In this document: positions 1 through 64,000 of the stretch, piece after piece
Layout: every line of letters starts with the position of its first letter
How positions within the stretch are numbered: position 1 is the first letter of the stretch
Origin: a virus
Lineage: Duplodnaviria > Caudoviricetes
Reading direction: 5' to 3' (one strand)
Length of the DNA stretch: 64,000 nucleotides
IMG/VR virus record: IMGVR_UViG_3300020576_003495
Span: 114,171-178,170 of that record
The notes under the pieces: generated by a model
Database searches by the model: none
Seen by the model: the letters and a program-made list of their open reading frames with translations, nothing else
Told to the model about the DNA's origin: nothing
Translations under genes and position numbers: made by a program

Positions 1-223
1 GATGGATACCTACATTGTTAACAGGAAAACAGGAAGGCGGTTCAAGGTAAAAAAGTACTACCCGCTAACGGGTGAATTGCATTTGATTGACCTCAGCGGC
101 GGCAGGATAAAATCCATGCTCAGACCCCATTTAGGGTTGAACTACGACGTGGTGCGAGAGAAGAAGTCTTGACAAATTATACGCTGTGTGTAATACTATA
201 GTTTTATTTAGGGGGTGTGCAGC

Positions 224-808
224 ATGTTTGATTTTTTGCGTATAACGAGTCTTGCTGATGTTCTTTTAGTGTTAGGCGTGTTGATCCTCTTGTTCTCCTT
301 GGGGTACTTTGCACTTGATTTTTACCGAACCTTAGCGGGGCTAGCTCGCCGGGGAAAGGACAAGCCACCTGTCGGTGAAGACACAGTACAGGGTCTTGAA
401 GCACAGATAAAAGAACTAGACTTGGCGTTGTTCATGAATAAGCAGCGGCTTGAGGAAGCCGAAGCAGACCGTGATAACCTAGTCAAGATTAAAGCCCACA
501 TGGAGTTGCTAGAGCATCTACTTGGCACAGCGCAGAACTACATTAAATTGTTGGAAGAACTGCGCGACACGCCAAGCGCACCTGCCCCCGAAGCAGAGAG
601 TTTTGATTTCTTTGCTTTGGTGTCTTCAGCGCTGGACGATATTGGTACGCCAGAGAACCTGTATGAAGCTGGCGTCTACAATGGCTTGGCTTCAATTCTC
701 AAGGTGTCTGGTGAAGTTGTTGACGTGGTTGATCCGAAGAAATACCCACAGCCAGCGAAACCGTTTGCGCGTGGAAAAGACGGTCGGTTTTGTAGGGCAT
801 CTGCCTGA
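224..808 (+). CDS. hypothetical protein with N-terminal TM helix and coiled coil
   Basis: 197-aa ORF in track; hydrophobic stretch VLLVLGVLILLFSLGYFAL; TTGACA promoter at 169. Confidence 0.7.
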   Translation: MFDFLRITSLADVLLVLGVLILLFSLGYFALDFYRTLAGLARRGKDKPPVGEDTVQGLEAQIKELDLALFMNKQRLEEAEADRDNLVKIKAHMELLEHLLGTAQNYIKLLEELRDTPSAPAPEAESFDFFALVSSALDDIGTPENLYEAGVYNGLASILKVSGEVVDVVDPKKYPQPAKPFARGKDGRFCRASA

Positions 809-952
809 GAATATGCCCCTGTTGGGCGACTATAACGGGGTGCAGTTGTGCCGTTTGTGCGTTGCCCCACATAACAGAAATATTTCTTTCATTTAAGATT
901 AGGGGGGTGTATTATCATCCTTCCTATCCCAATAATAATTGAAGATTTTATA

Positions 953-1807
953 ATGACGCCTTTTCCGATAGTTGCGCAGGGTGAGGATTTCTTGCCTGTT
1001 GCTGATTCCACAGCAGCTTACTTCCAAACGGTAACACGAGAAGACGCCCTTGCTGCAATAAAGCAGCTTTCACAGCAAGAATCTGAGGATTGGTTCAACA
1101 TCGGCAGGGTTCTTTCAGCCTATAGGTCAGGCAGGACAGACTCCGAGTGGAACGATCTTCTGTCCTACGCGGAAGACAATTTTCAGGTCAACAAGCGCAA
1201 AGCTTATTATCTGATCGGAATTTACGAAAGCCTATCCAAGAGCAACATTGCCGTAGAACAAGTTAAGCAGATTGGTTGGACGAAGCTTAAGGAAATCGCC
1301 CACCTACTCACACAGGACAACGTTGAGTACTGGGTTCAGATTGCCACAGAAAACTCTACAAAGAGCCTCTTAGCACTGCTTAAATCGAAGGCTACAGCAG
1401 ACTCCAAAGTAGCGGTGATGCTGGACTCGCACCTGTCAGATACGAACGCGGACGATCCTGTAACACCTTCACCCGATTTTAGTGCCGCTGATGACGTAGC
1501 TGAAGACGGCAACTATGTTAACGGCGCGGATACTTATTTTGTTAGCCCTGTTGTGGGGGTTGATCTAGCCTCGGGGGCTGATATAACGGCAGTTTTTGTT
1601 GGAACCACGGATGGTGGTGGGGAGGTATTTGTACATGAACATGCTGTTTTACCTGTTGAAGTACCGACTGAACACGACACTACCGAACATGCCAGTCTTG
1701 TCGCCGGTGCCGTTGGAGTCCTCAAACAGTACAGCGCCAATGACGTTATCAAAGCCGTGTCGGAACTATTTCCTAATATGAAGATTGTGGCTAAGGGGGT
1801 TATTTAG
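953..1807 (+). CDS. hypothetical protein, paralogue of 1808..2440, possibly DNA-binding
   Basis: Shares RKAxYLIxIYESL...GWTKL motif with the next ORF. Confidence 0.75.
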   Translation: MTPFPIVAQGEDFLPVADSTAAYFQTVTREDALAAIKQLSQQESEDWFNIGRVLSAYRSGRTDSEWNDLLSYAEDNFQVNKRKAYYLIGIYESLSKSNIAVEQVKQIGWTKLKEIAHLLTQDNVEYWVQIATENSTKSLLALLKSKATADSKVAVMLDSHLSDTNADDPVTPSPDFSAADDVAEDGNYVNGADTYFVSPVVGVDLASGADITAVFVGTTDGGGEVFVHEHAVLPVEVPTEHDTTEHASLVAGAVGVLKQYSANDVIKAVSELFPNMKIVAKGVI

Positions 1808-2440
1808 ATGTCCGCACTGTTACCACACTACCCACAAGAATTGACCTTCGAATACCAGAATCTAGCGAAGCTTTCCAAACCAGAGATACTGAATCTGCTG
1901 TCTTTCCTCACGGAGAAGATTAGCCGTTCGTTTATCATGATGGGGGGCTTGTTGCACACCATACGCAAGAACAAATGGTACAACCCAGACTACCCCAACT
2001 TCCAAGACTTTTGTGATGCTTACGCGGAAATACAGTACCGCAAGGCCATGTACCTGATTACGATCTACGAGTCACTGGTGAACAACCATATCCCGTTTGA
2101 AGAAGCCGTCAAGTTAGGGTACACGAAACTCGTTTTGTTGGCACCCTACTTCACGCAGGAAAACTACGAAAGCGTCATATCGTGGGCACTTCCGCTGAAG
2201 ACTTTGCAGGTTGAAACCGCTTTAGCGGGGATGTCCAAGACCGCAAAAGATTTTATTGACAAGGTTTCCAGTGCGTCTACGCTTGAGCCGAGCTACAAAG
2301 AGCCGAAACAGGAAGCACCCGAGTTGCCACACCTTAAGACGTATCTGCTGACCACACCTTTAGCTTTGGTGGTCGAGGCTTTGAATGTTCTGCATCCTGA
2401 TAAGGGCTACGTACTCATTTCAGAAGAGCTATTTGCTTGA
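1808..2440 (+). CDS. hypothetical protein, paralogue of 953..1807
   Basis: RKAMYLITIYESL...GYTKL; starts directly after the upstream stop. Confidence 0.75.
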   Translation: MSALLPHYPQELTFEYQNLAKLSKPEILNLLSFLTEKISRSFIMMGGLLHTIRKNKWYNPDYPNFQDFCDAYAEIQYRKAMYLITIYESLVNNHIPFEEAVKLGYTKLVLLAPYFTQENYESVISWALPLKTLQVETALAGMSKTAKDFIDKVSSASTLEPSYKEPKQEAPELPHLKTYLLTTPLALVVEALNVLHPDKGYVLISEELFA

Positions 2441-2492
2441 CAAATTAGGTAGTTTGTTGTAAAGTATAGTCATACTCACGGAGGGTTGACAA

Positions 2493-2738
2493 ATGGCAAG
2501 CATCAGCAAAATTGTAAATCATATCGAGCAGCTACAAGAAGACGCAGTAGTTCCCTATTACAAGGAACTGTACTCACGAATCCTTAGCGCTTTGCGTTTT
2601 AACGACTTGCGAGCCGCGTTGTGCATCGCTGAGTCAGGTATATCGGGGGCTGATGAGGATCGTAGTTGGGATTCACAGGTAACGTCTGTAATCAACGCCA
2701 TAGACGGTACCTTGGAACACTACGGAATCCCGCTCTAA
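2493..2738 (+). CDS. hypothetical protein
   Basis: Promoter at 2437, GGAGG RBS. Confidence 0.7.
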   Translation: MASISKIVNHIEQLQEDAVVPYYKELYSRILSALRFNDLRAALCIAESGISGADEDRSWDSQVTSVINAIDGTLEHYGIPL

Positions 2739-2793
2739 TCGTAATGTGCCTTCCGGTGGTGTAGAATAGGGCATCCAAACGAGCGGTGACCCT

Positions 2794-3168
2794 ATGAAGC
2801 AGATGTGCCTTTACTACGCCCTTGATAAGTGGCAGGAAGAAGGGGGCTACATTCTGTTTAGAAAAAACACGGATTGGTGCATCCCACATGCGCTGCACTT
2901 AGACCCGAAAACCAGTAAGCTGACGCACTACGTCCCAAAGCAGGGGTTGGCCTATCCATGGTATACCATGTTTGGTTTCGACGGCTACGTTCAGTTTGGG
3001 GATTTGGAGAAAGCCACACCCCTAGACACGCCTTGTATTGTTTTTGGTTCGTTGTGGTTGTCGTTCTTTACTTGCGTCTGGTTTGTTTCACGGCTATTTA
3101 CCCGGCGAAACAAGAGGCGTGCCGACAGGGTGAAGTTTTGGGTCGGTAAGGATAGGCGCAGCCATTAA
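2794..3168 (+). CDS. hypothetical membrane protein
   Basis: 124-aa ORF with C-terminal hydrophobic segment, ends at a terminator. Confidence 0.6.
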   Translation: MKQMCLYYALDKWQEEGGYILFRKNTDWCIPHALHLDPKTSKLTHYVPKQGLAYPWYTMFGFDGYVQFGDLEKATPLDTPCIVFGSLWLSFFTCVWFVSRLFTRRNKRRADRVKFWVGKDRRSH

Positions 3169-3195
3169 AAAAACCTGCCGAAGCAGGTTTATTTT
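3168..3195. terminator. bidirectional intrinsic terminator
   Basis: AAAAAACCTGC-CGAA-GCAGGTTTATTTT between convergent ORFs. Confidence 0.75.
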
Positions 3196-3205
3196 GCAAG
3201 TAATT

Positions 3206-3523
3206 TCAACTGCCTTTGGTGCCGTTAATCGACGCCATTATGTCGCTGTGCAGTTTTGACAGGGTATTAAGTGTCCACAGGAATACTTCGGGGTTCCTTT
3301 GATGGACTTCTTTACAGTTGGGGCAGTCAGTGCCCAGCGGAGTAACTTCAAACCCGCGTGGTTTTTCTTCATCAAGTTCCTTGAGCGCCACAGTACCACA
3401 CGTATTGCATAGGCCCAAAAAGAAGTGTCCCTTGTCTTCTGACAGTCCTTTGTCCTTGGCGAAGTTTGTTACTATTTCATCGTAGCGGCTGGTCATCGTT
3501 TCTCTCTCCATAAAAGCAGTCAT
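3206..3523 (-). CDS. small Zn-finger-like protein
   Basis: CNTC...CPNC; converges on the terminator; true start may be internal. Confidence 0.6.
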   Translation of the reverse strand: MTAFMERETMTSRYDEIVTNFAKDKGLSEDKGHFFLGLCNTCGTVALKELDEEKPRGFEVTPLGTDCPNCKEVHQRNPEVFLWTLNTLSKLHSDIMASINGTKGS

Positions 3524-3558
3524 TATAGGTTCGCACTTGTTTTTGTCAAGGCTGAGTC

Positions 3559-4338
3559 TTGTTATCGTGTAAGTTTAAGTGTACACTGCCGAAAAATAGC
3601 TTGGGGGCGATCATGGGCAGTAAACAACACACTTTCCCGAAGATAGAAAATCTTCCACCACAAATAAAAATCAAGCTGGACGCTATGCTGTTCGATAAGA
3701 AGGGAGTAACAGCAGGGGCTAAGTTCTTAGCCACACTGATTGAGTTCCCAAGTTACCAGAGTTGTTACGCCTATGTGCGTGATTACAAAGAACATTTAGC
3801 AAAAGCTTACGAAGAAAATAAACTACTCCCCCCAACGCTTGTTGAGATAACCAAGGCCAATGTATTAGAAGCCATAGACCTTACGCACAAACAGGCTATG
3901 GAAGCGTCAGACTTGATGCAGCAGGTAAGAGCAAACGAGCAGTCTTTGGAGTACGTGCGGGATTTCACAGCGCTGCAAGAAATGACGCTACTGGCGTTCA
4001 TACAAAAAGAACGTACACTGAAGCTTTACGCGCAAGAAAAAGCATCAACTACGGCAGAGGGGTTCATTTCCCCTGTTTGCGGTTTGCGGGATCAACTGGA
4101 ATCTACGTTCGCCATGTTCTCAAAGATAGCTCAACTCCAAATGGACTTGGGTATTCTTGAAAAGACAGAGAAGGATTCCAAGGGTCTGAACGTAGTTGCC
4201 AAACAGCAACAGGAAGCGTTGATAAAACGGTTCAAGCAGCAACAGCACCTAAACGACTTAACCACACGTGCCTTGGAAGTCATTCTGGAAGATGGTGATG
4301 GTGGGGACGACGATCAACCCGAGCCAACAGAAGGGTGA
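3559..4338 (+). CDS. hypothetical protein; N-terminus reminiscent of DUF3486/Mu gp27 small-terminase-like proteins
   Basis: KIENLPPQIKIKLDAML motif, helical body; family call tentative. Confidence 0.45.
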   Translation: MLSCKFKCTLPKNSLGAIMGSKQHTFPKIENLPPQIKIKLDAMLFDKKGVTAGAKFLATLIEFPSYQSCYAYVRDYKEHLAKAYEENKLLPPTLVEITKANVLEAIDLTHKQAMEASDLMQQVRANEQSLEYVRDFTALQEMTLLAFIQKERTLKLYAQEKASTTAEGFISPVCGLRDQLESTFAMFSKIAQLQMDLGILEKTEKDSKGLNVVAKQQQEALIKRFKQQQHLNDLTTRALEVILEDGDGGDDDQPEPTEG

Positions 4339-4344
4339 TACCCC

Positions 4345-4662
4345 ATGTTTTTATTAGATCAGCTTGTAGCCGCGTCAAAAAACTCAGTCTCCAAGGCAAA
4401 GAGGAAGCCGACGATAAGGAAAAAGTCTTCTGGACTAACCCAACGTGAGCAGGATCATCTTGATGCGTTAATTGCGATGGGTGGCCGGGGGACAACAACT
4501 GACATCGGGTTTAGAGTAGCGGGACTCTACTACAGCGGGTTGATGTACCTAAGAAAGCTTGAGGCCAAAGGATTTGTCCGTGTTGTGGGTGCTGTTGATC
4601 GGGACGGGTCTAACCCCCCCTACATATGGGAAGTCGTTGATGCAGAAAAACAACACTCTTAG
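4345..4662 (+). CDS. winged-HTH protein
   Basis: TTTDIG...YLRKLEAKGFVRVVG...W pattern. Confidence 0.6.
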   Translation: MFLLDQLVAASKNSVSKAKRKPTIRKKSSGLTQREQDHLDALIAMGGRGTTTDIGFRVAGLYYSGLMYLRKLEAKGFVRVVGAVDRDGSNPPYIWEVVDAEKQHS

Positions 4663-4765
4663 TCCCCACAAAAATAATTTCAAAAAATAGTTGACACTTC
4701 GTTTTTAGGTGAGTTACCATAGCAACACTTCTGGGGGATTCCTCAGAGCTAATCGGATCAGAACC

Positions 4766-4894
4766 ATGTTTTCACTGCTGCATTCACGACTTGAAAAACC
4801 ACTAAGCCCCAAAAGGGCCGCGTGTGCTACCACTTCGTTTATTAGTCAGGAGAATTATGATTGGTCTGGTTGTGGGCTTGTAGGGATGGGATAA
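4766..4894 (+). CDS. short ORF, possible leader peptide ahead of the RNA island
   Basis: 42 codons between the promoter at 4691 and the terminator at ~4924. Confidence 0.35.
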   Translation: MFSLLHSRLEKPLSPKRAACATTSFISQENYDWSGCGLVGMG

Positions 4895-4923
4895 AACTCA
4901 CCCCCTCTAACTCTAAAAAGAGA

Positions 4924-4962
4924 AGCCCAAGACCCTAACGGATTTTGGGCTTTTCCCATTTT
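4924..4962 (+). terminator. intrinsic terminator
   Basis: AGCCCAAGA...TTTTGGGCT stem followed by T-rich tract. Confidence 0.6.
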
Positions 4963-4995
4963 TGCAACATGAAATGAAGTTTTTGAAGAAAGTGC

Positions 4996-5024
4996 TTGAC
5001 AAATGGTTTGATGTTCTGTAGAAT
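4996..5024 (+). promoter_or_regulatory. sigma70-like promoter for the RNA island
   Basis: TTGACA-17 nt-TAGAAT. Confidence 0.8.
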
Positions 5025-5522
5025 GCGAACTGTTGAATCAAGAAAGGAAGCAAGATGCAAAAAGAATGGATGCGGAGAATTTTCCGCTAGTAGTAACAGT
5101 GGATGCGCAACGAGGGTGCATACCCCACTTAAAACATGGTAGAACGGGCGGGACTTAGGATCGTAACCCTAGTGTGGGCGAAAAGATCAAGTTCATAAGC
5201 AAGCACCTTGCGACAATAGCGAGCAGCGATAGGGTAGGTCAGATTTTGCCAGACTTCGGGGATTTCATGATAACGCCTGACAATAGTTCGCAGCGATAGC
5301 AGGATGCTTCCTTATAAAGAAAAACGTCGCGGAGTGATAACAACGGGTGCCTAATATTGGCCGATGTGACACCACCAACGAGCCGCTAGCAGCGGTCAAG
5401 GGGATGAAAAGTCTCCACCAGTAAAACAACTTGTGAAGGTTGAGGTCGACTCAGGACACACCTTTGCGGATTGATCGGAGCAGGTTGTTTTACTGAATAC
5501 CTTCGCAAGAGGGTGTTGTTTC

Positions 5523-5602
5523 GGGGATGGGGACTGCTTGGTGTGGTCGCTTCACTGTCAATGAAGATATTCAGGCGAGTTCGAATCTCGTCATTCCCGC
5601 CA
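5523..5602 (+). tRNA. tRNA-Asp(GTC)
   Basis: Cloverleaf; CTTCA-CTGTCAA-TGAAG; ends GCCA. Confidence 0.9.
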
Positions 5603-5611
5603 CAGGAAATT

Positions 5612-5698
5612 GGGTTAGAAGCCGTAATGGTATGGCCCCGGACTGTAAATCCGAGAGCGTGGCTGCACGAGTTGGTTCGATTCCAACCTAACCCACCA
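5612..5698 (+). tRNA. tRNA-Tyr(GTA)
   Basis: CGGA-CTGTAAA-TCCG; long variable arm; ACCA. Confidence 0.9.
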
Positions 5699-5733
5699 TT
5701 GACATTCTTTACAGAGTGCAGTATTCTGTAATT

Positions 5734-6138
5734 ATGAAAATATGCACATCCTGCAAGCAAGAGCTTCCTTCGGAAGCGTTTTATAAGAACGCCGTTACGC
5801 TGGACGGTCTAGGTTCTCAGTGCAAGCGTTGCGACGGCGCGGGTAAGCAAGTTAAAGCTAGAGAAAATAAGCGCCGTCTTGTTGATGCTTTTGGCGGTTG
5901 TTGTAGCGTCTGCGGATACAGTAAATCCCTACAAGTTCTACAGTTTCATCACCACGAGCCTAACAAAGAACGTGGTGTGTCTGATTTACTTAGGAATAAA
6001 TACGAAGTAGCACTGGCCGAAGCTAAAAAGTGTATCTTGCTTTGCTCTAACTGTCATTTGGAATTACATGAAAAAGAGAGGCCACCATTAGTATATGGTG
6101 CTACTCGTAGGGGTAGGTCTAAAACAGTGGTATGCTAG
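5734..6138 (+). CDS. HNH-type endonuclease with Zn fingers
   Basis: CTSC..CKRC..CSVC; FHH...LLCSNCHLELH; own TTGACA promoter at 5699. Confidence 0.8.
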   Translation: MKICTSCKQELPSEAFYKNAVTLDGLGSQCKRCDGAGKQVKARENKRRLVDAFGGCCSVCGYSKSLQVLQFHHHEPNKERGVSDLLRNKYEVALAEAKKCILLCSNCHLELHEKERPPLVYGATRRGRSKTVVC

Positions 6139-6171
6139 ACATAGGGGGTTCGATTCCCTCACCCACCACCA
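6131..6171 (+). pseudogene. 3' remnant of a tRNA-Tyr-like gene
   Basis: Variable-arm hairpin TATG-CTAGA-CATA, T arm, ACCCACC-ACCA; no 5' half adjacent. Confidence 0.65.
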
Positions 6172-6450
6172 GAATTCGCTTGGTTAGCGAAGTAGTCAGA
6201 GCACAACTGACGATAACTCAAACGTGGGAGATGCCGTCACCTTAATAGGCAACCGTGGATGTCAGGGAGTCTGGCTCACTAAATCACTGGTAGAAGGATG
6301 TTGATTAGATACTCATCTGAATAAGGTCTTAGGGATTTGATCACCCTATCTCTACGGGTACCAGAGAGAGAAGCACTAACCATGCAGATCACCTTATTTT
6401 GTCCAACAGGGTCGCCCCCTGTAAGCAAAGCCTTGATTGATCATCAAGGT

Positions 6451-6531
6451 ACTCCAAGGTCGTCCAATGGGAAGATACCCTGCATTTTGCGCGGGGAGAT
6501 GCGGGTTTCGAAGTCCTGCCCTAAACGGAGT
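6451..6531 (+). ncRNA. degenerate tRNA-like element
   Basis: D-like arm, CCCTGC/GCGGGG stem, GCGGG-TTTCGAAGT-CCTGC T-like arm; no CCA. Confidence 0.45.
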
Positions 6532-6726
6532 CAAGAACAGCGTAACGCTTACGGTGTAAATCCGAAGCTTCGTGGGCTAATCTACCCCCACTGAGGTTAT
6601 CCCCACCAAGAAACAGAAGGGGCAGAATTTGTCGTTAATCAGAAAAGAATGCAGTTAGCCGAATAACCGGACTCTACTTGTAGAGCGACAGTGAAAGCCT
6701 GTACCGGGAGACACTAAGTATTATAC

Positions 6727-6753
6727 GGGGGTATGGCTCAATTGGCACAGCAC
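6727..6753 (+). pseudogene. 5' remnant of a tRNA-Ala-like gene
   Basis: GGGGGTA TG GCT CAATTGGCAC AGC, then interrupted. Confidence 0.65.
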
Positions 6754-6770
6754 TTATGGTATACTAGGGT

Positions 6771-7247
6771 ATGAGTTATATATTTGTACCCGCCCCTGAG
6801 AATTACCCCGGAACGATCTACCAGTACGGTAATAGAATTTTAGAACACCATTTAGTGTGGTGGTTGTCTACGGGGTTACTTGTTCCAGATGGTTACGTTT
6901 TGCACCATAAAGACGAAGACCCAACTAACAATGAATTTAGTAACTTGGAGTTGATGCTTGAGGGTGACCATATCCGCCACCACAACACACAGCACACCAT
7001 TGCTAGATTTGTATGCCGTAGGTGCGGAAATACGTTTGACCGAAATACCAGAGTTATTTCTGATGGGTCAAAACATATCTATTGCTCAAAAAGGTGTTCA
7101 GCGCTCAGCACATCAGGAAGATGCCGCCTTAGCGAAGATATGAAGGAAAAAGTGCGGTTGCTTAGAATTTCTGGTGGGTCGACTAGAAGTATTTCCAGAG
7201 AGTTAGGTATTAGTCGCAACACTGTGATGAAGTATTGGGGGATATAG
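6771..7247 (+). CDS. HNH homing endonuclease with Zn finger and C-terminal HTH
   Basis: LHHKDEDPTNNEFSNL; SISRELGISRNTV. Confidence 0.9.
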   Translation: MSYIFVPAPENYPGTIYQYGNRILEHHLVWWLSTGLLVPDGYVLHHKDEDPTNNEFSNLELMLEGDHIRHHNTQHTIARFVCRRCGNTFDRNTRVISDGSKHIYCSKRCSALSTSGRCRLSEDMKEKVRLLRISGGSTRSISRELGISRNTVMKYWGI

Positions 7248-7308
7248 ATGGGCTAAACAACTGATTTGCAATCAGTTAGGGACGGATCGTTACCGTCATT
7301 CTCCACCA
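7237..7308 (+). tRNA. tRNA-Ala(TGC), atypical D and T loops
   Basis: G3:U70; ACTGA-TTTGCAA-TCAGT; ACCA; overlaps the HNH stop. Confidence 0.75.
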
Positions 7309-7408
7309 AGTTTCAAGCTAGACGGCAAGATTGAGCTACGGGTGCTCTCTTGTTCGTGACAAGCCAGTAAGGCTCCCCAAAAGAGATAGCTGGTCGCTTT
7401 TTTACAAT

Positions 7409-7492
7409 GCGAGTGTGGCGTAATTGGTAGCCGCAGCGGTTTTAGAAGCCGCCGTTAATTCGTGGTGGGTTCGACTCCCCCCACTCGCACCA
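7409..7492 (+). tRNA. tRNA-Leu(TAG)
   Basis: GCGGT-TTTAGAA-GCCGC; ACCA. Confidence 0.9.
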
Positions 7493-7500
7493 AGTTTTAT

Positions 7501-7578
7501 CTACCTGTCGCCTAGTCTGGTATGGCCCCTGATTTGGGATCAGGCATAACCTCAGTTCAAATCTGAGCAGGTAGACCA
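7501..7578 (+). tRNA. tRNA-Pro(TGG)
   Basis: CCTGA-TTTGGGA-TCAGG; ACCA. Confidence 0.92.
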
Positions 7579-7659
7579 GAATACTCCGTCATTGCGACTT
7601 GCACAGCAGCAGTGCCGGGAAAGGCAGTGTGCAAGCTGCCTGAGAGTTTTATTAGATTT

Positions 7660-7735
7660 GCCCCCTAAGCACATGTGGACGTGTGTCAGTCTCCAAAACT
7701 GAAGGTAGGCGGTTCGAGGCCGTCAGGGGGTGCCA
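7660..7735 (+). tRNA. tRNA-Trp(CCA)
   Basis: TCAGT-CTCCAAA-ACTGA; GCCA. Confidence 0.9.
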
Positions 7736-7758
7736 ATGAAAGTAATTGCAAATACCCA

Positions 7759-7787
7759 TTGACAAATCGGGGGAGCTTTTATATAAT
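7759..7787 (+). promoter_or_regulatory. consensus sigma70 promoter
   Basis: TTGACA-17 nt-TATAAT directly upstream of the ncRNA at 7799. Confidence 0.9.
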
Positions 7788-7798
7788 TAGTAAAACAC

Positions 7799-8141
7799 TG
7801 TTAGATGCGTGTTTTTGGAGGTGGGCTTAGAAGCAGCCATCCTTAATGAGTAGGGCAAGTGCTGTATGCGGATACACATAGGCTGAGAAGGGCATCATTC
7901 AGGCCGAAAAGTTCAATAGGGTTTTGTGTGGATTCTTAGGGAGGCTGGCGTTAGGCCAGATAGCCGAAAGACGAAGCAAAATCACGCCAAGGCAGCTTCG
8001 CAAACTGCTGAAGGAATGGGAGTAGCACTCCCTGAGAACGAATGGGCGTACAGGGCCACACAGCTAGTATCAAGGGGAAGTTGCCGGTAATCCCCACGAT
8101 CCCTTTTGGCGTGACAGCACACCAAGAATACGCATCTAACA
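7799..8141 (+). ncRNA. ~340-nt structured RNA containing a split 23S rRNA L11-binding (H43/H44) mimic, copy 1
   Basis: 20-bp closing stem; GGCTTAGAAGCAGCCATCC ... GCGTGACAGCACAC; paralogue at 11582. Confidence 0.8.
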
Positions 8142-8157
8142 CTGTTGTAAAAAGTTT

Positions 8158-8196
8158 GGCGAGGAGGTTGTTGGTTACCAGACAGGCTCATAACCT
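8158..8196 (+). pseudogene. 5' remnant of tRNA-Met(CAT)
   Basis: GGCGAGG...CAGG-CTCATAA-CCT, then interrupted. Confidence 0.7.
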
Positions 8197-8235
8197 TTTT
8201 CGCTAGTTGTGTTATGATACCCGTGGGGGTATGCA

Positions 8236-8688
8236 ATGACACACTTACTATGTTGCAGTTGTAAAGAAAGCAAGCCTTTAGCTAGCTTTTCCAAAGACAA
8301 GAGTTCAAAGCGTGGGTACGCTAGTAAATGTAAAGACTGCCATAATACCTACGTGCGTACTGTGTGGTACCCAAAGAACAAGGATAAGCAGGTAGCGTCT
8401 GTTGCTCGTTTTAAAACAGCCAACAGACTGAAAGAAATCGCTTGGCGGCACGGTGTTCCGTTAGCGGATGTAGAAGAAGCAATAGAGCGCAGTTCTGGGG
8501 CTTGTGAAAGCTGCGGTTCCACTGTCTCTGTTGTGCTAGACCACTGCCACACCACGTCTAAAGTTAGAGGCGTCTTGTGCATGCGTTGTAATACAGTTTT
8601 AGGTAGGCTAGGGGATTCTTACGAGAGTGTTAAACAGCACATGGAGAGTTTGCTGGCCTATTTGGAAAAAAGTTTCGCGGGTGAGTGA
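8236..8688 (+). CDS. endonuclease VII-like HNH endonuclease
   Basis: CESC..LDHCHTTSKVRGVLCMRCN. Confidence 0.9.
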   Translation: MTHLLCCSCKESKPLASFSKDKSSKRGYASKCKDCHNTYVRTVWYPKNKDKQVASVARFKTANRLKEIAWRHGVPLADVEEAIERSSGACESCGSTVSVVLDHCHTTSKVRGVLCMRCNTVLGRLGDSYESVKQHMESLLAYLEKSFAGE

Positions 8689-8753
8689 AACGTCTTACAC
8701 AATGGGTTCATATCCCATTAACAGCAGGGTTAGACTCCCTGTACCCGCAACCA
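8676..8753 (+). tRNA. initiator tRNA-fMet(CAT)
   Basis: C1:A72 mismatch; ATGGG-TTCATAT-CCCAT; ACCA; overlaps the endonuclease stop. Confidence 0.85.
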
Positions 8754-8755
8754 GT

Positions 8756-8882
8756 TTCTGTGGCGTAAATAACGATTTCCTCAATGCCAATGAAGTAACG
8801 TGGGTTCGAATCCCATCGGCTCGTAAGGGCTGTCGTCTAGTGGTTAGGACACTAAAAATTTCGTTGTTGCTTGTTCCCAGAA
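8756..8882 (+). ncRNA. YrlA-type Y RNA with permuted tRNA-like domain
   Basis: Closing stem CTGTGGCGTA/GCTTGTTCCCAG; T arm GTGGGTTCGAATCCCAT precedes D arm GTCTAGTGGTTAGGAC. Confidence 0.75.
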
Positions 8883-8894
8883 TTAAACAAAGGC

Positions 8895-9130
8895 CAGAAG
8901 CCTAAGTAGTTCCCCGAGCATACGGTAAACGTGGGGTTCCCTTGAACAGACTGTTCTTCAACTTCTGTTCGGGGGGATCATGCGACAGTTTTACGGTGTG
9001 TGCTTTCGTGCCGGTTCTACTAGAATCAAAATTTTATCAAAGCATAGAACCTTGGTGGGGGCTAGGAAAGCCTCAAAATCACTAAAGGTCAGCAGTTGTA
9101 TTTACAGAATTACGTGGGGGCTTGTTCCTG
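8895..9130 (+). ncRNA. large RNA closed by a Y-RNA-like stem
   Basis: Ends GGCTTGTTCCTG pairing with CAGAAGCC; long internal hairpins. Confidence 0.45.
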
Positions 9131-9162
9131 TGTTCATAGAAGGATCACCCCAGTAGCAGATT

Positions 9163-9228
9163 TGCGTGGTGTATGGTTACCGTTACTTCTATCTTAGTGA
9201 AATCACACGGTTACCGCTTGTTCCCGCA
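9163..9228 (+). ncRNA. minimal Y-RNA-like hairpin
   Basis: TGCGTGGTGTA...GCTTGTTCCCGCA. Confidence 0.6.
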
Positions 9229-9237
9229 TTTATTTAT

Positions 9238-9314
9238 TGCTTGTTAGCTCAGTCCGGCAGAGCATTGTCTTGATAAGGCACAGGTCGTCGGTTCAAATCC
9301 GACACAAGCAACCA
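9238..9314 (+). tRNA. tRNA-Ile(GAT)
   Basis: TGTC-TTGATAA-GGCA; ACCA. Confidence 0.92.
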
Positions 9315-9319
9315 AGTTT

Positions 9320-9380
9320 CGGTGGTGTTGGTTAGTCGTTCTTCTTTCGGTGAAAAATCCGACTAGCTGTTTGTTCCCCG
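9320..9380 (+). ncRNA. minimal Y-RNA-like hairpin
   Basis: CGGTGGTGTT...GTTTGTTCCCCG. Confidence 0.55.
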
Positions 9381-9441
9381 ATTAATTTCCCCAGTCTTAG
9401 TGGCGGGATGGTCTTAGGTATTTATACCCACAGGAGTCAAC

Positions 9442-9942
9442 ATGTCCCCCGAACAGAAACAAGCCACATCCGAAGGTATTGAGAATGCTTTAGCTAGCGT
9501 ACCCCCCGAGATTGTTGATGAAGCCCTACGCTTCTGGTATGCCTACGCAAAACTCCATTATCGTTTTACATCGGCACAAGTCCTCGTTTCTTTCCTTGCT
9601 CGCAAGGGCACAACACCCGGAAATGGCAAGGGTTGGCGGGATTGTTGGGGGTCGATTTGCGTGAAAGCCAAAAAGCAAGGCATCATGCAAAAAGTGGGGA
9701 TCATGGTCACCACTGAGAAGCATACCCACATGGGTCACGGTGCGTACTGGCAGTCCAAGGTTTATGAAGGTGGGGATGAGCAGTATCGAAACAGCCCCGA
9801 GCAGGATTTGAAGCGTGCGCTGTACATGCGCTGGCTCAAGAAGGATTATGAGAATCTGCGTGACTACACGGATGACGTGTTTTCGATGGGGGTCAAGTTT
9901 GCCCTTGAGAACAAAGAGTACGTTGCGGGGATAAAAATTTAA
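9442..9942 (+). CDS. hypothetical protein
   Basis: AGGAG RBS, 166 aa. Confidence 0.75.
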   Translation: MSPEQKQATSEGIENALASVPPEIVDEALRFWYAYAKLHYRFTSAQVLVSFLARKGTTPGNGKGWRDCWGSICVKAKKQGIMQKVGIMVTTEKHTHMGHGAYWQSKVYEGGDEQYRNSPEQDLKRALYMRWLKKDYENLRDYTDDVFSMGVKFALENKEYVAGIKI

Positions 9943-9978
9943 CTGTGTGTGCTAACGTACAGACAGGTAGTTTCAACT

Positions 9979-10053
9979 GTGTCCCTGACAGAGAGGCCGA
10001 TGTGCAGGATTGCAAACCCTGATAGCCCGGTTCAATTCCGGGGGGACACTCCA
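9979..10053 (+). tRNA. tRNA-Cys(GCA)
   Basis: CAGG.-TTGCAAA-.CCTG; U73; CCA. Confidence 0.92.
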
Positions 10054-10211
10054 AGTTACGTAGCATCACGGAAGGAACGTGCGTGGCCCACGAGGTCGAT
10101 GGGGTACGGTCAGTTTTCATGTGGGGGTCGACGCCCTAACATGCAAAGCTTAATGCTGTGCTGACAAGAAGGTGAGCAGGGCGCAACCCTGTAAGACCTT
10201 CCTACGTATTT

Positions 10212-10289
10212 GCGCTCTGAGCTAGTCTGGTGATTCAGCGACAGTTTGAAGAACTGTAGAACTAGGTTCGATTCCTAGAGGGTGCACCA
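10212..10289 (+). tRNA. tRNA-Phe(GAA)
   Basis: ACAGT-TTGAAGA-ACTGT; ACCA. Confidence 0.9.
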
Positions 10290-10308
10290 AGATTACTGTA
10301 TAGTCGAG

Positions 10309-10383
10309 TGGGGTGATATGCAATGGATGCATACTTGGCTTTGAACCAAGGTTAGTCAGGTTCGATTCCTACCACCCCTTCCA
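10309..10383 (+). tRNA. tRNA-Gln(TTG)
   Basis: CTTGG-CTTTGAA-CCAAG; CCA. Confidence 0.85.
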
Positions 10384-10389
10384 GTTTTT

Positions 10390-10473
10390 AGAGAGATGAG
10401 CTTTGGAAGCAAACTATCTTGGAAAGGTAGTCCATCCGAAAGGGTGACAGTTCGATTCTGTATCTCTCTGCCA
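10390..10473 (+). tRNA. tRNA-Ser(GGA)
   Basis: CTATC-TTGGAAA-GGTAG; long V arm; GCCA. Confidence 0.88.
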
Positions 10474-10481
10474 TGTTTTAA

Positions 10482-10569
10482 GGTTAGGTGCGCGAGTGGC
10501 TAAAGCGTCTTGTTTGCTAAACAATGAGTCCGAAAGGGCACTAGGGTTCGAACCCCTACCTAACCGCCA
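10482..10569 (+). tRNA. tRNA-Ser(GCT)
   Basis: TTGT-TTGCTAA-ACAA; long V arm; GCCA. Confidence 0.9.
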
Positions 10570-10575
10570 TGTTAC

Positions 10576-10652
10576 GCCGGGTTGACGGAATTGGCATACG
10601 TGCAAGTTTCAAAAACTTGATCTTGCGGGTTCGACTCCCGCACCCGGCACCA
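10576..10652 (+). tRNA. tRNA-Leu(CAA), short variable region
   Basis: CAAGT-TTCAAAA-ACTTG; ACCA. Confidence 0.88.
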
Positions 10653-10658
10653 AGTTTT

Positions 10659-10735
10659 GCCCTTGTGGTGGAATAGGCATACACACGCGCTTGAGGGGTG
10701 CGGTTCTGTCGGTTCGAGTCCGACCAAGGGTACCA
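10659..10735 (+). tRNA. tRNA-Leu(GAG), short variable region
   Basis: CGCGC-TTGAGGG-GTGCG; ACCA. Confidence 0.88.
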
Positions 10736-10741
10736 GTCTAT

Positions 10742-10812
10742 GCCCTCACTATCGAATAGCATCAGGTTTCCTAAACCAGATTGTGACAGTTAAACTCTGT
10801 CTGAGGGCACCA
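10742..10812 (+). tRNA. tRNA-Arg(CCT), non-canonical
   Basis: GCCCTCA/TGAGGGC; loop TTCCTAA; tiny D arm; ACCA. Confidence 0.75.
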
Positions 10813-10813
10813 T

Positions 10814-10884
10814 ACCCCGACTGTGGGACAGATTTTGGCCTTCTAAGCCAAAAATGGGAGGTTCGAAACCTTCTCGGGGTGCCA
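10814..10884 (+). tRNA. tRNA-Arg(TCT), non-canonical
   Basis: ACCCCGA/TCGGGGT; loop CTTCTAA; tiny D arm; GCCA. Confidence 0.8.
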
Positions 10885-10890
10885 AGTTTT

Positions 10891-10964
10891 GCGGATGTAG
10901 CTTAGTGATAAAGCGCTTGTTTGCCAAGCAAGATACGCGAGTTTGATTCTCGTCTTCCGCTCCA
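10891..10964 (+). tRNA. tRNA-Gly(GCC)
   Basis: CTTGT-TTGCCAA-GCAAG; TCCA. Confidence 0.92.
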
Positions 10965-10970
10965 AGTTTC

Positions 10971-11045
10971 GCCCTTGTAGCACAGTGGCAGTGCACTCGC
11001 TTGGTAAGCGAGAGGTCGTGGGTTCGATTCCGACCAAGGGCACCA
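10971..11045 (+). tRNA. tRNA-Thr(GGT)
   Basis: CTCGC-TTGGTAA-GCGAG; ACCA. Confidence 0.92.
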
Positions 11046-11051
11046 AGTTTC

Positions 11052-11126
11052 GCCCTTTTAGCGCAGTGATAGAGCAATCGTTTCGTAAGCGATAGGTCGT
11101 CTGTTTGATTCAGACAAGGGGCACCA
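11052..11126 (+). tRNA. tRNA-Thr(CGT)
   Basis: ATCGT-TTCGTAA-GCGAT; ACCA. Confidence 0.9.
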
Positions 11127-11136
11127 GAGTTTTAAT

Positions 11137-11213
11137 GGGACGTTAGCTCAGTCGGTAGTAGCACTCGCCTCTTAAGCGATAGGTCGTCAGTTCGATCCTG
11201 ACACGTCCTACCA
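11137..11213 (+). tRNA. tRNA-Lys(CTT)
   Basis: TCGC-CTCTTAA-GCGA; ACCA. Confidence 0.92.
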
Positions 11214-11275
11214 TCACATACTCCTTGACAAACTGTGGGGATTGGATTATCATTACTCCATAGTCAATCAACGGA

Positions 11276-11575
11276 GTGATGATCATGTGGAATATAGTAA
11301 TCGAAGGTAGTCAGGAAGTGTACGTTCGCCATAATAATGAAATCGTGGCCCGGTTCAAGTACGCATCCCCCAAGGCCAGTGCCAAGCATTTTGTGAAGTT
11401 TCTGAAGGCGAACTACAGCCCCGAAGAATACTTTGCCAAGCGCAAGTTGGGCATCCCGCCTTTGCGTATCCTTCATCAAAAGGGGTACGTCAGCTACAAC
11501 GTTGAACGTGCCGACAAGGAAGCTATTGCGGGGGCTAAGAAGGTTTGGGCGATGTATGATCGTCTGAGTTTTTAA
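11276..11575 (+). CDS. hypothetical protein
   Basis: Promoter at 11225 and AACGGAGTG RBS. Confidence 0.75.
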   Translation: MMIMWNIVIEGSQEVYVRHNNEIVARFKYASPKASAKHFVKFLKANYSPEEYFAKRKLGIPPLRILHQKGYVSYNVERADKEAIAGAKKVWAMYDRLSF

Positions 11576-11581
11576 AGTTTC

Positions 11582-11917
11582 GGTGTTCGTAGAGGGTGGG
11601 CTTAGAAGCAGCCATCCCTTAAAGAGTAGGACAAGTGCTGTATGCAGGTACACATAGGCAGTTTAAGGGCATAGTTAACTGGCCGAAAAGTTCAATAGGG
11701 TTTGTGTGGATTCTTAGAACGGCTTGGGGTCTGGACTCCAAGTACCAATCGAAAGACGAAGCAAATCACGCCAAGGCAGTCTCGCAAACTGCTGAAGGAA
11801 TGGGGGTTGCACCCACTGAGAGCGAATGGCATACAGAGCCACACGGCAAGTATCAATGGAAGGCAGAGATGCTAAATCCAACGATTCCTTTTAGCGTAGT
11901 AGCACACTACGAACACC
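11582..11917 (+). ncRNA. ~340-nt RNA with split 23S rRNA L11-binding mimic, copy 2
   Basis: Closing stem GGTGTTCGTAG/CTACGAACACC; same conserved blocks as 7799..8141. Confidence 0.8.
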
Positions 11918-11976
11918 ACCCATTTTTAGGAGATTTATCATGCGTTCAGAAGAAAGTGACAAACGCCCCGAATAAT

Positions 11977-12051
11977 GGGCGTGTAATTCAATTGGGAGAA
12001 TCACCGGCTTTTACCCGGTTTACCAGAGTTCAAATCTCTGCGCGCCTACCA
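11977..12051 (+). tRNA. tRNA-Lys(TTT)
   Basis: ACCGG-CTTTTAC-CCGGT; ACCA. Confidence 0.88.
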
Positions 12052-12069
12052 GTTGCAAGTAATTTCAAT

Positions 12070-12103
12070 GGTGATTGAAGAGCAAATTGGCCGCGCCAGC
12101 AGC
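12070..12103 (+). pseudogene. 5' remnant of a tRNA-His-like gene
   Basis: GGTGATTG AAGAGCAAA..CGCGCCA resembles the adjacent His D arm. Confidence 0.5.
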
Positions 12104-12115
12104 CATAGTTTCAAT

Positions 12116-12204
12116 GGAGTCGTAAGAGCAAAGAGGACGCGCCACACGGCTGTGAACCGTGTCTCGAAAGAGGTTAGTGGGTTCAAGCCCCACACGACTC
12201 CCCA
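12116..12204 (+). tRNA. tRNA-His(GTG) with extra variable arm
   Basis: G-1:C73; CACGG-CTGTGAA-CCGTG; CTC-GAAA-GAG arm. Confidence 0.88.
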
Positions 12205-12326
12205 ACTGCATCAAAGGCTTTAACGGAAGCTACTAATTAGCGCACGGGTGTTCCAGTTTTTCTTGTAGTCGTAGCTGTAACGGTAAAAAGTCTCGTATGA
12301 TTAAGCTATGCGAGGCGGGTAACAAT

Positions 12327-12403
12327 GCTGGTGTCGTCTAATGGACTAGGACATTTGACCTTCAATCAAAGCAATGTGGGTTCGACTCCCATCGCCAGCG
12401 CCA
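12327..12403 (+). tRNA. tRNA-Glu(TTC) with C33
   Basis: TTTGA-CCTTCAA-TCAAA; GCCA. Confidence 0.85.
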
Positions 12404-12439
12404 TTACTTAGTAAGAAATCTTTGTTGACCGATACCGTT

Positions 12440-12476
12440 CAAGGTGAGGCGGGTTTGACTCCCGTACCGGATACCA
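12440..12476 (+). pseudogene. 3' tRNA remnant
   Basis: GCGGG-TTTGACT-CCCGT ACCGGAT ACCA with no matching 5' strand nearby. Confidence 0.55.
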
Positions 12477-12544
12477 AGTTTCAATTCCGCAGAATCCAAG
12501 CAAGGTGCAAGGACTTGTCGGAAAGTGGGTGCAAAAAGATCAAT

Positions 12545-12633
12545 TCCCCGGTACTCTAATGGTAAGAGGCGATACTGTTAATATCGTGTAGTCGGCCTAG
12601 CGCCGTATAGAAGTTCGAGTCTTCTCTGGGGAG
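12545..12633 (+). tRNA. tRNA-Asn(GTT) with long variable arm, no encoded CCA
   Basis: TCCCCGG/CTGGGGA; CGATA-CTGTTAA-TATCG. Confidence 0.82.
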
Positions 12634-12638
12634 CACGT

Positions 12639-13046
12639 ATGAAGAATGGTGAGTATACTTTAGTCATAGCGCCTGAAGGGTATCCGGGCAAGAGGTACCG
12701 TGGTCGCTACTGCTATGAACATCATTTGGTTTGGTGGTTGAATACAGGTGAAGTCGTACTTGCTGGCGAGTTGATTCACCACAAAGATGAGGACAAGCGC
12801 AATAACGTTTTCCTTAACCTTGAGAAAATGTCAAAGACTTCTCATGATGCACACCACAGTAACCTACCGATTAAGTCGCCTGTTCTGGTGTCTCTTTTTT
12901 GTTTTTGGTGCGGTTCTGCTTTCACCTTGAGGAAGCATGTTTACGTGTGCAGGGTTAGAGCTAACGGGCATGCTGATGTGTGTTGTGGAAGGTCGTGCCA
13001 AGTCAAGAAGCAGCAGCATGACAAAAAAGTTAAAAAGGAAAATTAA
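12639..13046 (+). CDS. HNH homing endonuclease, paralogue of 6771..7247
   Basis: APEGYPG...EHHLVWW...IHHKDEDKRNN. Confidence 0.9.
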   Translation: MKNGEYTLVIAPEGYPGKRYRGRYCYEHHLVWWLNTGEVVLAGELIHHKDEDKRNNVFLNLEKMSKTSHDAHHSNLPIKSPVLVSLFCFWCGSAFTLRKHVYVCRVRANGHADVCCGRSCQVKKQQHDKKVKKEN

Positions 13047-13120
13047 GCTATCAGGGTATAGCCTCTGCCTCGAAAACAGAAGGTTCCGAAAGGGATGAGT
13101 TTCGATTACTCAATTTTCCA
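13037..13120 (+). tRNA. tRNA-Ser(CGA), 3' end incomplete
   Basis: GGAAAAT/ATTTTCC; loop CTCGAAA; V arm TCC-GAAA-GGG; overlaps the HNH stop. Confidence 0.7.
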
Positions 13121-13171
13121 CACTAAAACTGTTCGACTTCTGCTAAAATATTATTTTTGTGGAGTCGAACC

Positions 13172-13696
13172 ATGCGGATAAGTAAAAAACAAATAGCTAG
13201 GTTTTGGTCTAACGTGCAGAAAACAGATAGCTGTTGGCTTTGGTTGCGGCAACCAAATAATAAAGGCTACGGTAAGGTAACTATAAGGCCGAATAGTCAA
13301 GAGCGTGTAATGCTATTGGCACACAGGCTAGCTTGGCTTCTAGTTAAAGGTGAAATACCAGATGGGTTATTTGTCCTACACAAGTGCGATACTCCCTTGT
13401 GTTGCAATCCCGAACACTTATTCCTTGGAACTCAACAAGATAACATGGGTGATATGTGGGCTAAGGGGCGCAGTCGACTGCATGAGTTCAGGCACTTGGG
13501 GACGATTGCTGCACATACTGAAGTGGCTACGCAAAAGCGGAAAGATACGTTTATTGCCATTGAACACCAGAAGGGTAAGCGCAACTCGCAGTTTGGGTCT
13601 TTTTGGATTACCGATGGTAAAGTTAATAAGAAGTGGCGTTCTGAGTTGGGCTGTATCCCCTCTGGTTTTTTTAAAGGACGTAGTAAATTTTTTTAA
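13172..13696 (+). CDS. HNH homing endonuclease
   Basis: FWSNV..CWLW..GYG..AHR..VLHKCDTPLCCNPEHL. Confidence 0.92.
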   Translation: MRISKKQIARFWSNVQKTDSCWLWLRQPNNKGYGKVTIRPNSQERVMLLAHRLAWLLVKGEIPDGLFVLHKCDTPLCCNPEHLFLGTQQDNMGDMWAKGRSRLHEFRHLGTIAAHTEVATQKRKDTFIAIEHQKGKRNSQFGSFWITDGKVNKKWRSELGCIPSGFFKGRSKFF

Positions 13697-13701
13697 GTTT
13701 T

Positions 13702-13789
13702 GGAAACGTGGCAGAGTGGTCAATTGCACCGGCTTTGAATACCGGCAGTCCGAAAGGGCACGTGCGTTCGAATCGCACCGTTTCCGCCA
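13702..13789 (+). tRNA. tRNA-Ser(TGA)
   Basis: CCGG.-TTTGAAT-.CCGG; long V arm; GCCA. Confidence 0.92.
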
Positions 13790-13851
13790 TAAATTATTAG
13801 AATGTCCCCCCCTAGTGTAGAGTGTTAAAGTTGGCTTTTTTTAGGTGCGAT

Positions 13852-14274
13852 ATGAATAACTTTGCAAAGATTCTTAAAGGTGGGCCGGGTTCGGGTCGTC
13901 ATGCGGGAGCCTATTCACCCGCTCAAAGAAAAAAAATTGAAGAAAGATCACACATGCTCTTGCGTAATAGTCGTTTAAATGGGGGGGGTAAGCAGTCACA
14001 CACACCCGTAGTTGTTCCAATTTATCACAATAAAGACGCTAAAGACTCGGAACTGAATAGGAATGCCTATCAGATGCTAGTTGATAAAGGTCTAGTTAAG
14101 CATGTAAGCAGTGTAGATCACGTTAGAGAGCCGTGGACGTCTAAATTCACCCCCGAGCCTACTAAGTATAGGCAGCATGATCACACGTTGTTAACAGGGG
14201 AGTTAACAGATGCGGGTAAAGCACACCCAGCGGCTAGTTTGGCTGTTAATTCTAACGGTGAGTTTACTACTTAA
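13852..14274 (+). CDS. hypothetical protein with FAKILK-GGPGSG N-terminal motif
   Basis: Motif shared with 23000..23341. Confidence 0.75.
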   Translation: MNNFAKILKGGPGSGRHAGAYSPAQRKKIEERSHMLLRNSRLNGGGKQSHTPVVVPIYHNKDAKDSELNRNAYQMLVDKGLVKHVSSVDHVREPWTSKFTPEPTKYRQHDHTLLTGELTDAGKAHPAASLAVNSNGEFTT

Positions 14275-14286
14275 AGCCGCGTCCCC

Positions 14287-15111
14287 ATGTTTTCACATAT
14301 CCTTAAGTTCAACCACAACCATGGGGTTGATGGAAAGTTTTCATCGTCCAACGGTTCGGCGTCTGTTCAATCTACCGCCCCTGTAGGCATTCAATTTGTC
14401 TCCCCCAATGTGCGTGAAGGCACGGACATTAACTACGCCATGCGGCGTTCAGGCGGCACGTTACAGCGCCATTTCCGCAAAGACTTCCAAGCCGTTGACA
14501 ATCTTTTGGGGACGCAAGGCGCTCAAGAAGATGCAATAGGCGCATGGTCGGACGGTGGTGAGAATTCAATCGCACAATTTAGTGCTAACGACCTTCCATT
14601 AGAAAAGCTGAATGTTTCAGCCGCGATGAAAGGCTATTTAGCAGAACAGAAAGCCGTAGTTTCCTTTAAAACAGGAAAAGGCAACCAGAAGATGCATACG
14701 TTTGATGCGAACATTTCTGACCCTGTGTTGCTGAGCAAGGAACTGGTAGAGCAAGGACTCCCATTTCATACATTGCTCCCCCATGCAGGACATGAAGGAT
14801 TTCAGGTGATTGTGTTTAGCGACAACGCATCATCGAAAGAAGGTAAGGCGCTGTCCCTGAATGTAACCAAAGCGGCTAAGTCTTTCGGCAGCAAGCACAC
14901 CTATATGAAGGGTAGCGGGGGCTTCATTGGGAGTTGGGATACCCGTGAAGCAGGAAGAACAGAGTACAATAAAGTCATTGATCCCTATATTGCCAAGCAC
15001 CCGGAGTTGAAAGCCGGTTGGGACGCCATGGTGAAAAAGATGAAGCACCGTGTCACAAAGTTCATCAACATATTATTTAAGAAGGCTTTTACAGGAGTAT
15101 CCTATGCCTAA
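14287..15111 (+). CDS. hypothetical protein with ILK-FNHNH..GKF N-terminal motif
   Basis: 274-aa ORF. Confidence 0.75.
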   Translation: MFSHILKFNHNHGVDGKFSSSNGSASVQSTAPVGIQFVSPNVREGTDINYAMRRSGGTLQRHFRKDFQAVDNLLGTQGAQEDAIGAWSDGGENSIAQFSANDLPLEKLNVSAAMKGYLAEQKAVVSFKTGKGNQKMHTFDANISDPVLLSKELVEQGLPFHTLLPHAGHEGFQVIVFSDNASSKEGKALSLNVTKAAKSFGSKHTYMKGSGGFIGSWDTREAGRTEYNKVIDPYIAKHPELKAGWDAMVKKMKHRVTKFINILFKKAFTGVSYA

Positions 15112-15322
15112 GATAAATTTACCTGAGTTTCCCCCCTTAGACTCGAAACATTATCCCTCTGATGAAGCCATCTCTGCGGAGCTAAAAAGACGTAGAGCGT
15201 TGATTGACGCAGCATGGCCTGATGATCTTGAAGTGTCCGACGACGAACTGCATGAATTGGGTTACGCTGTAGAAAAGACCGGGGACAACAAGGGTCTTAA
15301 CGTGATCTTGGGGCGCGGTTAG
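15104..15322 (+). CDS. small acidic protein coupled to 14287..15111
   Basis: AGGAG RBS; start overlaps the end of the upstream gene. Confidence 0.7.
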   Translation: MPKINLPEFPPLDSKHYPSDEAISAELKRRRALIDAAWPDDLEVSDDELHELGYAVEKTGDNKGLNVILGRG

Positions 15323-15346
15323 TCTGCACGGTTGATTGGAGTTGCT

Positions 15347-16963
15347 ATGTTTGCTGCCCTACTAAGAAATGATATATCTTATGTCCTTAAAGGGGATGTG
15401 GTAGGCCACCCTTTCCGTGGAAACCAATATGGAAAAGGCGTATCCCAAGGCCAAGACTATACCGACAGTAAGGGCCGTGCACATATTGGTGATTTAGACC
15501 CAACACAGCGCAGAGCAGAGTCGGCGTTTTATGGTGCTATTGAAAAAGATTTGCCGTCGCTGATCAAAGCCTATCAGGAAAAGAACGGGCACACGATTGA
15601 CGCGGATAAGGTAAAAGAACTATCCCCCGATTTCCTGTCGAACCCTTCTTTGTTTGCTGCTGCCGTGCATGAGCCTAGTTCGTTGCTCTCCAAGGTGTTG
15701 TTTAGTACAGAACTGGATGCTAAGGCCAAAGCAGGGGATACTAGCCCCACGATACTGACCGCAGGTGGCAGTGGGTCGGGCAAGAGCGAAGCCATGCCGA
15801 TTGTGCTAAAGGCCATCAACGCTAAAAAGGGTGGTTTGGTTTTTGATTCTGTCTTGGGTAACTTTGGTTCAGCCAAGAGCAAGATTGATGAAGCCTTGGT
15901 TAAAACTAAAGGTGATGTGGTGATTGCCTACACCAACAGAAAACTTGAGGACGCTTTCCGTTCAAACGCTAAACGTGCACGCACAGTTTTGACGAAGACG
16001 TTGGTTGGTGCACATGTCGGTGCTTCTAATAATATTAGAAAGCTGGCAGAACACTACGCTGGAAATCCTCGTGTGAAAATCCACGTGGTCAATAATTTTG
16101 GGGGTGTCGAGGATATTCACCAAGGAAAATTGGAGGATGTTCCCACATACGGTTCAGATACAACCGATAAACTGCATGCAATTGCTGATACAATGCATGC
16201 CAACAAGGAAATTAGTGATGAAATCTACGCCCACATTACAAAAGGACGATCCGTTCAGAAAAGCTGCGCTCGAATTCTCAAAGAAACATCCGGGAAAAAC
16301 TTTGGACGATATTGCTTTGGAACAGGAGAAGGAATCCGATGCCAGAGCAGCGGAACACCTGAAGAATCCGAAGGTGCAAGCGGCGTTCGGAAAGGCGAGT
16401 CCGCAGGGCACCCCTTCCGGGGAAACCAATACACCAGCAAAGACATTGGAACAGGTGGTGGAACAAATCAATCAGGAGCTAGCGGAGACAGTTCCCTTCC
16501 ACTTCGGGCAGACGGGAAAGTAGAGCTAACGCACTGGTCGAATGCGGCTAATTTGAGCAGCATTGATCCTTCGCACTACGGTCACGGCTATGCGGGGGCT
16601 GAAAAAGCACGTAAGGACTCTGACCCTGATGATTGGGTCGACAGGAGTTACTACGGCATTGGTGTAGGCCAGCCGGGGGGCTATGAAAAAGAAGAAGGCT
16701 TGGGTAGTCACAAGTACATCAGTGGTGTTGATCCCAAGTCGCTCTACGATATTGTCAAAGACCCCGATGGGCTGAATCCCAAAGGCACGCTGGATAGCTG
16801 GACAAACCAGATGAGCCTGTATGAGAAAAACATCAAGGGCAAAGGGTATACAGGATACTGGTTGAAGCACCCGAGTCTAGGGATGGTTGCAGCGGTGTTC
16901 AAGCCCCTTGTCCCTGAGCAGTACATTGCCCCCGTACAGAAGTTCGCTAAGTTCTTCAGATAA
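15347..16963 (+). CDS. two-module protein: zeta-toxin-like P-loop kinase plus unknown domain
   Basis: Walker A AGGSGSGKS, LVFDSVL, RARTV; GHPFRGNQY repeated twice. Confidence 0.75.
   Translation: MFAALLRNDISYVLKGDVVGHPFRGNQYGKGVSQGQDYTDSKGRAHIGDLDPTQRRAESAFYGAIEKDLPSLIKAYQEKNGHTIDADKVKELSPDFLSNPSLFAAAVHEPSSLLSKVLFSTELDAKAKAGDTSPTILTAGGSGSGKSEAMPIVLKAINAKKGGLVFDSVLGNFGSAKSKIDEALVKTKGDVVIAYTNRKLEDAFRSNAKRARTVLTKTLVGAHVGASNNIRKLAEHYAGNPRVKIHVVNNFGGVEDIHQGKLEDVPTYGSDTTDKLHAIADTMHANKEISDEIYAHITKGRSVQKSCARILKETSGKNFGRYCFGTGEGIRCQSSGTPEESEGASGVRKGESAGHPFRGNQYTSKDIGTGGGTNQSGASGDSSLPLRADGKVELTHWSNAANLSSIDPSHYGHGYAGAEKARKDSDPDDWVDRSYYGIGVGQPGGYEKEEGLGSHKYISGVDPKSLYDIVKDPDGLNPKGTLDSWTNQMSLYEKNIKGKGYTGYWLKHPSLGMVAAVFKPLVPEQYIAPVQKFAKFFR
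16218..16523 (+). CDS. nested out-of-frame ORF, possible partner/antitoxin
   Basis: AAGGA upstream of ATG; helical protein-like composition. Confidence 0.45.
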   Translation: MKSTPTLQKDDPFRKAALEFSKKHPGKTLDDIALEQEKESDARAAEHLKNPKVQAAFGKASPQGTPSGETNTPAKTLEQVVEQINQELAETVPFHFGQTGK

Positions 16964-16968
16964 GTTTT

Positions 16969-16993
16969 GCCGGTTTCGCATAGTGGGATTGCC
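16969..16993 (+). pseudogene. 5' half of a split tRNA (Thr-like)
   Basis: GCCGGTT pairs with AACCGGC-ACCA at 17719-17729. Confidence 0.7.
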
Positions 16994-17064
16994 CTTACTA
17001 GCTTAGTGGCATTGCACTAAATCTTTTCTCCGTGTATACTGTTGGCTTTTGCGGAGACTAGCCG

Positions 17065-17607
17065 ATGAAAGGGATACCACTAACATACCCTTATAATGAT
17101 TGTGTGGGTTACATTCAACACAGTAAGGACGGCAGGGCGTATTTGTACCTATACAACCCAACAACTAAAAGAAGGCGTCTAATAGCTTACGCTAGGTATT
17201 TATTGTCTGTGGAGTTGGGGCGCTTTTTGCTGCCAGAAGAACAAGTTGACCACATAGACGATAACCCGCTTAACGATGCGTTGTCTAATCTACAGGTTCT
17301 CTCTGTGGATGACCACAAGAAAAAGACAGCTAAGAGTGCTGCCAGCAAAATAGAGTGGGTAGAGTTTTCTTGCCCTACATGCGGTGTTAAATTTAAACGC
17401 ACTAGGCGAATTGTTAACCAGAGTATGAAGTCTTATGGTGATAGTTGGGCTCCAAGCTGTTCGATAAGCTGCGCTACGGCACGCACTAAAGGTACATCTG
17501 ACGACACTAAGCTTAAAATAAAACAGCTTAGGCTTTTGGGGCAGTCTGGTTATGAAATAGCCAGTGCTCTAGGCGTTAGCAGGAACACGGTAATGAAGTA
17601 TTGGTAA
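17065..17607 (+). CDS. HNH homing endonuclease with C-terminal HTH
   Basis: VDHIDDNPLNDALSNLQ; C-terminus RNTVMKYW identical to 6771..7247. Confidence 0.9.
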   Translation: MKGIPLTYPYNDCVGYIQHSKDGRAYLYLYNPTTKRRRLIAYARYLLSVELGRFLLPEEQVDHIDDNPLNDALSNLQVLSVDDHKKKTAKSAASKIEWVEFSCPTCGVKFKRTRRIVNQSMKSYGDSWAPSCSISCATARTKGTSDDTKLKIKQLRLLGQSGYEIASALGVSRNTVMKYW

Positions 17608-17611
17608 TTTT

Positions 17612-17687
17612 GCTTTCGTGCCTCAATTGGTACAGGACAACTCTTGTAAGGTTGCATTTGTCGGTTCGAGTCCGACCGAAAGCTCCA
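17612..17687 (+). tRNA. tRNA-Thr(TGT)
   Basis: CAACT-CTTGTAA-GGTTG; CCA. Confidence 0.9.
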
Positions 17688-17729
17688 AGAACGCAGCTTG
17701 AGTGTGTTCGATTCACACAACCGGCACCA
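17688..17729 (+). pseudogene. 3' half of the split tRNA
   Basis: GTGTG-TTCGATT-CACAC AACCGGC ACCA. Confidence 0.7.
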
Positions 17730-17795
17730 AAATAATGCTTGACAAAACTGTTGCATAGAGTAGAATCACTTCCACTTATAACGGAGTGATTAAAT

Positions 17796-18080
17796 ATGAA
17801 TACTATTAAACAGGAGGATACCCCCGCCCGTCGACGTTACACCATTCAAACCGTGTATTACTTGCGGGATAAGGTAGTCCGTACCAATCATGCGGCACAC
17901 GCCAACAATGCCGTGCAGAACTGCGTAGGACACATGCAACTCAATCGCTATGCCGCCATGAGGGCGGAAGTGTTTGACAGCGCCAGCGGCGTGCTGCATG
18001 CGGTTATTACCCGTAGTATTGTTGGGCACATCGGTATCGTGTTCAAGCGTGAAGTGAAGGAGCACTACAATGGCGGATAA
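17796..18080 (+). CDS. hypothetical protein
   Basis: Promoter at 17739, AACGGAGTG RBS. Confidence 0.75.
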   Translation: MNTIKQEDTPARRRYTIQTVYYLRDKVVRTNHAAHANNAVQNCVGHMQLNRYAAMRAEVFDSASGVLHAVITRSIVGHIGIVFKREVKEHYNGG

Positions 18081-18489
18081 AATCTCTAGGCATGAGCAGT
18101 TGGTGCGTGCGGCTAAAGGGCGAGCCATTATCACGTCTTACTTGAATACCAAGACAGAACCCGTTCCCCGTGGGAAAATATTGGAAGACTGTGGAGACAG
18201 ACTGGCCGAGTTGGATTATACCGAATCGAGTCTGGACAACTTTCTGTACACCATGGGTAACAGCGGTTTGTTGACCAAGAAGCCCGACCCTACCGGAAAA
18301 TTATATCTGTGGAGTACCATGCCCAGCGATGGGGGCAAAGTGCCGTTGCGAAAGGCACCATCGAGTAAGGTCAAGGATAAACAGGACAAAGCTAGTCCAG
18401 CAGCGATTACACTGGACATTATCAAGTCGTCGGGGCGTGTTCGGTTGACGATCAACGGTCTGGTGATCGAAGTCGGTGTGATTGAGTAA
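18070..18489 (+). CDS. winged-helix-like protein
   Basis: GGAG RBS; LYTMGNSGLLTK...LYLW. Confidence 0.6.
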   Translation: MADKISRHEQLVRAAKGRAIITSYLNTKTEPVPRGKILEDCGDRLAELDYTESSLDNFLYTMGNSGLLTKKPDPTGKLYLWSTMPSDGGKVPLRKAPSSKVKDKQDKASPAAITLDIIKSSGRVRLTINGLVIEVGVIE

Positions 18490-18540
18490 GCACCCACCAA
18501 AAAACTCTTGACAAACGTAGATGGTTGCAGTAGACTGTAG

Positions 18541-18815
18541 TTGTGTTTCGGAGAATCGTTAGAGTGAAACACGGTATGGAAGACAGGACGCGCATTCCGG
18601 CATCAAAAAGCGCCTGAGTTACCCGAATCGAGTAGGGTTGGCCTCTGAAAAGAGTAAGTCCAGTAAGGGTGTTAGTAAGGGAACGGTGACGCGGATCGGT
18701 GTAGCGTAGGTGCCTTCGGGCCGAGAGTGGCAAAGTATGAGCCAGCAGACCATGTAGCCGACAACGAGCCTGACACAAAGCCGCGAGTAGTGTAGACGAC
18801 GATTCTCCAAAACAA
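18541..18815 (+). ncRNA. ~275-nt promoter-driven closed-stem RNA
   Basis: Promoter at 18508; GGAGAATCGTT/GACGATTCTCC closing stem. Confidence 0.6.
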
Positions 18816-19521
18816 TTGAAATTACTTGCAACGGAGTGTTAAGTGAAAAAGAGAAGCGCAAAACGAAATGTCTGGGGTAACGTGGTTGGTTACGAGGGTG
18901 GTCGTCGCGCCGAAGAATTTGGTCACGCTGATTACGCTGATCTTTGGGCTGAGTTGTGGGTTAGCGGGATGAGCAGAGAAGAAGCAGAGTGCAGGGCGCT
19001 TGATTCACGCACTCGTGAGCCTGTTCATGGTGTTGGGCATATGCAAGGTCGGGGTGCCGCATGACCGTACCTTTCAAGCAAGATACGTTTTACCGATGTT
19101 ATGATGAGGGTTGGGGGGAGAAGGGTGTTTATGATCACGAACTATCCTTTGACCAAGCGTATCAGCACATAGTCGATGCGTCTGGAAAAGATGTTGCTGA
19201 CATGTGGGTAAAGTATGAAGACCCGATGTTCGAGTACGGTATGTTTGGACACACTCGCATGGTTGCTTCGCTTTGGTTTGATCCTGATGATTGGGAAGGG
19301 TCTGATGACTGGTAATACTGATAGGGGGGTGGCTAATGAAAGCTGAATACAGGAAGTTGAACGACAGAACACAGAACAGCAGCACTTACCACAAGAAGGA
19401 TGGCACTGCTGTTCGGGCCAAGCTTAACGCTGAAACCCGCAAGGAAGAACTGGCAAGGCAAGCACAAAACCCTATGCCTGTTCATGGTTTTTGGTAGGCT
19501 ATTAGTTTGGCGGTTAACATT

Positions 19522-19684
19522 GCAAGGGTAGTTCAGTCCGGTAGAACCATCGCTCTGGATATATTGAAACGGAAACAGCTAAGGAAAACAAGTAAGGCTG
19601 ATACCTGCCACACTGCACCCGAAAAGTGCAACACTGTGGCCTCAAGTGAGTGTAATCGCAGGTTCGAATCCTGCCCCTTGCACC
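19522..19684 (+). ncRNA. tRNA-like RNA with ~90-nt insertion in the anticodon arm
   Basis: Perfect acceptor GCAAGGG/CCCTTGC, canonical D and T arms. Confidence 0.75.
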
Positions 19685-20132
19685 TAACGGATATTTATGA
19701 AACTGACTGACGAATTAAAAAACAAGATTGACAGCATGAGCTACATTGACATGCTAGCCCAGTGGCGGTTTTACCCAATTGGCTACGAACTGTTTCAGGA
19801 TGAATCGGGTGAGTATTTCTCAAACAGGCTGTTTGCTTTGCGGGATGCTTATCCAGATGCCGCTGTGGCCGCAAGCAAATCAATAGGGTGGGATCAATGA
19901 AAGCCGCTATCGTTATTGATTCATGGAAGTACGAGATTTTTGATCGCAACCTTCGTCAGTTTGGTTATGCTTATGAAGAAGCCCCAAGCCTGACTAAGAC
20001 TACACGGACGCTTCTGGTTAAGACCGACAATCTTGAAGCCTTGGCTGAAGTCGTGAAGAAATCAAACATCGAAGCGGCTAAGACAAAAAAGGCTTGACAA
20101 ATGTTTTAACCTGCTGTATCATACTTTTCTTT

Positions 20133-20214
20133 GAAAACCTTTTCGTAGTCCAGTGGCAAGATATGTGACATACCAGACACGACGGCGGGTTCGATTCCCC
20201 CCGAAAAGGTTTTC
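20133..20214 (+). ncRNA. tRNA-like RNA with 13-bp acceptor stem
   Basis: GAAAACCTTTTCG/CGAAAAGGTTTTC, D and T arms; promoter at 20094. Confidence 0.65.
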
Positions 20215-20443
20215 CGTAGCACTAGGGTACTTTTTGATCGACAGTTTTTAGTAACGCACTGGTAGACGATTCTACCGTTAAGCCCTCGGAACTAGGTGGC
20301 ACTAGGGGCGGTGCTGCCACTACCGAAAACTGCCGTTCAAAGAGTATTTAGGCGGGGCATATTCGTTACAGGGCGTTTGAAGTCCCGTAGGGCGCGGGTC
20401 TAGTTCTGTAGGGGAGTCTGGATAGCCCCGCCTAAGTATTTTT

Positions 20444-20528
20444 GCGGGTGTGGTACAAAGGTGTGCACTTGCCTTCCAAGCAAGCAGTCGAAAGACGTAT
20501 GAGAGTTCGAGTCTCTTCACCCGCTCCA
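20444..20528 (+). tRNA. tRNA-Gly(TCC) with extra variable arm
   Basis: CTTGC-CTTCCAA-GCAAG; GTC-GAAA-GAC arm; TCCA. Confidence 0.88.
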
Positions 20529-20628
20529 AGTTTTAGTCAGTGCAGTGCATCGGAACGGTTCGGGTTCTGGTTGGCAGCAAGGTCGTGTCATGGTCGAAAC
20601 AGTTGATGCGGTACTGCACTTACTAAAG

Positions 20629-20984
20629 TCAGGTCTGTATTGAGGTTGTCACAGGTTCCATACCCCTATGGCTGGAAATCCGGCAACGGTAGAGCAGACT
20701 TGATAATTGCTGTAATTCTACTTGACGGTAAGCGTTTCGGACGCGGGGGCAGAACCCGCCGCCTCCACCAAACAGGGTCTTGCAAAGGGCTTTGCTTAAT
20801 GGGGGCGACACAGTTTCGACGGGGCGTGGATAAGATGGTGGCAGCAGGATAGGTGACTGCCCTAAGCAGCGCAAAACTTTAACTGCAAACGACTCGCAGT
20901 ATCGTGTAGCGGCTTAGCCGTTACGGAGTTTGCCCACCAAACCTACTTTGTAGGGGGCTTGGCAACAGAAAGTGGGCAGTACTT
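20629..20984 (+). ncRNA. ssrA: circularly permuted (two-piece) tmRNA
   Basis: CGCCTCCACCA ends at 20770, before GGGGGCG..TTTCGAC at 20801; G3:U70; tag ANDSQYRVAA* at 20885-20917; outer boundaries approximate. Confidence 0.9.
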
Positions 20985-21488
20985 TTTATGGTCACCCATA
21001 AAAAAATTAAACGCCATTTCTTTACGGCAGATAAGGCAGCTAACCCTACGTTGTTTTTTACCCTGCATGGGGTTGTTACCAGAAGCCGATTGTTCTTTTC
21101 GTTTAGTTGTGATGTAGTCTTTGAAAGACGGGTCATCCCTAGTTTTTTTCCACAAGGCACCAGACCCGAGTATTCCAGCGGCTCGTTTGTTCATAGTGCT
21201 AAATAGCACGGGCTGGACGGCTATATTGAGGCTTTGTTTAGACGCATAAGTTTCGCGTATAAGGGATTGTTCATATTCAAACGCAGCTTCTTTATTGGGA
21301 AACTCAGCAATAACTTTGTAGTCGAACAACTTGAATCGGGGTTTTACTAGCTTAGACGAGGTTTTATAAATGTGCCCAAGGTCTTCAAGGGCGGGTACTT
21401 TATTAGCCCACCTGACACCGATATAAAATTCTTGTGTTTCTCTGTTGGTGCATTGGTACACGTATGGTAGTATTTTAGGTGAGGTCAT
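20943..21488 (-). CDS. GIY-YIG homing endonuclease
   Basis: YVYQCTN...FYIGVR; NUMOD3-like NPMQGKK. Confidence 0.85.
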   Translation of the reverse strand: MTSPKILPYVYQCTNRETQEFYIGVRWANKVPALEDLGHIYKTSSKLVKPRFKLFDYKVIAEFPNKEAAFEYEQSLIRETYASKQSLNIAVQPVLFSTMNKRAAGILGSGALWKKTRDDPSFKDYITTKRKEQSASGNNPMQGKKQRRVSCLICRKEMAFNFFMGDHKKYCPLSVAKPPTK

Positions 21489-21690
21489 AAGGTATTTTAC
21501 CTTTTGTTGATTATTCTGACAACAGAATCTAACCCTTACCACCTACTTCGAGGGGCATTGTCGAGTAAGCAAGCTGTGTGGGGTTGATTGTCGACGGACG
21601 ATACGAGCGCACAAGGAAACGAAAGATGCAGCTTTGGGGATGGTACCGTTCCCTTAGAACATAGAACAGTGCAACGCGAAGTGTGTGTTT

Positions 21691-21822
21691 TTAGCAGGGG
21701 TGGTCTCACTGCAATGAATGGGCACCATGGAAGGCTCAGACAAAGCAGGACGAAACGAGACTATGCTATCGGGAGGCATCCTTATAGATGACGAAGGGTT
21801 CAAGTCCCTGCACCCCCGCTAA
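21691..21822 (+). ncRNA. tRNA-Pro(CGG)-like RNA with a large D-loop insertion
   Basis: ATGCT-ATCGGGA-GGCAT arm; AGGG-TTCAAGT-CCCT; extended acceptor pairing. Confidence 0.55.
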
Positions 21823-22164
21823 GAGCATACTATGTGGAGTTATTATGAAAGCAACACCGAAATCGTGTTCATGCGTACAATGCACGTATGGCAAGAGAAC
21901 AAAGCCGGGTAAGACCATGTTGAAGAAAGCTGAGCGTGCTTTCAGGCACGGCAGCAAGCAAGCCCTGTCGATGGGTAAAGAAGACTATCTTCCTGCCCCA
22001 AAGACGGATAGAATAAGTTAGGATTTACCTTGATGGGGTCTGGCTTAGGTGTCGATGTGGGGCCAGCATCCAAGGTGACAGTTAGACTCCATCAAAGTGA
22101 GTGCTACCTTGTACTGCGTGATAACACGCGGCAGCGGTACGGTCTGATCGTCAGACCACTCACT

Positions 22165-22306
22165 ACCTACCTTGGTGGGCACTGGTAACACGGTCAGAGT
22201 TGGGCGCTGGCTGGCTGGTAGCGACCGATTTAGTCGGCTTAAAATAGCTATCCGCAGCGTCTTCCGTAGCTAGTGCACTAGCTGATCAGTGCCCACCAAA
22301 GTAGGT
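22165..22306 (+). ncRNA. RNA or inverted repeat with 22-bp closing stem
   Basis: ACCTACCTTGGTGGGCACTGGT / ATCAGTGCCCACCAAAGTAGGT. Confidence 0.55.
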
Positions 22307-22999
22307 TACAGGAAACGTCAAGGCAAAAAGCCAGTCTCACGGGTAACACCCGAGCATGGGGCGTGATGGCAAGCCACAGGAAAGGGAGAACGGGAAACCG
22401 CAGTCCTGCCTGACTTGAAGCTAACGGGATTCGCCCCGGTGCCTGTACCTACACCTTATTGGGGGTCTTATGGAAACCGCTAACGAAAAAGTAGGAACTG
22501 CTGTTATTGTTGATGGGCAGATTGTGGCGTGGTTTTCTGAGTGGGATGAAGCTGCACGAGATTGGTGTACAGAGAACTTCTTTGGGTTGTGGTTGACGTT
22601 CCGAGCTAAAGCCCCCGCGATTATTCCTTTGACTGAGGATGAGATTGTTGAGATTGAAAAAGGTGCTGCTGAACTGTGTGCTAAGTTTGCCGACATGGGC
22701 GAGTCGGGGTATTGAAAGTGATTGTAGTCTTGCCGGGGGAATAGTTATGCTTGAGAATACGCAGAAGTGGGTACACCTAGTTATGGATTCATCGACAACC
22801 CCTATTAGCTACTTTGTTGATGGGGTGCTCGCAACAGAGCAGGAGTACCACAAGTTGAAATTCGTGGCTGTTCGGCGCGGGATTAACCCTGACTTTTATT
22901 TGATTAACGTGTCAGACGCTAATCATTAGAAATTGAAAGTAATTGCAATTTTCGGAAGATTGCCTCTGTGTTAGAGTTGTGTTTTATGCGGGGTGAGCT

Positions 23000-23341
23000 A
23001 TGTTTGCTAAAATTCTGAAAGGTGGGCCGGGGTCAGGGCCGCACGCCGTAGGTGAGTTATATCGCGGCCACAGGATTTACACTTCGGTTTCGCAAAGCAG
23101 CACAAAGGTTCCTAAGTTCGTGGGCGGGAAGCAGACGGGTTATCAGAATAAGAAGCTGGATGTTCCTAAGTACGAACTGCTTCACCCAGAAGATCACAAG
23201 ACCTTGATTAACCCAAAGACAGGGGAAGCATCAAGCGATTGGGCTAAGACGCAGTATTGGAGTACGCGAGGGACGTTGGATGACGCCAAGAAGGCTGTGG
23301 ACGCCCTGCACGAAAAAGGATTATCACAATTTAAAGAATAA
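23000..23341 (+). CDS. hypothetical protein with FAKILK-GGPGSG motif
   Basis: N-terminus shared with 13852..14274. Confidence 0.75.
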   Translation: MFAKILKGGPGSGPHAVGELYRGHRIYTSVSQSSTKVPKFVGGKQTGYQNKKLDVPKYELLHPEDHKTLINPKTGEASSDWAKTQYWSTRGTLDDAKKAVDALHEKGLSQFKE

Positions 23342-23345
23342 CACT

Positions 23346-23420
23346 CGTGGTGTGGCAGAGAGGCTATGCAACTCTTTCATACGGAGTACCACGGAGATTC
23401 GAATTCTCCCACCACGACCA
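23346..23420 (+). tRNA. tRNA(CAT), elongator Met or Ile2
   Basis: ACTCT-TTCATAC-GGAGT; ACCA. Confidence 0.85.
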
Positions 23421-23437
23421 GTTTTATTAGAATCATT

Positions 23438-23507
23438 ACCCCCTCCAATGGAAGGCTTGTGGTCTACGAAACCGCTATGATACGTTCGATGCGTATAGGG
23501 GGTGCCA
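23438..23507 (+). tRNA. tRNA-Arg(ACG), non-canonical
   Basis: ACCCCCT/AGGGGGT; loop CTACGAA; reduced D arm; GCCA. Confidence 0.78.
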
Positions 23508-23514
23508 GTTTTAT

Positions 23515-23589
23515 GCGGGGTTGGGTGAAAGATTAGCCGCCTCTCCTACAAAGAGTTCGATGCAGGTTTGAGTCCTGCACCCCGCACCA
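23515..23589 (+). tRNA. tRNA-Val(TAC) with C33
   Basis: CTCT-CCTACAA-AGAG; ACCA. Confidence 0.82.
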
Positions 23590-23595
23590 TGTTTT

Positions 23596-23663
23596 GCCCT
23601 TGCCAGTGGATAGGGCTTTGGTTTCCGATACCGAAGCTGTAGGTTCGATTCCTACCAAGGGCG
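23596..23663 (+). tRNA. tRNA-Arg(CCG), non-canonical, no encoded CCA
   Basis: GCCCTTG/CAAGGGC; loop TTCCGAT; reduced D arm. Confidence 0.75.
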
Positions 23664-23684
23664 CGTAGTGTAACGGAGTGTGGA

Positions 23685-24302
23685 ATGAAACCGCTGAAGT
23701 ACGCTGATGAAGCCCTTGACATGTTTACCAAGCTGCTAAAAGTGGCTGGTACAAAAGATCGCATGCAGCAGGTAGAAGACGCTTTTGGGTTTAAGCAGTA
23801 CGGGATACTGGACGCACTAAAATCAGCGCCACGGTTCATGATGCCCGATGCGGGGCTGTATTTTGAGAACAAGCAAGAAGCCCTGAAAGTGGATGATGAA
23901 ATACTCCACTTGCCGTACCCTGAAATAATTTTAGAGTATGCCTTTCCAAAAACACTTCATGATTTGAGTGACCCAAAATCCCCCGAAGGGGGCGGGTATT
24001 GTACAAAGCGCATCGTCATTGTAAGGGAGCATACCGCAGGGGCGGATGACATGGGCAAGGGTGGTGTTGAGTTCTCTGGGATCATGATCCTACCCGTATT
24101 GTATTTTGACGACATGGGTAAGTGGATTACTACGGATGGGTTCTCCATGATCCCCCGAACGGAAGGACACACAGATGAGGTTATGGGCGCTCACTGCATG
24201 TACACCAAGCACCACCAAGTTCCGCTGATCGCACTGAAATCATCAAAGCTTCTTTTTGAGCAAAAGGGTTTGGGTTACGCCCTGTATTGTGGGGAACCCT
24301 GA
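23685..24302 (+). CDS. hypothetical protein, possibly 3'-truncated
   Basis: AACGGAGTG RBS; ends inside the structured leader of the next gene. Confidence 0.7.
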   Translation: MKPLKYADEALDMFTKLLKVAGTKDRMQQVEDAFGFKQYGILDALKSAPRFMMPDAGLYFENKQEALKVDDEILHLPYPEIILEYAFPKTLHDLSDPKSPEGGGYCTKRIVIVREHTAGADDMGKGGVEFSGIMILPVLYFDDMGKWITTDGFSMIPRTEGHTDEVMGAHCMYTKHHQVPLIALKSSKLLFEQKGLGYALYCGEP

Positions 24303-24390
24303 GTTGGGAGTGATTACCAAGGACTACGCCTTGGTCAAGTAGCTCTATTTGTGTTAACCTACGGGAATTGTCCCAATTTTATTAGAAAGG

Positions 24391-24957
24391 ATGTGTGCTG
24401 TGAGTGCGCTTGTTTTAACCCTAGACGGAGCCGGTACCCCACTCAGATGGGATACGTGGGAGGACGCCGCGATTGCCCACTGCAAGAATCAAGTTGCGTG
24501 GGCTACGGGGGATTTGACCGACCATTTTGGTGGAATCAACCGCATTTCCGGCAACCGTTCGTTTATCTCCATTCCTTCAATCATGGCGTTGAAGGGTGTG
24601 TACGCCAAGTCCCGCAAGATCGTTCGGCTTAACAACCGGGCACTGTTCGGTAGGGATCGCCATACCTGTGCTTACTGTGGGGATGTGTTTCAACCAAGTA
24701 AGCTGACGCGGGATCATGTTGTTCCTGTGTCGCGTGGTGGGAAGAACACCTTCATGAATTGCGTAACGTCCTGCAAGAAGTGTAACAACCGAAAGGACAA
24801 CAAGCTTCTTGAAGAATGCGGCATGGTTCTTCTGTACTTGCCTTATGTTCCCTGCAACAACGAAGCGCTGATCCTAGCCAACCGCAACATTCTGGCGGAT
24901 CAAATGCAATTCTTGCTTGCGAAAGTCCCTAAGCACTCTCGGGTGTTTATGTCATGA
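24391..24957 (+). CDS. McrA-like HNH endonuclease
   Basis: RDRHTCAYCG...TRDHVVPVSRGG...NCVTSCKKCNNRK. Confidence 0.92.
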   Translation: MCAVSALVLTLDGAGTPLRWDTWEDAAIAHCKNQVAWATGDLTDHFGGINRISGNRSFISIPSIMALKGVYAKSRKIVRLNNRALFGRDRHTCAYCGDVFQPSKLTRDHVVPVSRGGKNTFMNCVTSCKKCNNRKDNKLLEECGMVLLYLPYVPCNNEALILANRNILADQMQFLLAKVPKHSRVFMS

Positions 24958-24960
24958 AAG

Positions 24961-24995
24961 AGCCTCTGCCCTTCGGGGTGGGGGCTTTTTTTTTT
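24961..24995 (+). terminator. intrinsic terminator
   Basis: AGCCTCTGCCC-TTCG-GGGTGGGGGCT plus T run. Confidence 0.9.
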
Positions 24996-26160
24996 CGCCT
25001 GTCGTTTGCCTGATTGAAAGTAATTGCAATTTACCTTGACAAACTATCTTAGGTGATCTACCGTGTAGTAACTACATACAGCAGGAGAACTATCATGATG
25101 TGGATTCTACATATTGTTGCTTTCATCTTTTTCTTTCCAGCGTTGTTCATTACGATCCCGCTGCACCTTTTGATCATCAAGACGAAAGCACAGCAGCAAC
25201 CCCCGCAGCAGTAAGTAAGGTGAAGGTTTATTTCCACAGACACATTGACAAACTGTGGGGTTTGTGAGATACTGACTGTACTTAATCAACGGAGTGATTT
25301 AAATGAGCTACCCCAAGTGCGACACTGCGATTTATCAGACTCGCACTAGCCGAACTGTAAACAAGCTTGGCGATGCAGCGTTCCATGGGTTTAACCAAGG
25401 GTTCTTGCTGGAAGCTTTGTGCGGATACAATATTGACGCCCCTGAACAATTACCAAGCGGGAGCATGAAGTCCTACGGTAAAACTGACCCTTTCATGCTA
25501 CCTAGCATACACTCAAGGGAAGACGACAGCGTTAATCAAGCGTATCATGACTCAGTAGCAAAAAAATTGATCGCTCAAGTTCTTGCAGACCTTGAAGCGG
25601 AACGAAACAAACTTTAATCAACGGAGTGATTTAAATGGCTGAACAAACCAGAAAAGAAAAAAGTCTTCAGATGTTTGGTCTTGAGGACATTCATGCCTTT
25701 GTTGCCCAAGCGAGGGCCAGCAGAACCTATACGACTTTGGGTGGCAAGGAAGTCGTTGTTAACCTCTTGTCTGATGCGCAACATGAACTGATGCGCGGTC
25801 GTGATGACGGTGCGCGTCGGATAATCAATCTGGCAAAGTACCTTCTCACGGAAGAAGGATTCGTATGAAAACCAAGAATTTTGAAATCATCAACCACGGA
25901 ATCCACAACGAACAGTACTTTCAAGGCTGCGGAACAGCGTTTTCCAGCTACGACTACTGCTTTACGGGGATTGGAAACTCTGCATCGGAAGCCTATGAGA
26001 ACGCTCAGGAACAGGCATGGTCATGCGCCGATGATGATTTGAAGAAGGTGCTTGAAAAACTCCCCACAGGACGCGGGGCACGCATGAAAAAGCGACCCAC
26101 GGTGCCGAAGAAGTGGGAAGACAGTTACTTCTACGTGTCGATTAGACTTAAGGTTGAAAA

Positions 26161-26559
26161 ATGAGTTCGTACCTTGTGCTTATTCGAGGTTTGCCGGGGA
26201 GCGGGAAGTCGACGCTAGCTAAGTCAATGACAGGCTACCGGCATTTTGAGGCGGATCAGTTTTTTGTGGTCGATGGTGTTTACCGCTATGACCCCGCTCT
26301 GGCAGGTGCGGCACACCAGCAATGCCAAGAAAAGACGCATAAGGCTTTGCTATGCGGGGATAACGTGGTGGTCAGTAACACTTTCACGCGCCTGTGGGAA
26401 ATGGAACCCTACTTTCGTATGGTTGCGTGTTTGGACGTTACTGTGCGTGTTGTTGAGGCTCTTGGCGAGTACCCTAATGTGCACGGTGTTCCCTCTGAAG
26501 TTATTGATAAGATGCGTGCCCGATGGGAGCCAACACCACTAGAATACTTGACAAACTAA
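26161..26559 (+). CDS. P-loop kinase (AAA_33 / polynucleotide-kinase-like)
   Basis: IRGLPGSGKST, EADQFF, VVSNT, HGVP. Confidence 0.85.
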   Translation: MSSYLVLIRGLPGSGKSTLAKSMTGYRHFEADQFFVVDGVYRYDPALAGAAHQQCQEKTHKALLCGDNVVVSNTFTRLWEMEPYFRMVACLDVTVRVVEALGEYPNVHGVPSEVIDKMRARWEPTPLEYLTN

Positions 26560-28463
26560 CAGGGTTGTGATACACTGTAGTCTCTTAATCAATGGAGTGA
26601 TGAATGAAAAAGAATCCGAAAGTCGATGATTACGTGGTTCTCAACAAGAATCCAGAAGCGACGATCTTTGTAGTGACGGGTGTTGATGGGCGTAATGTGA
26701 CCATCATCGACTCTAATATTCCTGCCAACGTCAAGCAGCGTGGCTACACGTGCGACATAAGCCTTGTTCAACTGGCAACCAAGAAGCAGTTGGCAGCATG
26801 AAAAACCCACCTGTACTTGGATCATACGTTGTGCTGGCGTCAAACGACGAAGCCGACTTCTATTTGGTGGTCAACGTCTGCGGTGATTATGTTGACCTAT
26901 TACCCTACGGTGCGCTAGGTGTTAAGCGCAGACCCATAACCCAAACGTGTGAGTTTTCCTTGGTTCAGTACCCGCAGGGAAAACAAATCGAACGGCTTTA
27001 TAGCTTACATGATGAAAGGGTGTGCAATGAGTGTTAAGACGACAGGATCGTTGTTCAAGAAGTTTTATGATGATCCATCCGTATGGCTTGACGGTTATTA
27101 TCACGATGATACCGTTATTACGGTGGACGGAAAGCTTGACGAAGGCGACATTGACCTTGCGGAAGTCCAAGACGCCGCTGTTGTCGTGGTGTCTTCTGGC
27201 TGGATCATCAATGCTGACGGTGCTGCGGTTGTCGACTTTGGTGCGGCGTTGAAGCGATGGCTGAAAAAGCAAGACACGGTTTCGTTGGTTGTCGAGTGCG
27301 ATGCTTCCGTTCTGGAAGCTGTTAAAGCAGCGATTAAAGCTGCGGGGGGAAAGGCTATATCATGAGCATTGTTGCTTACGCAGGAAAGCCTCATATTGAC
27401 CTTCGGGGTCAAGACGGTAATGCGTTCGTTCTTATGAATCAGGCTAGCCGTTTTTCACGGCAGTTGAATATGGACGCAAAGCCTATTCTTGCCGAAATGA
27501 TGAGCAGTGATTACGATAATTTGGTCAATACCTTCGATAAGTATTTCGGGGATGTTGTTGATCTTGTTCGGTAGGGGGGGGGTAGCGATGCTTACGAGTG
27601 TAGTTCCGGGTTTTGAAGGTAATTGCAAGCCTGTGTGGTTGAACAGGAATCAAATCTACATCAGACAGTCTGGTGGTGTTACGGGGTTCTTTCGCCTGAC
27701 CAAGAAGTTGGCATGGCTTCCAATAACAATCAAAACTGGCAAAGAGTTCCACGGAATTATCCGTGGGGGTGTTGTCTATTCAACAGAAGGGCTAGGATCA
27801 TGCTGATGTTTCCTAACAAGGCGGGGGATCACGCTGACACCGATGATATTCTTCGGGGAGAACTGAAAGCAGCGGGGATTCCTACGCTACAAGAGGCTGA
27901 CGGAAAGCCGCCTGAGTACATGGCTGACATGCTGCGCAGGGGTAGTGGAGAAGTGAAAACGTCCGTTATGGGCGTTCTACACGGTTGGGAGTTTAAGCGT
28001 GCGTGGTATTACTGGATGTGCAGTGGCCCCGGCATTGAGCTTGCTGCGGCAGAGCGTTTACAGGAAGATCACGGTACTGTTGTGCGTGCTGCTGGCGACT
28101 GTGCATGTCGAGGGCCGCGTTTCTGGTTTGATGGTCTGGCATGTGGGAGCTACCATGTGGATAGTCCTGAAGGACTTAAGGCGCTGGCGGATACGATTAA
28201 GTCTTTGGTGAATAGGGGTGCGTCAGAATGAAAATATGGGCGTTGTTCAGTGTGTCGTGTGACTACGATCAACCACCAAACAACCTTGAAGCGTGGTGGG
28301 TTAACAAGCCGGATAAAAAACAGCTACGTGCTGTTATCTATCCAGAGCAAAAAGAATTCAACGAGGAAAATTCCGTGGCAATGGAAAAACTTCTCAACGG
28401 GGGATCACTGAGCATTGAGTACGTAGTTGATTATCGACTCGAACAACTAGAGGAAGGTGCAGT

Positions 28464-28787
28464 ATGAGTCTTGATGTTTATTTGGAAAAAGTTGAGCCAT
28501 GCGAGGTCTATAGCGATAACATCACGCACAACTTGAATGTGATGGCAAAAGAGGCGGGGTTGTATTTCGCCCTTTGGCGTCCCGATGAAGTTGGCTTAAC
28601 GAGAGCAAAAGAACTTATCCCGCTGCTTACGGATGGTCTGTACAAGCTGATAGAAGACCCCGAGCGATTTAAGGCGATGAACCCGATCAACGGTTGGGGC
28701 GATTACGATGGTCTGGTAGCCTTTGTTTCGGAGTACTTGAAAGCCTGTATTGCTAATCCTGATGCTCGCGTCAGGGTTTCACGATAG
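28464..28787 (+). CDS. conserved phage hypothetical protein
   Basis: NITHNL..M; NP.NGWGDY motif. Confidence 0.75.
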   Translation: MSLDVYLEKVEPCEVYSDNITHNLNVMAKEAGLYFALWRPDEVGLTRAKELIPLLTDGLYKLIEDPERFKAMNPINGWGDYDGLVAFVSEYLKACIANPDARVRVSR

Positions 28788-29649
28788 GAGCAGCAAGCAT
28801 GAATCACACAATACAGCCCTTGGAAAAGGACGGTCACGGTGTTCTACGTTTTAAGTCAAACAAGATCGTCAGTTATTTATTAGATAACGGGGGGATCGAC
28901 ATGAACCATCTGGCCGTGCAGAACTTTAGCGACGAAGACCGTCAGCAGTTCGCTCAGTTGATCGGCTACAGCCTGAGCGGTTATGGTGATTTGAGTTACG
29001 TGAGTGACGAGGCTTACACTGCGGCTTCTGATGCGGCCAGTGGCTTTATACTTAAGGAAGAAGCGCAATGATTCCAACGTTTTCTTGGGAAGGTGAGACT
29101 GATAGCCCCGGTGGCGTGGCGACCTATACCTGTGGTCGTGAAAAGATTACGGTGCCGCTGCAAAAGTTTACACAGGCGATTGATGTGAACAACATTTTGC
29201 TCAAAGCGTATTCTATGGGCGGCTCTGATGCACGAAACAGGCTTCGCAGCGGTGTTGATCGTGTGTTTTCCGATGACCTGTCTAACAACTTATCTGTCGG
29301 CAAGCCGATAGACTATTGACAAATTGGGCTGCTTGGTATAGTCTAAACACATCGAATAAGGAATAAGAAGCCAGATGACACCGAAACAACTGCATGATTA
29401 CTGTGTAGCGGCTGCTTCCCAGTGCCCACAGTACCCTATGAAGAATTGGAGGTATGGTGACCCCGCTTATGGTGTGAAGTATAGCACGCTGGAACGGGTG
29501 GCTAATTACTGGTTAAATGATCGTACCTTGTGGCACTACGGCTATAACGTGCATTTAGACGGAGCGGCGTCTGATTTTTTTTCTGGTCTGTGGAAGGCGA
29601 AGCGTAAGGCTGTGTTTGACTTTTGCAAAGAACACGAACAGCGGTAAGA

Positions 29650-30075
29650 AAACTGATAGTACCGTGGAGTAGTGCCGAGTACGTGGAGGGTAATTACCCG
29701 ATGAAGCGCGGCAGGGTGCCAAAACCTATCACCCACACCTGACCCGTGTGGGGTAAGCAGAATGCTGACGGTTAGGTGTGGTCGACCTTATACCTTGCGG
29801 GATAAGTGGATCGGGGAGTCCCCTGCAAGTAACGTCGTGATGATTCCCCATAGGAGAACGAAACCAAAAACCCGCTTGTAAGCGTAATGAACTGGACTCA
29901 GAGATTCTGGTAAACACGCTATTCAAATACAGGGGCTGGTACCAACAGGAAAACATCAAAACGGTAAACAGAGAGATGATTAAATGAAAAGGGTTTTAAG
30001 TCTTCACAGTGAGGCAAGGCGGCGAATGGCCTGTAGACGCAGCACCCCACCAACATGAGCCTTGGTGGTTTTTTC
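29650..30075 (+). ncRNA. ~400-nt structured non-coding segment ending in a terminator
   Basis: Gap among tightly packed genes; hairpins such as ACCCACAC/GTGTGGGT; CCACCAA..TTGGTGG-T tract. Confidence 0.45.
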
Positions 30076-31399
30076 TTTAGGAACTGTACTTTGACAACCG
30101 ATTCTAATAAAGTATTCATTGTCAAGCTTAGCAACGGTAACTGGCCTGTGCTGTCACGCGACAAGCCGAGTGTAGAGCGTTCACTGGCCTATTGGAAGAA
30201 GCTGGACGCCAACGCCAAGATGGTTTCTGCAACGCTTAGCGAAGATGAATCTATACAGGATTTTGCTGATAACCTTGACCTTTCGAAAGGAACAGATTAA
30301 TGGGTGATGTGGCTGACATGATGCTAGATGGCACTCTCTGTGAGGGCTGCGGCGTGTATATGGGCGGTGAGGTTGGTTACCCTCGTCGGTGCTCATCCTG
30401 CCGAAAAGAACAGCGTGTGGACGCAATACGTGCTGCTACGCATGCGCATAACCGTGATAAGAAAACAGCTTGTCCTCAATGCGGTAAGCGGGTGAAGATA
30501 GTTGGTTTATCCGACCATATGAGGGATTCACACGCAGTAAAATCTACCCCATAAAACGTATGTTTTAGGGTAGTTTTACCCCATATTTTTACCCCACATT
30601 TTTTAGGGAGATTTTCATGGATTTTGGTGACTTTTTAGAGCGCATGAAAAGAGTAAATACATTCTCTGGCACACGGGCTGGCGACCTGAAAGTACGCATC
30701 AAAGTTTGTTCTCCGGGGGGCTTGGGAGCCACACCAACGGTCGAGGTTAAGTCCGTTATGCGCGGCATAGACTGGGATAGTGGAAGCTTTCTAATAACGC
30801 CTGAGAAGCCCCTTACCGTTCTCACGGATGAACAACTTGAAGCGGTCAAGAAGGTGGCTAAGGACGCCCAATCCTACGAGTCGTATGCCTACAACAAAAA
30901 GCTGAAGGCTGAAAATGCCGCCTTAGCTAAAGAGAACAAGCGCCTCTCGGAAGAATTGGCGCTGTTAAAGGCATGCTACAAAGTGGATTCCGGTACTGTG
31001 TCAACCCCGCTCCCCCCTATCACAGTGGACATTCCTGTCGGGGTTGCGTTTGAGCCTGTTGTTCCAAAGCCTGAGAACACACCCGCATCACCCTACACCA
31101 CCAAGGTTTCTTTGTTCGCTACCAAAAACGGTAAGCCTATAACTTGACAAAGTGTGGTGCTTGTAGTAACCTAGTGCGTATTGAATACGGAGATTCTTGA
31201 TGGCACAAACATTATGTGAGTTTGTTGATGAGCAGAGAAAAATTCTTCTTGAGTTTAAGGCGTGGTGGACTAAAAAGAACATGGAAAACCCAGAAGGTTT
31301 CCCTCTCAATATGCCCGATGGTAACGATGGTTTATGGGTAGAGATGCTGCTTAATTTCACTGAGTTCAAAAACTCTGATGGTTGTCACGGATTCTATGA

Positions 31400-31717
31400 T
31401 TGAAATTACTTGCAACGGAGTGTGCTGTGGCGATTGCGTACAAGAAGTTCACATCGGGTAGGGTAGCATCCTCTGCGGGTGTTACGGCGCTGTTGCGTGA
31501 GTCGTGGGGTCGTCTTTCTGAGTTGAATTTCCTGTTTGACTGTCATCAGCAAGGCGATTGGGGCTACGTGACACGGGAAGAAGCCTACGCTAACGAGTTG
31601 CGCTTGAAGAACGATGAGCCTGTTCAGTCAAAGTTTCTTTTGGGCGGACACGAGATACGAATAACCACGTCGGGGGATCGTAGCGTCACCACGGCATTTT
31701 TGGAGTACGAGGAATGA
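31400..31717 (+). CDS. H..GDWG-motif plasmid/phage protein
   Basis: HQQGDWG...N..L...ITT.GDRSVTT; start uncertain. Confidence 0.6.
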   Translation: MKLLATECAVAIAYKKFTSGRVASSAGVTALLRESWGRLSELNFLFDCHQQGDWGYVTREEAYANELRLKNDEPVQSKFLLGGHEIRITTSGDRSVTTAFLEYEE

Positions 31718-32159
31718 GTGCTAAGAAAAAGTTGAATCCGGCGTCTAGGCTAGCCGTGGACGAACTTTGTTCCACTGCTATGACTTGGGGTTGGGAATCA
31801 GACCAAGGAAACGGTAACGCTGTTGTTCGAGCAGAAAAGCGGTTCATTGAAGCCAAAGCGGCTATGGAAAAGCGGCTGCGATACCTTGAATCACAGCTTA
31901 AAAAGCATCGTCATTTGGTAATACTGTTGGGGGATCACAGTGAGTAAAAAACTGAGTGACTACAAGCAGTACAAGGGGAACAATGACTTCGAAGACCTGC
32001 TTGAAGAAGCCCGTATGGCAGCGGATAGTGACGTAGCTGAAGAATTCGTTAAGTCGCTGATTGAAAACCACAAAAAGTGGGGGGCTGGCCTATTTCTAAG
32101 CGATAAGCAGCATGACTGGCTGTTAAAGATAGCCGAGTGGGACGATTGATGGTGCTATT

Positions 32160-32774
32160 TTGAAAAAAAGAGCCGACCTATCTGGTTTAGTTTTCGGACG
32201 ACTCACCGTTATTGGTGATCCGCTTTACGACGGTAAGCGGTGGTGGTGGAACTGCACTTGTTCTTGTGGTAAATCTATTGTTGTACGGACAGGTAATTTG
32301 GTTAATGGGGGAACAAAGTCGTGTGGTTGTTCTCGTTCTGATGTAGTGGGCGTAAGAAGCCCCACTTTTAAGCACGGTAGATCAAAAACAAAAACATACT
32401 ATGTATGGTGTACTATGAAAGACAGGTGCTACCGCAAAGAGGGCAAGCAGTACGTAAATTATGGTGGTCGCGGTATTGATGTGTGCAGCGAGTGGCATAA
32501 CTTCGATAAGTTTTACGCTGATATGGGCGAGAAGCCAGTAGGCATGTCACTAGAGCGGATAGACAATACTAAGGGTTACAGCCCGGAAAATTGTGAATGG
32601 GCTTCTCGTAAGACACAGGGCCGAAACACTAGAGCGAATATATTGGTGCAGTATGATGGTAGATCACAGTGCTTGTCTGCGTGGTGTGAGGAATTGAACC
32701 TGCCCTATGATAAGACGCACAACAGACTAACTAACCTTAAGTGGTCTGTAGATCGTTGTTTTACTACTAATTGA
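32160..32774 (+). CDS. HNH-like homing endonuclease
   Basis: DLSG..FGRLTV..C.CSCG; YGGRGI.VC..W; LERIDN.KGYSPENC.W. Confidence 0.88.
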   Translation: MKKRADLSGLVFGRLTVIGDPLYDGKRWWWNCTCSCGKSIVVRTGNLVNGGTKSCGCSRSDVVGVRSPTFKHGRSKTKTYYVWCTMKDRCYRKEGKQYVNYGGRGIDVCSEWHNFDKFYADMGEKPVGMSLERIDNTKGYSPENCEWASRKTQGRNTRANILVQYDGRSQCLSAWCEELNLPYDKTHNRLTNLKWSVDRCFTTN

Positions 32775-33516
32775 ATTGGCTACTCAACATAGCTGATTGG
32801 GATTCTTAACAAGGGGGGTTATATGGCAATTAAGAGTTTGAGGCATCTACGAGATTCCTTTTGGGAGTCTCATCACTACCAAAGGGTGAAGGGTAAAACG
32901 CAGAACGATTACCCTGTGGACGTTCGCATGGCGTGGTGTGGCTACGTTGAGTGCTTGCATCGTGACGGGGAAATCTCCGATGAACTGGCTCAGGATGCAA
33001 CGCTGTGAACGTTTATGGGTGGCTTTTTCTGGTTTCCTTTCTGGTGCTACAAGTCGGGATATACATCCGCTACAGGCAAACCTTCAGTGATCCACACGAC
33101 AAATACGTAATCGGAAAAAAATTCGCTAATAGCGTGCTGCGGGACAGTAGCGATAAGGCATCTGCTATGAATGCGTTAAGGGCTATGGCCGAAAACCCAT
33201 TTGACTACGATGACTTTGATTGTGGGATTGAGGACGCCCTTCACGGCTACGAAGTTAATCATCTGGATTAATCTTTCCGCTCCCCGTGCGTAGCCTTTTT
33301 CGAAAGGTGAATCTGTGGCGGGAAACTACAGGAACGGGGAGCACCTTACACCGGGTTTTGCGATGGACATTGTAGCTAAGTTTATGCTTTATTTAGTCTG
33401 GCTGTCAGCAGGAGCCTATTTGTTGGGTAGAGTGCAGACTAGGAAAGGTCTTGTCCTAGCGGCGTTGGCATTGGCTTGCACTTTGTTCGTACTTCCAAAA
33501 TTTACATTAACGTGGG

Positions 33517-33993
33517 GTGGTGATGCGGCACAAGCGGTTGTACAAAAAGAAGGACACAGTACAAAGGATTAAGCGAGAAGAAAAATTAGAACGCGAAAAA
33601 GAGAAGAAGGTCTTATGCCCCTACTGTATAACTCGTGCAGTATTGGTAGCGGGTGATGTTATTTATCCCCACCGCCCTGACCTGCATTCCCTCAATTTCT
33701 GGTTTTGTCGTGACTGTAGCGCTTATGTGGGGTGCCACAAAGAAAATTACGCGATGGGTTACGATGGCACAGAGCCGCTAGGAAAACTGGCAAATAGAGA
33801 ACTTCGCATAGCTCGAATGAAAGCCCACCATGCTTTTGATCCTGTGTGGAAAGAGGGGAAGAACACACGAAGTTTTGCTTATCTCTGGCTGGCAGACCAC
33901 ATGGACTTAACAGTAGCCGAGTGCCATATTGGGATGATGAATCTCGAACAGTGCGCCAGAGTGCTGGAACTGGTAGCAGAGCACTATGGCTGA
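33517..33993 (+). CDS. DUF3268-like zinc-finger protein
   Basis: CPYC..YPHRPDL..C..C.AYVGCH..LAN.ELR..R..AH..FD..ECHIG. Confidence 0.8.
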   Translation: MVMRHKRLYKKKDTVQRIKREEKLEREKEKKVLCPYCITRAVLVAGDVIYPHRPDLHSLNFWFCRDCSAYVGCHKENYAMGYDGTEPLGKLANRELRIARMKAHHAFDPVWKEGKNTRSFAYLWLADHMDLTVAECHIGMMNLEQCARVLELVAEHYG

Positions 33994-36561
33994 TTTCTCT
34001 TGACAAACGTGGTGAGTTGTGGGATACTGTACTTAATTAATAAACGGAGTGGCTACAAAATGTCAAGACTGGATTCGGTTACTGAAAAGAAAAAGATGCG
34101 TACAATCGCCATTGTTTTGGGTGACAACGACTTTGGCCTGACGTTTATGCCGCTACTCGAAACGCTCAATAACGCGATTCAATACAACGGTGAGTTGTCT
34201 GAAGACTGTGTACGTGCCTTCGTCAAAGACGCTGCCCTTTCTCACTACAAAGCTTTTCAGCGGGGTTCGACTTGGGGTGACGATGGTTACGGCACCTTTG
34301 AACACACGGAGAAGTACCTTCAAAAAGCTAAGGTGTTGTTTGATGATGAGGCCGAAGCCGACATTGCCACACGCTTTAAAAATGGTGAGGCTTGGTATCT
34401 TGAAATTCCCACGGGCAAAGTGTATTCGTACTAATCAACGGAGTGATAAGTGATGGGGGTTAAATTATTTATTAGATCGGCGCTGTGTACTCTTGGAGTG
34501 CATGGCCCGAACTGGTACGGAAACAAGTCACGCCCTACGAGCTATCGTGATCCAGACCTACCCTTTAATCGTAGCTGTACATATTGCGGTGAGCAGTGGT
34601 ATGGTACACAAGTTTATGGGCGTACAAGGCGCTACTTGGGGGATTGGAAAACCAAAGAGCAGCTAATTGAAACAGGCGAATGGCAGGAGATTGTCGCCGG
34701 AAAGGAAAAAGCATGACACTGTTTATTATTCTTGTGCTGTATATCCTGCTAGTTTGCCTAGTCGGGGGCTTCGTTGGGTTTAGTGACCAAACAAATCATT
34801 CTCTTACTCTACGATGAGCGAGCAAGAGTTGAGAGAAAAGCTGGTACAGCTTATGGCTGATGCGTCCTACAGCATGTCAGCAGACGCTATCTACGGGGCT
34901 TTTGTTACGGTAACTCGTGCGGCTGAACTAGCCTATGTGTCGGAACTGACAGAAGCGGTGGGTAAGTAGCCGTGGTTCCTTTGGACACGTATGGGACGTG
35001 CTTGGGTACGCACAGCATGCCTACGTCTGGTGTGACTACTACCACCATGGATTACGCCATGCTAGAGCGTAGGATAATGCTGATCAATGGTATGACCTAC
35101 GCGACGTTTAGGGTGCCGTCTAAACTTTCAGAATACACTACAGCGTACAGCATTCCTACGACATCGGTTTTGTGCCGTCCTGTCCCCGCACCCCCGCCGA
35201 AGAATTGGCGGTGGTATGATGTATTCAGGACGTTTGAAGAAAAAAAGACATGCCCTGATGATTGTAGGACACCTTATTTTTTCAGGAAGAATAAAAAGGG
35301 TTGTTCTCAAAAACAAGTGCGGGATCAAAAGAGAAAATCGTATATCGAGCGACTAAAGTTTGATTGGAAATTGCAATGACTACATCATGTATTACCGGGC
35401 AGTTCTGTGGTCACTGTGGGCGACCTGTGCTTAACGCCTTTTACATCTGGGGGATTGCATACCACTATGAGTGCACCCAATCACCCTACGCGCAATGCAG
35501 CAGCGTCCCCGCTGATGCGACAAAGGTTAGTCCTCACGCAAAGAAGCCCCTGCATTGGTTTTACAACGGGTTTTAATTATTGACAAACTAGCCTAGTGCG
35601 GCTATACTGTAGCCATATTCATAGTCATAGAGGTTTTATATGGGCGAAAATCTGAACAGCTTAGAAGGTTTCAGTGATTTAACTTCACTGATGATGGATT
35701 CTTACCTGTTGATGGTAGCGGCACAAGCGAGTAGACCAGTTCAGTCAGGCACCTTTACTGCCCTTGATGACTACCCCGCCCTGAAGTCGTTGGTGGAAAA
35801 AAACCTTCCTGAGTACAACAGCCTTTTTTCTTCTTTTACGGAGCCGAAGCGTACCGACAGAAGAAAAAAGTCTAGGGTCGCCCATGCCTAGCGTAAGTCA
35901 CGAACCCCGTATTGTTGGGGGCTGTTCTCTCCATGAGCAGTACGATCCTGAGAAGTGTCCAAAGGAAAGCCATGATCCCAAAGTGCGTAGGGAAAAGTGT
36001 GGTTTTGCGCGATGCGTAGACTGCTGCAAGCAGCAAGACGACATGGATATTGACGAGTGTAGCAAGTGCGGTCGTCAGCGTATGGTGCCGTGTTATTTCG
36101 ATGAGGAATGTTCGTGACATGAGCGATTGTTGGGATCACATGGTGGACGCCTATGAGAGCGCAGACCATGGGTATGACTATAACCACGAGGGTAGCGGTG
36201 GGGGCTATCCGCCTAAGCCACCGACCTGTAGTAATTGTGGGAAAAATGGTTTATCGTGGGGGATTTATGGTCAAGGCTATCGCCTGTTTGAACACGGTAA
36301 GCTGCATGTATGTGACGCCAAAGGCTTTAAGGAACAAATGAGGAAGTTGTTTGGGCGTTGCAATTAATTTCATTCGAGGCAGGTGATGAACGGACATTGT
36401 TCTACGTGTGATGTTGAAGATAAGTGCGCTTACCCGTACAAGCCGTGTGACTGCTGTAACTATCGTAAGTTTGTAAAAAAGATAAACCCTAGCTCTATGC
36501 CTGAGCCTTACTACGGGCGGAAAAAAGCTCAGGTTATACCTTTTATTAGATTGGTGAAGAA

Positions 36562-37125
36562 ATGACTGATAAAACCTTAAGACAAACCGTGTTTGAAATA
36601 ATCAATGATGCTGGTAGGGAGTTTCTACAGGGTGATGGTGAGCCTTTTGACTTTGAAGCACACTTAGCCCTTCAAAGGGAGTGGTCAGAGAGCACGTTCG
36701 GCCCTGACCCACGGGTTAATGGGATTGTTTCTCACATCAGGAAAGAGTTGGACGAGATTCTTGCTGACCCTACGGATTTATACGAGTGGATTGACGTGGC
36801 TATTCTTGCGCTTGATGGGGCTTGGCGTGCAGGGTATTCTCCAAAGGAAATCATTGCCGCGCTGGTAGCGAAACAGCAAAAGAACCTGTTGCGTAAGTGG
36901 CCTGATTGGAGAACAGCACCCCCAGACACAGTGATTGAGCATGTACGGGATGAGCGAGAACCCGTAAGGACGGCTGCTGGGGAGTTGGAGCAGTTCACGA
37001 TACGTTCAGAGCGCGGAAACCTGTTCCGCTGTGACTGCGGCTGTAACGTATTCCACAAGCCAGACAATACTAGGCTAAGGCATTACAAGTGCAATGGTTG
37101 CGAGGCCGAGTACGATGGGGAGTAG
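36562..37125 (+). CDS. DUF550 (dATP/dGTP diphosphohydrolase-like) protein with C-terminal Zn ribbon
   Basis: WSESTFGP..HIRKELDE..EWIDV.IL.LDGAWR..RKWPDW. Confidence 0.8.
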   Translation: MTDKTLRQTVFEIINDAGREFLQGDGEPFDFEAHLALQREWSESTFGPDPRVNGIVSHIRKELDEILADPTDLYEWIDVAILALDGAWRAGYSPKEIIAALVAKQQKNLLRKWPDWRTAPPDTVIEHVRDEREPVRTAAGELEQFTIRSERGNLFRCDCGCNVFHKPDNTRLRHYKCNGCEAEYDGE

Positions 37126-38072
37126 TCCGAAGGATAGACTTGACCTGCTTGAGAAGATTGTGAATGACATGTTATTGATTCAGTTGGGTGGTGTAGATCG
37201 ACGTATCGCACACCTTGAAAGCGAGAACAAAAAACAGTGGGCGCTGTTCAAAAACCAATCCAACTTGATGGAAAGCATGCGCCGGGAGATTAAAGAGTTG
37301 AAAGAAAAAACACGCTTGGGTGCGGTGGGTGAATGAAGTACCCTGTTTATGTGGTTCGGTCTGAGCATGACAGAGATGTTATTCTTGAAGGGTGCCCATC
37401 TAACCTTGAGAGAATGGACAAGCGCGTTATAGGCTTGTTGTGGTCGGAACGTTACAGGGCGCATACCTGTAGAATCAGGGTAGATGGGGTTCGGTGCCAT
37501 CGCATTGTGTCGGTAACACCTAAAGGCGTCTATTGGGCGAGGGGTTAAATGCACCCAACGACAGGCTGTAGAGTCAAGCTGACCAAGGACATTTACGATG
37601 ATGGTGAGGATCATCATCCCCCCGGCTACATCGCGTATCTCGGGGAGACAGTTATCGTCAAAGATGTTTATGGGTCAGGGCGTATTGTTGTGGCTCATGA
37701 AGGAAATCCGGGGGGCTTTTTTGTTTACCCCGGTGAGTATGAAACAGTGGGGATTATATGAAACTGGAAATAACCAAAAATGTTAGTCAAACGGAAACCA
37801 TCGACGTGGAGTTCCCTTTCTACTACAAGAATGATATGCTGCTGGATGACATTGACTACATCATCTATGGAAAGATAGAGCCGATGTTGCACACCAAAAT
37901 CCATGTGATTAAAAACTACAGGGACAAGCGGTTTGATTTTCAACTCGAACACGAAAAGCCTAACTTTGCACAGTTGGGCTGCTATTTTGTTGATGGTGAC
38001 TATGCGAGCAACGAGGCCGAGTATCTTGCGGCAAAGACAGCACTAATCGCTGAGGCGAACGAGGCTTAACCA

Positions 38073-38378
38073 ATGGGAAGTTTATTAGAATCTCTGTTGT
38101 TCCCCACGACGCCTATTGCTCCCCCAAAAATAGCCAAGAAGAAGTTGGTGGGGATCGTAAAGAAACAAAGAAGCAGAGCAGACAATGACGACCTGATTCT
38201 ATCCAAAATGTCCAAGGACAAAGGAAAGACCACCCATGATTTAGTGGGGCTAACAGGATTGAGTATCGGCGTGGTCAGAGAGTCTTTCCGGCGTCTATCA
38301 GAGAGTGGTGCAATTACTTGCACCAGACCCTACATCCAAGGGAACGAACGACGCCATGGCCTGTGGGTTAAAAGTTAG
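38073..38378 (+). CDS. winged-HTH protein
   Basis: TTHDLVGLTGLS...RRLSESGAI...W. Confidence 0.65.
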   Translation: MGSLLESLLFPTTPIAPPKIAKKKLVGIVKKQRSRADNDDLILSKMSKDKGKTTHDLVGLTGLSIGVVRESFRRLSESGAITCTRPYIQGNERRHGLWVKS

Positions 38379-39269
38379 GGTGGGGAGTCATGAGTCTAAC
38401 AAGTGAACCATTAACACCAGTAGAAGAAGCCGCCTTCAAAAAAGGCGCACGTGCCATGTACGACTATCTTCTAATACGAATCGCAAACAACTATCACTGT
38501 CGTCATGAAGTTCAGGCTATATGTACGGCAGAGAATGATTTGGTAAAAGAATGGGCCGAGGATGCTTTGGCTGAAGTATCTCCCGAAGACTACGCTCAAT
38601 GGATTTCAATCAACGAAGCCTACACACGCGCCTACGCCCAAGGCAAGCAAGACGAACGTTCAAGCTGGCTTCGTGAGTGTGCAGAAGAGGACGATGTTGA
38701 TACCGTGGTCAGGCGCATGGGCTACGGAACAAGCCATTCACCTAAAGGATGAAACATGGAAGTATGCCCTAGCTATCCTAACGGGGTTGTTCAGTGTGCC
38801 TTTACTCTAATATTTGGGACGGGTTTAGCTGTAGTTGTCTTGCTACTCATTGCATCATTGGTGGAAGTATTATTAAACGACTAATTTTGGGGATCATAAT
38901 GTCCACTACATGCAGACTCTGTAACAAACGCGGCAGCGAACTTCGGGGGAGCTATTTAACAAGAGTCAACCCACTAGGAGAAATAGGTATATGGGAGTGT
39001 AGACCTTCCTGCACATCAAACCACACACAAGAAGAACTTCTACTCATGGCACTGGAATCAAACGACACCAGTTCGGGGGACAGTGTTAACAAAAAATCAA
39101 CACTAACCACAGAAGAAGCACTAAAACTAATGGGTGAACGAACACAGTACCCGAGCAGCATTACAGTCATCCTCAAGGGAAGAAAGGATACCCCTAAATA
39201 ATCCTTGACAAACTGTATTATGTAGGTGATAATACAAATCATAGAACATAGACATTACGGAGAATGTGA

Positions 39270-39803
39270 ATGAAAGTCAGAAACGAAGACCCAGCGCCTT
39301 ACAGAGTTGATGTTGCTGCGGCTATACAACGGCAAGAAGACAACAAGAATGCCAATGATAAATAGCGTGATGATCTGATTATTGCTAAGGCAATCAGTAT
39401 CTTAGAGAAGCGTCTGCACAAGGCAAAGGACGTGTTGGATAGCCCGAGTCTGGTTATGGACTTCCTGCGGCTTAACTATTCCTTGCTCGAACGTGAGCAC
39501 TTCGGCGTGTTCTACCTTACGGTTCAGAACGGTCTGATCAAGTACGACGTTGAATTTAACGGGACGCTATCACAGTGTTCTGTACATCCCCGTGAGATTG
39601 TAAAGAAAGCCCTCGCATTGAACGCTGGCGCTGTGGTGTTCTGCCATAACCATCCTTCGGGGCTGGCAAAGCCGAGCGGGGCGGATGTTAACCTTACTAA
39701 CTCCCTGAAAGCAGCACTTGCCTTGGTGGACGTTCGTGTTCTGGATCATCTGATCGTGGGTCAGATGGAAATGGTTTCCATGGCTGAAGCGGGGCTGATC
39801 TAA
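39270..39803 (+). CDS. radC: RadC-like JAB/MPN protein with in-frame TAG at 39363
   Basis: EREHF..HPRE..HNHPSG..PS.AD..LDHLIVG; promoter and RBS point to ATG 39270. Confidence 0.85.
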
Positions 39804-42800
39804 TGACTAGAAGCGAACTAGACGACTGCATCAGCCTGTTGGAAATAGCACGCGATGAGATTGTGTAAGGTGCCTGTAAGGTAGTCTATAGTACTACGCA
39901 TCAAGAAAGGATGCGTCATGACTGTGAAACTAAGCACCGAAACAGGCGATAAGTATTTCGACAGCGAAGAAGACTGCCTTGAGTTTTATAATGAGTACGT
40001 TCCTGCTTTTGAAATACGCAAACGTGAGGACGGTAATGAACTGTGGCATAAAACACAGAATAGGCGTGTGGGTGTGTTCTCACTCGCCCCATCCATAGGA
40101 TTCTTTTGAAAGATGTTATGCTCGACCACGAAGTAGACTTGTTGATTTTTGCAGGACGTTCCATCGGTATCGTGGGGAATGTTCACCAAGAGTCTGGCAG
40201 AGTCCATGGTATTTCACTCCCCAATATCACGCCTGATTCCGAGCCTAGATTTTGGAATCCACTGCTTGATGATGGGGACGCCGCACGCCTAAATTCTGTA
40301 CTAGCCCAATCGACCATCTGGTTCAATACTTATGTGCTTGTGGGGCGTGATGATGAGGATTCTTGCTGTGAGTTCTTCTTCAATCATGGTGGAAATAAAG
40401 ACAAAGCTTTTCGGGTTGCATCGACCAAAGCGGCTGCGGCTGTAGAACGTCACAGGGGGAAACAAGATGCCTAGCTTGCTTGTTTTCTTTTCTCTTTTTC
40501 TTTTGCTTTTTTTGGTTAGTGTTTTTCGTTTTGTTGGTTTGCTCGCACCATCCCCCGCACAGGTATGGCTATACGACTATGTAGAATTTCTTGTGCTAAT
40601 ACTACCTGTGGCGTACCTCGCGTTCTATGGTGGGCGGTGGTTCTTGCGTAAATTACAGAAATACAAGCGGATTAGTTGAAATTAATTGCAACAACTTTAA
40701 TATGGAACAGAAGAATCCCGAGGGTTGCCCGGACATTGATCCCCTTTCGATTGTGGGGGTCACTATCGTTCTTGTGTTCGGTGTCGGCGCGTTATTAGTT
40801 ATTTTTTTACAAGTAGCATTTAGTGCTTGACAAACGTAAAACGCACTAATACAATTCAGCAATACTACAACGGAGTGAAACATAATGTCAGTGTCAACGA
40901 ATGCCTATTTGTGCTATGGGGTTGTTTTTCCTGAAGAATATGAATTTCCGTGGGATGCCGCCCCCTATGAAGGTGACATTGATGAATGGTGGCTATGGCA
41001 AGTTCTGAAGTTCAAGCCAACAGTCGAGATTTTTAATGCTGAAGGCAACTTTCTCGAAGGCATGAATGAAAATCACCCGCTTTTTGAGCAGTATTTCAAA
41101 GAACAGGACACCCTAATCGCTGACAACCCACTACCTGTCGGGCTAGTCAATTGTTGTTCAGGCTCTTATCCACGGTACGTCCTCGCTATACCAAGTACCA
41201 CTAAAACAGCCCTTCGCGGTTACCCAACGTCAATCACCCTTGATGATTTTAGCGTGTCTGAAGAAGACTACAGGGCATTGCTTCAGTTCATCGTCTTGCA
41301 CAAGCTGACCTTCAAAGGAATGAATCCCGGTTGGGTTCTGGCGAGCTATTGGGGCGAGTGATGAGCCTACTGGATGACTTGGTGTTCGTTGAGCAAAGTG
41401 AAGAAGTCGCATGGCGTTGCGTGGTTAGATTAAGCACAAGTGCGTGGTCAGACAAGCGGGGGCTTCACTTCAAACAAAGCTTGACCTACTTGCGCCGGAA
41501 GTCCTGCGGCTGGAATCCGTTGGAAGATGAAGCGGATGGGGCGGGTGCGTTGAGGGCTTATGAGGCTATTATTAACCTTGCTGAGTGCAAAGACGGGCTG
41601 TACGAAGTCTTTACGTGCAATCATTCCCGTGATTGGGAGACTGGAATCTTTGATGGGTACGATTTGAAGCTGGTTCCTTTTGAGTGTGCTGAATGACCTA
41701 CAGACCCTACGTACCTGCCACGTGGAAATGTGGTGGGTGCTTAACATGGAACAACGGACTGTCCAACATCTGTAGAGGGTGCGGTAGGCACAACTAATTT
41801 TATTAGAACTGGGGGCAGCATGGATACTAGCGTAAGCAACTCTATTCTGACGATTGAAACCATACAGGGTGCTATGAAGAAGCTGAAAGATTTCCCTGAG
41901 CCTTTTGATCGCCCACGGTCGTTGTTTGGTATCAACATAGTCGAAGTACCTACTTACACGTTTCCCAAGTTAAAACTAGGAAAAGACGCCCCTGTGAGCG
42001 ACGACTTCAGGAAAGAATTCGATGCGTGGCTGCTTGAGCGCTTTGGCGTGCGCTACGAGTGTGCTGTGCCGAAGGACACGGCTTATCTGTTCCAAGATAC
42101 GTTGTTAGCCCGGTTCGACATGGTATGCAAGCTTATTAACATAAGCTAATTGAAGCTGATTGCACAAATATTAGGAGGATTCATGAACACCCTGACACCC
42201 GCACAGATTAATGAGATATTTAAGCAGTGCCTTGCTCAAGAGGCTAAAACAGGTGCCCCACAGGCGCAAGAATTTGTTGATGCCGTCATTGCGCACTGCC
42301 CAAACTGTGTGTCACGGTTCGATGAAGACGAGGTTCCCCTGTTTCGCCAAGGTGCTCCCCGGCACGAGCTAGAGGGCTACGTGGATGCTGAGTTTTGCAC
42401 ATGGGCGGTGGCCGAGATTGAGCGACTGAACAAGTTGCTCAAGATTCAGAATGATGCGGGTGTAACCTTGGTGGGGGGTAGCGATGCTTGAAGTTCTTCA
42501 GTTTGTTTTCAGCAGCTTCTGGATATGGTTGGGGACAGTGATCCTCGTGTCTGTACTTGGGAGCATGGTTTGCAATACAGTCTACGCGCTAAGGGAGAAA
42601 CATGACACCGAAACAAGCAAAAAAGCTTAGAAAAGCGATTAAGAAGCTGGTTAGGGCTAAGGTCAATCTGTCTTGGCGCGGTGCGGGGCCGCTAGAAGAA
42701 CTTGAGGGGTTGAAGTTCGCCTGTAAAAACGCCAAGCACAGGGTCAATCAGTTTATTGATGAATACACTGAGGTAGACATGCCATGTTGAAATTACTTGC

Positions 42801-45800
42801 AAAACTAAAGGATAAGCTGTTTCCCGTGAAACCCTTGGACGATTCGTGGGATCGTCGTGAGCATGATCGCGGGTGTTTTAATGACTCCCTTGGTAAGCTG
42901 TGGGAAGCGACACGACGCAAGTATCCGAACAGTGCCACCCCTAACACCGATGTATTTCTGTCGGATTATTTTCAAAAACAACGAAGCGGATCAAAATGGC
43001 CTCATTAGCCCTCTTTGCATCAACCTACCTACTCGTGTTCTGTCTGGGGCTTCAGAGTCTCGTCGTGAATCATGGTCACAAGAAGCTGGCTTTCCTGAAC
43101 AGCTTTGCCATTGGTACGGCTAACTTGGTTCTGTTCAAACTCGCCCCCGATGCACAGGGCATGGAAATCGCGGCTTACCTTTCAGGGGGGCCATTCGGGA
43201 TTGTGTCGTCCATGTACGTCTTTCACTGGTTCAAGACTAGGGGGAAGCGATGATGGTCGTCATTACGTTTAGCGGGGTTTTCGCGGCAGTGTTTGTTGTT
43301 GTGTTTGTATCTATTCTTTTGGCTTTCGAGTTTAAGTCATGGCTGAAGCAACGACGCTGCAAGCATGATGGGGGCGTTAATGAAACCTCGTCCTGTGATG
43401 CCATTTGCAGGAAGTGCCTGAAGAACTTGGGGTTCATCGGCACATGGAGAGAACAAGTTTTGAAAAGGGATTGTGATGAGCGCAGAGTCAAGTAACACAG
43501 GTGACTTCTCTTTTGGGACGGGAGACTTCACTGTTGAGGGGTATTTTTTCCCTTTGAATGTGTCGGCGGCTTCTGAGGTCAAGACTGCGAATATTCGCCT
43601 TGAGCGGACAGCACGAACATTCACAGTGCACACACAGAAGTCGATTGATGGTGTGCTGTACATGTCAACACAGGTATTTGACGAGCACAAAAGCATGCTA
43701 TCAGAGCAGTTGATTCGTGCTGACCTAGTGCGTGGGTAGATTTCGTGGATATAAGTTACCGTGATGTTGAAGTTGAGTACAAGGGTGATCGTTTTAGCCT
43801 TTTTGATTCTTACGCCTTGCGACTAACCTGCACCTGTGCCGGTGGTTGGGAGTTGTGGAATACATGGGAAGGTAAAGAAGAACTACTTGCCGGTGAGTTC
43901 GATGTGGTTCCCCTTCGGGTTTATGTTGCGGGGGTTTTGGTTTGCGGGGATGATGATTCATAAATCCCCCCATTTCTGCAAGCACTGCGAAACAGATTTT
44001 TACGTGCCTGAAGTAGAGACAGGGGATTTTTTTCTGGTGTGTCCCGAGTGTCTATGGATGCACTATCGACGGTTCGAGAAGGGCAAGGCCGTTCATTGTG
44101 ATTTGGCTGCACGACGTAACGAGCCTCTGGTTTTGAATGGCAGCAGGACACCACGGAAAGGATTTTATTAGATGGGCTGGATACGCGCTGAAGACAAGAG
44201 GCCAAAAATAGGGCAAGTTTGTCTTGTCTGTTTCAATGGGGTCGTGCAGAATGAAACCTATGTCTATGATGGTGGGGATGAGTGTCAACCGTTTTGGGCA
44301 AGGGATGAACTAGATCGCTGCCCGGAAGTAGAAGACTCTGACTTGTGGATGCCTTTGCCGAGTTACCCCACACCAATACCGCAAGCGGAATCATGGAAAC
44401 CGCACGCGGTTAAGTGGATTCGTGAAAAAGCAAAAGCACAGCAGAAGATAAACGATGACCACCCACGTCATGCAGCATGTTACCCGTCATGGGCGCAGCG
44501 TGTGTATCACATTGAACAACTGGCTCTTGAATTGGAAAAAGAAGTTGATGAGTAGGCTAATGTGTCTTTTCTTTGGGCATAAACACGGTAACGTCATGCC
44601 CGGTGATTGGTTCTTTGGAAGCAGCGGCCCTAAGACTTTGCTGTGTAGTCGATGCGGCAAAATAAGTGTGATGGTTTAAACAGGAGTAACACTATGTCAA
44701 AAACGTATGATGAAGCAAAGGCGAAACTTCTAGCCGCACTCCCTTATTTACGCCATGGTATTGCCGAGGCGAACAAAGAGGGTACGGCGCAGATAGGCAT
44801 TATCTCCACCCACCCGAACGGTGCGGGGCGGGTTGTGTTGGGGTTTGTGGTGGACGAGTTCATTAGTGATCTTGAAGTCGTTCTTAACGCCCCACCACAG
44901 ACGGCTGAAGACGAGGCACAGGCCAAGGCGGTAAAGTTTTTGGATCAACATGGCTTGAGATTGGGGACGTGATGGTGCTGGATAACAAAGTGCTGGAAGA
45001 CATTAAGCGTTTTGCTGTTGAGCGGCTTACTCAGGAGCATGGCTATTGTGGCGTGGCTGTATGTAGCCAAAGTGCATATCTCAACTCGGGCAGCGGCGAA
45101 GAAAAATTAACAATTACGTTCGAGACGATCAAAGAAGGGGGCTAGAAATGCAGTACCTACTGACAGAAGAAGAATTTCAAAACAGGGTGCCGAAGATAAC
45201 GCTGTATCCCCTCGAAACGGCTTTGAGTGTAGCTAGACAAAAGCTGCTAGACCTTACGGAATTTCCCTGCATACACGCAACGGCTAGTCAGAATGAATAT
45301 TGTGATCTTTGCCCGTGTATAGTCACCCGTAAAGAAAAAGATGCGATGGGGATTTTTTCTGACAAGGTTGAAATTTGCCGTTTGGATAAAAATTACAGTA
45401 GGTAGCTTGCTGGTGTAGTCTACCCAAATTTAGGGGTATTGGACATGCCTACAGGTATTGATGTTGTAGAGCTAGCGGTTGACGTGCATGAGGTCGCTGA
45501 GGCTGAGGTAGGTGTATCGCCTTCATGGAATCGACGTGCCGACAGAACTACATACCCACAGGCTTTTATTGAAGCAAAACAACAACTAGCCGTATTGTCT
45601 GAGTTCATCCTGTCTTTGGACTGGTCGGAGACAGCGATTCCTGATAATATATTTCATATCATAGCTAAACAGGTAGAAGAACTTCATGTTTCAAATAAGA
45701 AAGTATGTAGCCCACGGTGATGTCATCCCCCCGTGGTACGGTATTGCTTGGCATGATTTTTACAGGGATTGGGCGGTATGCTATCCGATGCCTGTAAACA

Positions 45801-46133
45801 TGGTTGCTGGTGTGCTGTACGTGGTTTATTTGTGGCTCAGGCATGGCCGTAAGGGTGTGTGTAATGATCCCCTTGCGGCTTACTCGCAGGGCTATCGTGA
45901 TGGTAAAAACCTTAGATTAGAGAAAGGATTGTAATGCCTACAAGAAGCAACCCTATCCCCCGTAATCTGTACGATGAATTCGCCAGCTACTTGGACTATG
46001 CCTTCAATTCTGACAAGTCGGATGGGGGCTGGTTTCAAACGCTGGAAGATGATGCAAGACGTTTCATGGAAGAACACAATATCATGGGTAATCCCAATGA
46101 TGCGGTGAATCAGTTTCTTCGTAGGGGTAGTCA

Positions 46134-46757
46134 ATGATCCCCGCAGTGATCCCAGCAGTGATCCCACCACTCCCCACCGAAGAAGAAGTCGAAGCCTCTG
46201 TTGCAAGTAATTTCAAAAAGCTTGAGGATGCTCATGGGGATGAATTAGCCCACCTGTTGAATGGGGGGCTTAAATCCATTGTTTTATCAAAGCGTCCTTT
46301 TGCAAAAAAACACCAGCAGATTCGATTCATTGTTGATCGTGCCGCAGAACTGGTTGCGCCTATTTCCGCGTGTAAGAAGGGTTGTTCCATGTGCTGCAAC
46401 ATGGCGGTGACGATCAGTTCTCACGAAGCCAAGCTGATTGGGGATGCGATTGGACGAGTTCCTCAAGTTGTCGGGATGGAGACTGATCCCGACGTACTTG
46501 CAAGTCTTTACTTGAATGTCCCCTGCACGTTTCTAATAAATAACGAGTGTTCGATTTACGAGCATCGTCCTTCTCCGTGCAGAACACATTTCAACATCTC
46601 GGACTACCCCCAACTCTGCGACACGGTGAATTACAACGGAACGATGGTGCCCAAAGTCAATTTTCATGCGGTCGAGCTTAGCCTTGCGGTGATAAACTAC
46701 AAAAAGGGCAATGTGTTCAACGACATCAGGGCGTTCTTTCCAAAGGCTGCGGCATGA
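46134..46757 (+). CDS. YkgJ-family CxxCxxCC cysteine-cluster protein
   Basis: CKKGCSMCC..PCTFL..CSIYEHRP..CR. Confidence 0.85.
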   Translation: MIPAVIPAVIPPLPTEEEVEASVASNFKKLEDAHGDELAHLLNGGLKSIVLSKRPFAKKHQQIRFIVDRAAELVAPISACKKGCSMCCNMAVTISSHEAKLIGDAIGRVPQVVGMETDPDVLASLYLNVPCTFLINNECSIYEHRPSPCRTHFNISDYPQLCDTVNYNGTMVPKVNFHAVELSLAVINYKKGNVFNDIRAFFPKAAA

Positions 46758-47161
46758 TGATCAGACCAACATACAAAGGGCGTATCAAGGCGGGTACGCT
46801 GTGTGGTCAGGACTTTACGTGCTTTTTTTGGCCGTCATTACCCGGTAAAGGGAAGGTTGATCCCGACATGGTTTTCGACATGGAGTTCACTCCCTTCTCC
46901 ATTATCTGCCGTGCGAAAGGCTTCGGTGTTATGGGGGACTATGGAAACGGCGCTATTTTTCTAAACAACAGGAAAGCGCTGCCTAATGTAGCCCGACTCA
47001 ATGGTATATTATCTCCACCATGCTCGATCATTTCATAGCCACAGCATCACACCAAAGGACAGAGTGGGAACTAGCAGGCTATTGGTTTTTTGGAGAAGAT
47101 CGTTTTGTTTCCCTTGAAGAAGCAGAACAGAATTTCGATGAGCAGGAGAAAATGTCTTTGC

Positions 47162-47530
47162 TCAAACCGCTGTACATGGTGGATGATTCGAGAGCACTCG
47201 TAGGTTTGGTGGCTGTTTAGCCATTCTTTCCTGCATCAACTCACGTTCTAAGCGATACTTTGTTTCTAGCAGGTAATCGTTGTACTGTGCTAGTTCCTCT
47301 GTCTTTTTGTTTAGCAGCTTGATCTGATCGTCATGCTCTTTATGCAGTCTTTCATCCCGCACCTTAAGGGCAGTCTCCCACCAATCGTCCTCTGACAGTT
47401 GTGCAGAGATGGGGTCGGTCATCAAAGCTTCCTCAAGGCGCTGCGTAAGAAGATTGCAGTGAGCGACGAGAATAGCCTCTCTATCGGACAGTGTTTCGAG
47501 CAGCGGAATCAGGGCAATTTCATGGCTCAT
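47162..47530 (-). CDS. coiled-coil hypothetical protein
   Basis: AGGAG RBS on the minus strand. Confidence 0.65.
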   Translation of the reverse strand: MSHEIALIPLLETLSDREAILVAHCNLLTQRLEEALMTDPISAQLSEDDWWETALKVRDERLHKEHDDQIKLLNKKTEELAQYNDYLLETKYRLERELMQERMAKQPPNLRVLSNHPPCTAV

Positions 47531-48334
47531 GGCGTTCTCCTATAGTTAGTGCTTCATAGTATACTGTGCTAGTGTGTCTTCTAAGGATCAACCATGCTAT
47601 TTTTAGTGCTTTGGTTATTGGCCGTCGTCGTTTTTGCTTTGCTGGTGCTGAACAAGAGCCTGAGCAAAGCAGAGTCCTTGGTTTATTCCATCGCTGCGCT
47701 GGTTGTTGTTCTTTTGCTAGCCTACCCGAAGATTATCGCCCGTGTTATTAGTGGTGTGGTCGCTTTATTCGCCCAATGAAGGTAATTGCAAATGAGTCTC
47801 TTGTTCCCCCACATAAACAGCCAGCTTTTTAGAAGAAGTTCGTTCGGAGTACGGCTTCGTGGGGAGAAGTTGTTTCAAAGAGACTTCTCTAAGTATCACG
47901 CCAAAGAAAGATTAGGTCGCTACTATCTGTGTGACTGCACAGGATACATCCGAGTCGGGGATCGAAAGATACGCATCACAGAACGGAGAACCTACGTGTC
48001 GGGGAGCGATAGTATGCGCTTCTGGATACGACGCCAAAACAAGAGGCCATGATGAGTCAATACCAAACTCGCTTTCAGGGAACACGCCTAGAAGGTACCC
48101 ACTCCATGAAATACCACACAGCAGATAGAAACGGTCGTTTTTATTTGTGTGGCTGCATGCCGTGTTTTAGGGTGGGGGATCGTATTGTCATGAGTTGGGC
48201 AAAGCGCTACAAGATAGCGGGGATCAAAAGAAGGTAAGTAATCATTAGGTAGCCCTGCCTGCTGCTAGAATCTGAGAGTACAAAAGTAACCCTACTTTAG
48301 CCTCACTTTCAGTTTTTATTAGAAGGAAATAACC

Positions 48335-48766
48335 ATGGCAAATACCCTATACGATGTTGCGCGTCAGGCATTTCTTACAAAGCAAATTGACTGGGTGGGC
48401 GATACCATTAAGTGTGCTTTGATTGATTCTACGTACTCCCCCAACTTCAGTACCCACGTCAGTCTGGCTGACGTTTCTGCTACGGCTTTTGTTGCCCCTA
48501 CGCCGAACACTCAAGCAGGGTCGACGCTTGCTTCTCGTGCTGCCGTAGCAGGAGCCGCTAATGCCGCATCGTTGACATTCTCATCCGTAGTCTCAGCAGA
48601 CCAAGGTAAAGCCTTGCTTCTGTACAAAGATGACGGTTCGGGTGTGTTGACCAACTTTACTCTGATTGCGTATATCGACGCAGCGACAGGTCTACCCATC
48701 ACACCGAATGGCGGTGACATAATCGTGGTGTGGGACACAGGAGTCAACAAGATTTTTAGGCTTTGA
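48335..48766 (+). CDS. putative virion structural (tail-associated) protein
   Basis: MAN.LY...LIAYID...P.TPNGGDI...W pattern; AAGGA RBS. Confidence 0.7.
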   Translation: MANTLYDVARQAFLTKQIDWVGDTIKCALIDSTYSPNFSTHVSLADVSATAFVAPTPNTQAGSTLASRAAVAGAANAASLTFSSVVSADQGKALLLYKDDGSGVLTNFTLIAYIDAATGLPITPNGGDIIVVWDTGVNKIFRL

Positions 48767-48899
48767 GTTATAAATCAATGACTTAGCTCGCTTTTTAATG
48801 ATATTTGGGTAGTAGTGCATAAAACTGAAAAGTGTTGCAAAGTCTATTGGTGTGTTATAAACCTGCGGCAAGACTTTTGAGCGGCCCCATGGTAAGTTC

Positions 48900-49280
48900 A
48901 TGACGTACTGCTCTAGGTCATGCGCCTTGCTTAAAAATAGGAACGGGCAAAAGGGTTTGAGCGACGTTAGCCCGGATGGTACGACTAGAGTGCACAGTGC
49001 TGGCTACATCCAAGAGAAGCGACAAGGCGTATGGGTTATGCAGCATCGCTTAGTCGTTGGTGCCTCGTTGGGTAGGGTGTTGGAAAAGAATGAACGTGTT
49101 CATCACAAAAACGGGAATCGTGCGGATAACTCACCCAACAATTTAGAGTTATGGGTTCCTGTGTGTTCTTCTAAAAAAGACCCCCACGGGGTAAGGTTGA
49201 TTGATAAGATGCTTGACATGGCTAAAGGGCTGACTGCCGAAGAGCGCTTGCAAGTAATTGCATCGTTAAAAGACTATTAG
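48900..49280 (+). CDS. HNH homing endonuclease
   Basis: QHRLV..LGR.L...E.VHHKNGNRADN...NLEL. Confidence 0.9.
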   Translation: MTYCSRSCALLKNRNGQKGLSDVSPDGTTRVHSAGYIQEKRQGVWVMQHRLVVGASLGRVLEKNERVHHKNGNRADNSPNNLELWVPVCSSKKDPHGVRLIDKMLDMAKGLTAEERLQVIASLKDY

Positions 49281-49304
49281 AATGCTGTGGTGGGAAGTAC
49301 AATA

Positions 49305-49329
49305 AAGCCAGCCGCGTGCTGGCTTTTTT
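49305..49329 (+). terminator. intrinsic terminator
   Basis: AAAGCCAGC-CGCGT-GCTGGCTTTTTT. Confidence 0.8.
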
Positions 49330-49344
49330 ATTTGGGGATTTTAT

Positions 49345-52278
49345 ATGTCAGGTGATCCATTCTGGTCAAACGTGGTGCTCGCCATGCGCATGGATGGGGC
49401 GAACAACGGCACGGTGTTTACAGATTCCAAAGCAGCAAAAGTATTCACAGGTAACGTGGGTGCTGTTACATCCACAGAAAACGCAAAGTACAGTGCTAGC
49501 TCATTAAAACTCTCTGGTGCTTCCGGGTGTAATCTAACATCCACCACCACACCCACAGACTACCAGTTCGGTACGGGCGATTTTACGATTGAAGGATGGT
49601 TCTATGACAACGGAACCTACGGCACAGTGCGTTGTTTATTAGATAAGTGCGTGGCGTATAACACCAGTATGGACTTTCGCCTTATTGTGAATGCAGCAGG
49701 GCAACTGGAATTCTCTGTTGGCCCAACCACAGCGACTGTCTTTACAGGTACGCTTAAAAAAGTACCTCTTTACGCATGGACGTACTTAGCGGTAAGTCGT
49801 GTTGGGTCAACACTCTATATGTTTATTGATGGCGTCCTTGCCTACACAGGAACCGCAGCATTCAATATAGGCAACGTGCAATCAACTTTTATGGTGGGGT
49901 CTTATACATCAACAGCAGCGCTTGTGCTGGGTCTGCACTGTGACGGCGCAGACAATTCAACAACATTCACGGATGTAACAGGAAAAACAGTAACGCCTAG
50001 TGGCAATGCGAAGCTTTCAACCACACAAGTAAAGTTTGGAACGACGGCAGCATACTTTGATGGCACTGGGGATTTTATAACCATCCCCAACAGCGTTGAT
50101 TTTGACTTCGGTGCGGGCGATTTCACAATAGAAATGTGGGCGTTTCCAACAGTAGCGACAGGCTACCACACTTTAATTACGAAATCTCCCAGCACTTATC
50201 ACCCATTCGGTGTGTATATGACGCCAACAAGGCAGCTAGAAGTACTCTGTTCTAAAAATGGAACAGCATGGGATGTCTTTTTGCTTTCAGCCACAAATGT
50301 ATTCACGTTGAATGTGTGGAACCATGTGTCAGTAGTTAGAACGAACGGGTTCGTCAAGGGGTACATCAATGGGGTTGAGGTTGTTTCAGGCGCACTTACC
50401 GGGTCGCTAATGACCAACTCATCCAATGTCACTGTCGGGAATGAAGATGCGTCTTATGGTTTCGCAGGGTACCTCGATGACATAGTGGTTATTAAAGGCG
50501 CGGCTTTACGCACAGCGGCGTTTACAACACCAGCAGCAGCTTTCACAACTTTTTTTGACTCACAGTACACTGGGTACATGCAAGACCTTAGAATTACTAA
50601 GGGGACGGGGCGCTATTCCGCTAGATTTACCCCACCACAACAGCAGCTTGAGTTCTTTGCTGTTGTGGATGACACAAGAGACCCCTACTGGACTAACACG
50701 AAGCTTTTACTGCACGGAGAAACGATAGCCGATACGTCCTCGTTCGCAAGAACGCTAACCCCAACGGGAACGGCGGCTACACCCTATACAGTAGCCTATA
50801 AATACGGTGGGGGGTGTATTCGATTCGATGGCGCAAGTTATATTTCCTTAGCCTCTAGTGTAGACTTTCAATTCGGAACAGGCGACTTTACGATTGAGGC
50901 ATGGGTTAACCTTGACACGATTTCAGGGTACAACTCAATATTTTCTAATAATTGGGCAGCGGCCAGTAACGATAATTTCGTGCTGGGTGTTGATGGTGGA
51001 CGGCTGTCTTTCATGTACAAATCTTCAGGTGGAGTGACTACCCCGAGTCATGATGGGGGGTCTGTTCCTGTTTCCGGGTGGCATCACGTGGCTTTGTGTC
51101 GTCAGGGTGATGTTCTTTTTCTTTATATTGACGGCTATGGTGTGGCTTATAGGGCGGGTGTTTCCGCGTACAGCTTTGGCTATTCAGCATCGCTGTACGT
51201 GGGGGCTACAAACACTACTACGAGCCGTATGACTGGGTATATAGATGACCTACGTGTAACCAAGGGCACAGCCCGATACCCGACAACACCTACAACCTTC
51301 ACGCCAGTTGTTAATGTGCTTTCCAGCACTGACCCCAACTGGTCTAACGTTTATTTTGCCGAAGCGTTCAATGAAGCACATGGAACTACGACGTTTACGG
51401 ATGCATCTGGGCACTACACCATAACAAATTCTAATACCGTGGCTTCGGCATCAAATGTAACGGCTAAGTACGGCACCACCAGCCTTAAATTCTCTGGTGC
51501 AGCCGGGGGGTTGACCTTGAATGATAAATTCACATGGATGCATGACGGTACTACGCCATGGACGTGGGAGACTTGGATCAACGTGTCGACTGTCCCACCA
51601 ACTGTGTGGGGTTTATTTGGAAACTTTTCAACCAATGCAGCGGGAACCAATCCTTTTATACAAATATACGTTTCCCCGTCGTCCACACAGGTTTCCATTG
51701 CTTGCACTTTGTCTGGACAAGGTACAGCAGGCGCAGGCGGGTACATGATAGTAGCTACTACTGCTTTTAATGTGACCGCTTGGAAGCATGTTGTGTTTGA
51801 ATACGATGGCGTGACCCTACGCGCCTATCTGGATGGTGTTTTAGCTGCGACTTGCACAAAAAATGGCGTGGGTGGTTCCGGTTCGGCTTATACCGCAGGG
51901 ACAACCGGGAACGTCAATGCGGTTATTGGGGCATACAGCAACGGGTCTTTTTCCTTTCCCATGCCCGGTTACATAGACGACATGAGGATCACTAAAAACG
52001 TAGCTAGGTACAACGCCAAAATGTTCACCCCACATACATACGCTCACCCAGAAGGCTCGTCTGTGGTGTCTGGAACAGTGCTCGATACGTCAGCAACACT
52101 ATGCGACCGTGTTATTCACGTGCATTCAAGAGCCACAGGCCGTTTATTAGGGACAGCGACCAGTGATCCGGTTACGGGGGCTTTCTCTATAGGCTCCCCA
52201 GAACTCTGCTATGCCGTGGCTTTGGATTCCACAGGAAACTACAACGCGCTTATTCTGGATCGTCTTAATCCGATATAA
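49345..52278 (+). CDS. multi-LamG (concanavalin-like) tail/adhesin protein
   Basis: Repeated FG.GDFTIE.W, W.HV...R and GY.DD.R.TK motifs, about four domains. Confidence 0.85.
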   Translation: MSGDPFWSNVVLAMRMDGANNGTVFTDSKAAKVFTGNVGAVTSTENAKYSASSLKLSGASGCNLTSTTTPTDYQFGTGDFTIEGWFYDNGTYGTVRCLLDKCVAYNTSMDFRLIVNAAGQLEFSVGPTTATVFTGTLKKVPLYAWTYLAVSRVGSTLYMFIDGVLAYTGTAAFNIGNVQSTFMVGSYTSTAALVLGLHCDGADNSTTFTDVTGKTVTPSGNAKLSTTQVKFGTTAAYFDGTGDFITIPNSVDFDFGAGDFTIEMWAFPTVATGYHTLITKSPSTYHPFGVYMTPTRQLEVLCSKNGTAWDVFLLSATNVFTLNVWNHVSVVRTNGFVKGYINGVEVVSGALTGSLMTNSSNVTVGNEDASYGFAGYLDDIVVIKGAALRTAAFTTPAAAFTTFFDSQYTGYMQDLRITKGTGRYSARFTPPQQQLEFFAVVDDTRDPYWTNTKLLLHGETIADTSSFARTLTPTGTAATPYTVAYKYGGGCIRFDGASYISLASSVDFQFGTGDFTIEAWVNLDTISGYNSIFSNNWAAASNDNFVLGVDGGRLSFMYKSSGGVTTPSHDGGSVPVSGWHHVALCRQGDVLFLYIDGYGVAYRAGVSAYSFGYSASLYVGATNTTTSRMTGYIDDLRVTKGTARYPTTPTTFTPVVNVLSSTDPNWSNVYFAEAFNEAHGTTTFTDASGHYTITNSNTVASASNVTAKYGTTSLKFSGAAGGLTLNDKFTWMHDGTTPWTWETWINVSTVPPTVWGLFGNFSTNAAGTNPFIQIYVSPSSTQVSIACTLSGQGTAGAGGYMIVATTAFNVTAWKHVVFEYDGVTLRAYLDGVLAATCTKNGVGGSGSAYTAGTTGNVNAVIGAYSNGSFSFPMPGYIDDMRITKNVARYNAKMFTPHTYAHPEGSSVVSGTVLDTSATLCDRVIHVHSRATGRLLGTATSDPVTGAFSIGSPELCYAVALDSTGNYNALILDRLNPI

Positions 52279-52287
52279 GGCCATGAC

Positions 52288-55221
52288 GTGAGTAATTCTA
52301 CTGGCTTAGTCTTTAGCTTTTCGACATCGGTAACTTATACCGCCCCAGCGGGGGACGAGCTTATATTTAGCTGGGTCATTTCACGCGATATTCGCCCTTC
52401 TGGGGTAGATTCGTCTGTTTTTGGTGATGTTACAACACGCTACGCTAGGAACGTTTATCAGATTGGCGATGATTCTGTTGTTTTCGGTGATCCCCGTGTC
52501 GCGCATCTACAGTACATCTACGCTCTTGATGATGGGGAGTCGTCTGCTTACGGAGACCCGTATGTAGCATGGGTTACGTTTGTTTATCCTGATGGTATAA
52601 CTAGTGCTGAGTGGGGACTGCATCAACTTAATAAGAAGGTTGTATCACTAGGGTCAAGCAGTGCAGTTTTTTCTGACCCTACGGTTTATAATTTACGTAA
52701 GTACGTTTACGCCACACCTTTTGTTAGCGCGGTAATCCCTAGCCCGTGGGTAGGTAAGGGAAACAGCATTGAGCCTGTGGGGATAGGCCGCACGGCTGTC
52801 GTTTCAGTCCCCTACATCTATACTTTGCGCCAGATTATCCGCACGTATCAAAATACGAGCGATAGTGTCGTTACTGTACCCTTAGCCTATAACCGTAACC
52901 AGTACATTTATCAAGCCACCACAACGGATACGTACACTTTTGGGGTAGGCAACGTTTCTCTTGAAATACGCCATTTTTATTTCGATGGCTTCGACTCGTC
53001 CCTGTTTGGCACATCTGAAGTTAAATTAAGCAAACGGTATTTGACAGGTGTTGGCTTCAGTGATGTTCAAGAGGTTTTCGGGGGCAACCGGGTTGAATAC
53101 AAAGTCAGGAGCATCTTTCCGCAGGGCTTCTCAGCACTATTATTTAGTTCTTCTCTTGAAGTACGCACCAACACCCAAGTTCTTTACTTCAGCGGGGCGA
53201 ACGCTTCGGTGTTTGGGGAGCCGCGTGCTGACCACAATCCCCGACCTATTACCTATCAGATTTTTGATTCATTGGCTATGGGGGAGCCTTATGTCCGTCT
53301 GCATGATTTATACATAACCCCGTCAAGTGTACTGTCTTGGACTCGCCCAGAGTATCAGTACGGAACGCCGAATGTTTCTAATAGAAATAGAACGATGCAG
53401 ATGTATGGCGTGGATTCAGCCGACCTTCTACGCTCCTACCACTACATCTACAACAACGCTCGTCCAATAGACCTTAAAGACAGGGGCATAGACGCTTATG
53501 GCGATGGCATTCCCGATGTAGGGTATCACCTAAAGACTTTTACTGCGTCCGCCGACGATTCTGATCCTGAGCGCAGGATGGGCTACGCCAAGGTCTATAA
53601 CAAAGCGACTATTCTCGATTTGGGGGGTTCAGGGTTCCTACCGACACGTTTTGGTATCCCACAGCGCGTATGGAGTAACACTCAGTATATATCTACTTAC
53701 ACCGACAACCCACAGACACACTATGGCTTAAGCTGGCTTTCCTTCAGTCCGATCTATATCCAGCCTAGAAAGTTCGATACACCACAGATGGGGGAAAACT
53801 ACGTTTCTTTCTCTCCGAAATATATCATCCTTGAGTCCTTCGGCGGGACAAGATTTACCAAGGCTGAAGTTACCATTCATCGCAACATTATCCAGCCCCG
53901 CCCTATGGAGAGTTCAGCCGCAGTCAGCCATTTTTCGATTTACAATCTGACGCCAGAGATTCATGTTTTAGGCGTGACGTATTCCGAGTATGGAGTGCCT
54001 ACTGTAAAGCTAGGCCGACTCTACGTTTATGCCAACGGGCATAAGGATAATACTATAGGGACGCAGCGTGTTGAGTATAAGACCCGCAAGATCATGCCGG
54101 GGGGTCTTAACTATATGTTTGTTGGTCTTCCTGACGTTGGTTTCGATAAAACACAGCAACCCCCAGAAACACAATTTATTAGGCGTGTTGTAGTGCAGAT
54201 GGGGGCGGGTGCCGTTTCCAATCAGCATTGGGTTGATCCCAACTCCCCGTGGTCTGGTGAAGTGATCCCCTTCGGTAATACCGACGTCCACACGAATGTC
54301 CTTAACCCATATGGAATTTATAATGCTAATTTTGGCATGAGTATAGTTAAAACCAATATCATTGAGATACCTCCGGGTGTGTCCATGATTGGTTGGGGTT
54401 CTCCTGTAGTTTTAGGCGGCACTAAGCGGATACGAGTTTCTTCCTATACGGTAAGCACGGCTTTTGGGTTGCATGACGTTCAGGGGGCACAGTGGGTTAG
54501 GTTAGGGGAGATATGGAACGGATCGACTTACTCCCCCTATACATACCACACAACATCGGATGATAATCATCCTTACTATGTATTTCAGCCACAAACGGTC
54601 GGCCCCGTTTTCGGGTCGCATGCAGAAGTGCAACACTACCATCGCACACTCTACACGCACAGTAACGACTATGTTGATAATAATACGGGCGCTGTTCACA
54701 TAATGGGTTCACCGAGGGTGTCGCATAACCCGCAGTATGTTTACCCGTCAGGGTTTTATACTTACAAGCGGGGACTACATGAAGTCGTTCGAACGTTGAG
54801 CAAGAACTTTTACCCCTATGCGTTTGATAGCCAAACCTACGGTGCTACCAACGTGATTTTGCAAGATTATGGTACTAAAACAATTAGTGTTCCGGGACAG
54901 TACCCACGTCCAGCACAAGTAGGTTTTCATGAAGTTCAGCATAGGCACAGGACAATTAAGATTTCCTCTTGGAATTCGTTCAGTTCGCCTAAAGGGGCGC
55001 AGTACGTTGGCTTCTACACGTGGCTGTACATGCAAGGCGCTGATTCGTCCTTGTTTGGTACTCCATGGGCATCCCATAGTCCGCAGGTTATCGGGCCAGA
55101 GTTTGTTGTCGATGATGCTCCGTTTTGGAGTGGTGCTCGTGTCAGGCTACACCACACCAACATAATGCCGTACACTCTCTTGGCGGATTCAAGAATCGGA
55201 AGACCCCACTTAACTAATTAG
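52288..55221 (+). CDS. large beta-rich repetitive virion protein
   Basis: 977 aa; recurrent DSS.FG.P.V repeats. Confidence 0.7.
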   Translation: MSNSTGLVFSFSTSVTYTAPAGDELIFSWVISRDIRPSGVDSSVFGDVTTRYARNVYQIGDDSVVFGDPRVAHLQYIYALDDGESSAYGDPYVAWVTFVYPDGITSAEWGLHQLNKKVVSLGSSSAVFSDPTVYNLRKYVYATPFVSAVIPSPWVGKGNSIEPVGIGRTAVVSVPYIYTLRQIIRTYQNTSDSVVTVPLAYNRNQYIYQATTTDTYTFGVGNVSLEIRHFYFDGFDSSLFGTSEVKLSKRYLTGVGFSDVQEVFGGNRVEYKVRSIFPQGFSALLFSSSLEVRTNTQVLYFSGANASVFGEPRADHNPRPITYQIFDSLAMGEPYVRLHDLYITPSSVLSWTRPEYQYGTPNVSNRNRTMQMYGVDSADLLRSYHYIYNNARPIDLKDRGIDAYGDGIPDVGYHLKTFTASADDSDPERRMGYAKVYNKATILDLGGSGFLPTRFGIPQRVWSNTQYISTYTDNPQTHYGLSWLSFSPIYIQPRKFDTPQMGENYVSFSPKYIILESFGGTRFTKAEVTIHRNIIQPRPMESSAAVSHFSIYNLTPEIHVLGVTYSEYGVPTVKLGRLYVYANGHKDNTIGTQRVEYKTRKIMPGGLNYMFVGLPDVGFDKTQQPPETQFIRRVVVQMGAGAVSNQHWVDPNSPWSGEVIPFGNTDVHTNVLNPYGIYNANFGMSIVKTNIIEIPPGVSMIGWGSPVVLGGTKRIRVSSYTVSTAFGLHDVQGAQWVRLGEIWNGSTYSPYTYHTTSDDNHPYYVFQPQTVGPVFGSHAEVQHYHRTLYTHSNDYVDNNTGAVHIMGSPRVSHNPQYVYPSGFYTYKRGLHEVVRTLSKNFYPYAFDSQTYGATNVILQDYGTKTISVPGQYPRPAQVGFHEVQHRHRTIKISSWNSFSSPKGAQYVGFYTWLYMQGADSSLFGTPWASHSPQVIGPEFVVDDAPFWSGARVRLHHTNIMPYTLLADSRIGRPHLTN

Positions 55222-55235
55222 CATAGGATGAGCAA

Positions 55236-57809
55236 ATGACAATTAAGGTAGGCGATGTGGGGGTAATTCATCTGCCCGATTATTTCGTTCCTGCTTTGGG
55301 AGAACCAACGCCAAACGTAGATGACGACAGTACAAATCTGGCACCTAAAGGGGGTGTTGTTTTAGACGGATACCTAACCACGCAAGATGTGAATGTTGGC
55401 GGTTCTGTTGTTGCTGTCCCTGTGCTTGACCGATTTGCACCTAATGCGGCCACCATTTTGGCAATAGGTTCGACAGGATCACGACGCATGTCCACAGGGT
55501 CTTCGCCATGGAAGCCGCCTAGCGACATGACTGTTTTCCACACGGTTCCTTATCTGCACATCCCTGTACCAGAGCAGTGGGAGTCTCAATATAACAATCC
55601 AGTTCAACCCCCACCGGGGAGCACTGTTATCCCCAAAGTGTATTCTCAATATCGTCTGATGAAGCCGACGATGTACTCTGGGTTTATGCGGGTTATCGCT
55701 CAACTGATTATGGGGTATGGAAGAAAAAGCCAACCCACTAAAGACATACAGATAGATCGACACGTCTTTACGGTAGCGGGGAGCAAAACGTGCTGGTGTG
55801 GGGAGATTCACTATAAAGTGAGTGCCACGCATCCACTTGACCCAAACAAAGTTTACCGCGCCATGGAAGACTACAGTTTTGAATCGTCTTCTGTGCCGGA
55901 AGATGACAAGCTGTTGGGGTCGTTGAATTATTCATTCTCTTGGGCTAAAACACATGGCGTTTATAAGACAGATGCAGGGCGTTTGTATCTAATAAGAATT
56001 AGCGCTGATGGTATGTTTGCCATGCGCATGCCAGTGTTGGGTAACACGCAAAGCTTCGTTCCGACAAGCCTATCCGATATGCTAAAAGACATGCCGCTAG
56101 GCTACGATTTACCCAGTGGAACGTACACACCTGCTGTGTCAGGACAACCTTATACACCCGCTTCTGCTATTGACAGTGCTGTGTTGGAAGGCTGGGTTAA
56201 ACGTCTTTTAACGCCAGAGCAGCTTGCCCCCTTCTACACCAATCGTAATGCTACCTATACTGAGTGCGGTTGGGCATTTAGTGCATCGGGTAAAAAGATA
56301 GACAATGTGTGCTGGCACATACCCCTACCTAAACCCTATGATTACCCCTACTTCGAGCACTACCACATTGAGATTACAGGGGGCGATGGCGGAACATCAC
56401 ACCAATATAACTATGCGCACTGCACTAATGGTTATGACGGCTCTATTTCATCTTTGAGTGCGTCCATCTCAAAAGTGGGGGAAGGTAACGCTTTGGACAT
56501 TTCTCAGTACAGCAAGCCGTTCAAAGTTCCGATGATAGATCAGGAAACGGGAATACCTGCTGTAATCAGTTTTGACATGCTCCCAAGAGGGTGGTCTACA
56601 TCCGGCCCACCTGAACCTGTCTACTTAGCAGCGGTGAAGACGTACCCCGTAAGCGACACTACGGTTCATGTTTTTTACGACGATGAAGAATTGATTTGGA
56701 TTCGGTTTTTCAACCCAATGAACACGGCTAAGACTGTTCAAGACAGTTGGGATGATAGGACGGAAGAAGCATATCCGCACGAGTGCATGATCTTGGGGTC
56801 GTACACTTGGGGGAGTACATCAAGAAGTACGGCACTGCCAAGAGGGTTCTATTCTAATAGAATTGACCCGCGCCAGATGGCCGATGAATCGTCAGTGGAC
56901 ATGAGGTCTAGTGGGGAGAAAACGTGGGAGAGTCCCTACATGGGGATTACCTACTCCTACCCTTATCCGCCAAGATTGTTTGGTTATCAGGACAGCAACG
57001 GCTATCAACACGGTGCGGACTATCAGCTTGGTTATGATGATTTTGAACCCGGATACAATTCCGCTGTGGGAAGTCCGTGGACAGGAAAGAGGCACTGTTT
57101 TCATGTGCATGTGACAGGGTTATCCATTGTAGGCCAGCAGTATGTCTATAGCTGTGCTCTCCCTTTGACCGACAGGGAAGCAGCTTTTATTTGCGAGCGT
57201 AGAGTACAAGCAACAAAGACTGTGTTCGATAATAAATATGCGGCCATGGTGATGCAGTTTGTTTATTACACCTTTCCTTCATGGATTCCAGATTTGCAAG
57301 ACTCTATAGATGGGGACTTTGGAATCCCCGTGGGTAATTGGGAAGACTGGCAGCTTCGCTACGACACGGTTAAATATCTGCGCTATCAGTTGTATCCCAT
57401 AATAGACAACTACACCAAAGAACCTTTGCGTAACGTGCGGGAAACCTTGAACATTGCGGGGGGTTGGTTTGAAGCACCTACGGACATATGGAATCATGAT
57501 GTGACGACACACGAGCCTGATGTTTATACAATCAGTTCTATTTGTTCGACTAAGTTTGGCGCAGAGTACCCAAGTACAATGCTAGGCGTGGCAGGATCAG
57601 AGCAGTTGTGGGAGTGGTTGCTACCATGGCCTGATGGTTGGCAATGTGCTTGGTTTTGGGCGACACGTTCGGTGGTGGGGACGGACAGTTCAAAGCAGAA
57701 CATTTACATCAATGGGGGCATGGACTACACGGGGCTGAAGAAGGATAAGATGTCCTTGTTTGAAATTACATCCTTACAGCGTCAAGTGACTTTTTTGGGT
57801 GATTTGTAA
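55236..57809 (+). CDS. large putative virion protein
   Basis: 857 aa, in the structural cluster. Confidence 0.65.
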   Translation: MTIKVGDVGVIHLPDYFVPALGEPTPNVDDDSTNLAPKGGVVLDGYLTTQDVNVGGSVVAVPVLDRFAPNAATILAIGSTGSRRMSTGSSPWKPPSDMTVFHTVPYLHIPVPEQWESQYNNPVQPPPGSTVIPKVYSQYRLMKPTMYSGFMRVIAQLIMGYGRKSQPTKDIQIDRHVFTVAGSKTCWCGEIHYKVSATHPLDPNKVYRAMEDYSFESSSVPEDDKLLGSLNYSFSWAKTHGVYKTDAGRLYLIRISADGMFAMRMPVLGNTQSFVPTSLSDMLKDMPLGYDLPSGTYTPAVSGQPYTPASAIDSAVLEGWVKRLLTPEQLAPFYTNRNATYTECGWAFSASGKKIDNVCWHIPLPKPYDYPYFEHYHIEITGGDGGTSHQYNYAHCTNGYDGSISSLSASISKVGEGNALDISQYSKPFKVPMIDQETGIPAVISFDMLPRGWSTSGPPEPVYLAAVKTYPVSDTTVHVFYDDEELIWIRFFNPMNTAKTVQDSWDDRTEEAYPHECMILGSYTWGSTSRSTALPRGFYSNRIDPRQMADESSVDMRSSGEKTWESPYMGITYSYPYPPRLFGYQDSNGYQHGADYQLGYDDFEPGYNSAVGSPWTGKRHCFHVHVTGLSIVGQQYVYSCALPLTDREAAFICERRVQATKTVFDNKYAAMVMQFVYYTFPSWIPDLQDSIDGDFGIPVGNWEDWQLRYDTVKYLRYQLYPIIDNYTKEPLRNVRETLNIAGGWFEAPTDIWNHDVTTHEPDVYTISSICSTKFGAEYPSTMLGVAGSEQLWEWLLPWPDGWQCAWFWATRSVVGTDSSKQNIYINGGMDYTGLKKDKMSLFEITSLQRQVTFLGDL

Positions 57810-58665
57810 ATTCTGGTATAATGCTAGCACAACATACCACAAGGGGATTCCGTTGCAATTAACTGCACCAGACAATTTTGATCTTTTTCCTGAACTGATC
57901 CCCGAACCCATTATTGACAGCACACCCACATGCGAGCAAGTCTTGCTTTTGGGGGATTGCCTGTCTGTGATGAACACCCTCCCCGAGAAGTCAGTTGATC
58001 TAATCCTCACGGATTTGCCCTACGGCACGACAAACGCCCGTGGGGATAACCCGATAGCTCTAAGACAACTGTGGGTGCGCTACAAGCGACTACTCAAGCC
58101 TACGGGGTGTGTGTTGATCTTCGGCAACAACCCTTTTACAGCCCAAGTCGTCCTCAGTAATCAGGAATGGTACAAGCAGACGCTGATATGGGATAAGAAC
58201 AAATGTGGTTCCCCCGGCTTGGCTAACATCCGACCTATGCAAATTCATGAAGACATCGTGGTTTTTGCTCCCAAGAAGACCGTCTACAACCCCCAAATGA
58301 CTGTGGGGGAGCCTTACGAACGCCAGACCGACCGACCAGAGGGCTACGAGGGGAAGTCTAATACCCATGGGTATGGATTGAAACCTGTGAAGGGATTCAA
58401 AAACGAAGGAACACGCTTCCCGAGGTCGATTATTAGAATCTCACGAGACTTCTCAGCACAGCAGCAGGTTCACCCTCATCAAAAACCGACCGAACTTTTG
58501 GAATATCTAATAAAAACCTACTCCAACGTGGGGGATGTGGTGCTGGATTCCTGTGTGGGGAGTGGAAGTACGCTTATTGCCGCAAGAAACACAGGACGCT
58601 ATGGTATTGGGATCGAAAATGATCCTGTTTACTTCGAAATAGCTAAAACGAGGTTAGGGTTATGA
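57799..58665 (+). CDS. beta-class N6-adenine/N4-cytosine DNA methyltransferase
   Basis: DLPY precedes HPHQKP and LDSCVGSGST; start may be TTG 57853. Confidence 0.92.
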   Translation: MICKFWYNASTTYHKGIPLQLTAPDNFDLFPELIPEPIIDSTPTCEQVLLLGDCLSVMNTLPEKSVDLILTDLPYGTTNARGDNPIALRQLWVRYKRLLKPTGCVLIFGNNPFTAQVVLSNQEWYKQTLIWDKNKCGSPGLANIRPMQIHEDIVVFAPKKTVYNPQMTVGEPYERQTDRPEGYEGKSNTHGYGLKPVKGFKNEGTRFPRSIIRISRDFSAQQQVHPHQKPTELLEYLIKTYSNVGDVVLDSCVGSGSTLIAARNTGRYGIGIENDPVYFEIAKTRLGL

Positions 58666-59108
58666 GTGTCGCGTGCAAGGATTGTAAGTTTCATGAGTCT
58701 CTTGTCAATCATTTTGCGGGGGGTGAGTATGCACATGTTTGCACCAACCCAAAACTACAGCCATTGATCTGCAACGAAATGAACGAGAGCAATGAGTGGG
58801 TACGTTGCAATGAAACACGTGAGTTCAACTTCGCGTGTGGGCATGATGGCAAATGGTTTGAACAGCGTCCACCTTACGCCCCTACTGTTCAGGCCGGGTA
58901 AATGTATGAATCTTTACTTCAAATATCTAATAAAAAAAGCCTTAGATAGTCGGTGTGTTCAGGGCTACGCCCACGAAGTACGTATCCGAGAAGTCTATGC
59001 CCTCGTTAGAGAAGTCTGCGTAGAAGAATTCCCTGAAGATAACGCCCCCACCATGGATGCTTTTTTACGTGAGTTGTTTGAATCGACTCAATACTCCCCC
59101 AAAAATGA

Positions 59109-59363
59109 AAGTGCTACCGTGGGGATGACTGGCATCTAGTGCGTAAGCAGGTTTACGCTAGAGATAACTGGTCATGTCGCCTGTGCGGTAAGCACTGCGA
59201 AAAGAAGGAAATACAGTGCCACCACATCGTACCGTATAATTAGGGCGGGACAAACGACGATACCAACCTAGTTACGTTGTGCGTTTTTTGTCATGCTAAA
59301 GTAGAACAGCGTGTTGGCGTGTTCAATGTTTCGTACTTTATGCATCAACCTTTAGCGGCTTGA
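59109..59363 (+). pseudogene. HNH endonuclease pseudogene
   Basis: RDNWSCRLCG..HHIVPYN*GGTND..NLVTLC..CH; TAG at 59241; no clear in-frame start for the N-terminal part. Confidence 0.75.
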
Positions 59364-60710
59364 GTAGACTGCAAGTAATTGCATTGTGGGGGATTATGGA
59401 TACTGATCTAGCAAAAAAGATGATTGATCGTGCTAACAAGGATGTTCTTCCTGTAGATCATCCTATGAGAATACAAGCACATGATTTTGAAGTCGCGTGT
59501 GAAGGCTATCTTAGCTCCCCCCAAACTGTTTCGGTAGGGGTTTTCTTTAACTGTTGGGCACGAGCAAGGAAAACATGGTGTGCCTACACAGGGGAGCCGT
59601 TGATTTAACTTGACAAACGTATAGAGAAGTGGTAAAGTAACTACATCAACTGAAAACCACGGAGGGTTTTATGACTATCAAAGTAAGTAAGGCTGTGCTG
59701 GAAGAAATAGCGGTAAACACGAATAACAACTTCCACGGGGAAGCTTTGTTTGTTGCAGCTAAGGCGTTAGGCTGTGATTCACTAGCTGACATTTTCGCTC
59801 GCATCAACCGTGACCACGAGGAAATCGGTCATCTGTCTGTCGAACTCAGGCAACGGCGTGAGCTTGCGGCGGATACTTTATTTTCGTTCGCACGTATTAA
59901 TCTGAGCAAGTCCGACTACAAAAAGCTCTACGAGTCGTTCTAGTATAGGGGGGGGGTTATGCCGATTGAACTAAGAAAGACCAACGAACTGCAAGCCTTG
60001 AAAAACTCCCTGAAGCCAGCGGTTTCTCTGCTGCGAGAGTACATCGAAAGCTGCGGTGGCTGTGACCACAGCGTAGGGGTTTGTTATTGCGAAGACAAGC
60101 GCATCTTGGAAGACGCGGAGTGGCGCTTACAATCTACTTGACAAACGGCGCTGATTGGACTACACTGCAAGCATCGAATAACGCAATGGAGTGCGAAAAG
60201 TGATTACGGATTCAGGTAATGGGCATACGACAACAAACTGGTAAAGGCGCAGAAGCAGGTTTCTGATTTGGAAAAAAGTCTGTACTTCGCAAAGATTGAA
60301 TTGGCAAAGATCATTGAGAAAGGTAGGCCATGAGAGTTACTAAACAAGACAAAAAAGAATTCCAAGGATACCTTGAAGCGTGCACAGACCGTCAGGTGTG
60401 GGGCGTTTATGAGCATGAGAAGGAAAACAGACGGCGTGTTTACACTGAAATGGCACGCCTTGAATTGGCTAGGCGTGGACTGCTATGACACCCGAAGAAG
60501 CACGAGACAGATACGATGCCGAGTGGCCCGCACTTCACGAAGCGTGCCGTGTTGCCGTAGATGCGTGTGATACAGCAGCAGCAAAGAAATGTCGACAGGC
60601 GCTTAGTGCTTTGTCCATTCGATGCAAGGCGCGATTTGAGTTGCTTTCCCCACCCCCCGAAGAAGAATGTCCTGTTAATTTTTGTCCCTGCTGTGGAAAG
60701 AGGGTTACTC

Positions 60711-61100
60711 ATGAGTGAGTGTGCATCGGATTCTAATACAAGTCTGTTGGCGTCTTTGGTGCTGAGCATACCTGACGCAATACAAGCCCATTTGGCACGG
60801 CTTCAGCAGGAAAAAGAGGAATACGCCAAAGAAGCGGAACGAAAAAAGATAGTCTATCGCAAGAAACATCGCCCCAAAGAGGATATACAGCGGGAAGAAC
60901 AGGCGGCACGTGATGTGTGGTTGGCTCAGGTTCTGGACGCCCTAACTGATGATGGAGTTACTACATCGGGTCTAGGCAATGCGATGGGTTGTTCACGGAC
61001 TACGGCATATCGAAGGCTGCTTCCTATGGAAGAAGCAGGGCATATTTACAGGACAGGCGAAAGCGTGTCAACACGGTGGTTGAAAGGAAAGAAACTGTGA
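60711..61100 (+). CDS. winged-HTH protein
   Basis: TTSGLGNAMGCSRTTAYRRL..MEEAGHI...W. Confidence 0.7.
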   Translation: MSECASDSNTSLLASLVLSIPDAIQAHLARLQQEKEEYAKEAERKKIVYRKKHRPKEDIQREEQAARDVWLAQVLDALTDDGVTTSGLGNAMGCSRTTAYRRLLPMEEAGHIYRTGESVSTRWLKGKKL

Positions 61101-61619
61101 AACGAAAAATTACTAAGACTAGCGCGTTCATTGCTGAATCGTTGATCGAAGCTATCCCCGAACTTCAGACGACGGCTCGCCAGATGTACCCCTACAGTCT
61201 TGATACACTACTAGGAAAATTATGGATCAGTCCTTGTGATGGCGCTATTCGAACCTGCTTCGATGTAGTCCCACCCATAGAACCTGTCGGTGCCCCCCTT
61301 AACAAGTACTCGGGTAAATGGAATTTCGAAGGTCTTGAAGATAATTCCGATATAGGCCGATCTATACACTGGATAAAGAGGATCATGGCATGACTAAGCT
61401 TGAACTATTGAATCGAAAGATGCGTGCACTGGAACAAGACGGTGTTATTAGCGAAGACCATTACGAAATATACAAGCTGCTACTTGATGCTGTGGAGATT
61501 TTGGCTTCTATTAGATTGGTGCTGTCTGATAATCCCCGAGTTTCTGTGGGTAACACCAATGAGCACTTCATCTACCACAAGGCAAAAGGCGCTTTGGAAA
61601 ACTTAAACTAGGAGGTAAC

Positions 61620-62081
61620 ATGGGCCGAGAAGTAAGACGTGTACCAGCAGACTGGAAGCATCCGACAAACGGTTTTTACCCTGATGGAAAAATCAGGTAT
61701 CAACCCTTGCTTGAGGGCTATACGGATCGTGTTGAAGAATGGGATCGTGATGCGGCGGCATGGGCACGCGGGGAGTTTCCTGAGTATGTCAGCGAAGAAG
61801 GTCGAAAGATGCCCTACGAAGAATACGATGGCCCTCGCCCGAAGCCAGAAAACTACATGCCCGAATGGCCTGAGTCTGAGAAGACACACTATATGATGTA
61901 CGAAACTACATCAGAAGGGACACCAAAAAGCCCCGCGTTTGCTACGCCCGAAGAACTGGCACATTGGTTGGCGTATACCGGCGCAAGCATTTTTGCTGAC
62001 TATTGCGCTGGCTACGACGAGTGGCTTGAGATAGCCAAAGGCAAACCAAACCTCGGCTTGCTTATCAGCGTAAGGGACTGA
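61620..62081 (+). CDS. conserved phage hypothetical protein
   Basis: AGGAGG RBS; MGREVRRVP..W.HP; YETTSEGTP.SP. Confidence 0.8.
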   Translation: MGREVRRVPADWKHPTNGFYPDGKIRYQPLLEGYTDRVEEWDRDAAAWARGEFPEYVSEEGRKMPYEEYDGPRPKPENYMPEWPESEKTHYMMYETTSEGTPKSPAFATPEELAHWLAYTGASIFADYCAGYDEWLEIAKGKPNLGLLISVRD

Positions 62082-62337
62082 CATGGGGATGTTCGACTCG
62101 CTGTATGTGCCGTGTCCTGAGTGTGGCTGCAAGGTGGAGTTTCATAGCAAGGCGGGGCAGTGCAGTCTTGACCATTACACGTTAGATGATTGCCCTTTGG
62201 TAGTGCTTGCTGATGTGGCTACACAACCCATCGGGGTTTGTTCTGGCTGCGGTATGGGTGTTTCTGTTCATGTTTATTATCACGCTATGGTGCTCAGAAA
62301 GCGAGTGCGATGAATTTATTGGAAAAGGAAGTTAACT

Positions 62338-62631
62338 ATGACTAGGAAAGTTTTTAAATACCCGTTGACTGTTGCCGACACACAGGATGTCCTGCTTCCC
62401 GCAGGGGCTAAGGTGTTGACAGCGCAGGAGCAGCATGGTGTTGTATGCCTGTGGGCGCTATGTGAGCCTAGTGCACCTTTAGTCCCCCGAACGATCAACA
62501 TCCACGGTACAGGGCACACAGTTTCTGATGATGCGGGTGATTATGTTTCTTCTTTCCAGATGCTTGGGGGGTCTTTGGTCTTTCATGTGTTTGTTGTTCC
62601 TGAAGAAGACCTTTTTTCACGAGACTATTGA
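62338..62631 (+). CDS. conserved phage hypothetical protein
   Basis: KY.L...LP.GA..L...GTGH...VFHVF. Confidence 0.75.
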   Translation: MTRKVFKYPLTVADTQDVLLPAGAKVLTAQEQHGVVCLWALCEPSAPLVPRTINIHGTGHTVSDDAGDYVSSFQMLGGSLVFHVFVVPEEDLFSRDY

Positions 62632-62687
62632 CAAACTACTTTCCCTGTGTAATACTACAGTCATTGAATAACAACGGAGTGTAAATC

Positions 62688-63041
62688 ATGTTTGTTCCTG
62701 TGATGACCAAAGCACGCACTCGCGGTGGGGTTAAGTTCCCCGCCGAAGAAACCCGATTTGCAATTAGTTTCAACGACGATGACAGTATCACGATCTACCG
62801 TGACCGGATGCAGAAGACCACGTTTCGTGTGGGCGACACTGCGGAGTACGACTCCTACAACCTGAAGTACATCGGTGAGATTACCAAGATCACGCAGAAG
62901 GCAGTCACGATTGTTGCCTATAAGGGAACGCAAAGCGAAACAGTTCATCGACTGAGCCTGTACGAGTTCTGCTGGCGTAATGACAACTTCAATCTTGAAA
63001 AGGTGCGTGCAGAGAACGCCGAAACTTCAATGTGTATCTGA
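62688..63041 (+). CDS. hypothetical protein
   Basis: Promoter at 62628, AACGGAGTG RBS. Confidence 0.75.
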   Translation: MFVPVMTKARTRGGVKFPAEETRFAISFNDDDSITIYRDRMQKTTFRVGDTAEYDSYNLKYIGEITKITQKAVTIVAYKGTQSETVHRLSLYEFCWRNDNFNLEKVRAENAETSMCI

Positions 63042-63048
63042 GGGCGCT

Positions 63049-63393
63049 ATGCTGAGTATGCTTCAACAAATTGAACTGTGTGCAAAAGCCAGCTTGGCTG
63101 ATGCGGCTGCGGCTGAAAAAGAGCGTGTGCGGCACAGTAAAAAGTCGACTGCGGCGTCAAGAGAACGTAAGCGTCAGTTTATTGTTAACCGGAACAAGGC
63201 GATTGAAAACGTCCTAGCCTATTTGCAGCAAGAGGATGACCTTGTATCCACGGCAGTCATTGCCCGTGCCATGCAATTTGAGCGGGATTATACCTACAAG
63301 CTATTGATTTACATGCGTGATAACAACATGGTCGAGTCTTCTGGCGACGACCGGCGTATGTACTGGAACATTCCTGAAAGGATGGCAGCATGA
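63049..63393 (+). CDS. winged-HTH protein
   Basis: STAVIARAM..YKLL.YMRDNNMV...YW. Confidence 0.65.
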   Translation: MLSMLQQIELCAKASLADAAAAEKERVRHSKKSTAASRERKRQFIVNRNKAIENVLAYLQQEDDLVSTAVIARAMQFERDYTYKLLIYMRDNNMVESSGDDRRMYWNIPERMAA

Positions 63394-64000
63394 CGCTTAC
63401 CGAAGAAAACCAGCTTTATCAAGAAATATCCGACCTTCATGCGCTTGTCAACCAATACAAAGAGGCGGCTAACCGCATCGCCTTTGAGCGTAATCAAGCA
63501 CAGGCGCAGTACGATTTTACTGTCAAGGTTCTAACGAGGATTCACAATCTGCTTTATCCCCCCGCGTTTAAACAGGGGGACAAGACCTTCCTTTTCAACT
63601 CACCACACGTGCACGAGCAGATGCAAGCGCTGAGTGACGCTATCAGGGCGATTCCTGCTGAACTAACCAAGGTGACTGATACACTTGCGTAGCGTGCATG
63701 CGCTACAAACCTGCTTGTGTAGCACCAAACACCATTTCATGCTCTACAAAGGCGTATATGATTGAAAGAAACTTGAAAAACATGACCGAAGCCGATTTTG
63801 CTCAGGCGCAGAACTGTCTCCCCCCAAAAGCACTTGATGTGGTTAAAGACCAGATTGGGGAGCGGCTGGACGAACTGGCTGACTTGGCTGAGTTCTGGAA
63901 GAAGTGGCGAGGTCGCGGTGGAAATCCGCACGGGATTCGCTGTGCCATGGTGATGCTGTCTACGGAGATTTCAATTCTTGATGCTCAGGAAAAAATCAAT

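Follow-up and report, generated by a model that had tools for sequence, protein, structure and literature searches.

Homing endonucleases with essential targets pose a problem to which two answers are known, splicing introns and inteins. Intronless homing is, by its textbook definition, the cutting of a resident allele by an element that carries a resistant one, and integrase-mediated insertion at tRNA genes involves an attP site carrying the 3' end of the tRNA gene. In phage tRNA arrays, the T4 GIY-YIG endonuclease SegB cuts the tRNA genes of relatives free of the homing endonuclease gene (HEG) and spreads its tRNA region along with it; the segB stop codon abuts tRNA-Arg (PMC2330249), and the association of such genes with tRNAs is widespread (PMC2330249, PMC13096335). 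F-TflI/II/IV of phage T5 and the HNH genes of mycobacteriophage arrays are HNH-type nucleases lying between tRNA genes and are said to diversify the tRNA repertoire (PMC2330249, PMC5966550), and in the Aeh1 mobE/nrdA "genes in pieces" a free-standing HEG is inserted inside a gene (PMC2988022).

The locus analyzed here lies in a 64,000-nt stretch of DNA (the window) from a phage of 178 kb, whose tRNA array holds six free-standing HNH or EndoVII nuclease genes and in which, as in T4, nuclease ORF ends abut the next tRNA. An initial annotation had identified five sites, here (a) to (e), as homing-endonuclease cassettes that break a tRNA gene and supply an isotype-matched replacement. The observation proved largely real, as sites (e), (a) and (c) show, and its interpretation is supported in part; site (d) is not a case of it and site (b) lacks a demonstrated isotype match. 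The genes and relics described below for the window lie on the plus strand.

Nuclease genes and relatives of the phage

All six nuclease ORFs are real according to Pfam and PHROG, which returned homing-endonuclease-type domains (HNH_3, Endonuclease_7 and HNH PHROGs), and each has its own start codon. One of them, HNH4 (12639-13046), was absent from the initial annotation. A search of positions 4500-24500 of the window against Rfam gave no match to group I or II intron families, RF00028 included, at E≤1, in agreement with the earlier remark that no group I intron core is visible.

Relatives of the phage were recovered solely from a large protein collection and its contigs. No close relatives were found in INPHARED or IMG/VR using DNA and proteins of 543, 166 and 432 aa (the last a putative capsid protein), nor in JGI metagenomes using the 543-aa protein. 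Among the close relatives with collinear flanks, the HEGs are polymorphic for presence and absence: HNH1, EndoVII, HNH4 and HNH6 are missing in L090 and L088 and HNH5 is missing in L086, while L090 has an additional HEG and HNH2 is present in every relative represented by DNA. Sequence identity steps at these sites, and linked tRNAs are 50-62% identical as against 96-100% for others; these are the mosaic boundaries expected at HEGs when flanking markers are co-converted. The tRNA array of this orphan phage has probably been colonized by free-standing HEGs, each in tight linkage with an intact tRNA.

The support for the putative tRNA relics at these sites comes from their position and from comparison with other sequences. 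A covariance-model scan of the excised relics gave T-arm-level matches only, the relics being too short for significance. A blastn-short search of the window with its own tRNAs recovered no relic as a close copy of any of them, and no relic was significantly similar to an intact tRNA of the genome except for one conserved T-arm match.

A tRNA-Thr(TGT) gene interrupted by HNH6 and a second tRNA-Thr(TGT)

At site (e), the 5' part of a broken tRNA-Thr(TGT) (16969-17002), which over its first 24 nt has exactly the sequence of the intact genes in L118, L119, L121 and L123, is followed by HNH6 (17065-17607; HNH_3 plus HTH; phrog_14913), by a carried tRNA-Thr(TGT) (17612-17687) and by the 3' part of the broken gene (17688-17729), comprising the variable arm, the T arm and AACCGGC-A-CCA. 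The acceptor halves, GCCGGTT at 16969 and AACCGGC-A-CCA ending at 17729, are complementary over 7/7 bp. Unrelated metagenomic contigs contain intact Thr(TGT) genes with which both halves can be aligned, with a compensatory change in the T stem. In this alignment the insert, consisting of HNH6 and a Thr(TGT) of different sequence, falls within the anticodon arm of the resident Thr(TGT), and about 20 nt of the resident gene are gone, anticodon included. HNH6 is missing in L088, L086 and L087, which present a single uninterrupted Thr(TGT) at the same place, 61-62% identical to the carried gene. The 3' flank of the site in the window is the one that follows the uninterrupted Thr(TGT) in L088, and identity with L088 is 84.6% to the left of the site and 98.9% to its right. 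The claim of a split tRNA at this site is thereby borne out, and the interruption of a resident Thr(TGT) by an insert of HNH6 and a tRNA is proven by comparison.

The perfect complementarity of the acceptor halves would also be expected of functional split or intron-containing tRNAs joined by splicing. We regard this explanation as extremely improbable, given that there is no group I or II intron match, that the insert holds a whole tRNA, that the halves lack the nucleotides noted above and that sites (a), (b) and (c) retain one piece only or no anticodon arm. A group I intron in a tRNA gene is likewise ruled out, since there is no ribozyme core and the putative exons in (e) do not make a complete tRNA, as is a split or permuted tRNA gene, the anticodon being absent from the (e) halves and the anticodon arm from the (a) relic.

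A search of IMG/VR for the intact (e) allele with a two-part pattern gave no match because the pattern was too strict in the T stem, and the ORFs beside the intact Thr(TGT) in L123 belong to no Pfam family. The nearest HNH6 homolog beyond this phage group is 40% identical or less; therefore, joint movement of the HEG and tRNA between contexts is not traceable.

Putative tRNA-Tyr and tRNA-Met relics at the HNH1 and EndoVII genes

At site (a), intact and linked tRNA-Asp(GTC) and tRNA-Tyr(GTA) genes (5523-5698), which share no more than 50-57% identity with their L090 counterparts, lie upstream of HNH1 (5734-6138), a free-standing HNH endonuclease (phrog_2255) that is absent from L090 and whose 3' end runs into a Tyr-position tRNA relic (6111-6171). 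The relic retains the 5' strand of the acceptor, a hairpin resembling a D arm, a T arm (6144-6160) and ACCCACC-A-CCA. It directly precedes the flank gaattcgcttgg, which in L090 comes after an uninterrupted tRNA-Tyr. The Tyr-like relic beside HNH1 was thus correctly recognized in the initial annotation, but not its form: because the acceptor 5' strand and the D-arm-like hairpin are present and the anticodon arm is missing, it is not the plain 3' remnant placed at 6131, but rather a gutted gene.

At site (c), an elongator-type tRNA-Met 5' relic (8158-8195) extends through the anticodon loop CTCATAA and starts where the uninterrupted tRNA-Met(CAT) of L090 starts, as expected from the proposed 5' Met remnant. 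It is followed by a homing endonuclease that is of Endonuclease VII type by domain (8236-8688), absent from L090, L093 and L094, and the stop codon of this gene lies inside an initiator-type tRNA-Met (8676-8753) that has C1xA72 and, in its anticodon stem, GGG/CCC; its identity to the L090 Met is 58%. Within the same flanks, L090, L093 and L094, which lack both HNH1 and EndoVII, have a Tyr(GTA) cloverleaf that is uninterrupted, together with a Met(CAT); the L090 Tyr was recognized by folding only and was missed by ARAGORN and Rfam. BLAST against phages gave no isotype call for the (a) and (c) relics, and IMG/VR yielded no intact (c) allele. The comparisons with L090, L093 and L094 support (a) and (c) as broken-tRNA sites.

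Sites with a 5' fragment only or with clean insertions

Site (b) contains a 27-nt 5' tRNA fragment (6727-6753; acceptor plus D arm), identical in L090, upstream of HNH2 (6771-7247), an HNH6 paralog (HNH_3 plus C-terminal HTH) whose stop codon lies within a non-canonical tRNA-Ala(TGC) (7237-7308; G3:U70; Rfam 24.8 bits). In the genomes searched, the single exact 19-mer match of the fragment that lies within a tRNA falls in a tRNA-Trp; the fragment had no match in IMG/VR, and no empty site was found among the relatives. The element is a genuine 5' tRNA fragment, but its designation as Ala-like is supported by no test and its best match is tRNA-Trp.

At site (d), HNH4 (HNH_3), which is absent from L090 and L086, is a clean 402-nt insertion in place of 7 nt between tRNA-Asn(GTT) (12545-12634) and tRNA-Ser(CGA) (13037-13121). 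The displaced nucleotides are the final two bases of the Asn CCA and spacer, such that the encoded CCA of Asn is clipped after C74. HNH5 (13172-13696; HNH_3 with a zinc-binding His-Me loop) lies between Ser(CGA) and Ser(TGA) (13702-13789), an intact array member, and a 46% identical paralog in L090 is located at C74|C75 of Gly(GCC). HNH4 and this paralog are clean insertions at a CCA end, with no relic and no replacement tRNA. Ser(CGA) does lack an encoded CCA, as originally described, but it is an intact, ancestral member of the array and not a broken resident, and neither Ser gene is broken or replaced. Asn, Ser(CGA) and Ser(TGA) are ancestral neighbors and (d) is not a break-and-replace example.

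Divergence of tRNA alleles and the origin of the relics

The identity of the tRNAs in the window to those of L090 is bimodal, at either 96-100% or 50-63%, and the HEG-linked Asp, Tyr and Met all fall in the low-identity class. At three sites, Tyr, Met and Thr(TGT), nuclease-free relatives present within the same flanks an uninterrupted tRNA whose anticodon is the same. The carried alleles are only 57-62% identical to those of the relatives, and the empty sites therefore do not already hold the replacement. The relic alleles, for their part, do not match the alleles at known empty sites in this phage group, and intact copies of the (e) relic allele were found only in unrelated contigs; hence no direct precursor came to light. 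Between relic and intact copy the similarity is only about 45-60%, in accordance with the earlier contention that the remnants are not simple target duplications.

The HEG-linked alleles are thus diverged, as anticipated from the suggestion that the mobile unit drives tRNA allele turnover, but strong differences between relatives (37-43%) are likewise seen in Leu(TAG), Pro, Ile, both Lys and Glu, with no adjoining HEG in the window. With about six tRNA alleles differing in this manner, the nucleases are not the sole visible correlate of turnover. The window also contains putative tRNA debris that has no HEG beside it, at 8800-8851, 12053-12111 and 12425-12476. The last of these joins, at GGCGGGT, the 5' portion of an Asn of L086 type and a 3' fragment found in L086 behind an HNH1-like gene.

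Both the HEG-free divergence and this debris would be accounted for if general recombination, or selection for tRNA variants that escape host tRNA nucleases, shuffled the array, with relics as decayed tandem or segmental duplicates and HEGs as passengers in spacers. The two clean spacer insertions fit such shuffling, and a precedent exists in the tandem amplification that SegB drives in a tRNA-HEG unit (PMC13096335). We nonetheless deem it unlikely. It does not readily explain a HEG and a tRNA inside an anticodon arm at (e), where the halves of the gene still pair perfectly, or the fact that the side occupied by the relic is specific to the HEG family; the debris at 12425-12476, HEG-free in the window, adjoins a HEG in L086; and the relic/intact pairs are not recent duplicates, because they share the low similarity given above whereas flanks are 95-99% identical among variants. 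Several unrelated nuclease types had been proposed to converge on the same arrangement, and this stands for phrog_2255 HNH, HNH_3+HTH and EndoVII, which show the relic-plus-intact layout, but not for the two genes inserted cleanly in spacers.

Recurrence in other phages

The arrangement is not restricted to the window. L086 harbors an HNH1-type gene followed by a 3' tRNA relic, and tRNAs are found nearby at 30 of 80 IMG/VR loci with HNH_3 homologs, at least 12 of which have a tRNA on the same strand that starts between -15 and +45 nt relative to the stop of the ORF. In the distant viral contigs L014 (Ser), L049 and L051 (Val), a 25-29-nt 5' fragment is accompanied by a nuclease gene and by an intact tRNA of matching type; the fragments resemble the downstream tRNA, and none of 300 control windows matches equally well. 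The same HNH-tRNA adjacency is present in Klebsiella phage RaK2 and Escherichia phage Bas91.

In L049, L051, L076 and L041, the D-arm portion of the fragment can be paired to a complement farther downstream, giving an 8-bp hairpin immediately ahead of the start codon, and variants with 3-5% difference in nearby sequence have relics that are 100% conserved, on a very short sample. Such features raise the prospect that relics are kept as working RNA elements, tRNA-like processing signals or hairpins that set the ends or the level of the HEG message, much as RNase processing at the segB/tRNA-Arg junction has been proposed to limit SegB (PMC2330249). We consider this role improbable as an explanation for the locus: the relics of the window show no significant fold (z 0.5 to -1.9), and the role fits alongside the homing explanation while providing no alternative for the origin of the relics.

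Discussion

The likely explanation for these observations, drawn from sequence comparison, is intronless homing with one-sided or illegitimate repair of the break, leaving relics and swapping tRNA alleles. During mixed infection, the nuclease would cut the same-isotype, HEG-free tRNA gene of a related phage, and the HEG-bearing genome would serve as template for break repair. We propose that, with good homology confined to one side or to the tRNA itself, one junction arises through short-homology or illegitimate repair; one-sided illegitimate break repair has been documented (PMC2988022). The HEG and its linked tRNA would be copied in, and part of the resident tRNA would be left behind, dead, as a relic. 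With the HNH_3+HTH and EndoVII types, this relic is a 5' piece located upstream; with the phrog_2255 type, it is a 3' or gutted copy located downstream; and at (e) both halves are left around a two-gene insert in the anticodon arm. As with an intron-borne HEG, insertion would destroy the target, but the spare tRNA, not splicing, would keep function. Once present, a relic may act as a homology arm in later homing, and repeated rounds could generate many unrelated alleles per anticodon. Within this scheme, we infer that the nucleases cut, that the carried allele resists them, by which pathway repair proceeds and in which order the events took place.

It is possible, although we hold this only tentatively, that these loci represent a general class of self-compensating mobile units, in which a HEG traveling with a spare tRNA inserts into the resident of the same anticodon, kills it as an intron would and preserves translation by replacement rather than by splicing, with relics as portable homology arms, and which could home into any phage with that tRNA regardless of the genes beside it. 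If so, tRNA genes would be universal landing pads, explaining the many unrelated alleles per anticodon, and the spare copy brought along would be a third answer to the essential-target problem. As shared targets and patches of homology, tRNA genes could allow selfish nuclease genes and tRNAs to move among phages with no other relationship. Host defenses that cleave tRNA are countered by phage tRNAs, and fast swapping of tRNA alleles therefore bears on that arms race. In practical terms, standard annotation overlooks both the relic pieces and the non-canonical tRNAs of arrays such as this one.

Group I intron-encoded homing endonucleases in tRNA genes resemble the loci described here in their insertion at the anticodon region and in the destruction of the target site, but here there is no ribozyme core, a spare gene copy takes the place of splicing and some target bases are lost. 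Integrase insertion also keeps the gene intact by means of element-borne sequence and leaves a displaced remnant; here, in contrast, there is no integrase and a whole divergent tRNA is brought in, and an integrase-type element is ruled out, the inserts consisting of nuclease and tRNA only, with no identical att repeats. In Aeh1 mobE/nrdA, both pieces stay functional (PMC2988022), whereas the pieces here appear dead and a replacement is supplied. The covered portions of the literature on the T5 and mycobacteriophage arrays do not describe a relic plus replacement or same-anticodon empty sites (PMC2330249, PMC5966550). With respect to T4 SegB, the families of the predicted nucleases differ (HNH_3, phrog_2255 HNH and EndoVII), the inserts lie within a tRNA gene or leave its relic, and the linked tRNA shares the anticodon of the broken one. 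Nucleases of the SegB type that target tRNA genes are already known, and the combination of a broken tRNA with a carried replacement of the same anticodon is a new twist on that biology.

The phage and its tRNA complement

The window forms the terminal 64 kb of one contig of 178,170 bp, with a G+C content of 47%. In the window, ARAGORN detected 29 tRNAs and a permuted, two-piece tmRNA of the alpha-proteobacterial type (20663-21008). For the putative capsid protein, only distant relatives were found, in phages of Rhizobium, Rhodobacter and Stenotrophomonas. This protein and the alpha-type tmRNA mark the contig as an orphan large phage, probably one that infects an alphaproteobacterium. Directly after the tmRNA, a minus-strand ORF (20943-21542) resembles a homing endonuclease (phrog_314, E 8e-9).

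Several non-canonical tRNAs escaped ARAGORN and were readable by eye, and in part by Rfam: tRNA-His(GTG) (about 12112-12205), with G-1, C73 and a long extra arm, and tRNA-Arg(TCT) (10814-10884) and tRNA-Arg(ACG) (about 23453-23506), both with a reduced D arm. Once these three are counted, the phage covers nearly all amino acids. A further Rfam tRNA match (19522-19682; 40.4 bits, 161 nt) shows acceptor, D arm and T arm of normal form around an insert of ~90-100 nt that occupies the place of the anticodon region. The array also holds two copies, ~80% alike, of a ~330-nt non-coding element (7805-8140 and 11590-11920), the start of which resembles the GTPase-associated centre of 23S rRNA (weak Rfam LSU match, 11594-11638); a consensus promoter lies at 7759-7787.

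Nuclease genes in the array and their distribution among relatives

Pfam and PHROG searches identified six homing-endonuclease-type ORFs in the tRNA array: HNH1 (5734-6138; phrog_2255 HNH), HNH2 (6771-7247; HNH_3 plus HTH), an Endonuclease VII-type gene (EndoVII; 8236-8688), HNH4 (12639-13046; HNH_3), which the initial annotation had not listed, HNH5 (13172-13696; HNH_3 with a zinc loop) and HNH6 (17065-17607; HNH_3 plus HTH). HNH2, HNH4 and HNH6 are paralogs of one another. The HNH2, EndoVII and HNH4 ORFs end 10-13 nt into the next same-strand tRNA, an overlap like that described for T4 segB and tRNA-Arg (PMC2330249); those of HNH5 and HNH6 end 4-5 nt short of it, and the HNH1 ORF runs into a tRNA relic. 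The initial annotation saw no group I intron core, and an Rfam search found neither group I nor group II introns.

No close relatives were found in public phage collections. In assembled public runs, relatives at 78-98% turned up for two proteins of the region, the 543-aa and the 166-aa protein, and the contigs of those relatives were retrieved and sorted by BLAST map against the window. The nuclease genes show the classic presence/absence polymorphism of homing endonuclease genes among the resulting variants. Four contigs (L089, L091, L092 and L095) represent the same phage as the window, from which L085 differs solely by a diverged patch within the 543-aa gene. A second variant (L090, L093 and L094) lacks HNH1, EndoVII and HNH4 and carries an additional HNH5 paralog, located between Gly(GCC) and Thr(GGT); L088, from the same sample as L090, lacks HNH6. 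The third variant (L086 and L087) lacks HNH4, HNH5 and HNH6, and bears an HNH1-type gene between Glu and Asn.

A Thr(TGT) gene interrupted by a cassette bearing another Thr(TGT)

The initial annotation had proposed that nuclease cassettes break a resident tRNA gene and supply an isotype-matched replacement, and its reading of the HNH6 site as a 5' half, an HNH gene, Thr(TGT) and a 3' half is borne out. Only a GTTTT spacer separates the stop codon of the 543-aa gene from the 5' piece, whose GCCGGTT pairs 7/7 with the 3' piece; the latter terminates in AACCGGC-A-CCA. When metagenomes were scanned with the initial 18 nt of the 5' piece, four unrelated contigs (L118, L119, L121 and L123) proved to carry an intact tRNA-Thr(TGT) gene. 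In alignments, the 5' piece is identical to these genes over its first 24 nt, and the 3' piece agrees with them from the variable arm through the CCA end, with one compensatory T-stem change. The broken gene is thus a Thr(TGT), and, since HNH6 and a different Thr(TGT) stand in place of ~20 nt comprising its anticodon arm, it was broken by an insert that brought another Thr(TGT).

The comparison with empty sites, the same place in relatives without the nuclease gene, agrees with this reading. L088, L086 and L087 all hold one uninterrupted Thr(TGT) there, followed in L088 by the same downstream flank as in the window. This allele shares 61-62% identity with the carried copy and is also unlike the broken one. 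Within the phage group, the site is occupied by at least three unrelated Thr(TGT) alleles. Left of the site, L088 and the window are 84.6% identical, against 98.9% on its right side.

Empty sites for the Met and Tyr cassettes

The proposed order of 5' Met remnant, EndoVII and Met was likewise confirmed by a relative free of EndoVII. In L090, an uninterrupted tRNA-Met(CAT) lies between the same upstream spacer and downstream flank that in the window enclose first a 5' Met relic that takes in the anticodon loop (CTCATAA), then EndoVII and lastly an initiator-type tRNA-Met. The relic, carried and L090 Met sequences are mutually unlike, with 58% identity between the latter two.

The block containing Asp, Tyr, HNH1 and a relic (5515-6165) corresponds to 243 nt in L090 that hold other Asp and Tyr alleles. 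The L090 Tyr(GTA), missed by tRNA finders, folds into a clean cloverleaf (z -3.5), and its end directly adjoins the same flank as the relic does in the window. An empty site with an uninterrupted Tyr gene therefore exists, but the relic (6111-6171) is not the simple 3' piece first described: it shares with the L090 Tyr both the first 8 nt (GGGTAGGT) and the last 7 nt (CCCACCA, CCA end included), and lacks an anticodon arm.

A fragment without isotype match, and plain insertions

Upstream of HNH2, the supposed Ala-like remnant is a real 5' fragment (27 nt, acceptor and D arm), identical in L090, but the isotype match to the downstream Ala is unsupported: its best matches among 248 phage tRNAs are not Ala, and its sole exact 19-mer match lying in a tRNA is in a bacterial tRNA-Trp. 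No empty site was found among the relatives with DNA, all of which carry HNH2. The 550 nt separating the Tyr-like relic from this fragment (6173-6726) are non-coding and ~95% conserved in L090, and Rfam gave no family for them.

The Ser(CGA)-HNH5-Ser(TGA) site, also proposed as a case of breakage and replacement, does not conform to it. In L086, Asn, a Ser(CGA)-type tRNA (tRNA-clan match) and Ser(TGA) are consecutive, with no nuclease gene. In L090, Asn with its CCA end is followed by GTTTT and Ser(CGA); in the window, HNH4 is a 402-nt insertion in place of 7 nt, with the Asn CCA clipped after C74. The L090 HNH5 paralog likewise sits at the C74/C75 junction of Gly(GCC), as a clean insertion. 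The HNH4 and HNH5-type insertions are ordinary spacer insertions that neither broke nor replaced a tRNA.

Most tRNAs of the array are joined between 7400 and 11220 by a stereotyped spacer, CCA-AGTTT(T/C). Because two HNH_3-type insertions lie after C74 of junctions of this type (in L090 exactly at C74/C75), the junction may be a repeated target.

Layout by nuclease family and recurrence in other phages

The layout follows nuclease type. With phrog_2255 nucleases, in both the window and L086, an intact tRNA lies upstream and a 3' relic downstream; in L086 the T stem of the relic is that of the adjoining Glu. With the HNH_3 plus HTH and EndoVII types, a 5' relic lies upstream and an intact tRNA downstream. 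The claim that several nuclease types share the arrangement thus stands for these three, but not for HNH4 and the L090 HNH5 paralog, which are clean insertions.

The arrangement recurs in other phages. Of 80 IMG/VR loci encoding HNH_3 homologs, 30 contain tRNAs, and in at least 12 a tRNA on the same strand begins between -15 and +45 nt relative to the ORF stop, frequently exactly 10 nt within the ORF. In three of the 20 nuclease-tRNA pairs tested, on unrelated contigs (L014, Ser; L049 and L051, Val), the nuclease gene is preceded by a 5' fragment (25-29 nt, acceptor and D arm) that resembles the downstream tRNA at 71-88%, a score that no window in a control set of 300 equalled. The break after the D arm agrees with that upstream of HNH2, and the 5' piece at the HNH6 site likewise keeps acceptor and D arm. 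Nuclease-tRNA adjacency of the same kind occurs in RaK2 and Bas91. In a Val-linked nuclease subfamily (L049, L051, L041 and L076), the D-arm portion of the 5' fragment (GGTAGAGCA) and a complementary stretch downstream base-pair into a hairpin directly before the nuclease start codon that may be a regulatory element.

tRNA allele turnover

When tRNAs of the window are compared with those of L090, identity falls into two classes, 96-100% and 50-63%, Glu (72%) and Asn (89%) being intermediate. The low-identity class includes the nuclease-linked Asp, Tyr and Met, but also Leu(TAG), Pro(TGG), Ile and both Lys, which have no nuclease gene beside them in the window, and tRNA debris without an adjacent nuclease gene is present at 8800-8851, 12053-12111 and 12425-12476. 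The nucleases are therefore a plausible driver of allele turnover, as the initial annotation held, but not its sole visible correlate. The debris at 12425-12476 is a fusion of the fragments that flank the HNH1-type gene in L086. Of the other two debris sites, one is a Glu-like 3' piece followed directly by a Glu-like 5' piece (weak Y-RNA-like Rfam match), and the other duplicates the 5' part of the His tRNA. Where the window has a single Pro(TGG) (7409-7578), L090 (8681-8924) has another Leu(TAG) allele and an extra Pro (TGG plus CGG), with a nuclease gene in neither.

Relation to known homing systems

The layout is best explained by intronless homing combined with one-sided or illegitimate break repair, which is known from T4 (PMC2988022). 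The nuclease would cut the resident tRNA gene, the carried allele would resist cutting, and repair by such a route would copy in the nuclease gene and its linked tRNA, stranding part of the resident gene; the relics might act as homology arms or regulatory hairpins. SegB spreads the tRNA region around it by intronless homing, cutting tRNA genes (PMC2330249), and recognises the T-arm motif; we propose the same mode here, joined to such one-sided or illegitimate repair. It is already known that phage tRNA arrays contain nuclease genes, that these target tRNA genes and that they help to diversify the tRNA repertoire (PMC2330249, PMC13096335, PMC5966550). A literature search turned up no account in which insertion into a tRNA gene goes together with a spare copy of the same anticodon and with relics, in several nuclease families, and it is this combination that appears to be new relative to SegB-type systems.

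Follow-up and report, generated by a model that had tools for sequence, protein, structure and literature searches.

The window analysed here is a 64,000-nucleotide stretch of a 178-kb phage genome in which three nuclease genes borrow their stop codons from the first 10–13 bases of the next tRNA. The first pair comprises HNH1 (6771..7247, + strand), a homing-endonuclease-type gene of the HNH-HTH kind, and tRNA-Ala(UGC) (7237..7308, +; ARAGORN), the sole Ala tRNA of the genome. The 158-residue product matches Pfam HNH_3 (4.5e-9), C-terminal HTH families and PHROG HNH families. Its frame closes with K-Y-W-G-I-TAG, as the first-pass annotation had read it, and the last 11 nt of the gene are the first 11 of the tRNA, with the stop at tRNA positions 9–11. 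In an alignment with paralogues and homologues, the conserved part of HNH1 ends at RNTVMKYW; the family terminates in KYW(x) in HNH5, in the homologues L001 and L003 and in a paralogue from the same genome, and HNH1 gains an additional G and I from the tRNA. Just 5' of HNH1, an orphan tRNA 5' half (6727..6753, +; acceptor strand and D arm, by sequence reading) is most similar to Asn, Thr and Leu tRNAs and is not demonstrably of Ala origin. No 3' remnant was found for this unit.

The second pair associates an endonuclease-VII-like (His-Me finger) nuclease gene (8236..8688, +; 150 aa) with an initiator-type tRNA-Met(CAU) (8676..8753, +; 8677–8749 according to ARAGORN). The nuclease matches Pfam Endonuclease_7 (4e-15) and PHROG 2633 (8.6e-28, profile positions 15–138 of 142), and its frame, ending in F-A-G-E-TGA, overlaps the tRNA by 13 nt from start 8676 or by 12 nt from the ARAGORN start. 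The earlier designation of this tRNA as fMet is borne out by a C1xA72 mismatch, three G:C pairs in the anticodon stem, A73-CCA, and acceptor bases 2–7 and 66–71 identical to those of the annotated tRNA-fMet of phage T5. On the 5' side of the nuclease gene, positions 8157..8205 (+) retain, by sequence reading, the 5' two-thirds of a broken tRNA-Met, including the acceptor strand, the D arm and an anticodon loop (CTCATAA) that keeps CAU, and several Met tRNAs are among its best matches. No full tRNA was called at this position even with a relaxed ARAGORN threshold, and no 3' remnant of this unit was found.

The third pair involves HNH3 (12639..13046, +; 135 aa), a truncated gene that matches Pfam HNH_3 (2.4e-7) and HNH1 (phmmer, 2.4e-23), and that lacks the C-terminal HTH found in its aligned paralogues. 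Its Shine-Dalgarno-like GGAG sits within the 3' acceptor strand of the upstream tRNA-Asn, and its end, K-E-N-TAA, occupies the first 10 nt of tRNA-Ser(CGA) (13037..13121, +; ARAGORN), again as first described, with U8-A9-A10 serving as the stop. This tRNA has a long variable arm, and its CCA is not encoded. It is followed by HNH4 (13157..13696, +), from a different HNH subfamily (Pfam HNH_3, 1.6e-15, plus zf-His_Me_endon), whose stop lies 5 nt 5' of tRNA-Ser(UGA) (13702–13789), without overlap.

A fourth overlap is of another kind. A GIY-YIG gene of the homing-endonuclease type (20943..21542, − strand; likely start ATG at 21491), with the YVY...YIG motif and a match to PHROG 314 'homing endonuclease' (8e-9), converges on a two-piece (permuted) alpha-type tmRNA (20663..21008, +; ARAGORN; Rfam tmRNA_permuted 134.7 bits, alpha_tmRNA 95.1 bits) that carries the tag ANDSQYRVAA and a G3:U70 acceptor pairing. 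The 3' boundary of the tmRNA is uncertain (20980 for Rfam, 21008 for ARAGORN), and the overlap amounts to 38 nt against the Rfam alpha_tmRNA model (20663–20980) or 66 nt against the ARAGORN call (20678–21008). The antisense run of the nuclease into the tmRNA 3' end stands, with the earlier figure of about 14 codons revised to between 12 and 21, not counting the stop. The last 10 codons and stop (PLSVAKPPTK*, 20943–20975) extend past the conserved zinc-finger end, antisense to the tmRNA 3' region; the homologous C-terminal zinc-finger module in L121 stops one residue past its last Cys.

These overlaps could be an artefact of chance or of mis-called reading frames and tRNA boundaries, and ARAGORN and Rfam do disagree, by 1 nt for two of the tRNA starts and by 28 nt for where the tmRNA ends. 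However, all four reading frames have significant nuclease-family matches that reach near their C-termini, the start of each tRNA is set by 7 bp of acceptor pairing with a 3' strand that leads into A or CCA, and the overlaps persist under every alternative boundary. This explanation, checked here and left unsupported, is hardly credible.

In all four overlaps the conserved protein domain ends at the border of the RNA gene, and the 2–10 extra codons and stop are a run-on. The stop triplets in tRNA-Ala and tRNA-Met lie one to three positions beyond 8–10, and all three are within the first 13 nt of the tRNA; a stop triplet at positions 8–10 is present in 10 of the 31 tRNAs of this phage. Across the genome, nine of the ten nuclease genes adjoin a tRNA, a tRNA fragment or the tmRNA, and six end between −13 and +9 nt from the start of a same-strand tRNA (negative values denoting overlap), where the chance of such an end is approximately 0.045 per reading frame by a rough hand estimate, even in a dense 18.5-kb array. 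Only 23% of the tRNA-by-frame combinations in this phage bring an entering frame to a stop in the first 13 nt, and three out of three doing so has a chance of approximately 0.012. Since all three end this early, more often than random frames would, some selection for a short overlap, or for overlap itself, may have acted.

Other units of the array bear on how the nucleases and tRNAs may have come together. HNH5 (17065..17607, +), an HNH-HTH paralogue of HNH1 (PHROG 14913, 4e-33; phmmer), ends in MKYW-TAA 4 nt 5' of tRNA-Thr(UGU) (17612–17687). On the 5' side of this unit lies a broken tRNA 5' half (16969..16993, +; acceptor strand GCCGGTT and D arm), and directly after tRNA-Thr a T-arm scan located the 3' half of the same tRNA (17688..17731, +), which holds the T arm GTGTG-TTCGATT-CACAC, the acceptor strand AACCGGC and ACCA. 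Within the 2.5 kb searched, perfect Watson-Crick complementarity to the orphan 3' acceptor strand occurs solely in the acceptor strand at 16969. The 3' half is most similar to tRNA-Thr(CGU) of this genome, by a narrow margin. Another HNH gene, HNH0 (5716..6138, +; PHROG 2255, 1.8e-31), lies 18 nt 3' of tRNA-Tyr; 5 nt beyond the gene sits an orphan tRNA 3' half (6144–6172; T-arm scan), and no convincing tRNA fold was obtained for 6096–6172.

Complementary broken halves thus enclose two units, HNH5 with tRNA-Thr (16969 / 17702) and tRNA-Leu(UAA) with an HNH gene (genome positions 96921 / 97566), and a 5' remnant alone precedes two further nuclease-tRNA units (HNH1 with tRNA-Ala and the endonuclease-VII-like gene with tRNA-fMet). 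The two enclosed units and the tRNA-Met 5' remnant support joint movement of nuclease and tRNA. The idea that the overlap locks the nuclease to its cargo is partly sustained: the broken halves fit arrival as one piece, whereas nothing shows selection on the overlap itself. The searches turned up no close relative of this phage, so that mobility is deduced from the remnants and not from a comparison with nuclease-free alleles.

Alternatively, the overlapped tRNAs might be dead or in decay, the nuclease frames having simply extended into non-functional sequence without consequence for either gene. Their Rfam tRNA-model scores are low (24.8 bits for Ala, against a gathering score of 29, 34.7 for Met and 33.5 for Ser, with an array median of about 50), placing them among the lowest of approximately 34 in the array (p of about 0.02 by our own rank estimate). 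Neither their D arms nor their T loops are canonical (tRNA-Ala has the T loop ATCGTTA). Among the overlapped tRNAs of T5, the record marks tRNA-Gln2 as a pseudogene and describes tRNA-Ser2 as non-convertible to a suppressor, while Ser1 and Ser3 are convertible. Nevertheless, the acceptor stems are fully paired in all three, that of tRNA-Ala over 7 bp, and the isotype hallmarks are kept, both in tRNA-Met, with its C1xA72 mismatch and three G:C pairs, and in tRNA-Ala, with G3:U70, A73 and an encoded CCA. The 54:58 T-loop pair of tRNA-Ala is retained as A54:U58 through changes on both sides, and this sole Ala tRNA belongs to an otherwise near-complete set. Moreover, of five overlapped tRNAs from other phage contigs, four are canonical and score 56–62 bits, and the overlapped tRNA-Asn of T5 scores 55 bits. 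Decay is accordingly an improbable account of the overlaps, and processing by RNase P is expected from the preserved acceptor stems and identity elements and from the canonical counterparts elsewhere.

The reading that we favour, with a probability of roughly 0.7, is that free-standing genes of the homing-endonuclease type colonised the tRNA/tmRNA array and that the tight junctions reflect inheritance as one compact unit. The colonists would comprise three HNH subfamilies, one endonuclease-VII-like gene and one GIY-YIG gene, each set flush against the neighbouring RNA gene and lacking a stop codon of its own, through loss or because none was ever required. The frame would then simply continue beyond the conserved protein end to the first stop triplet of the RNA gene, which in tRNAs would usually belong to either of two conserved motifs, U8-A9-G10/A10 or a D-loop TAG at tRNA positions 19–24. 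Nuclease and adjacent tRNA would be inherited, and probably mobilised, as a compact unit landing in or beside resident tRNA genes, and the spacer is proposed to have been lost because selection acts on the nuclease domain and the tRNA only.

The RNase P cleavage site is tRNA position +1, and messages without a stop codon are substrates of tmRNA-SmpB. As a by-product of the layout, cleavage at the tRNA 5' end would leave a nuclease message without a stop codon, so that nuclease translation and tRNA maturation would compete for each transcript, which should hold nuclease output low. Such a limiter follows logically from established biology. Its effect would differ little from that of junctions whose stop lies 4–9 nt 5' of the tRNA. 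In the case of the GIY-YIG gene it is ruled out, the overlap being convergent and antisense and the nuclease message having no RNase P site.

A stronger version, advanced in the first-pass annotation, would make the overlap a selected device, in which the product of the non-stop nuclease message is tagged by host or phage tmRNA and degraded, capping a toxic nuclease. The chain of steps fits what is established for RNase P and tmRNA-SmpB, several phage lineages and nuclease families show the layout independently of one another, the overlaps are shorter than expected from random frames, the phage tmRNA has a degradation-type tail (VAA), and a nearly identical proposal exists for T4 SegB and the T5 nucleases (PMC2330249). 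On the other hand, the overlap is not conserved within a family, since paralogues and orthologues of one nuclease end at −11, +1, +4, +9 and +39 nt. A stop 4–5 nt 5' of the RNase P cut would leave an unprotected 3' end and be nearly equivalent, so that the overlap would add little. Furthermore, HNH3 is overlapped yet has no DNA-binding domain, resembling decay more than regulation; SmpB is absent from this phage, nothing links the tmRNA specifically to the nucleases, and the antisense GIY-YIG/tmRNA overlap is incompatible with the scheme. A selected device thus appears unlikely, though somewhat less so than dead tRNAs. The core of the limiter, in which tRNA maturation limits the nuclease, is not new (PMC2330249), and the tmRNA step would be a logical extension of that proposal.

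Comparable junctions recur in relatives. Members of the HNH-HTH clade in IMG/VR sit in tRNA arrays, with stop-to-tRNA gaps of −24, −22, −21, −10, −10, +1, +4, +8, +39 and +217. Of 23 nuclease-tRNA junctions collected in the analysis, about half overlap (−10 to −24), with stops at tRNA positions 8–14 or 19–24, the remainder being mostly at +1 to +9. Among paralogues and relatives, junction distances grade from −24 to +9 nt, and overlap is just one extreme of this range. For the endonuclease-VII-like gene and HNH4, the relatives seen in other phage contigs do not adjoin tRNAs, and the tRNA linkage of these two genes rests on the genome of this phage.

Among known systems, T5 (AY543070) likewise carries free-standing nuclease genes in its tRNA cluster. 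For F-TflI (hegC), F-TflII (hegD) and T5.069, the annotated 3' ends reach 14, 23 and 24 nt into the following same-strand tRNA, and hegC terminates with a TAG at tRNA positions 12–14. Both hegC and hegD match Pfam HNH_3, as four nucleases of this phage do, although similarity is limited to the HNH motif (BLASTP 3e-4, 46 residues). T5.069 carries T5orf172/MUG113, of the GIY-YIG clan. No tmRNA is annotated in the stretch of the T5 record viewed, whereas this phage has one.

In animal mitochondria, upstream messages acquire their 3' ends by tRNA excision and may be left with an incomplete stop codon, according to the tRNA punctuation model, of which nonstop mRNAs are an example (PMC9674279). There, unlike in the phage, the stop is completed by polyadenylation, which makes this an analogy and not a homologous system.

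A further precedent is SegB of T4, a homing endonuclease located in the tRNA cluster that cuts tRNA genes at a recognition site including a T-loop motif, and drives the co-inheritance of the neighbouring tRNA genes, with both cleavage and homing shown experimentally (PMC2330249). In the same 2008 study, maturation of tRNA-Arg was proposed to cut the message at the stop codon and so restrain SegB, and the study notes that the same limitation by tRNA processing had been proposed for the T5 nucleases (PMC2330249). The segB stop lies 5 nt before tRNA-Arg (+5), resembling HNH4 and HNH5, and the T4 record contains no true overlap. SegB also belongs to a different family from the three overlapping nucleases described here, which are known from sequence alone.

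Counterparts of HNH5 are the HNH-HTH homologues of E. coli phage LorandFenyves_Bas91 (PQ850614), Klebsiella phage RaK2 and E. coli phage Turkey5, which are 31–38% identical to it over most of its length and, like it, lie directly 5' of a tRNA. The Bas91 gene overlaps tRNA-Arg(UCU) by 10 nt, with its stop at tRNA positions 8–10, and those of RaK2 and Turkey5 end at +9 and +7; the partner isotypes (Arg, Asn) differ from those of this phage, and these genes are not known to have a tmRNA nearby. The layout was thus already known, being annotated in T5 and recurring in many other phages, and is a real but ordinary feature of nucleases in tRNA arrays.

Four nuclease genes of this phage end inside a neighbouring RNA gene, as a first-pass annotation of the sequence had claimed. 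HNH1 (6771-7247, plus strand), which encodes a Pfam HNH_3 domain and a C-terminal helix-turn-helix, closes with K-Y-W-G-I-TAG, sharing its final 11 nt with the 5' end of tRNA-Ala(UGC) (7237-7308). The endonuclease-VII-like ORF (8236-8688, plus strand) ends F-A-G-E-TGA within a tRNA-Met gene, with an overlap of 12-13 nt, and HNH3 (12639-13046, plus strand) ends K-E-N-TAA within tRNA-Ser(CGA) (13037-13121), with an overlap of 10 nt. All three show the T5-type arrangement, in which the 3' end of the ORF, together with its stop codon, falls within the 5' portion of the tRNA that follows on the same strand. The fourth, the GIY-YIG gene (20943-21542, minus strand), is convergent with the tmRNA gene and runs antisense into its 3' region, by 38 nt with the Rfam boundaries (20663-20980) or by 66 nt with those of ARAGORN (20678-21008).

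The 5' ends of the three overlapped tRNAs are pinned by seven acceptor base pairs to the 3' strand, followed by A73 (and by an encoded CCA in two of the three), so they cannot be moved out of the ORFs. The tRNA-Met gene is better read as 8676-8753, which makes the overlap 13 nt. Bacterial initiator tRNAs are marked by a mismatch at 1:72 and a run of three G:C pairs at the foot of the anticodon stem, and this reading displays both (C1xA72 and GGG/CCC), together with A73-CCA and an acceptor sequence equal to that of the annotated T5 tRNA-fMet; the earlier designation of the gene as fMet therefore holds. At the other end of HNH3, its candidate ribosome-binding site (GGAG) sits in the 3' acceptor strand of a predicted "tRNA-Asn(GUU)" (12545-12638), which is 90 nt in length, has a variable region of 22 nt, and lacks an encoded CCA; the start signal and the stop of HNH3 thus both fall within tRNA genes.

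The window covers the final 64 kb of a virus record that is 178,170 bp long and has a G+C content of 48%. Its tRNA array spans 5.5-24 kb, lies on the plus strand throughout, and holds about 30 tRNA genes according to ARAGORN, several more added by Rfam and by our own T-arm scan, a two-piece alpha-type tmRNA, and nuclease genes dispersed among the tRNAs. Two-piece tmRNAs have an acceptor piece with a CCA end ahead of a coding piece that carries the tag frame; this one scores above the Rfam thresholds (tmRNA_permuted 134.7 bits, gathering 47; alpha_tmRNA 95.1 bits, gathering 50), and its tag is given by ARAGORN as ANDSQYRVAA. No Rfam intron family was detected in 5000-24000, and the nuclease ORFs are placed between tRNA genes or tRNA fragments, as befits free-standing homing endonuclease genes, which occupy neither an intron nor an intein. 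Searches for close relatives of the phage, made in order to find nuclease-free alleles for comparison, returned tRNA-Ile matches only, in two Xanthomonas phages (megablast of 6700-13200), and distant domain matches only (tblastn with 543-aa and 977-aa proteins). A promoter/terminator scan performed overall no better than on shuffled sequence, and was therefore left out of the definition of transcription units.

Pfam HNH_3 matches were obtained for HNH1 (4.5e-9), HNH3 (2.4e-7), and HNH4 (13157-13696; 1.6e-15). HNH5 (17065-17607), a paralogue of HNH1, matches HNH_3 at 3.8e-5 and 23.7 bits, slightly below the cut-off of 24.8, and PHROG 14913 at 4e-33. The catalytic HHKDED...NN...NL...H..HH motif is seen in the HNH alignment, and the beta-beta-alpha-metal domain match and H...N...H residues place these proteins among the His-Me finger (HNH) nucleases. 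ORF 8236 matches Pfam Endonuclease_7 (4e-15). The GIY-YIG protein is without a Pfam match at 0.01; the family is defined by an N-terminal GIY-(10-11 residues)-YIG motif and a family-level match, and the protein belongs to it by the motif YVYQCTNRETQEFYIGV (YVY...YIG) in the translation of 20943-21542 (minus strand), and it matches PHROG 314, "homing endonuclease", at 8e-9.

Profile and paralogue searches identify ten nuclease genes in the genome, six of which end between -13 and +9 nt from the start of a same-strand tRNA (gaps of -13 or -12, -11, -10, +4, +5, and +9, where negative values denote overlap). Two others lie directly 5' of orphan 3' halves of tRNAs, another adjoins the tmRNA, and a single gene, at 48900-49280, lies elsewhere. 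The chance of an ORF ending in such a 23-nt window is roughly estimated at 4-5%, even within a dense array. Moreover, a stop is reached within 13 nt of tRNA entry in only 23% of the tRNA-by-frame combinations of this phage, and all three overlaps do so. The overlaps are real and non-random. A further candidate, in which HNH0 (5716-6138) would overlap a complete tRNA ending at 6172, was ruled out, with four of seven acceptor pairs and a fold z-score of -0.6; ARAGORN calls no tRNA ending there, even at a relaxed threshold, and this piece is treated as an orphan 3' half.

The best explanation for this layout is the compaction of nuclease and tRNA into a unit, with the ORF closed by stop triplets that belong to the tRNA. 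The HNH-HTH family has a conserved C-terminus, ...SRNTVMKYW, followed by at most one residue more, an end shared by HNH5, by another paralogue encoded elsewhere in this genome, and by two homologues from metagenomes; HNH1 reaches this family end and then continues with G-I-stop, taken from the tRNA sequence. HNH3 lacks the entire helix-turn-helix in the alignment and stops within tRNA-Ser, and consequently looks truncated. The GIY-YIG protein carries a C-terminal zinc-finger module in common with a homologue that stops one residue past the last cysteine, and extends beyond it by ten codons (PLSVAKPPTK, 20943-20975) antisense into the tmRNA. The tails are thus run-on sequence: the border of the RNA gene is in all four cases the end of the functional protein, with the neighbouring gene providing the stop. 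The stops of all overlaps collected fall into two zones, tRNA positions 8-14, often at the conserved U8-A9-G10/A10, and positions 19-24, at the D-loop TAG; a stop triplet occupies positions 8-10 in 10 of the 31 ARAGORN tRNAs of the phage.

The first-pass annotation had also proposed that the overlap genetically locks the nuclease to its cargo, which is supported in part by broken tRNA genes. HNH5 and tRNA-Thr(UGU) lie between two tRNA halves whose acceptor strands pair perfectly: a 5' half at 16969, with the acceptor strand GCCGGTT and a D arm, and a 3' half with its T arm at 17702, the acceptor strand AACCGGC, and ACCA. Outside the window, tRNA-Leu(UAA) and an HNH gene lie between the halves of a Leu-like tRNA (genome positions 96921 and 97566). 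Within the window, a tRNA-Met 5' part that retains a CTCATAA loop precedes the endonuclease-VII-like gene and tRNA-fMet. These enclosing halves and the Met remnant support a joint arrival of nuclease and tRNA in at least two or three units. Free-standing homing endonuclease genes are expected to be sporadic, missing from the matching locus of close relatives that keep the cleavage site, and the broken halves around the units are an indirect sign of this. The case is weaker for the Ala unit, where a tRNA 5' half lies upstream of HNH1: its assignment as an Ala tRNA by isotype similarity failed. The 3' remnants of the Ala and Met units were not found; a T arm at 8800, considered as that of the broken tRNA-Met, was rejected because it belongs to a permuted tRNA-like module that weakly matches YrlA. 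Free-standing homing endonucleases co-convert flanking DNA. The joint arrival fits such co-conversion, as well as the cleavage of tRNA genes at a T-loop motif by SegB, for which enzyme assays and phage crosses addressed site-specific cleavage and favoured inheritance in mixed infections (PMC2330249). Elsewhere in the same genome (97597-97667; 1598-1668 of segment L005), a perfect TTGACG-17-TATAAT promoter sequence stands between a tRNA 5' half and the HNH gene just downstream; the nuclease units seem to carry in promoters of their own.

Several other elements were observed in the array. The permuted module (8783-8874) comprises a T arm (GTGGG-TTCGAAT-CCCAT), an acceptor-like hairpin with a GTAA loop, and a D-arm-like 5' half, GGGCTGTCGTCTAGTGGTTAGGACAC; its match to Rfam YrlA (Y RNA-like) reaches 27.5 bits, far under the gathering threshold of 69, and it may be a phage Y-RNA-like gene. 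An Rfam tRNA match of 40.4 bits over 161 nt (19522-19682), uncalled by ARAGORN, has normal 5' and 3' parts and an insert of ~88 nt near the anticodon region. Two tRNA-sized genes (10742-10812 and 23438-23507), missed by ARAGORN and Rfam, have perfect acceptor stems, T arms, ACCA/GCCA ends, and the apparent anticodons CCU and ACG (Arg), and an 88-nt tRNA-like element (12117-12204; GAGTCGT...T arm...ACGACTC-CCCA) is called by no tool. An orphan tRNA 3' half (12449-12476; T arm, ACCGGAT, ACCA) has no 5' partner within 2.5 kb. Finally, an 11-codon mini-ORF, MRSEESDKRPE (11940-11975), with a good AGGAG ribosome-binding site, stops 1 nt before tRNA-Lys(UUU) at 11977.

The three overlapped tRNAs are probably functional. 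Their low Rfam RF00005 scores speak against this: with a gathering threshold of 29 bits and a median near 50, Ala falls short at 24.8 bits, and Met (34.7) and Ser(CGA) (33.5) pass. ARAGORN nonetheless draws tRNA-Ala as a cloverleaf with G3:U70. Also unfavourable is the T5 record, which marks one of its overlapped tRNAs as a pseudogene and describes a second as non-suppressing. In favour of function are the perfect acceptor stems and identity hallmarks of all three, the place of tRNA-Ala as the sole Ala tRNA in a near-complete set, and the 56-62 bits reached by overlapped tRNAs from other contigs.

Stop-less messages are substrates for trans-translation. If the tRNAs are matured from transcripts that span the nuclease ORF, RNase P would leave a nuclease message without a stop, and hence a trans-translation substrate, a sound inference from established biology that the first-pass annotation had put forward as an expression limiter. 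The observed geometry would permit it. The idea is in essence not new, because a 2008 paper (PMC2330249) proposed that tRNA-Arg maturation severs segB mRNA at the stop codon, thereby restraining expression, and mentions an equivalent proposal for the T5 nucleases. The explicit tmRNA step appears to be an addition of the annotation itself; literature searches yielded nothing specific on RNase P-generated non-stop messages in phage arrays or on a link between phage tmRNA and nucleases. In its strongest form, the limiter would be a selected self-limiting circuit across phage tRNA arrays, in which each matured tRNA destroys one nuclease message, the stalled product is cleared by trans-translation with the help of the phage tmRNA, a toxic nuclease that cuts tRNA genes is kept at the trace needed for homing, and the overlap welds the nuclease to a cleavage-resistant tRNA allele. 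This is unlikely, at about one chance in eight: the junction distance varies among paralogues, a stop placed 4-5 nt ahead of the RNase P site would have nearly the same effect, HNH3 is decayed, and the phage is without SmpB. Neither does RNase P logic apply to the antisense GIY-YIG/tmRNA overlap. Under the compaction of nuclease and tRNA units, a lowered nuclease output is predicted as a likely consequence of the overlap.

Every one of the HNH-HTH clade's nearest IMG/VR relatives is found in a tRNA array, with stop-to-tRNA gaps of -24, -22, -21, -10, -10, +1, +4, +8, +39, and +217 nt; remoter HNH relatives are not near tRNAs. The 22-nt overlap, in contig L007, involves a truncated HNH frame, open across the full length of one tRNA before it reaches a stop in the following one, and was counted as a decayed case. 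None of the IMG/VR relatives of the endonuclease-VII-like gene, HNH4, and the GIY-YIG gene adjoins tRNAs or tmRNA, and they are uninformative on overlaps. In another contig, L022 (IMGVR_UViG_3300025589_000007), the viral tRNA array houses an RNase P RNA of bacterial class A (4233-4583; 145.4 bits, gathering 100), and an HNH gene ~1.4 kb upstream of it runs 10 nt into tRNA-Lys. Of 23 junctions collected from this genome, the relatives, and cultured-phage records, about half overlap, most others lie at +1 to +9 nt, and in none does the stop fall in positions 1-7 of the tRNA. Overlap is therefore one extreme of a continuum of junction distances, not a fixed trait of one nuclease lineage.

No new kind of system is revealed by this array. 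It provides a clear multi-family example of a little-discussed rule, namely that nucleases lodged in phage tRNA arrays terminate at the border of the following tRNA or within it, by means of its conserved stop triplets, and annotation pipelines that bar overlaps between coding sequences and tRNAs will shorten or lose such genes. Combined with the evidence of broken tRNA halves, it lends support to a turnover of phage tRNA sets via nuclease and tRNA units. The layout is also a simple possible coupling of tRNA maturation to nuclease expression, for which the E. coli phages T5 and Bas91 are tractable models. Among cultured phages, HNH homologues have gaps of -10 to tRNA-Arg in Bas91, +9 to tRNA-Asn in Klebsiella phage RaK2, and +7 to tRNA-Asn in E. 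coli phage Turkey5, and segB of T4 ends at +5 from tRNA-Arg. In T5 (AY543070), the HNH_3 proteins hegC/F-TflI and hegD/F-TflII and the T5orf172/MUG113-domain protein T5.069 run into tRNA-Ser2 (-14), tRNA-Gln2 (-23), and tRNA-Asn (-24), respectively, so that the annotated overlaps of T5 measure 14, 23, and 24 nt, compared to 11, 12-13, and 10 nt in the phage described here.

Follow-up and report, generated by a model that had tools for sequence, protein, structure and literature searches.

The window analysed here, a 64,000-nt stretch of a 178-kb phage record, carries two genes for a non-coding RNA of about 340 nt, both on the + strand and at the positions first assigned to them (Table 1). They are the only two copies in the record and both lie inside the tRNA gene cluster, surrounded by tRNA genes, homing endonucleases and small ORFs that have no Pfam assignment. 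The 5′ half of a tRNA-Met begins ~8 nt past the closing stem of copy 1, and at the site of copy 2 a related wastewater phage has 148 different letters instead.

Table 1 Features of the two RNA genes, their predicted promoters and the insert helices of copy 1 (window positions; 23S numbering where indicated)
Feature	Position	Strand	Remarks
Predicted sigma-70-type promoter, copy 1	7759-7787	+	TTGACA, 17-nt spacer, TATAAT; 12/12 consensus
RNA copy 1	7799-8141	+	343 nt, non-coding
Copy 1 closing stem	7799-7817 / 8123-8141	+	19 bp
Copy 1, 23S positions 1056-1061	7818-7823	+	
Copy 1 H43 16-mer	7824-7839	+	identical to native 23S
Copy 1 junction, 1078-1090	7840-7851	+	native minus one base
Copy 1 insert	7852-8108	+	257 nt
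Insert P1	7852-7855 / 8101-8104	+	
Insert P2	7862-7869 / 8046-8053	+	
Insert P3	7881-7886 / 7899-7905	+	loop AAGGGCAU
Insert P4	7911-7914 / 8036-8039	+	
Insert helix found only in the two copies	7922-7926 / 7977-7981	+	one base lost per side in copy 2
Insert Pa	7991-7995 / 8005-8009	+	
Insert Pb	8018-8022 / 8028-8032	+	
Insert P5	8074-8077 / 8092-8095	+	
Linker UUUG	8105-8108	+	
Copy 1 H44 hairpin plus 1101-1104	8109-8122	+	
Near-consensus predicted promoter	11225-11253	+	11/12 matches; precedes 99-codon ORF and copy 2
RNA copy 2	11582-11917	+	336 nt, non-coding
Copy 2 closing stem	11582-11591 / 11908-11917	+	10-11 bp
Copy 2 H43 16-mer	11599-11614	+	identical to native 23S
Copy 2 junction	11615-11627	+	
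Copy 2 insert	11628-11893	+	266 nt
Copy 2 H44	11894-11907	+	

The two copies share 86% mean column identity in a MAFFT alignment (80% by BLAST), and the indels that separate them have lengths that are not multiples of three, so that no reading frame is conserved in both. Their closing stems are, as the first-pass annotation had noticed, unrelated in sequence yet paired in each copy, and the 1057-1081 pair within H43 changes from A-U in copy 1 to G-C in copy 2. Folding energies compared with dinucleotide shuffles gave z = −4.64 for copy 1 and z = −2.28 for copy 2. The perfect promoter described earlier for copy 1 was recovered, with a predicted start a few bases 5′ of the closing stem.

What the ends of the RNA reproduce is the 58-nt uL11-binding domain of 23S rRNA (E. 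coli 1051-1108), and the earlier view of a stand-alone phage imitation stands, with the nucleotides of the fold kept: the H43 T-loop sequence, the H44 hairpin, the 1082-1086 pair and the core nucleotides 1059, 1060, 1071, 1072 and 1088 are present in both copies. In copy 1 a single base is missing from the 1081-1083 stretch, inside the uL11 contact region. The claim that the A1067 and A1095 loops are both retained holds at A1095 for copy 2, whose H44 loop is GUAGUA with G at 1096, but fails there for copy 1, whose loop is GUGACA with G at 1095. The insert, formerly placed at the H43/H44 junction, actually lies within the 5′ strand of H44, between 1090 and 1091, where it is closed by a helix of its own and followed by the conserved UUUG linker.

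Eight distinct sequences of this insert class have seven covarying helices in common; the helices persist in seven distinct relatives whose helix sequences differ, and each helix was equalled in at most 4% of 500 random-partner controls. The internal hairpins first reported to covary, Pb (8018-8032) and P2, are real. The loops conserved in the class are AAGGGCAU, UCGCUAA or UCGCAAA, and GAACGAAU. The insert is thus a structure under selection, and no likeness to rRNA or to a group I intron was found in it. Across the family the length of the insert at 1090/1091 ranges from 0 to about 350 nt, insert-free members being rare (L074 among the delimited loci; visual inspection suggests L016 as another), while the base of the insert together with a 3′ module (P5 with a GNRA hairpin and a UAA bulge) recurs in about 30 loci. 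Whatever its function, the insert class represents a sizeable new structured RNA domain.

A 284-nt contig from a run catalogued as a freshwater metatranscriptome is identical to 7850-8133 with zero mismatches and crosses both insert junctions unbroken, that is, unspliced; it is one contig from one run, and contigs cannot prove transcription, ends or abundance. Contigs that skip the insert are joined from sides of 23 bases with 90% likeness and probably derive from real 23S rRNA. The copy 1 promoter and the identical contig are hints of expression.

The same architecture occurs in at least 117 IMG/VR contigs. Another 79 elements (72 distinct sequences) from those loci share one plan, which both copies fit: a closing stem, a native-like H43, GAGU, an insert helix, the UUUG linker, GCGUnnnAGCACAY and the second strand of the closing stem. 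The closing stems of this set all have different sequences, and the first pair of the insert helix covaries. A second scan, anchored 3′ and independent of H43, gave more than 119 matches in the viral collection, and bacterial and archaeal genomes gave 57 among 185,579 species genomes, mostly in metagenome-bin contigs; the element is a phage trait. Forty-two of 72 elements have a tRNA gene no more than 300 nt away. The phages that carry it span many host phyla and include named ones in which it is unannotated; since cultured phages of Pseudomonas, Xanthomonas, Cronobacter, Pectobacterium, Aeromonas and Paenibacillus are among them, experiments are possible now. Rfam 15 holds no family that matches the elements, either at the gathering score or with the limit relaxed to E<=10, in agreement with the initial impression that no named family fits, and the searchable literature yielded no description. 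We read the two copies as paralogues that encode a stable non-coding RNA, one belonging to a large phage family not described so far.

Among 67 distinct sequences, G1059, U1060, G1063, U1066, G1071 and C1072 are invariant, and the 1082-1086 pair covaries (U-A, C-G, A-U). Compensatory changes preserve base pairs in H43, at 1082-1086 and in both the closing stem and the helices of the insert, bearing out the covariation proposed at the outset, and the structure is under selection. The invariant positions overlap the contacts listed for the uL11 C-terminal domain (1058-1060, 1062-1065, 1075-1083 and 1088; PMC1802607), although the same nucleotides also hold the RNA fold, so their conservation may reflect folding alone. 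Variation is greatest at A1067, G1068, A1070, 1096 and 1097, the positions turned towards thiostrepton, the GTPases and the uL11 N-terminal domain (contact lists of PMC1802607): the native base is found at A1067 in 87%, at G1068 in 73% and at A1070 in 84%. Position 1095 has A in about 91%, 1096 and 1097 are variable, and the H44 loop is the quickest-changing part of the mimic. A U1101-to-A change and the UUUG linker are common to the whole family. The H42 part is a plain variable helix, so the sequence-specific uL10 site is not copied, and no sarcin-ricin-loop-like element is present. In Flintibacter muris, the sole genome read for both, the element does not track the host's own GTPase-associated centre (GAC) sequence and thus gives no sign of host-specific co-adaptation.

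With a near-invariant fold and uL11 footprint, variable factor-facing tips and no sarcin-ricin loop, the sequence favours uL11 as the probable direct partner, narrowing the list first offered (uL11, elongation factors, RelA or a ribotoxin) and leaving its other members less favoured. No uL11 homologue was found in 50 element-bearing phage records or in the present phage, so the partner would have to be the host's. The explanation we place first, with confidence about evenly divided for and against, is that the element is a stable RNA that acts off the ribosome and binds host uL11. Its ends would rebuild the independently folding domain (the top of H42, H43 and H44), with a private stem replacing H42 and a class-specific structured domain of ~260 nt grafted into H44 between 1090 and 1091. 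Copy 1 may be the first gene of a tRNA operon, transcribed from its own consensus promoter, with its 3′ end set via RNase P cleavage at the next tRNA, and the RNA would stay out of ribosomes. We infer uL11 binding and all its downstream effects from the sequence, and two routes can be envisaged: uL11 may be a clamp that stabilises and protects the RNA, leaving the class-specific work to the insert, or an abundant RNA may draw exchangeable uL11 off ribosomes, whose withdrawal would blunt RelA activation and alter RF1-dependent termination.

Several observations sit awkwardly with uL11 binding. Copy 1 has lost a base in 1081-1083 and has G at 1095, and the helix grafted into H44 at 1090/1091 could get in the way of uL11. 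For a simple sponge, the long inserts and conserved loops of most members would be needless. A two-part adaptor is a more doubtful version, which we hold only tentatively: the ends would recruit host uL11 and offer a free pseudo stalk base, while the insert would bind a second partner (a translation factor, RelA, a release factor, a tRNA or a defence protein are candidates), rewiring or shielding translation.

The RNA might instead soak up a host defence, a competitor toxin or a thiopeptide that recognises H43/H44, sparing the ribosomes that the phage needs, which we consider rather unlikely. We know of no anti-phage system aimed at the GAC, which weighs against such a decoy, and a decoy should retain its target nucleotides, whereas A1067 and 1095-1097 are the least conserved. 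Moreover, the spread of the family over phages of many host phyla makes a universal partner more likely than a sporadic toxin. Enzymes that attack the GAC do exist, as reported for the Rhs/T6SS toxin Tre23, which ADP-ribosylates 23S rRNA in H44 at nucleotides 1095-1098, but the same paper indicates that it acts on actively translating ribosomes (PMC8661411). RNA-targeting ADP-ribosyltransferases also serve anti-phage defence (CmdT, cited in PMC13768812); a phage RNA decoy has a precedent in the ToxI mimic (PMC3475682); and the rapid change of the H44 loop is what an arms race would be expected to produce.

Alternatively, the GAC fold may be a mere structural clamp that holds the ends of an unrelated functional insert RNA, with no ribosomal partner of any importance. 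The many long insert classes (about 45 to about 350 nt), the recurrent insert base and 3′ module and the conserved loops of the present class speak for this idea, but it is on balance unlikely: any stable hairpin would do as a clamp, and an exact 23S tertiary core kept over hundreds of phages needs another reason. Insert-free L074, and probably L016, also argue against it, as does a single case (L293/L297) in which this insert class persists beside a degenerate H43, without a perfect GAC.

Self-splicing, in which a group I intron or another such element in a 23S mini-exon would free a ~85-nt GAC mimic, had been raised in the first-pass annotation and proved unsupported. A 5′ flank ending in U (GAGU), a copy 1 insert ending in G, nearby homing endonuclease genes and the location at LSU position 1090, which we take to be a known intron site, would suit an intron. 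No group I or II model, however, matched this window or any of five related loci at E<=10, the terminal insert base is A in copy 2 and other members, a covarying helix of the insert's own closes it directly at the junction, and the RNA-library contig is unspliced, so that the idea is largely refuted and strikes us as very improbable. At this one junction, inserts can also be as short as about 45 nt or absent altogether, and the Endonuclease VII gene is part of a separate tRNA-Met cassette missing from the related phage. A non-functional remnant of host 23S rDNA, acquired by the phage and now decaying, would account for the identical H43 16-mer, but we give it practically no credence. Covariation (the compensatory changes above) refutes it; rRNA similarity ends outside H43 and H44, where comparison with Salmonella 23S found no continuous rRNA around H42-H44 and only chance 7-11-mers in flanks and insert, with no Rfam LSU match. 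Against decay stand also the family-wide U1101-to-A change and UUUG linker, the hundreds of phages and the consensus promoter of copy 1.

Phages are known to encode tRNAs, tmRNA and a handful of exchangeable ribosomal proteins, but neither Rfam 15 nor the searchable literature describes a stand-alone copy of an rRNA functional domain. All translational GTPases dock on the domain copied here, which also contains the uL11 site required for RelA activation and is targeted by thiopeptide antibiotics and by at least one toxin. Were the RNA to bind uL11 or another GAC partner, it would give viruses a new hold on host translation or the stringent response, and the well-studied 58-nt domain would become a direct test tool.

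Compared with known systems, the element is closest to the 23S GAC itself (E. coli 1051-1108), with which it shares the H43 16-mer, G1059, U1060, G1071, C1072 and A1088, a 1082-1086 pair that covaries in the family, an H44 hairpin with a 6-nt loop and the extent of the smallest domain able to fold and bind uL11 by itself. Unlike the GAC, it is phage-encoded, usually among tRNA genes, and stands alone, without adjoining rRNA, on a private stem whose sequence varies; it has A at 1101, giving a U1090-A1101 pair, and a helix and the UUUG linker between 1090 and 1091, while A1067, 1068, 1070 and 1095-1097 are free to vary. Leaders of ribosomal-protein operons (such as the uL10 leader and the uL1 site in L11 operon mRNA) likewise imitate a protein's rRNA site in an off-ribosome RNA, but they are cis-regulatory parts of host mRNAs and loose imitations, whereas the phage element is a separate RNA and a near base-for-base copy; no ribosomal-protein gene lies downstream of it at the locus, in a phage without a uL11 gene. 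GOLLD, ROOL, HEARO and the Y-RNA-like YrlA are also large structured RNAs often found beside phage tRNA genes, but their Rfam models give no match to the elements. In 6S RNA and other sequestering RNAs, an abundant structured RNA mimics a nucleic-acid ligand and holds a host protein off its site; the logic proposed here is the same, with another target, another fold and no sequence relation, and sequestration by the phage element is only proposed. The phage ToxI antitoxin mimic is, like the element, a phage RNA imitating a host RNA, but it neutralises one toxin of one abortive-infection system (PMC3475682), whereas the present element copies a ribosomal domain that is universal and is itself spread over phages of many host phyla.

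Both RNAs reported on the + strand by the first-pass annotation are present; they are 80-86% identical to each other and are the sole two copies in the whole 178-kb genome. Each copy reads in the order closing stem, 6-7 bases, the 16-mer GGCUUAGAAGCAGCCA, UC..UUAA.GAGU, an insert of 257 or 266 nt, GCGU...AGCACAC and closing stem. The closing stems of 19 bp and 10-11 bp have no sequence in common yet both pair, and differences between the copies include compensatory changes: the 1057-1081 pair (E. coli 23S numbering) is A-U in copy 1 versus G-C in copy 2, and helix Pb of the insert, an internal hairpin whose covariation had been proposed from the sequence, is GGGAG/CUCCC versus GGGG(G)/CCCA(C), with one copy 2 mismatch within the five-pair window. 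In the helix 7922-7926/7977-7981, each strand is one base shorter in copy 2. Both copies fold more stably than shuffled sequences (z = -4.64 for copy 1 and -2.28 for copy 2). The perfect promoter assigned to copy 1 was recovered, but the insert, placed by the first-pass annotation at the H43/H44 junction, actually interrupts H44, in whose 5′ strand it follows U1090, and the statement that the A1095 loop is kept holds in part, the loop reading GUGACA with a G at 1095 in copy 1 and GUAGUA in copy 2. A protein-coding reading was rejected, as the mechanical ORF 11635-12078 spans copy 2 plus a tRNA and the indels between the copies include ones that are not multiples of three. An H44-like match at 19157, considered as a third copy, sits within an ORF with no H43 close by and was attributed to chance.

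The window forms the final 64 kb of the 178-kb IMG/VR virus record, whose completeness is estimated at 91%, and the phage tRNA array spans 5.5-23.6 kb, comprising 28 typed tRNA genes as well as a tRNA-like call and a permuted tmRNA, with HNH and Endonuclease VII genes in between. Since an apparent tRNA-Met half split by an endonuclease cassette begins just 3′ of copy 1, a tRNA probably once stood directly after this copy, and the segment 8150-8753 is compatible with a homing cassette having disrupted a tRNA gene and supplied a substitute for it. RNase P acting at the originally adjoining tRNA would cut the 3′ end of the copy 1 RNA. Homologues of the 99- and 166-codon ORFs were found around none of the other elements (~270 loci), nor was any conserved neighbour protein. 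The weak YrlA-like match lies in an ORF-free 490-nt stretch that also holds tRNA-like pieces, and a Ro60 (TROVE) gene is absent from the phage. Elsewhere in the array, one tRNA match covers 161 nt, implying an insertion of ~90 nt in the gene, which is below the usual group I intron size.

Features around the two copies, in window coordinates, and helices of the insert with their standard pairs over seven sequences
Feature	Position	Strand	Remarks
Copy 1	7799-8141	+	
Copy 2	11582-11917	+	
Promoter of copy 1, sigma-70	7759-7787	+	predicted; 12/12 consensus matches
Promoter before 99-codon ORF and copy 2	11225-11253	+	predicted; 11/12 consensus matches
tRNA-Met 5′ half, CAU loop	begins ~8 nt past the copy 1 closing stem		split by endonuclease cassette
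Endonuclease VII ORF	8236-8688		Pfam 4e-15
tRNA-Met, intact	8677-8749		downstream of Endonuclease VII ORF
HNH_3 homing endonuclease genes (three)	6771-7247, 12639-13046, 13157-13696		within tRNA array
166-codon ORF	9442-9942		no Pfam family
99-codon ORF	11276-11575		no Pfam family
YrlA (Y-RNA-like) match	8783-8874		27.5 bits vs gathering score 69; E 0.0066
tRNA match with insertion	19522-19682		
Permuted (two-piece type) tmRNA, phage-encoded	20678-21008		tag ANDSQYRVAA; 134.7 bits vs tmRNA_permuted model
Helix P1			28/28; insert-closing; five different sequences
Helix P2			49/56
Helix P3			38/42; hairpin; seven different stems, conserved loop AAGGGCAU
Helix P4			27/28; long-range; GUUC/GAAC, UCUC/GAGA, GCUC/GAGC
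Helix Pa			34/35; loop UCGCUAA or UCGCAAA
Helix Pb			32/35
Helix P5			26/28; around short GNRA hairpin and UAA bulge

The two copies belong to a widespread family. Scanning IMG/VR with the H43 16-mer gave at least 117 loci, hardly any of which is an rRNA gene, and downstream of GAGU the loci listed leave the 23S sequence for inserts of many kinds. Among the matches listed, 79 elements (72 distinct) contain the H44 part and a complementary closing stem, with a median length of 198 nt (range 59-416 nt) and a median closing stem of 7 bp; a tRNA gene lies within 300 nt of 42 of the 72. Position 1101 is A in the family versus U in native 23S, so that U1090 pairs with A1101; a UUUG linker precedes G1091 across the family, and the first pair of the insert-opening helix covaries, GAGU-A occurring with U-UUUG and GAGU-G with C-UUUG. 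The IMG/VR locus L074 has no insert, rebuilds H43-H44 and retains the native U1101, L016 is insert-free as judged by eye, and a few members (L024, L032 and, by eye, L031) have inserts of ~45 nt. Of the 72 elements, 4 have a CCA after the closing stem, about the chance level, so that a tRNA-like CCA 3′ end as a family trait found no support.

A second IMG/VR scan was keyed on the 3′ signature, hence blind to H43, and gave more than 119 matches. Of the 185,579 species genomes of bacteria and archaea searched, just 57 had the same signature, mostly on metagenome-bin contigs of 100-380 kb. Cultured carriers include the Pseudomonas phages UNO-G1W1, pf16 and Astolliot, as well as Aeromonas 4_4572, Paenibacillus Pd_22F, Xanthomonas XaC1 and XacN1, Cronobacter GAP32 and Pectobacterium CBB, in whose GenBank records nothing is annotated under the element; a search of GenBank phages with the whole copy gave no match. 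Among 50 phage records, 47 had one H44-type signature and one (G031) had none; a pair of elements separated by a few kb, like that of the window, was clear in one other record only (G016), the second match in the remaining record (G010) having an unlike loop. The cultured gut bacterium Flintibacter muris also carries a family member (L340, L357), presumably on a prophage. This element differs from the genome's own GTPase-associated centre (GAC) at variable positions, and on this one pair host tracking by the mimic found no support; in three other genomes, the native GAC was not matched by the search pattern.

Using an insert profile, nhmmer recovered eight distinct full-length relatives of the window's insert, counting both copies; the others are L035, L259, L097, L015 (= L034), L117 and L293 (= L297), and ~20 more loci have the 3′ module alone in common with it. 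Seven helices were placed in seven sequences, excluding L293. Out of 500 control trials with random partners and the same ±3 slack, 0-6 reached the totals of these helices (21 for Pb), a high null that results from the ±3 base slack permitted by our own script; the helix support is thus modest one by one and convincing taken together. Both window copies contain an extra branch at ~7915-7990 that is absent from the other relatives, and P5 keeps an intact inner GNRA hairpin in copy 2, that of copy 1 being degenerate. No Rfam match to the insert was found in the window or five related loci. Compared with Salmonella 23S, the insert resembles it outside H43 and H44 only by chance 7-11-mers, which rejects a copy of the sarcin-ricin loop or H88, and no sarcin-ricin-loop-like element was found. 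Exact 18-20-mers of the insert had zero IMG/VR matches, and the pattern ACATAGGC..AAGGGCAT gave 93 loci, nearly all coding coincidences. One metagenome scan returned mostly the protein motif KGIELAEKLK, its sole true relative being L293:10597-10866, which has the insert class and H44 part as in the window; its H43 is swapped for another small hairpin with stem AAG/CUU and loop CUAAUGUA; no clear closing stem was found there.

Conservation was examined in 67 distinct sequences, among the matches listed, from the 3′-anchored IMG/VR scan. G1059, U1060, G1063, U1066, G1071 and C1072 are invariant in these sequences, positions 1062, 1064, 1065, 1069 and 1073-1076 are 93-99% conserved, and the pairs 1058-1080 and 1082-1086 (U-A, C-G or A-U) covary; A1077 and 1078-1079 were left out of the counts because the search expression fixed the former and limited the latter to pyrimidines. 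This conserved set is largely the interface of the uL11 C-terminal domain (CTD), namely 1058-1060, 1062-1065, 1075-1083 and 1088 (PMC1802607). By contrast, the nucleotides assigned to thiostrepton and the N-terminal domain, 1067-1070 and 1095-1098 (PMC1802607), are the most variable of the family: A1067 is A in 87%, G1068 is G in 73% and A1070 is A in 84% of the 67 sequences, and among the listed elements 1095 is A in about 91%, with 1096 and 1097 freely variable. Given the conserved interface and the variable factor-facing tips, the selected property appears to be the fold and the uL11-CTD surface rather than these tips, with the caveat that the fold is built from the same nucleotides, so that their conservation by itself does not tell folding apart from uL11 binding. 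The uL10 site is not copied, as the stem replacing H42 has no conserved sequence.

Taking these comparisons together, the best-supported reading is that of a stable RNA that would adopt a stalk-base-like fold off the ribosome and bind host uL11. No uL11, RelA/SpoT, SpoU methylase or Ro60 gene was found in the window's phage, and a uL11 gene was likewise absent from 50 other phages that carry the element. The protein may serve as a clamp, with the insert of the RNA doing the work; the RNA may titrate uL11, an exchangeable protein, or may work as a two-part adaptor. Ribosomes without uL11 continue translation and do not activate RelA, and their RF1-dependent termination is poor. One main rival is a decoy for a GAC-targeting toxin, for which Tre23, ADP-ribosylating H44 at 1095-1098, sets a precedent (PMC8661411); however, a section heading of that paper suggests that its substrate is translating ribosomes, and the nucleotides targeted by the toxin are the least conserved in the mimic. 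The other is a pure structural clamp.

Two further readings were rejected. An rRNA remnant would not explain the absence of rRNA similarity beyond H43/H44 or the compensatory changes in stems and helices. A group I or other self-splicing intron was dismissed because no group I or group II model matched at E≤10 in the window or five related loci, the insert shrinks to zero at the same junction in the family, and a contig from an RNA library is unspliced. This 284-nt contig, from a run recorded as a freshwater metatranscriptome, is identical to 7850-8133 and continuous through both insert junctions, hinting that an unspliced RNA exists; it is a hint only, since contigs cannot prove transcription or ends, and the parts without cover in this run, among them the copy 2 insert and the ORFs, do not indicate silence. 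The joints 11630>11883 and 11635>11885, with sides of 23 bases and 90% likeness, probably originate in genuine 23S rRNA or in short members of the family and not in splicing. In three wastewater runs, probably of DNA, a related phage has copy 1 with one base difference, lacks 8161-8753 including the Endonuclease VII gene, and has 148 other nt, possibly a shorter family member, in place of copy 2 (11575-11927); the elements thus behave as exchangeable cassettes.

The first-pass annotation knew of no named family for these RNAs, and no Rfam 15 family matches them. The searchable full-text literature, whose coverage leaves out most subscription journals, contained no description of GAC, uL11 or rRNA mimicry in phages. 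As far as that literature goes, a ribosomal functional centre copied near-exactly in a stand-alone viral RNA is something new in kind, the nearest known things being the rRNA domain itself and the leaders of ribosomal-protein operons, whose mimicry is loose.
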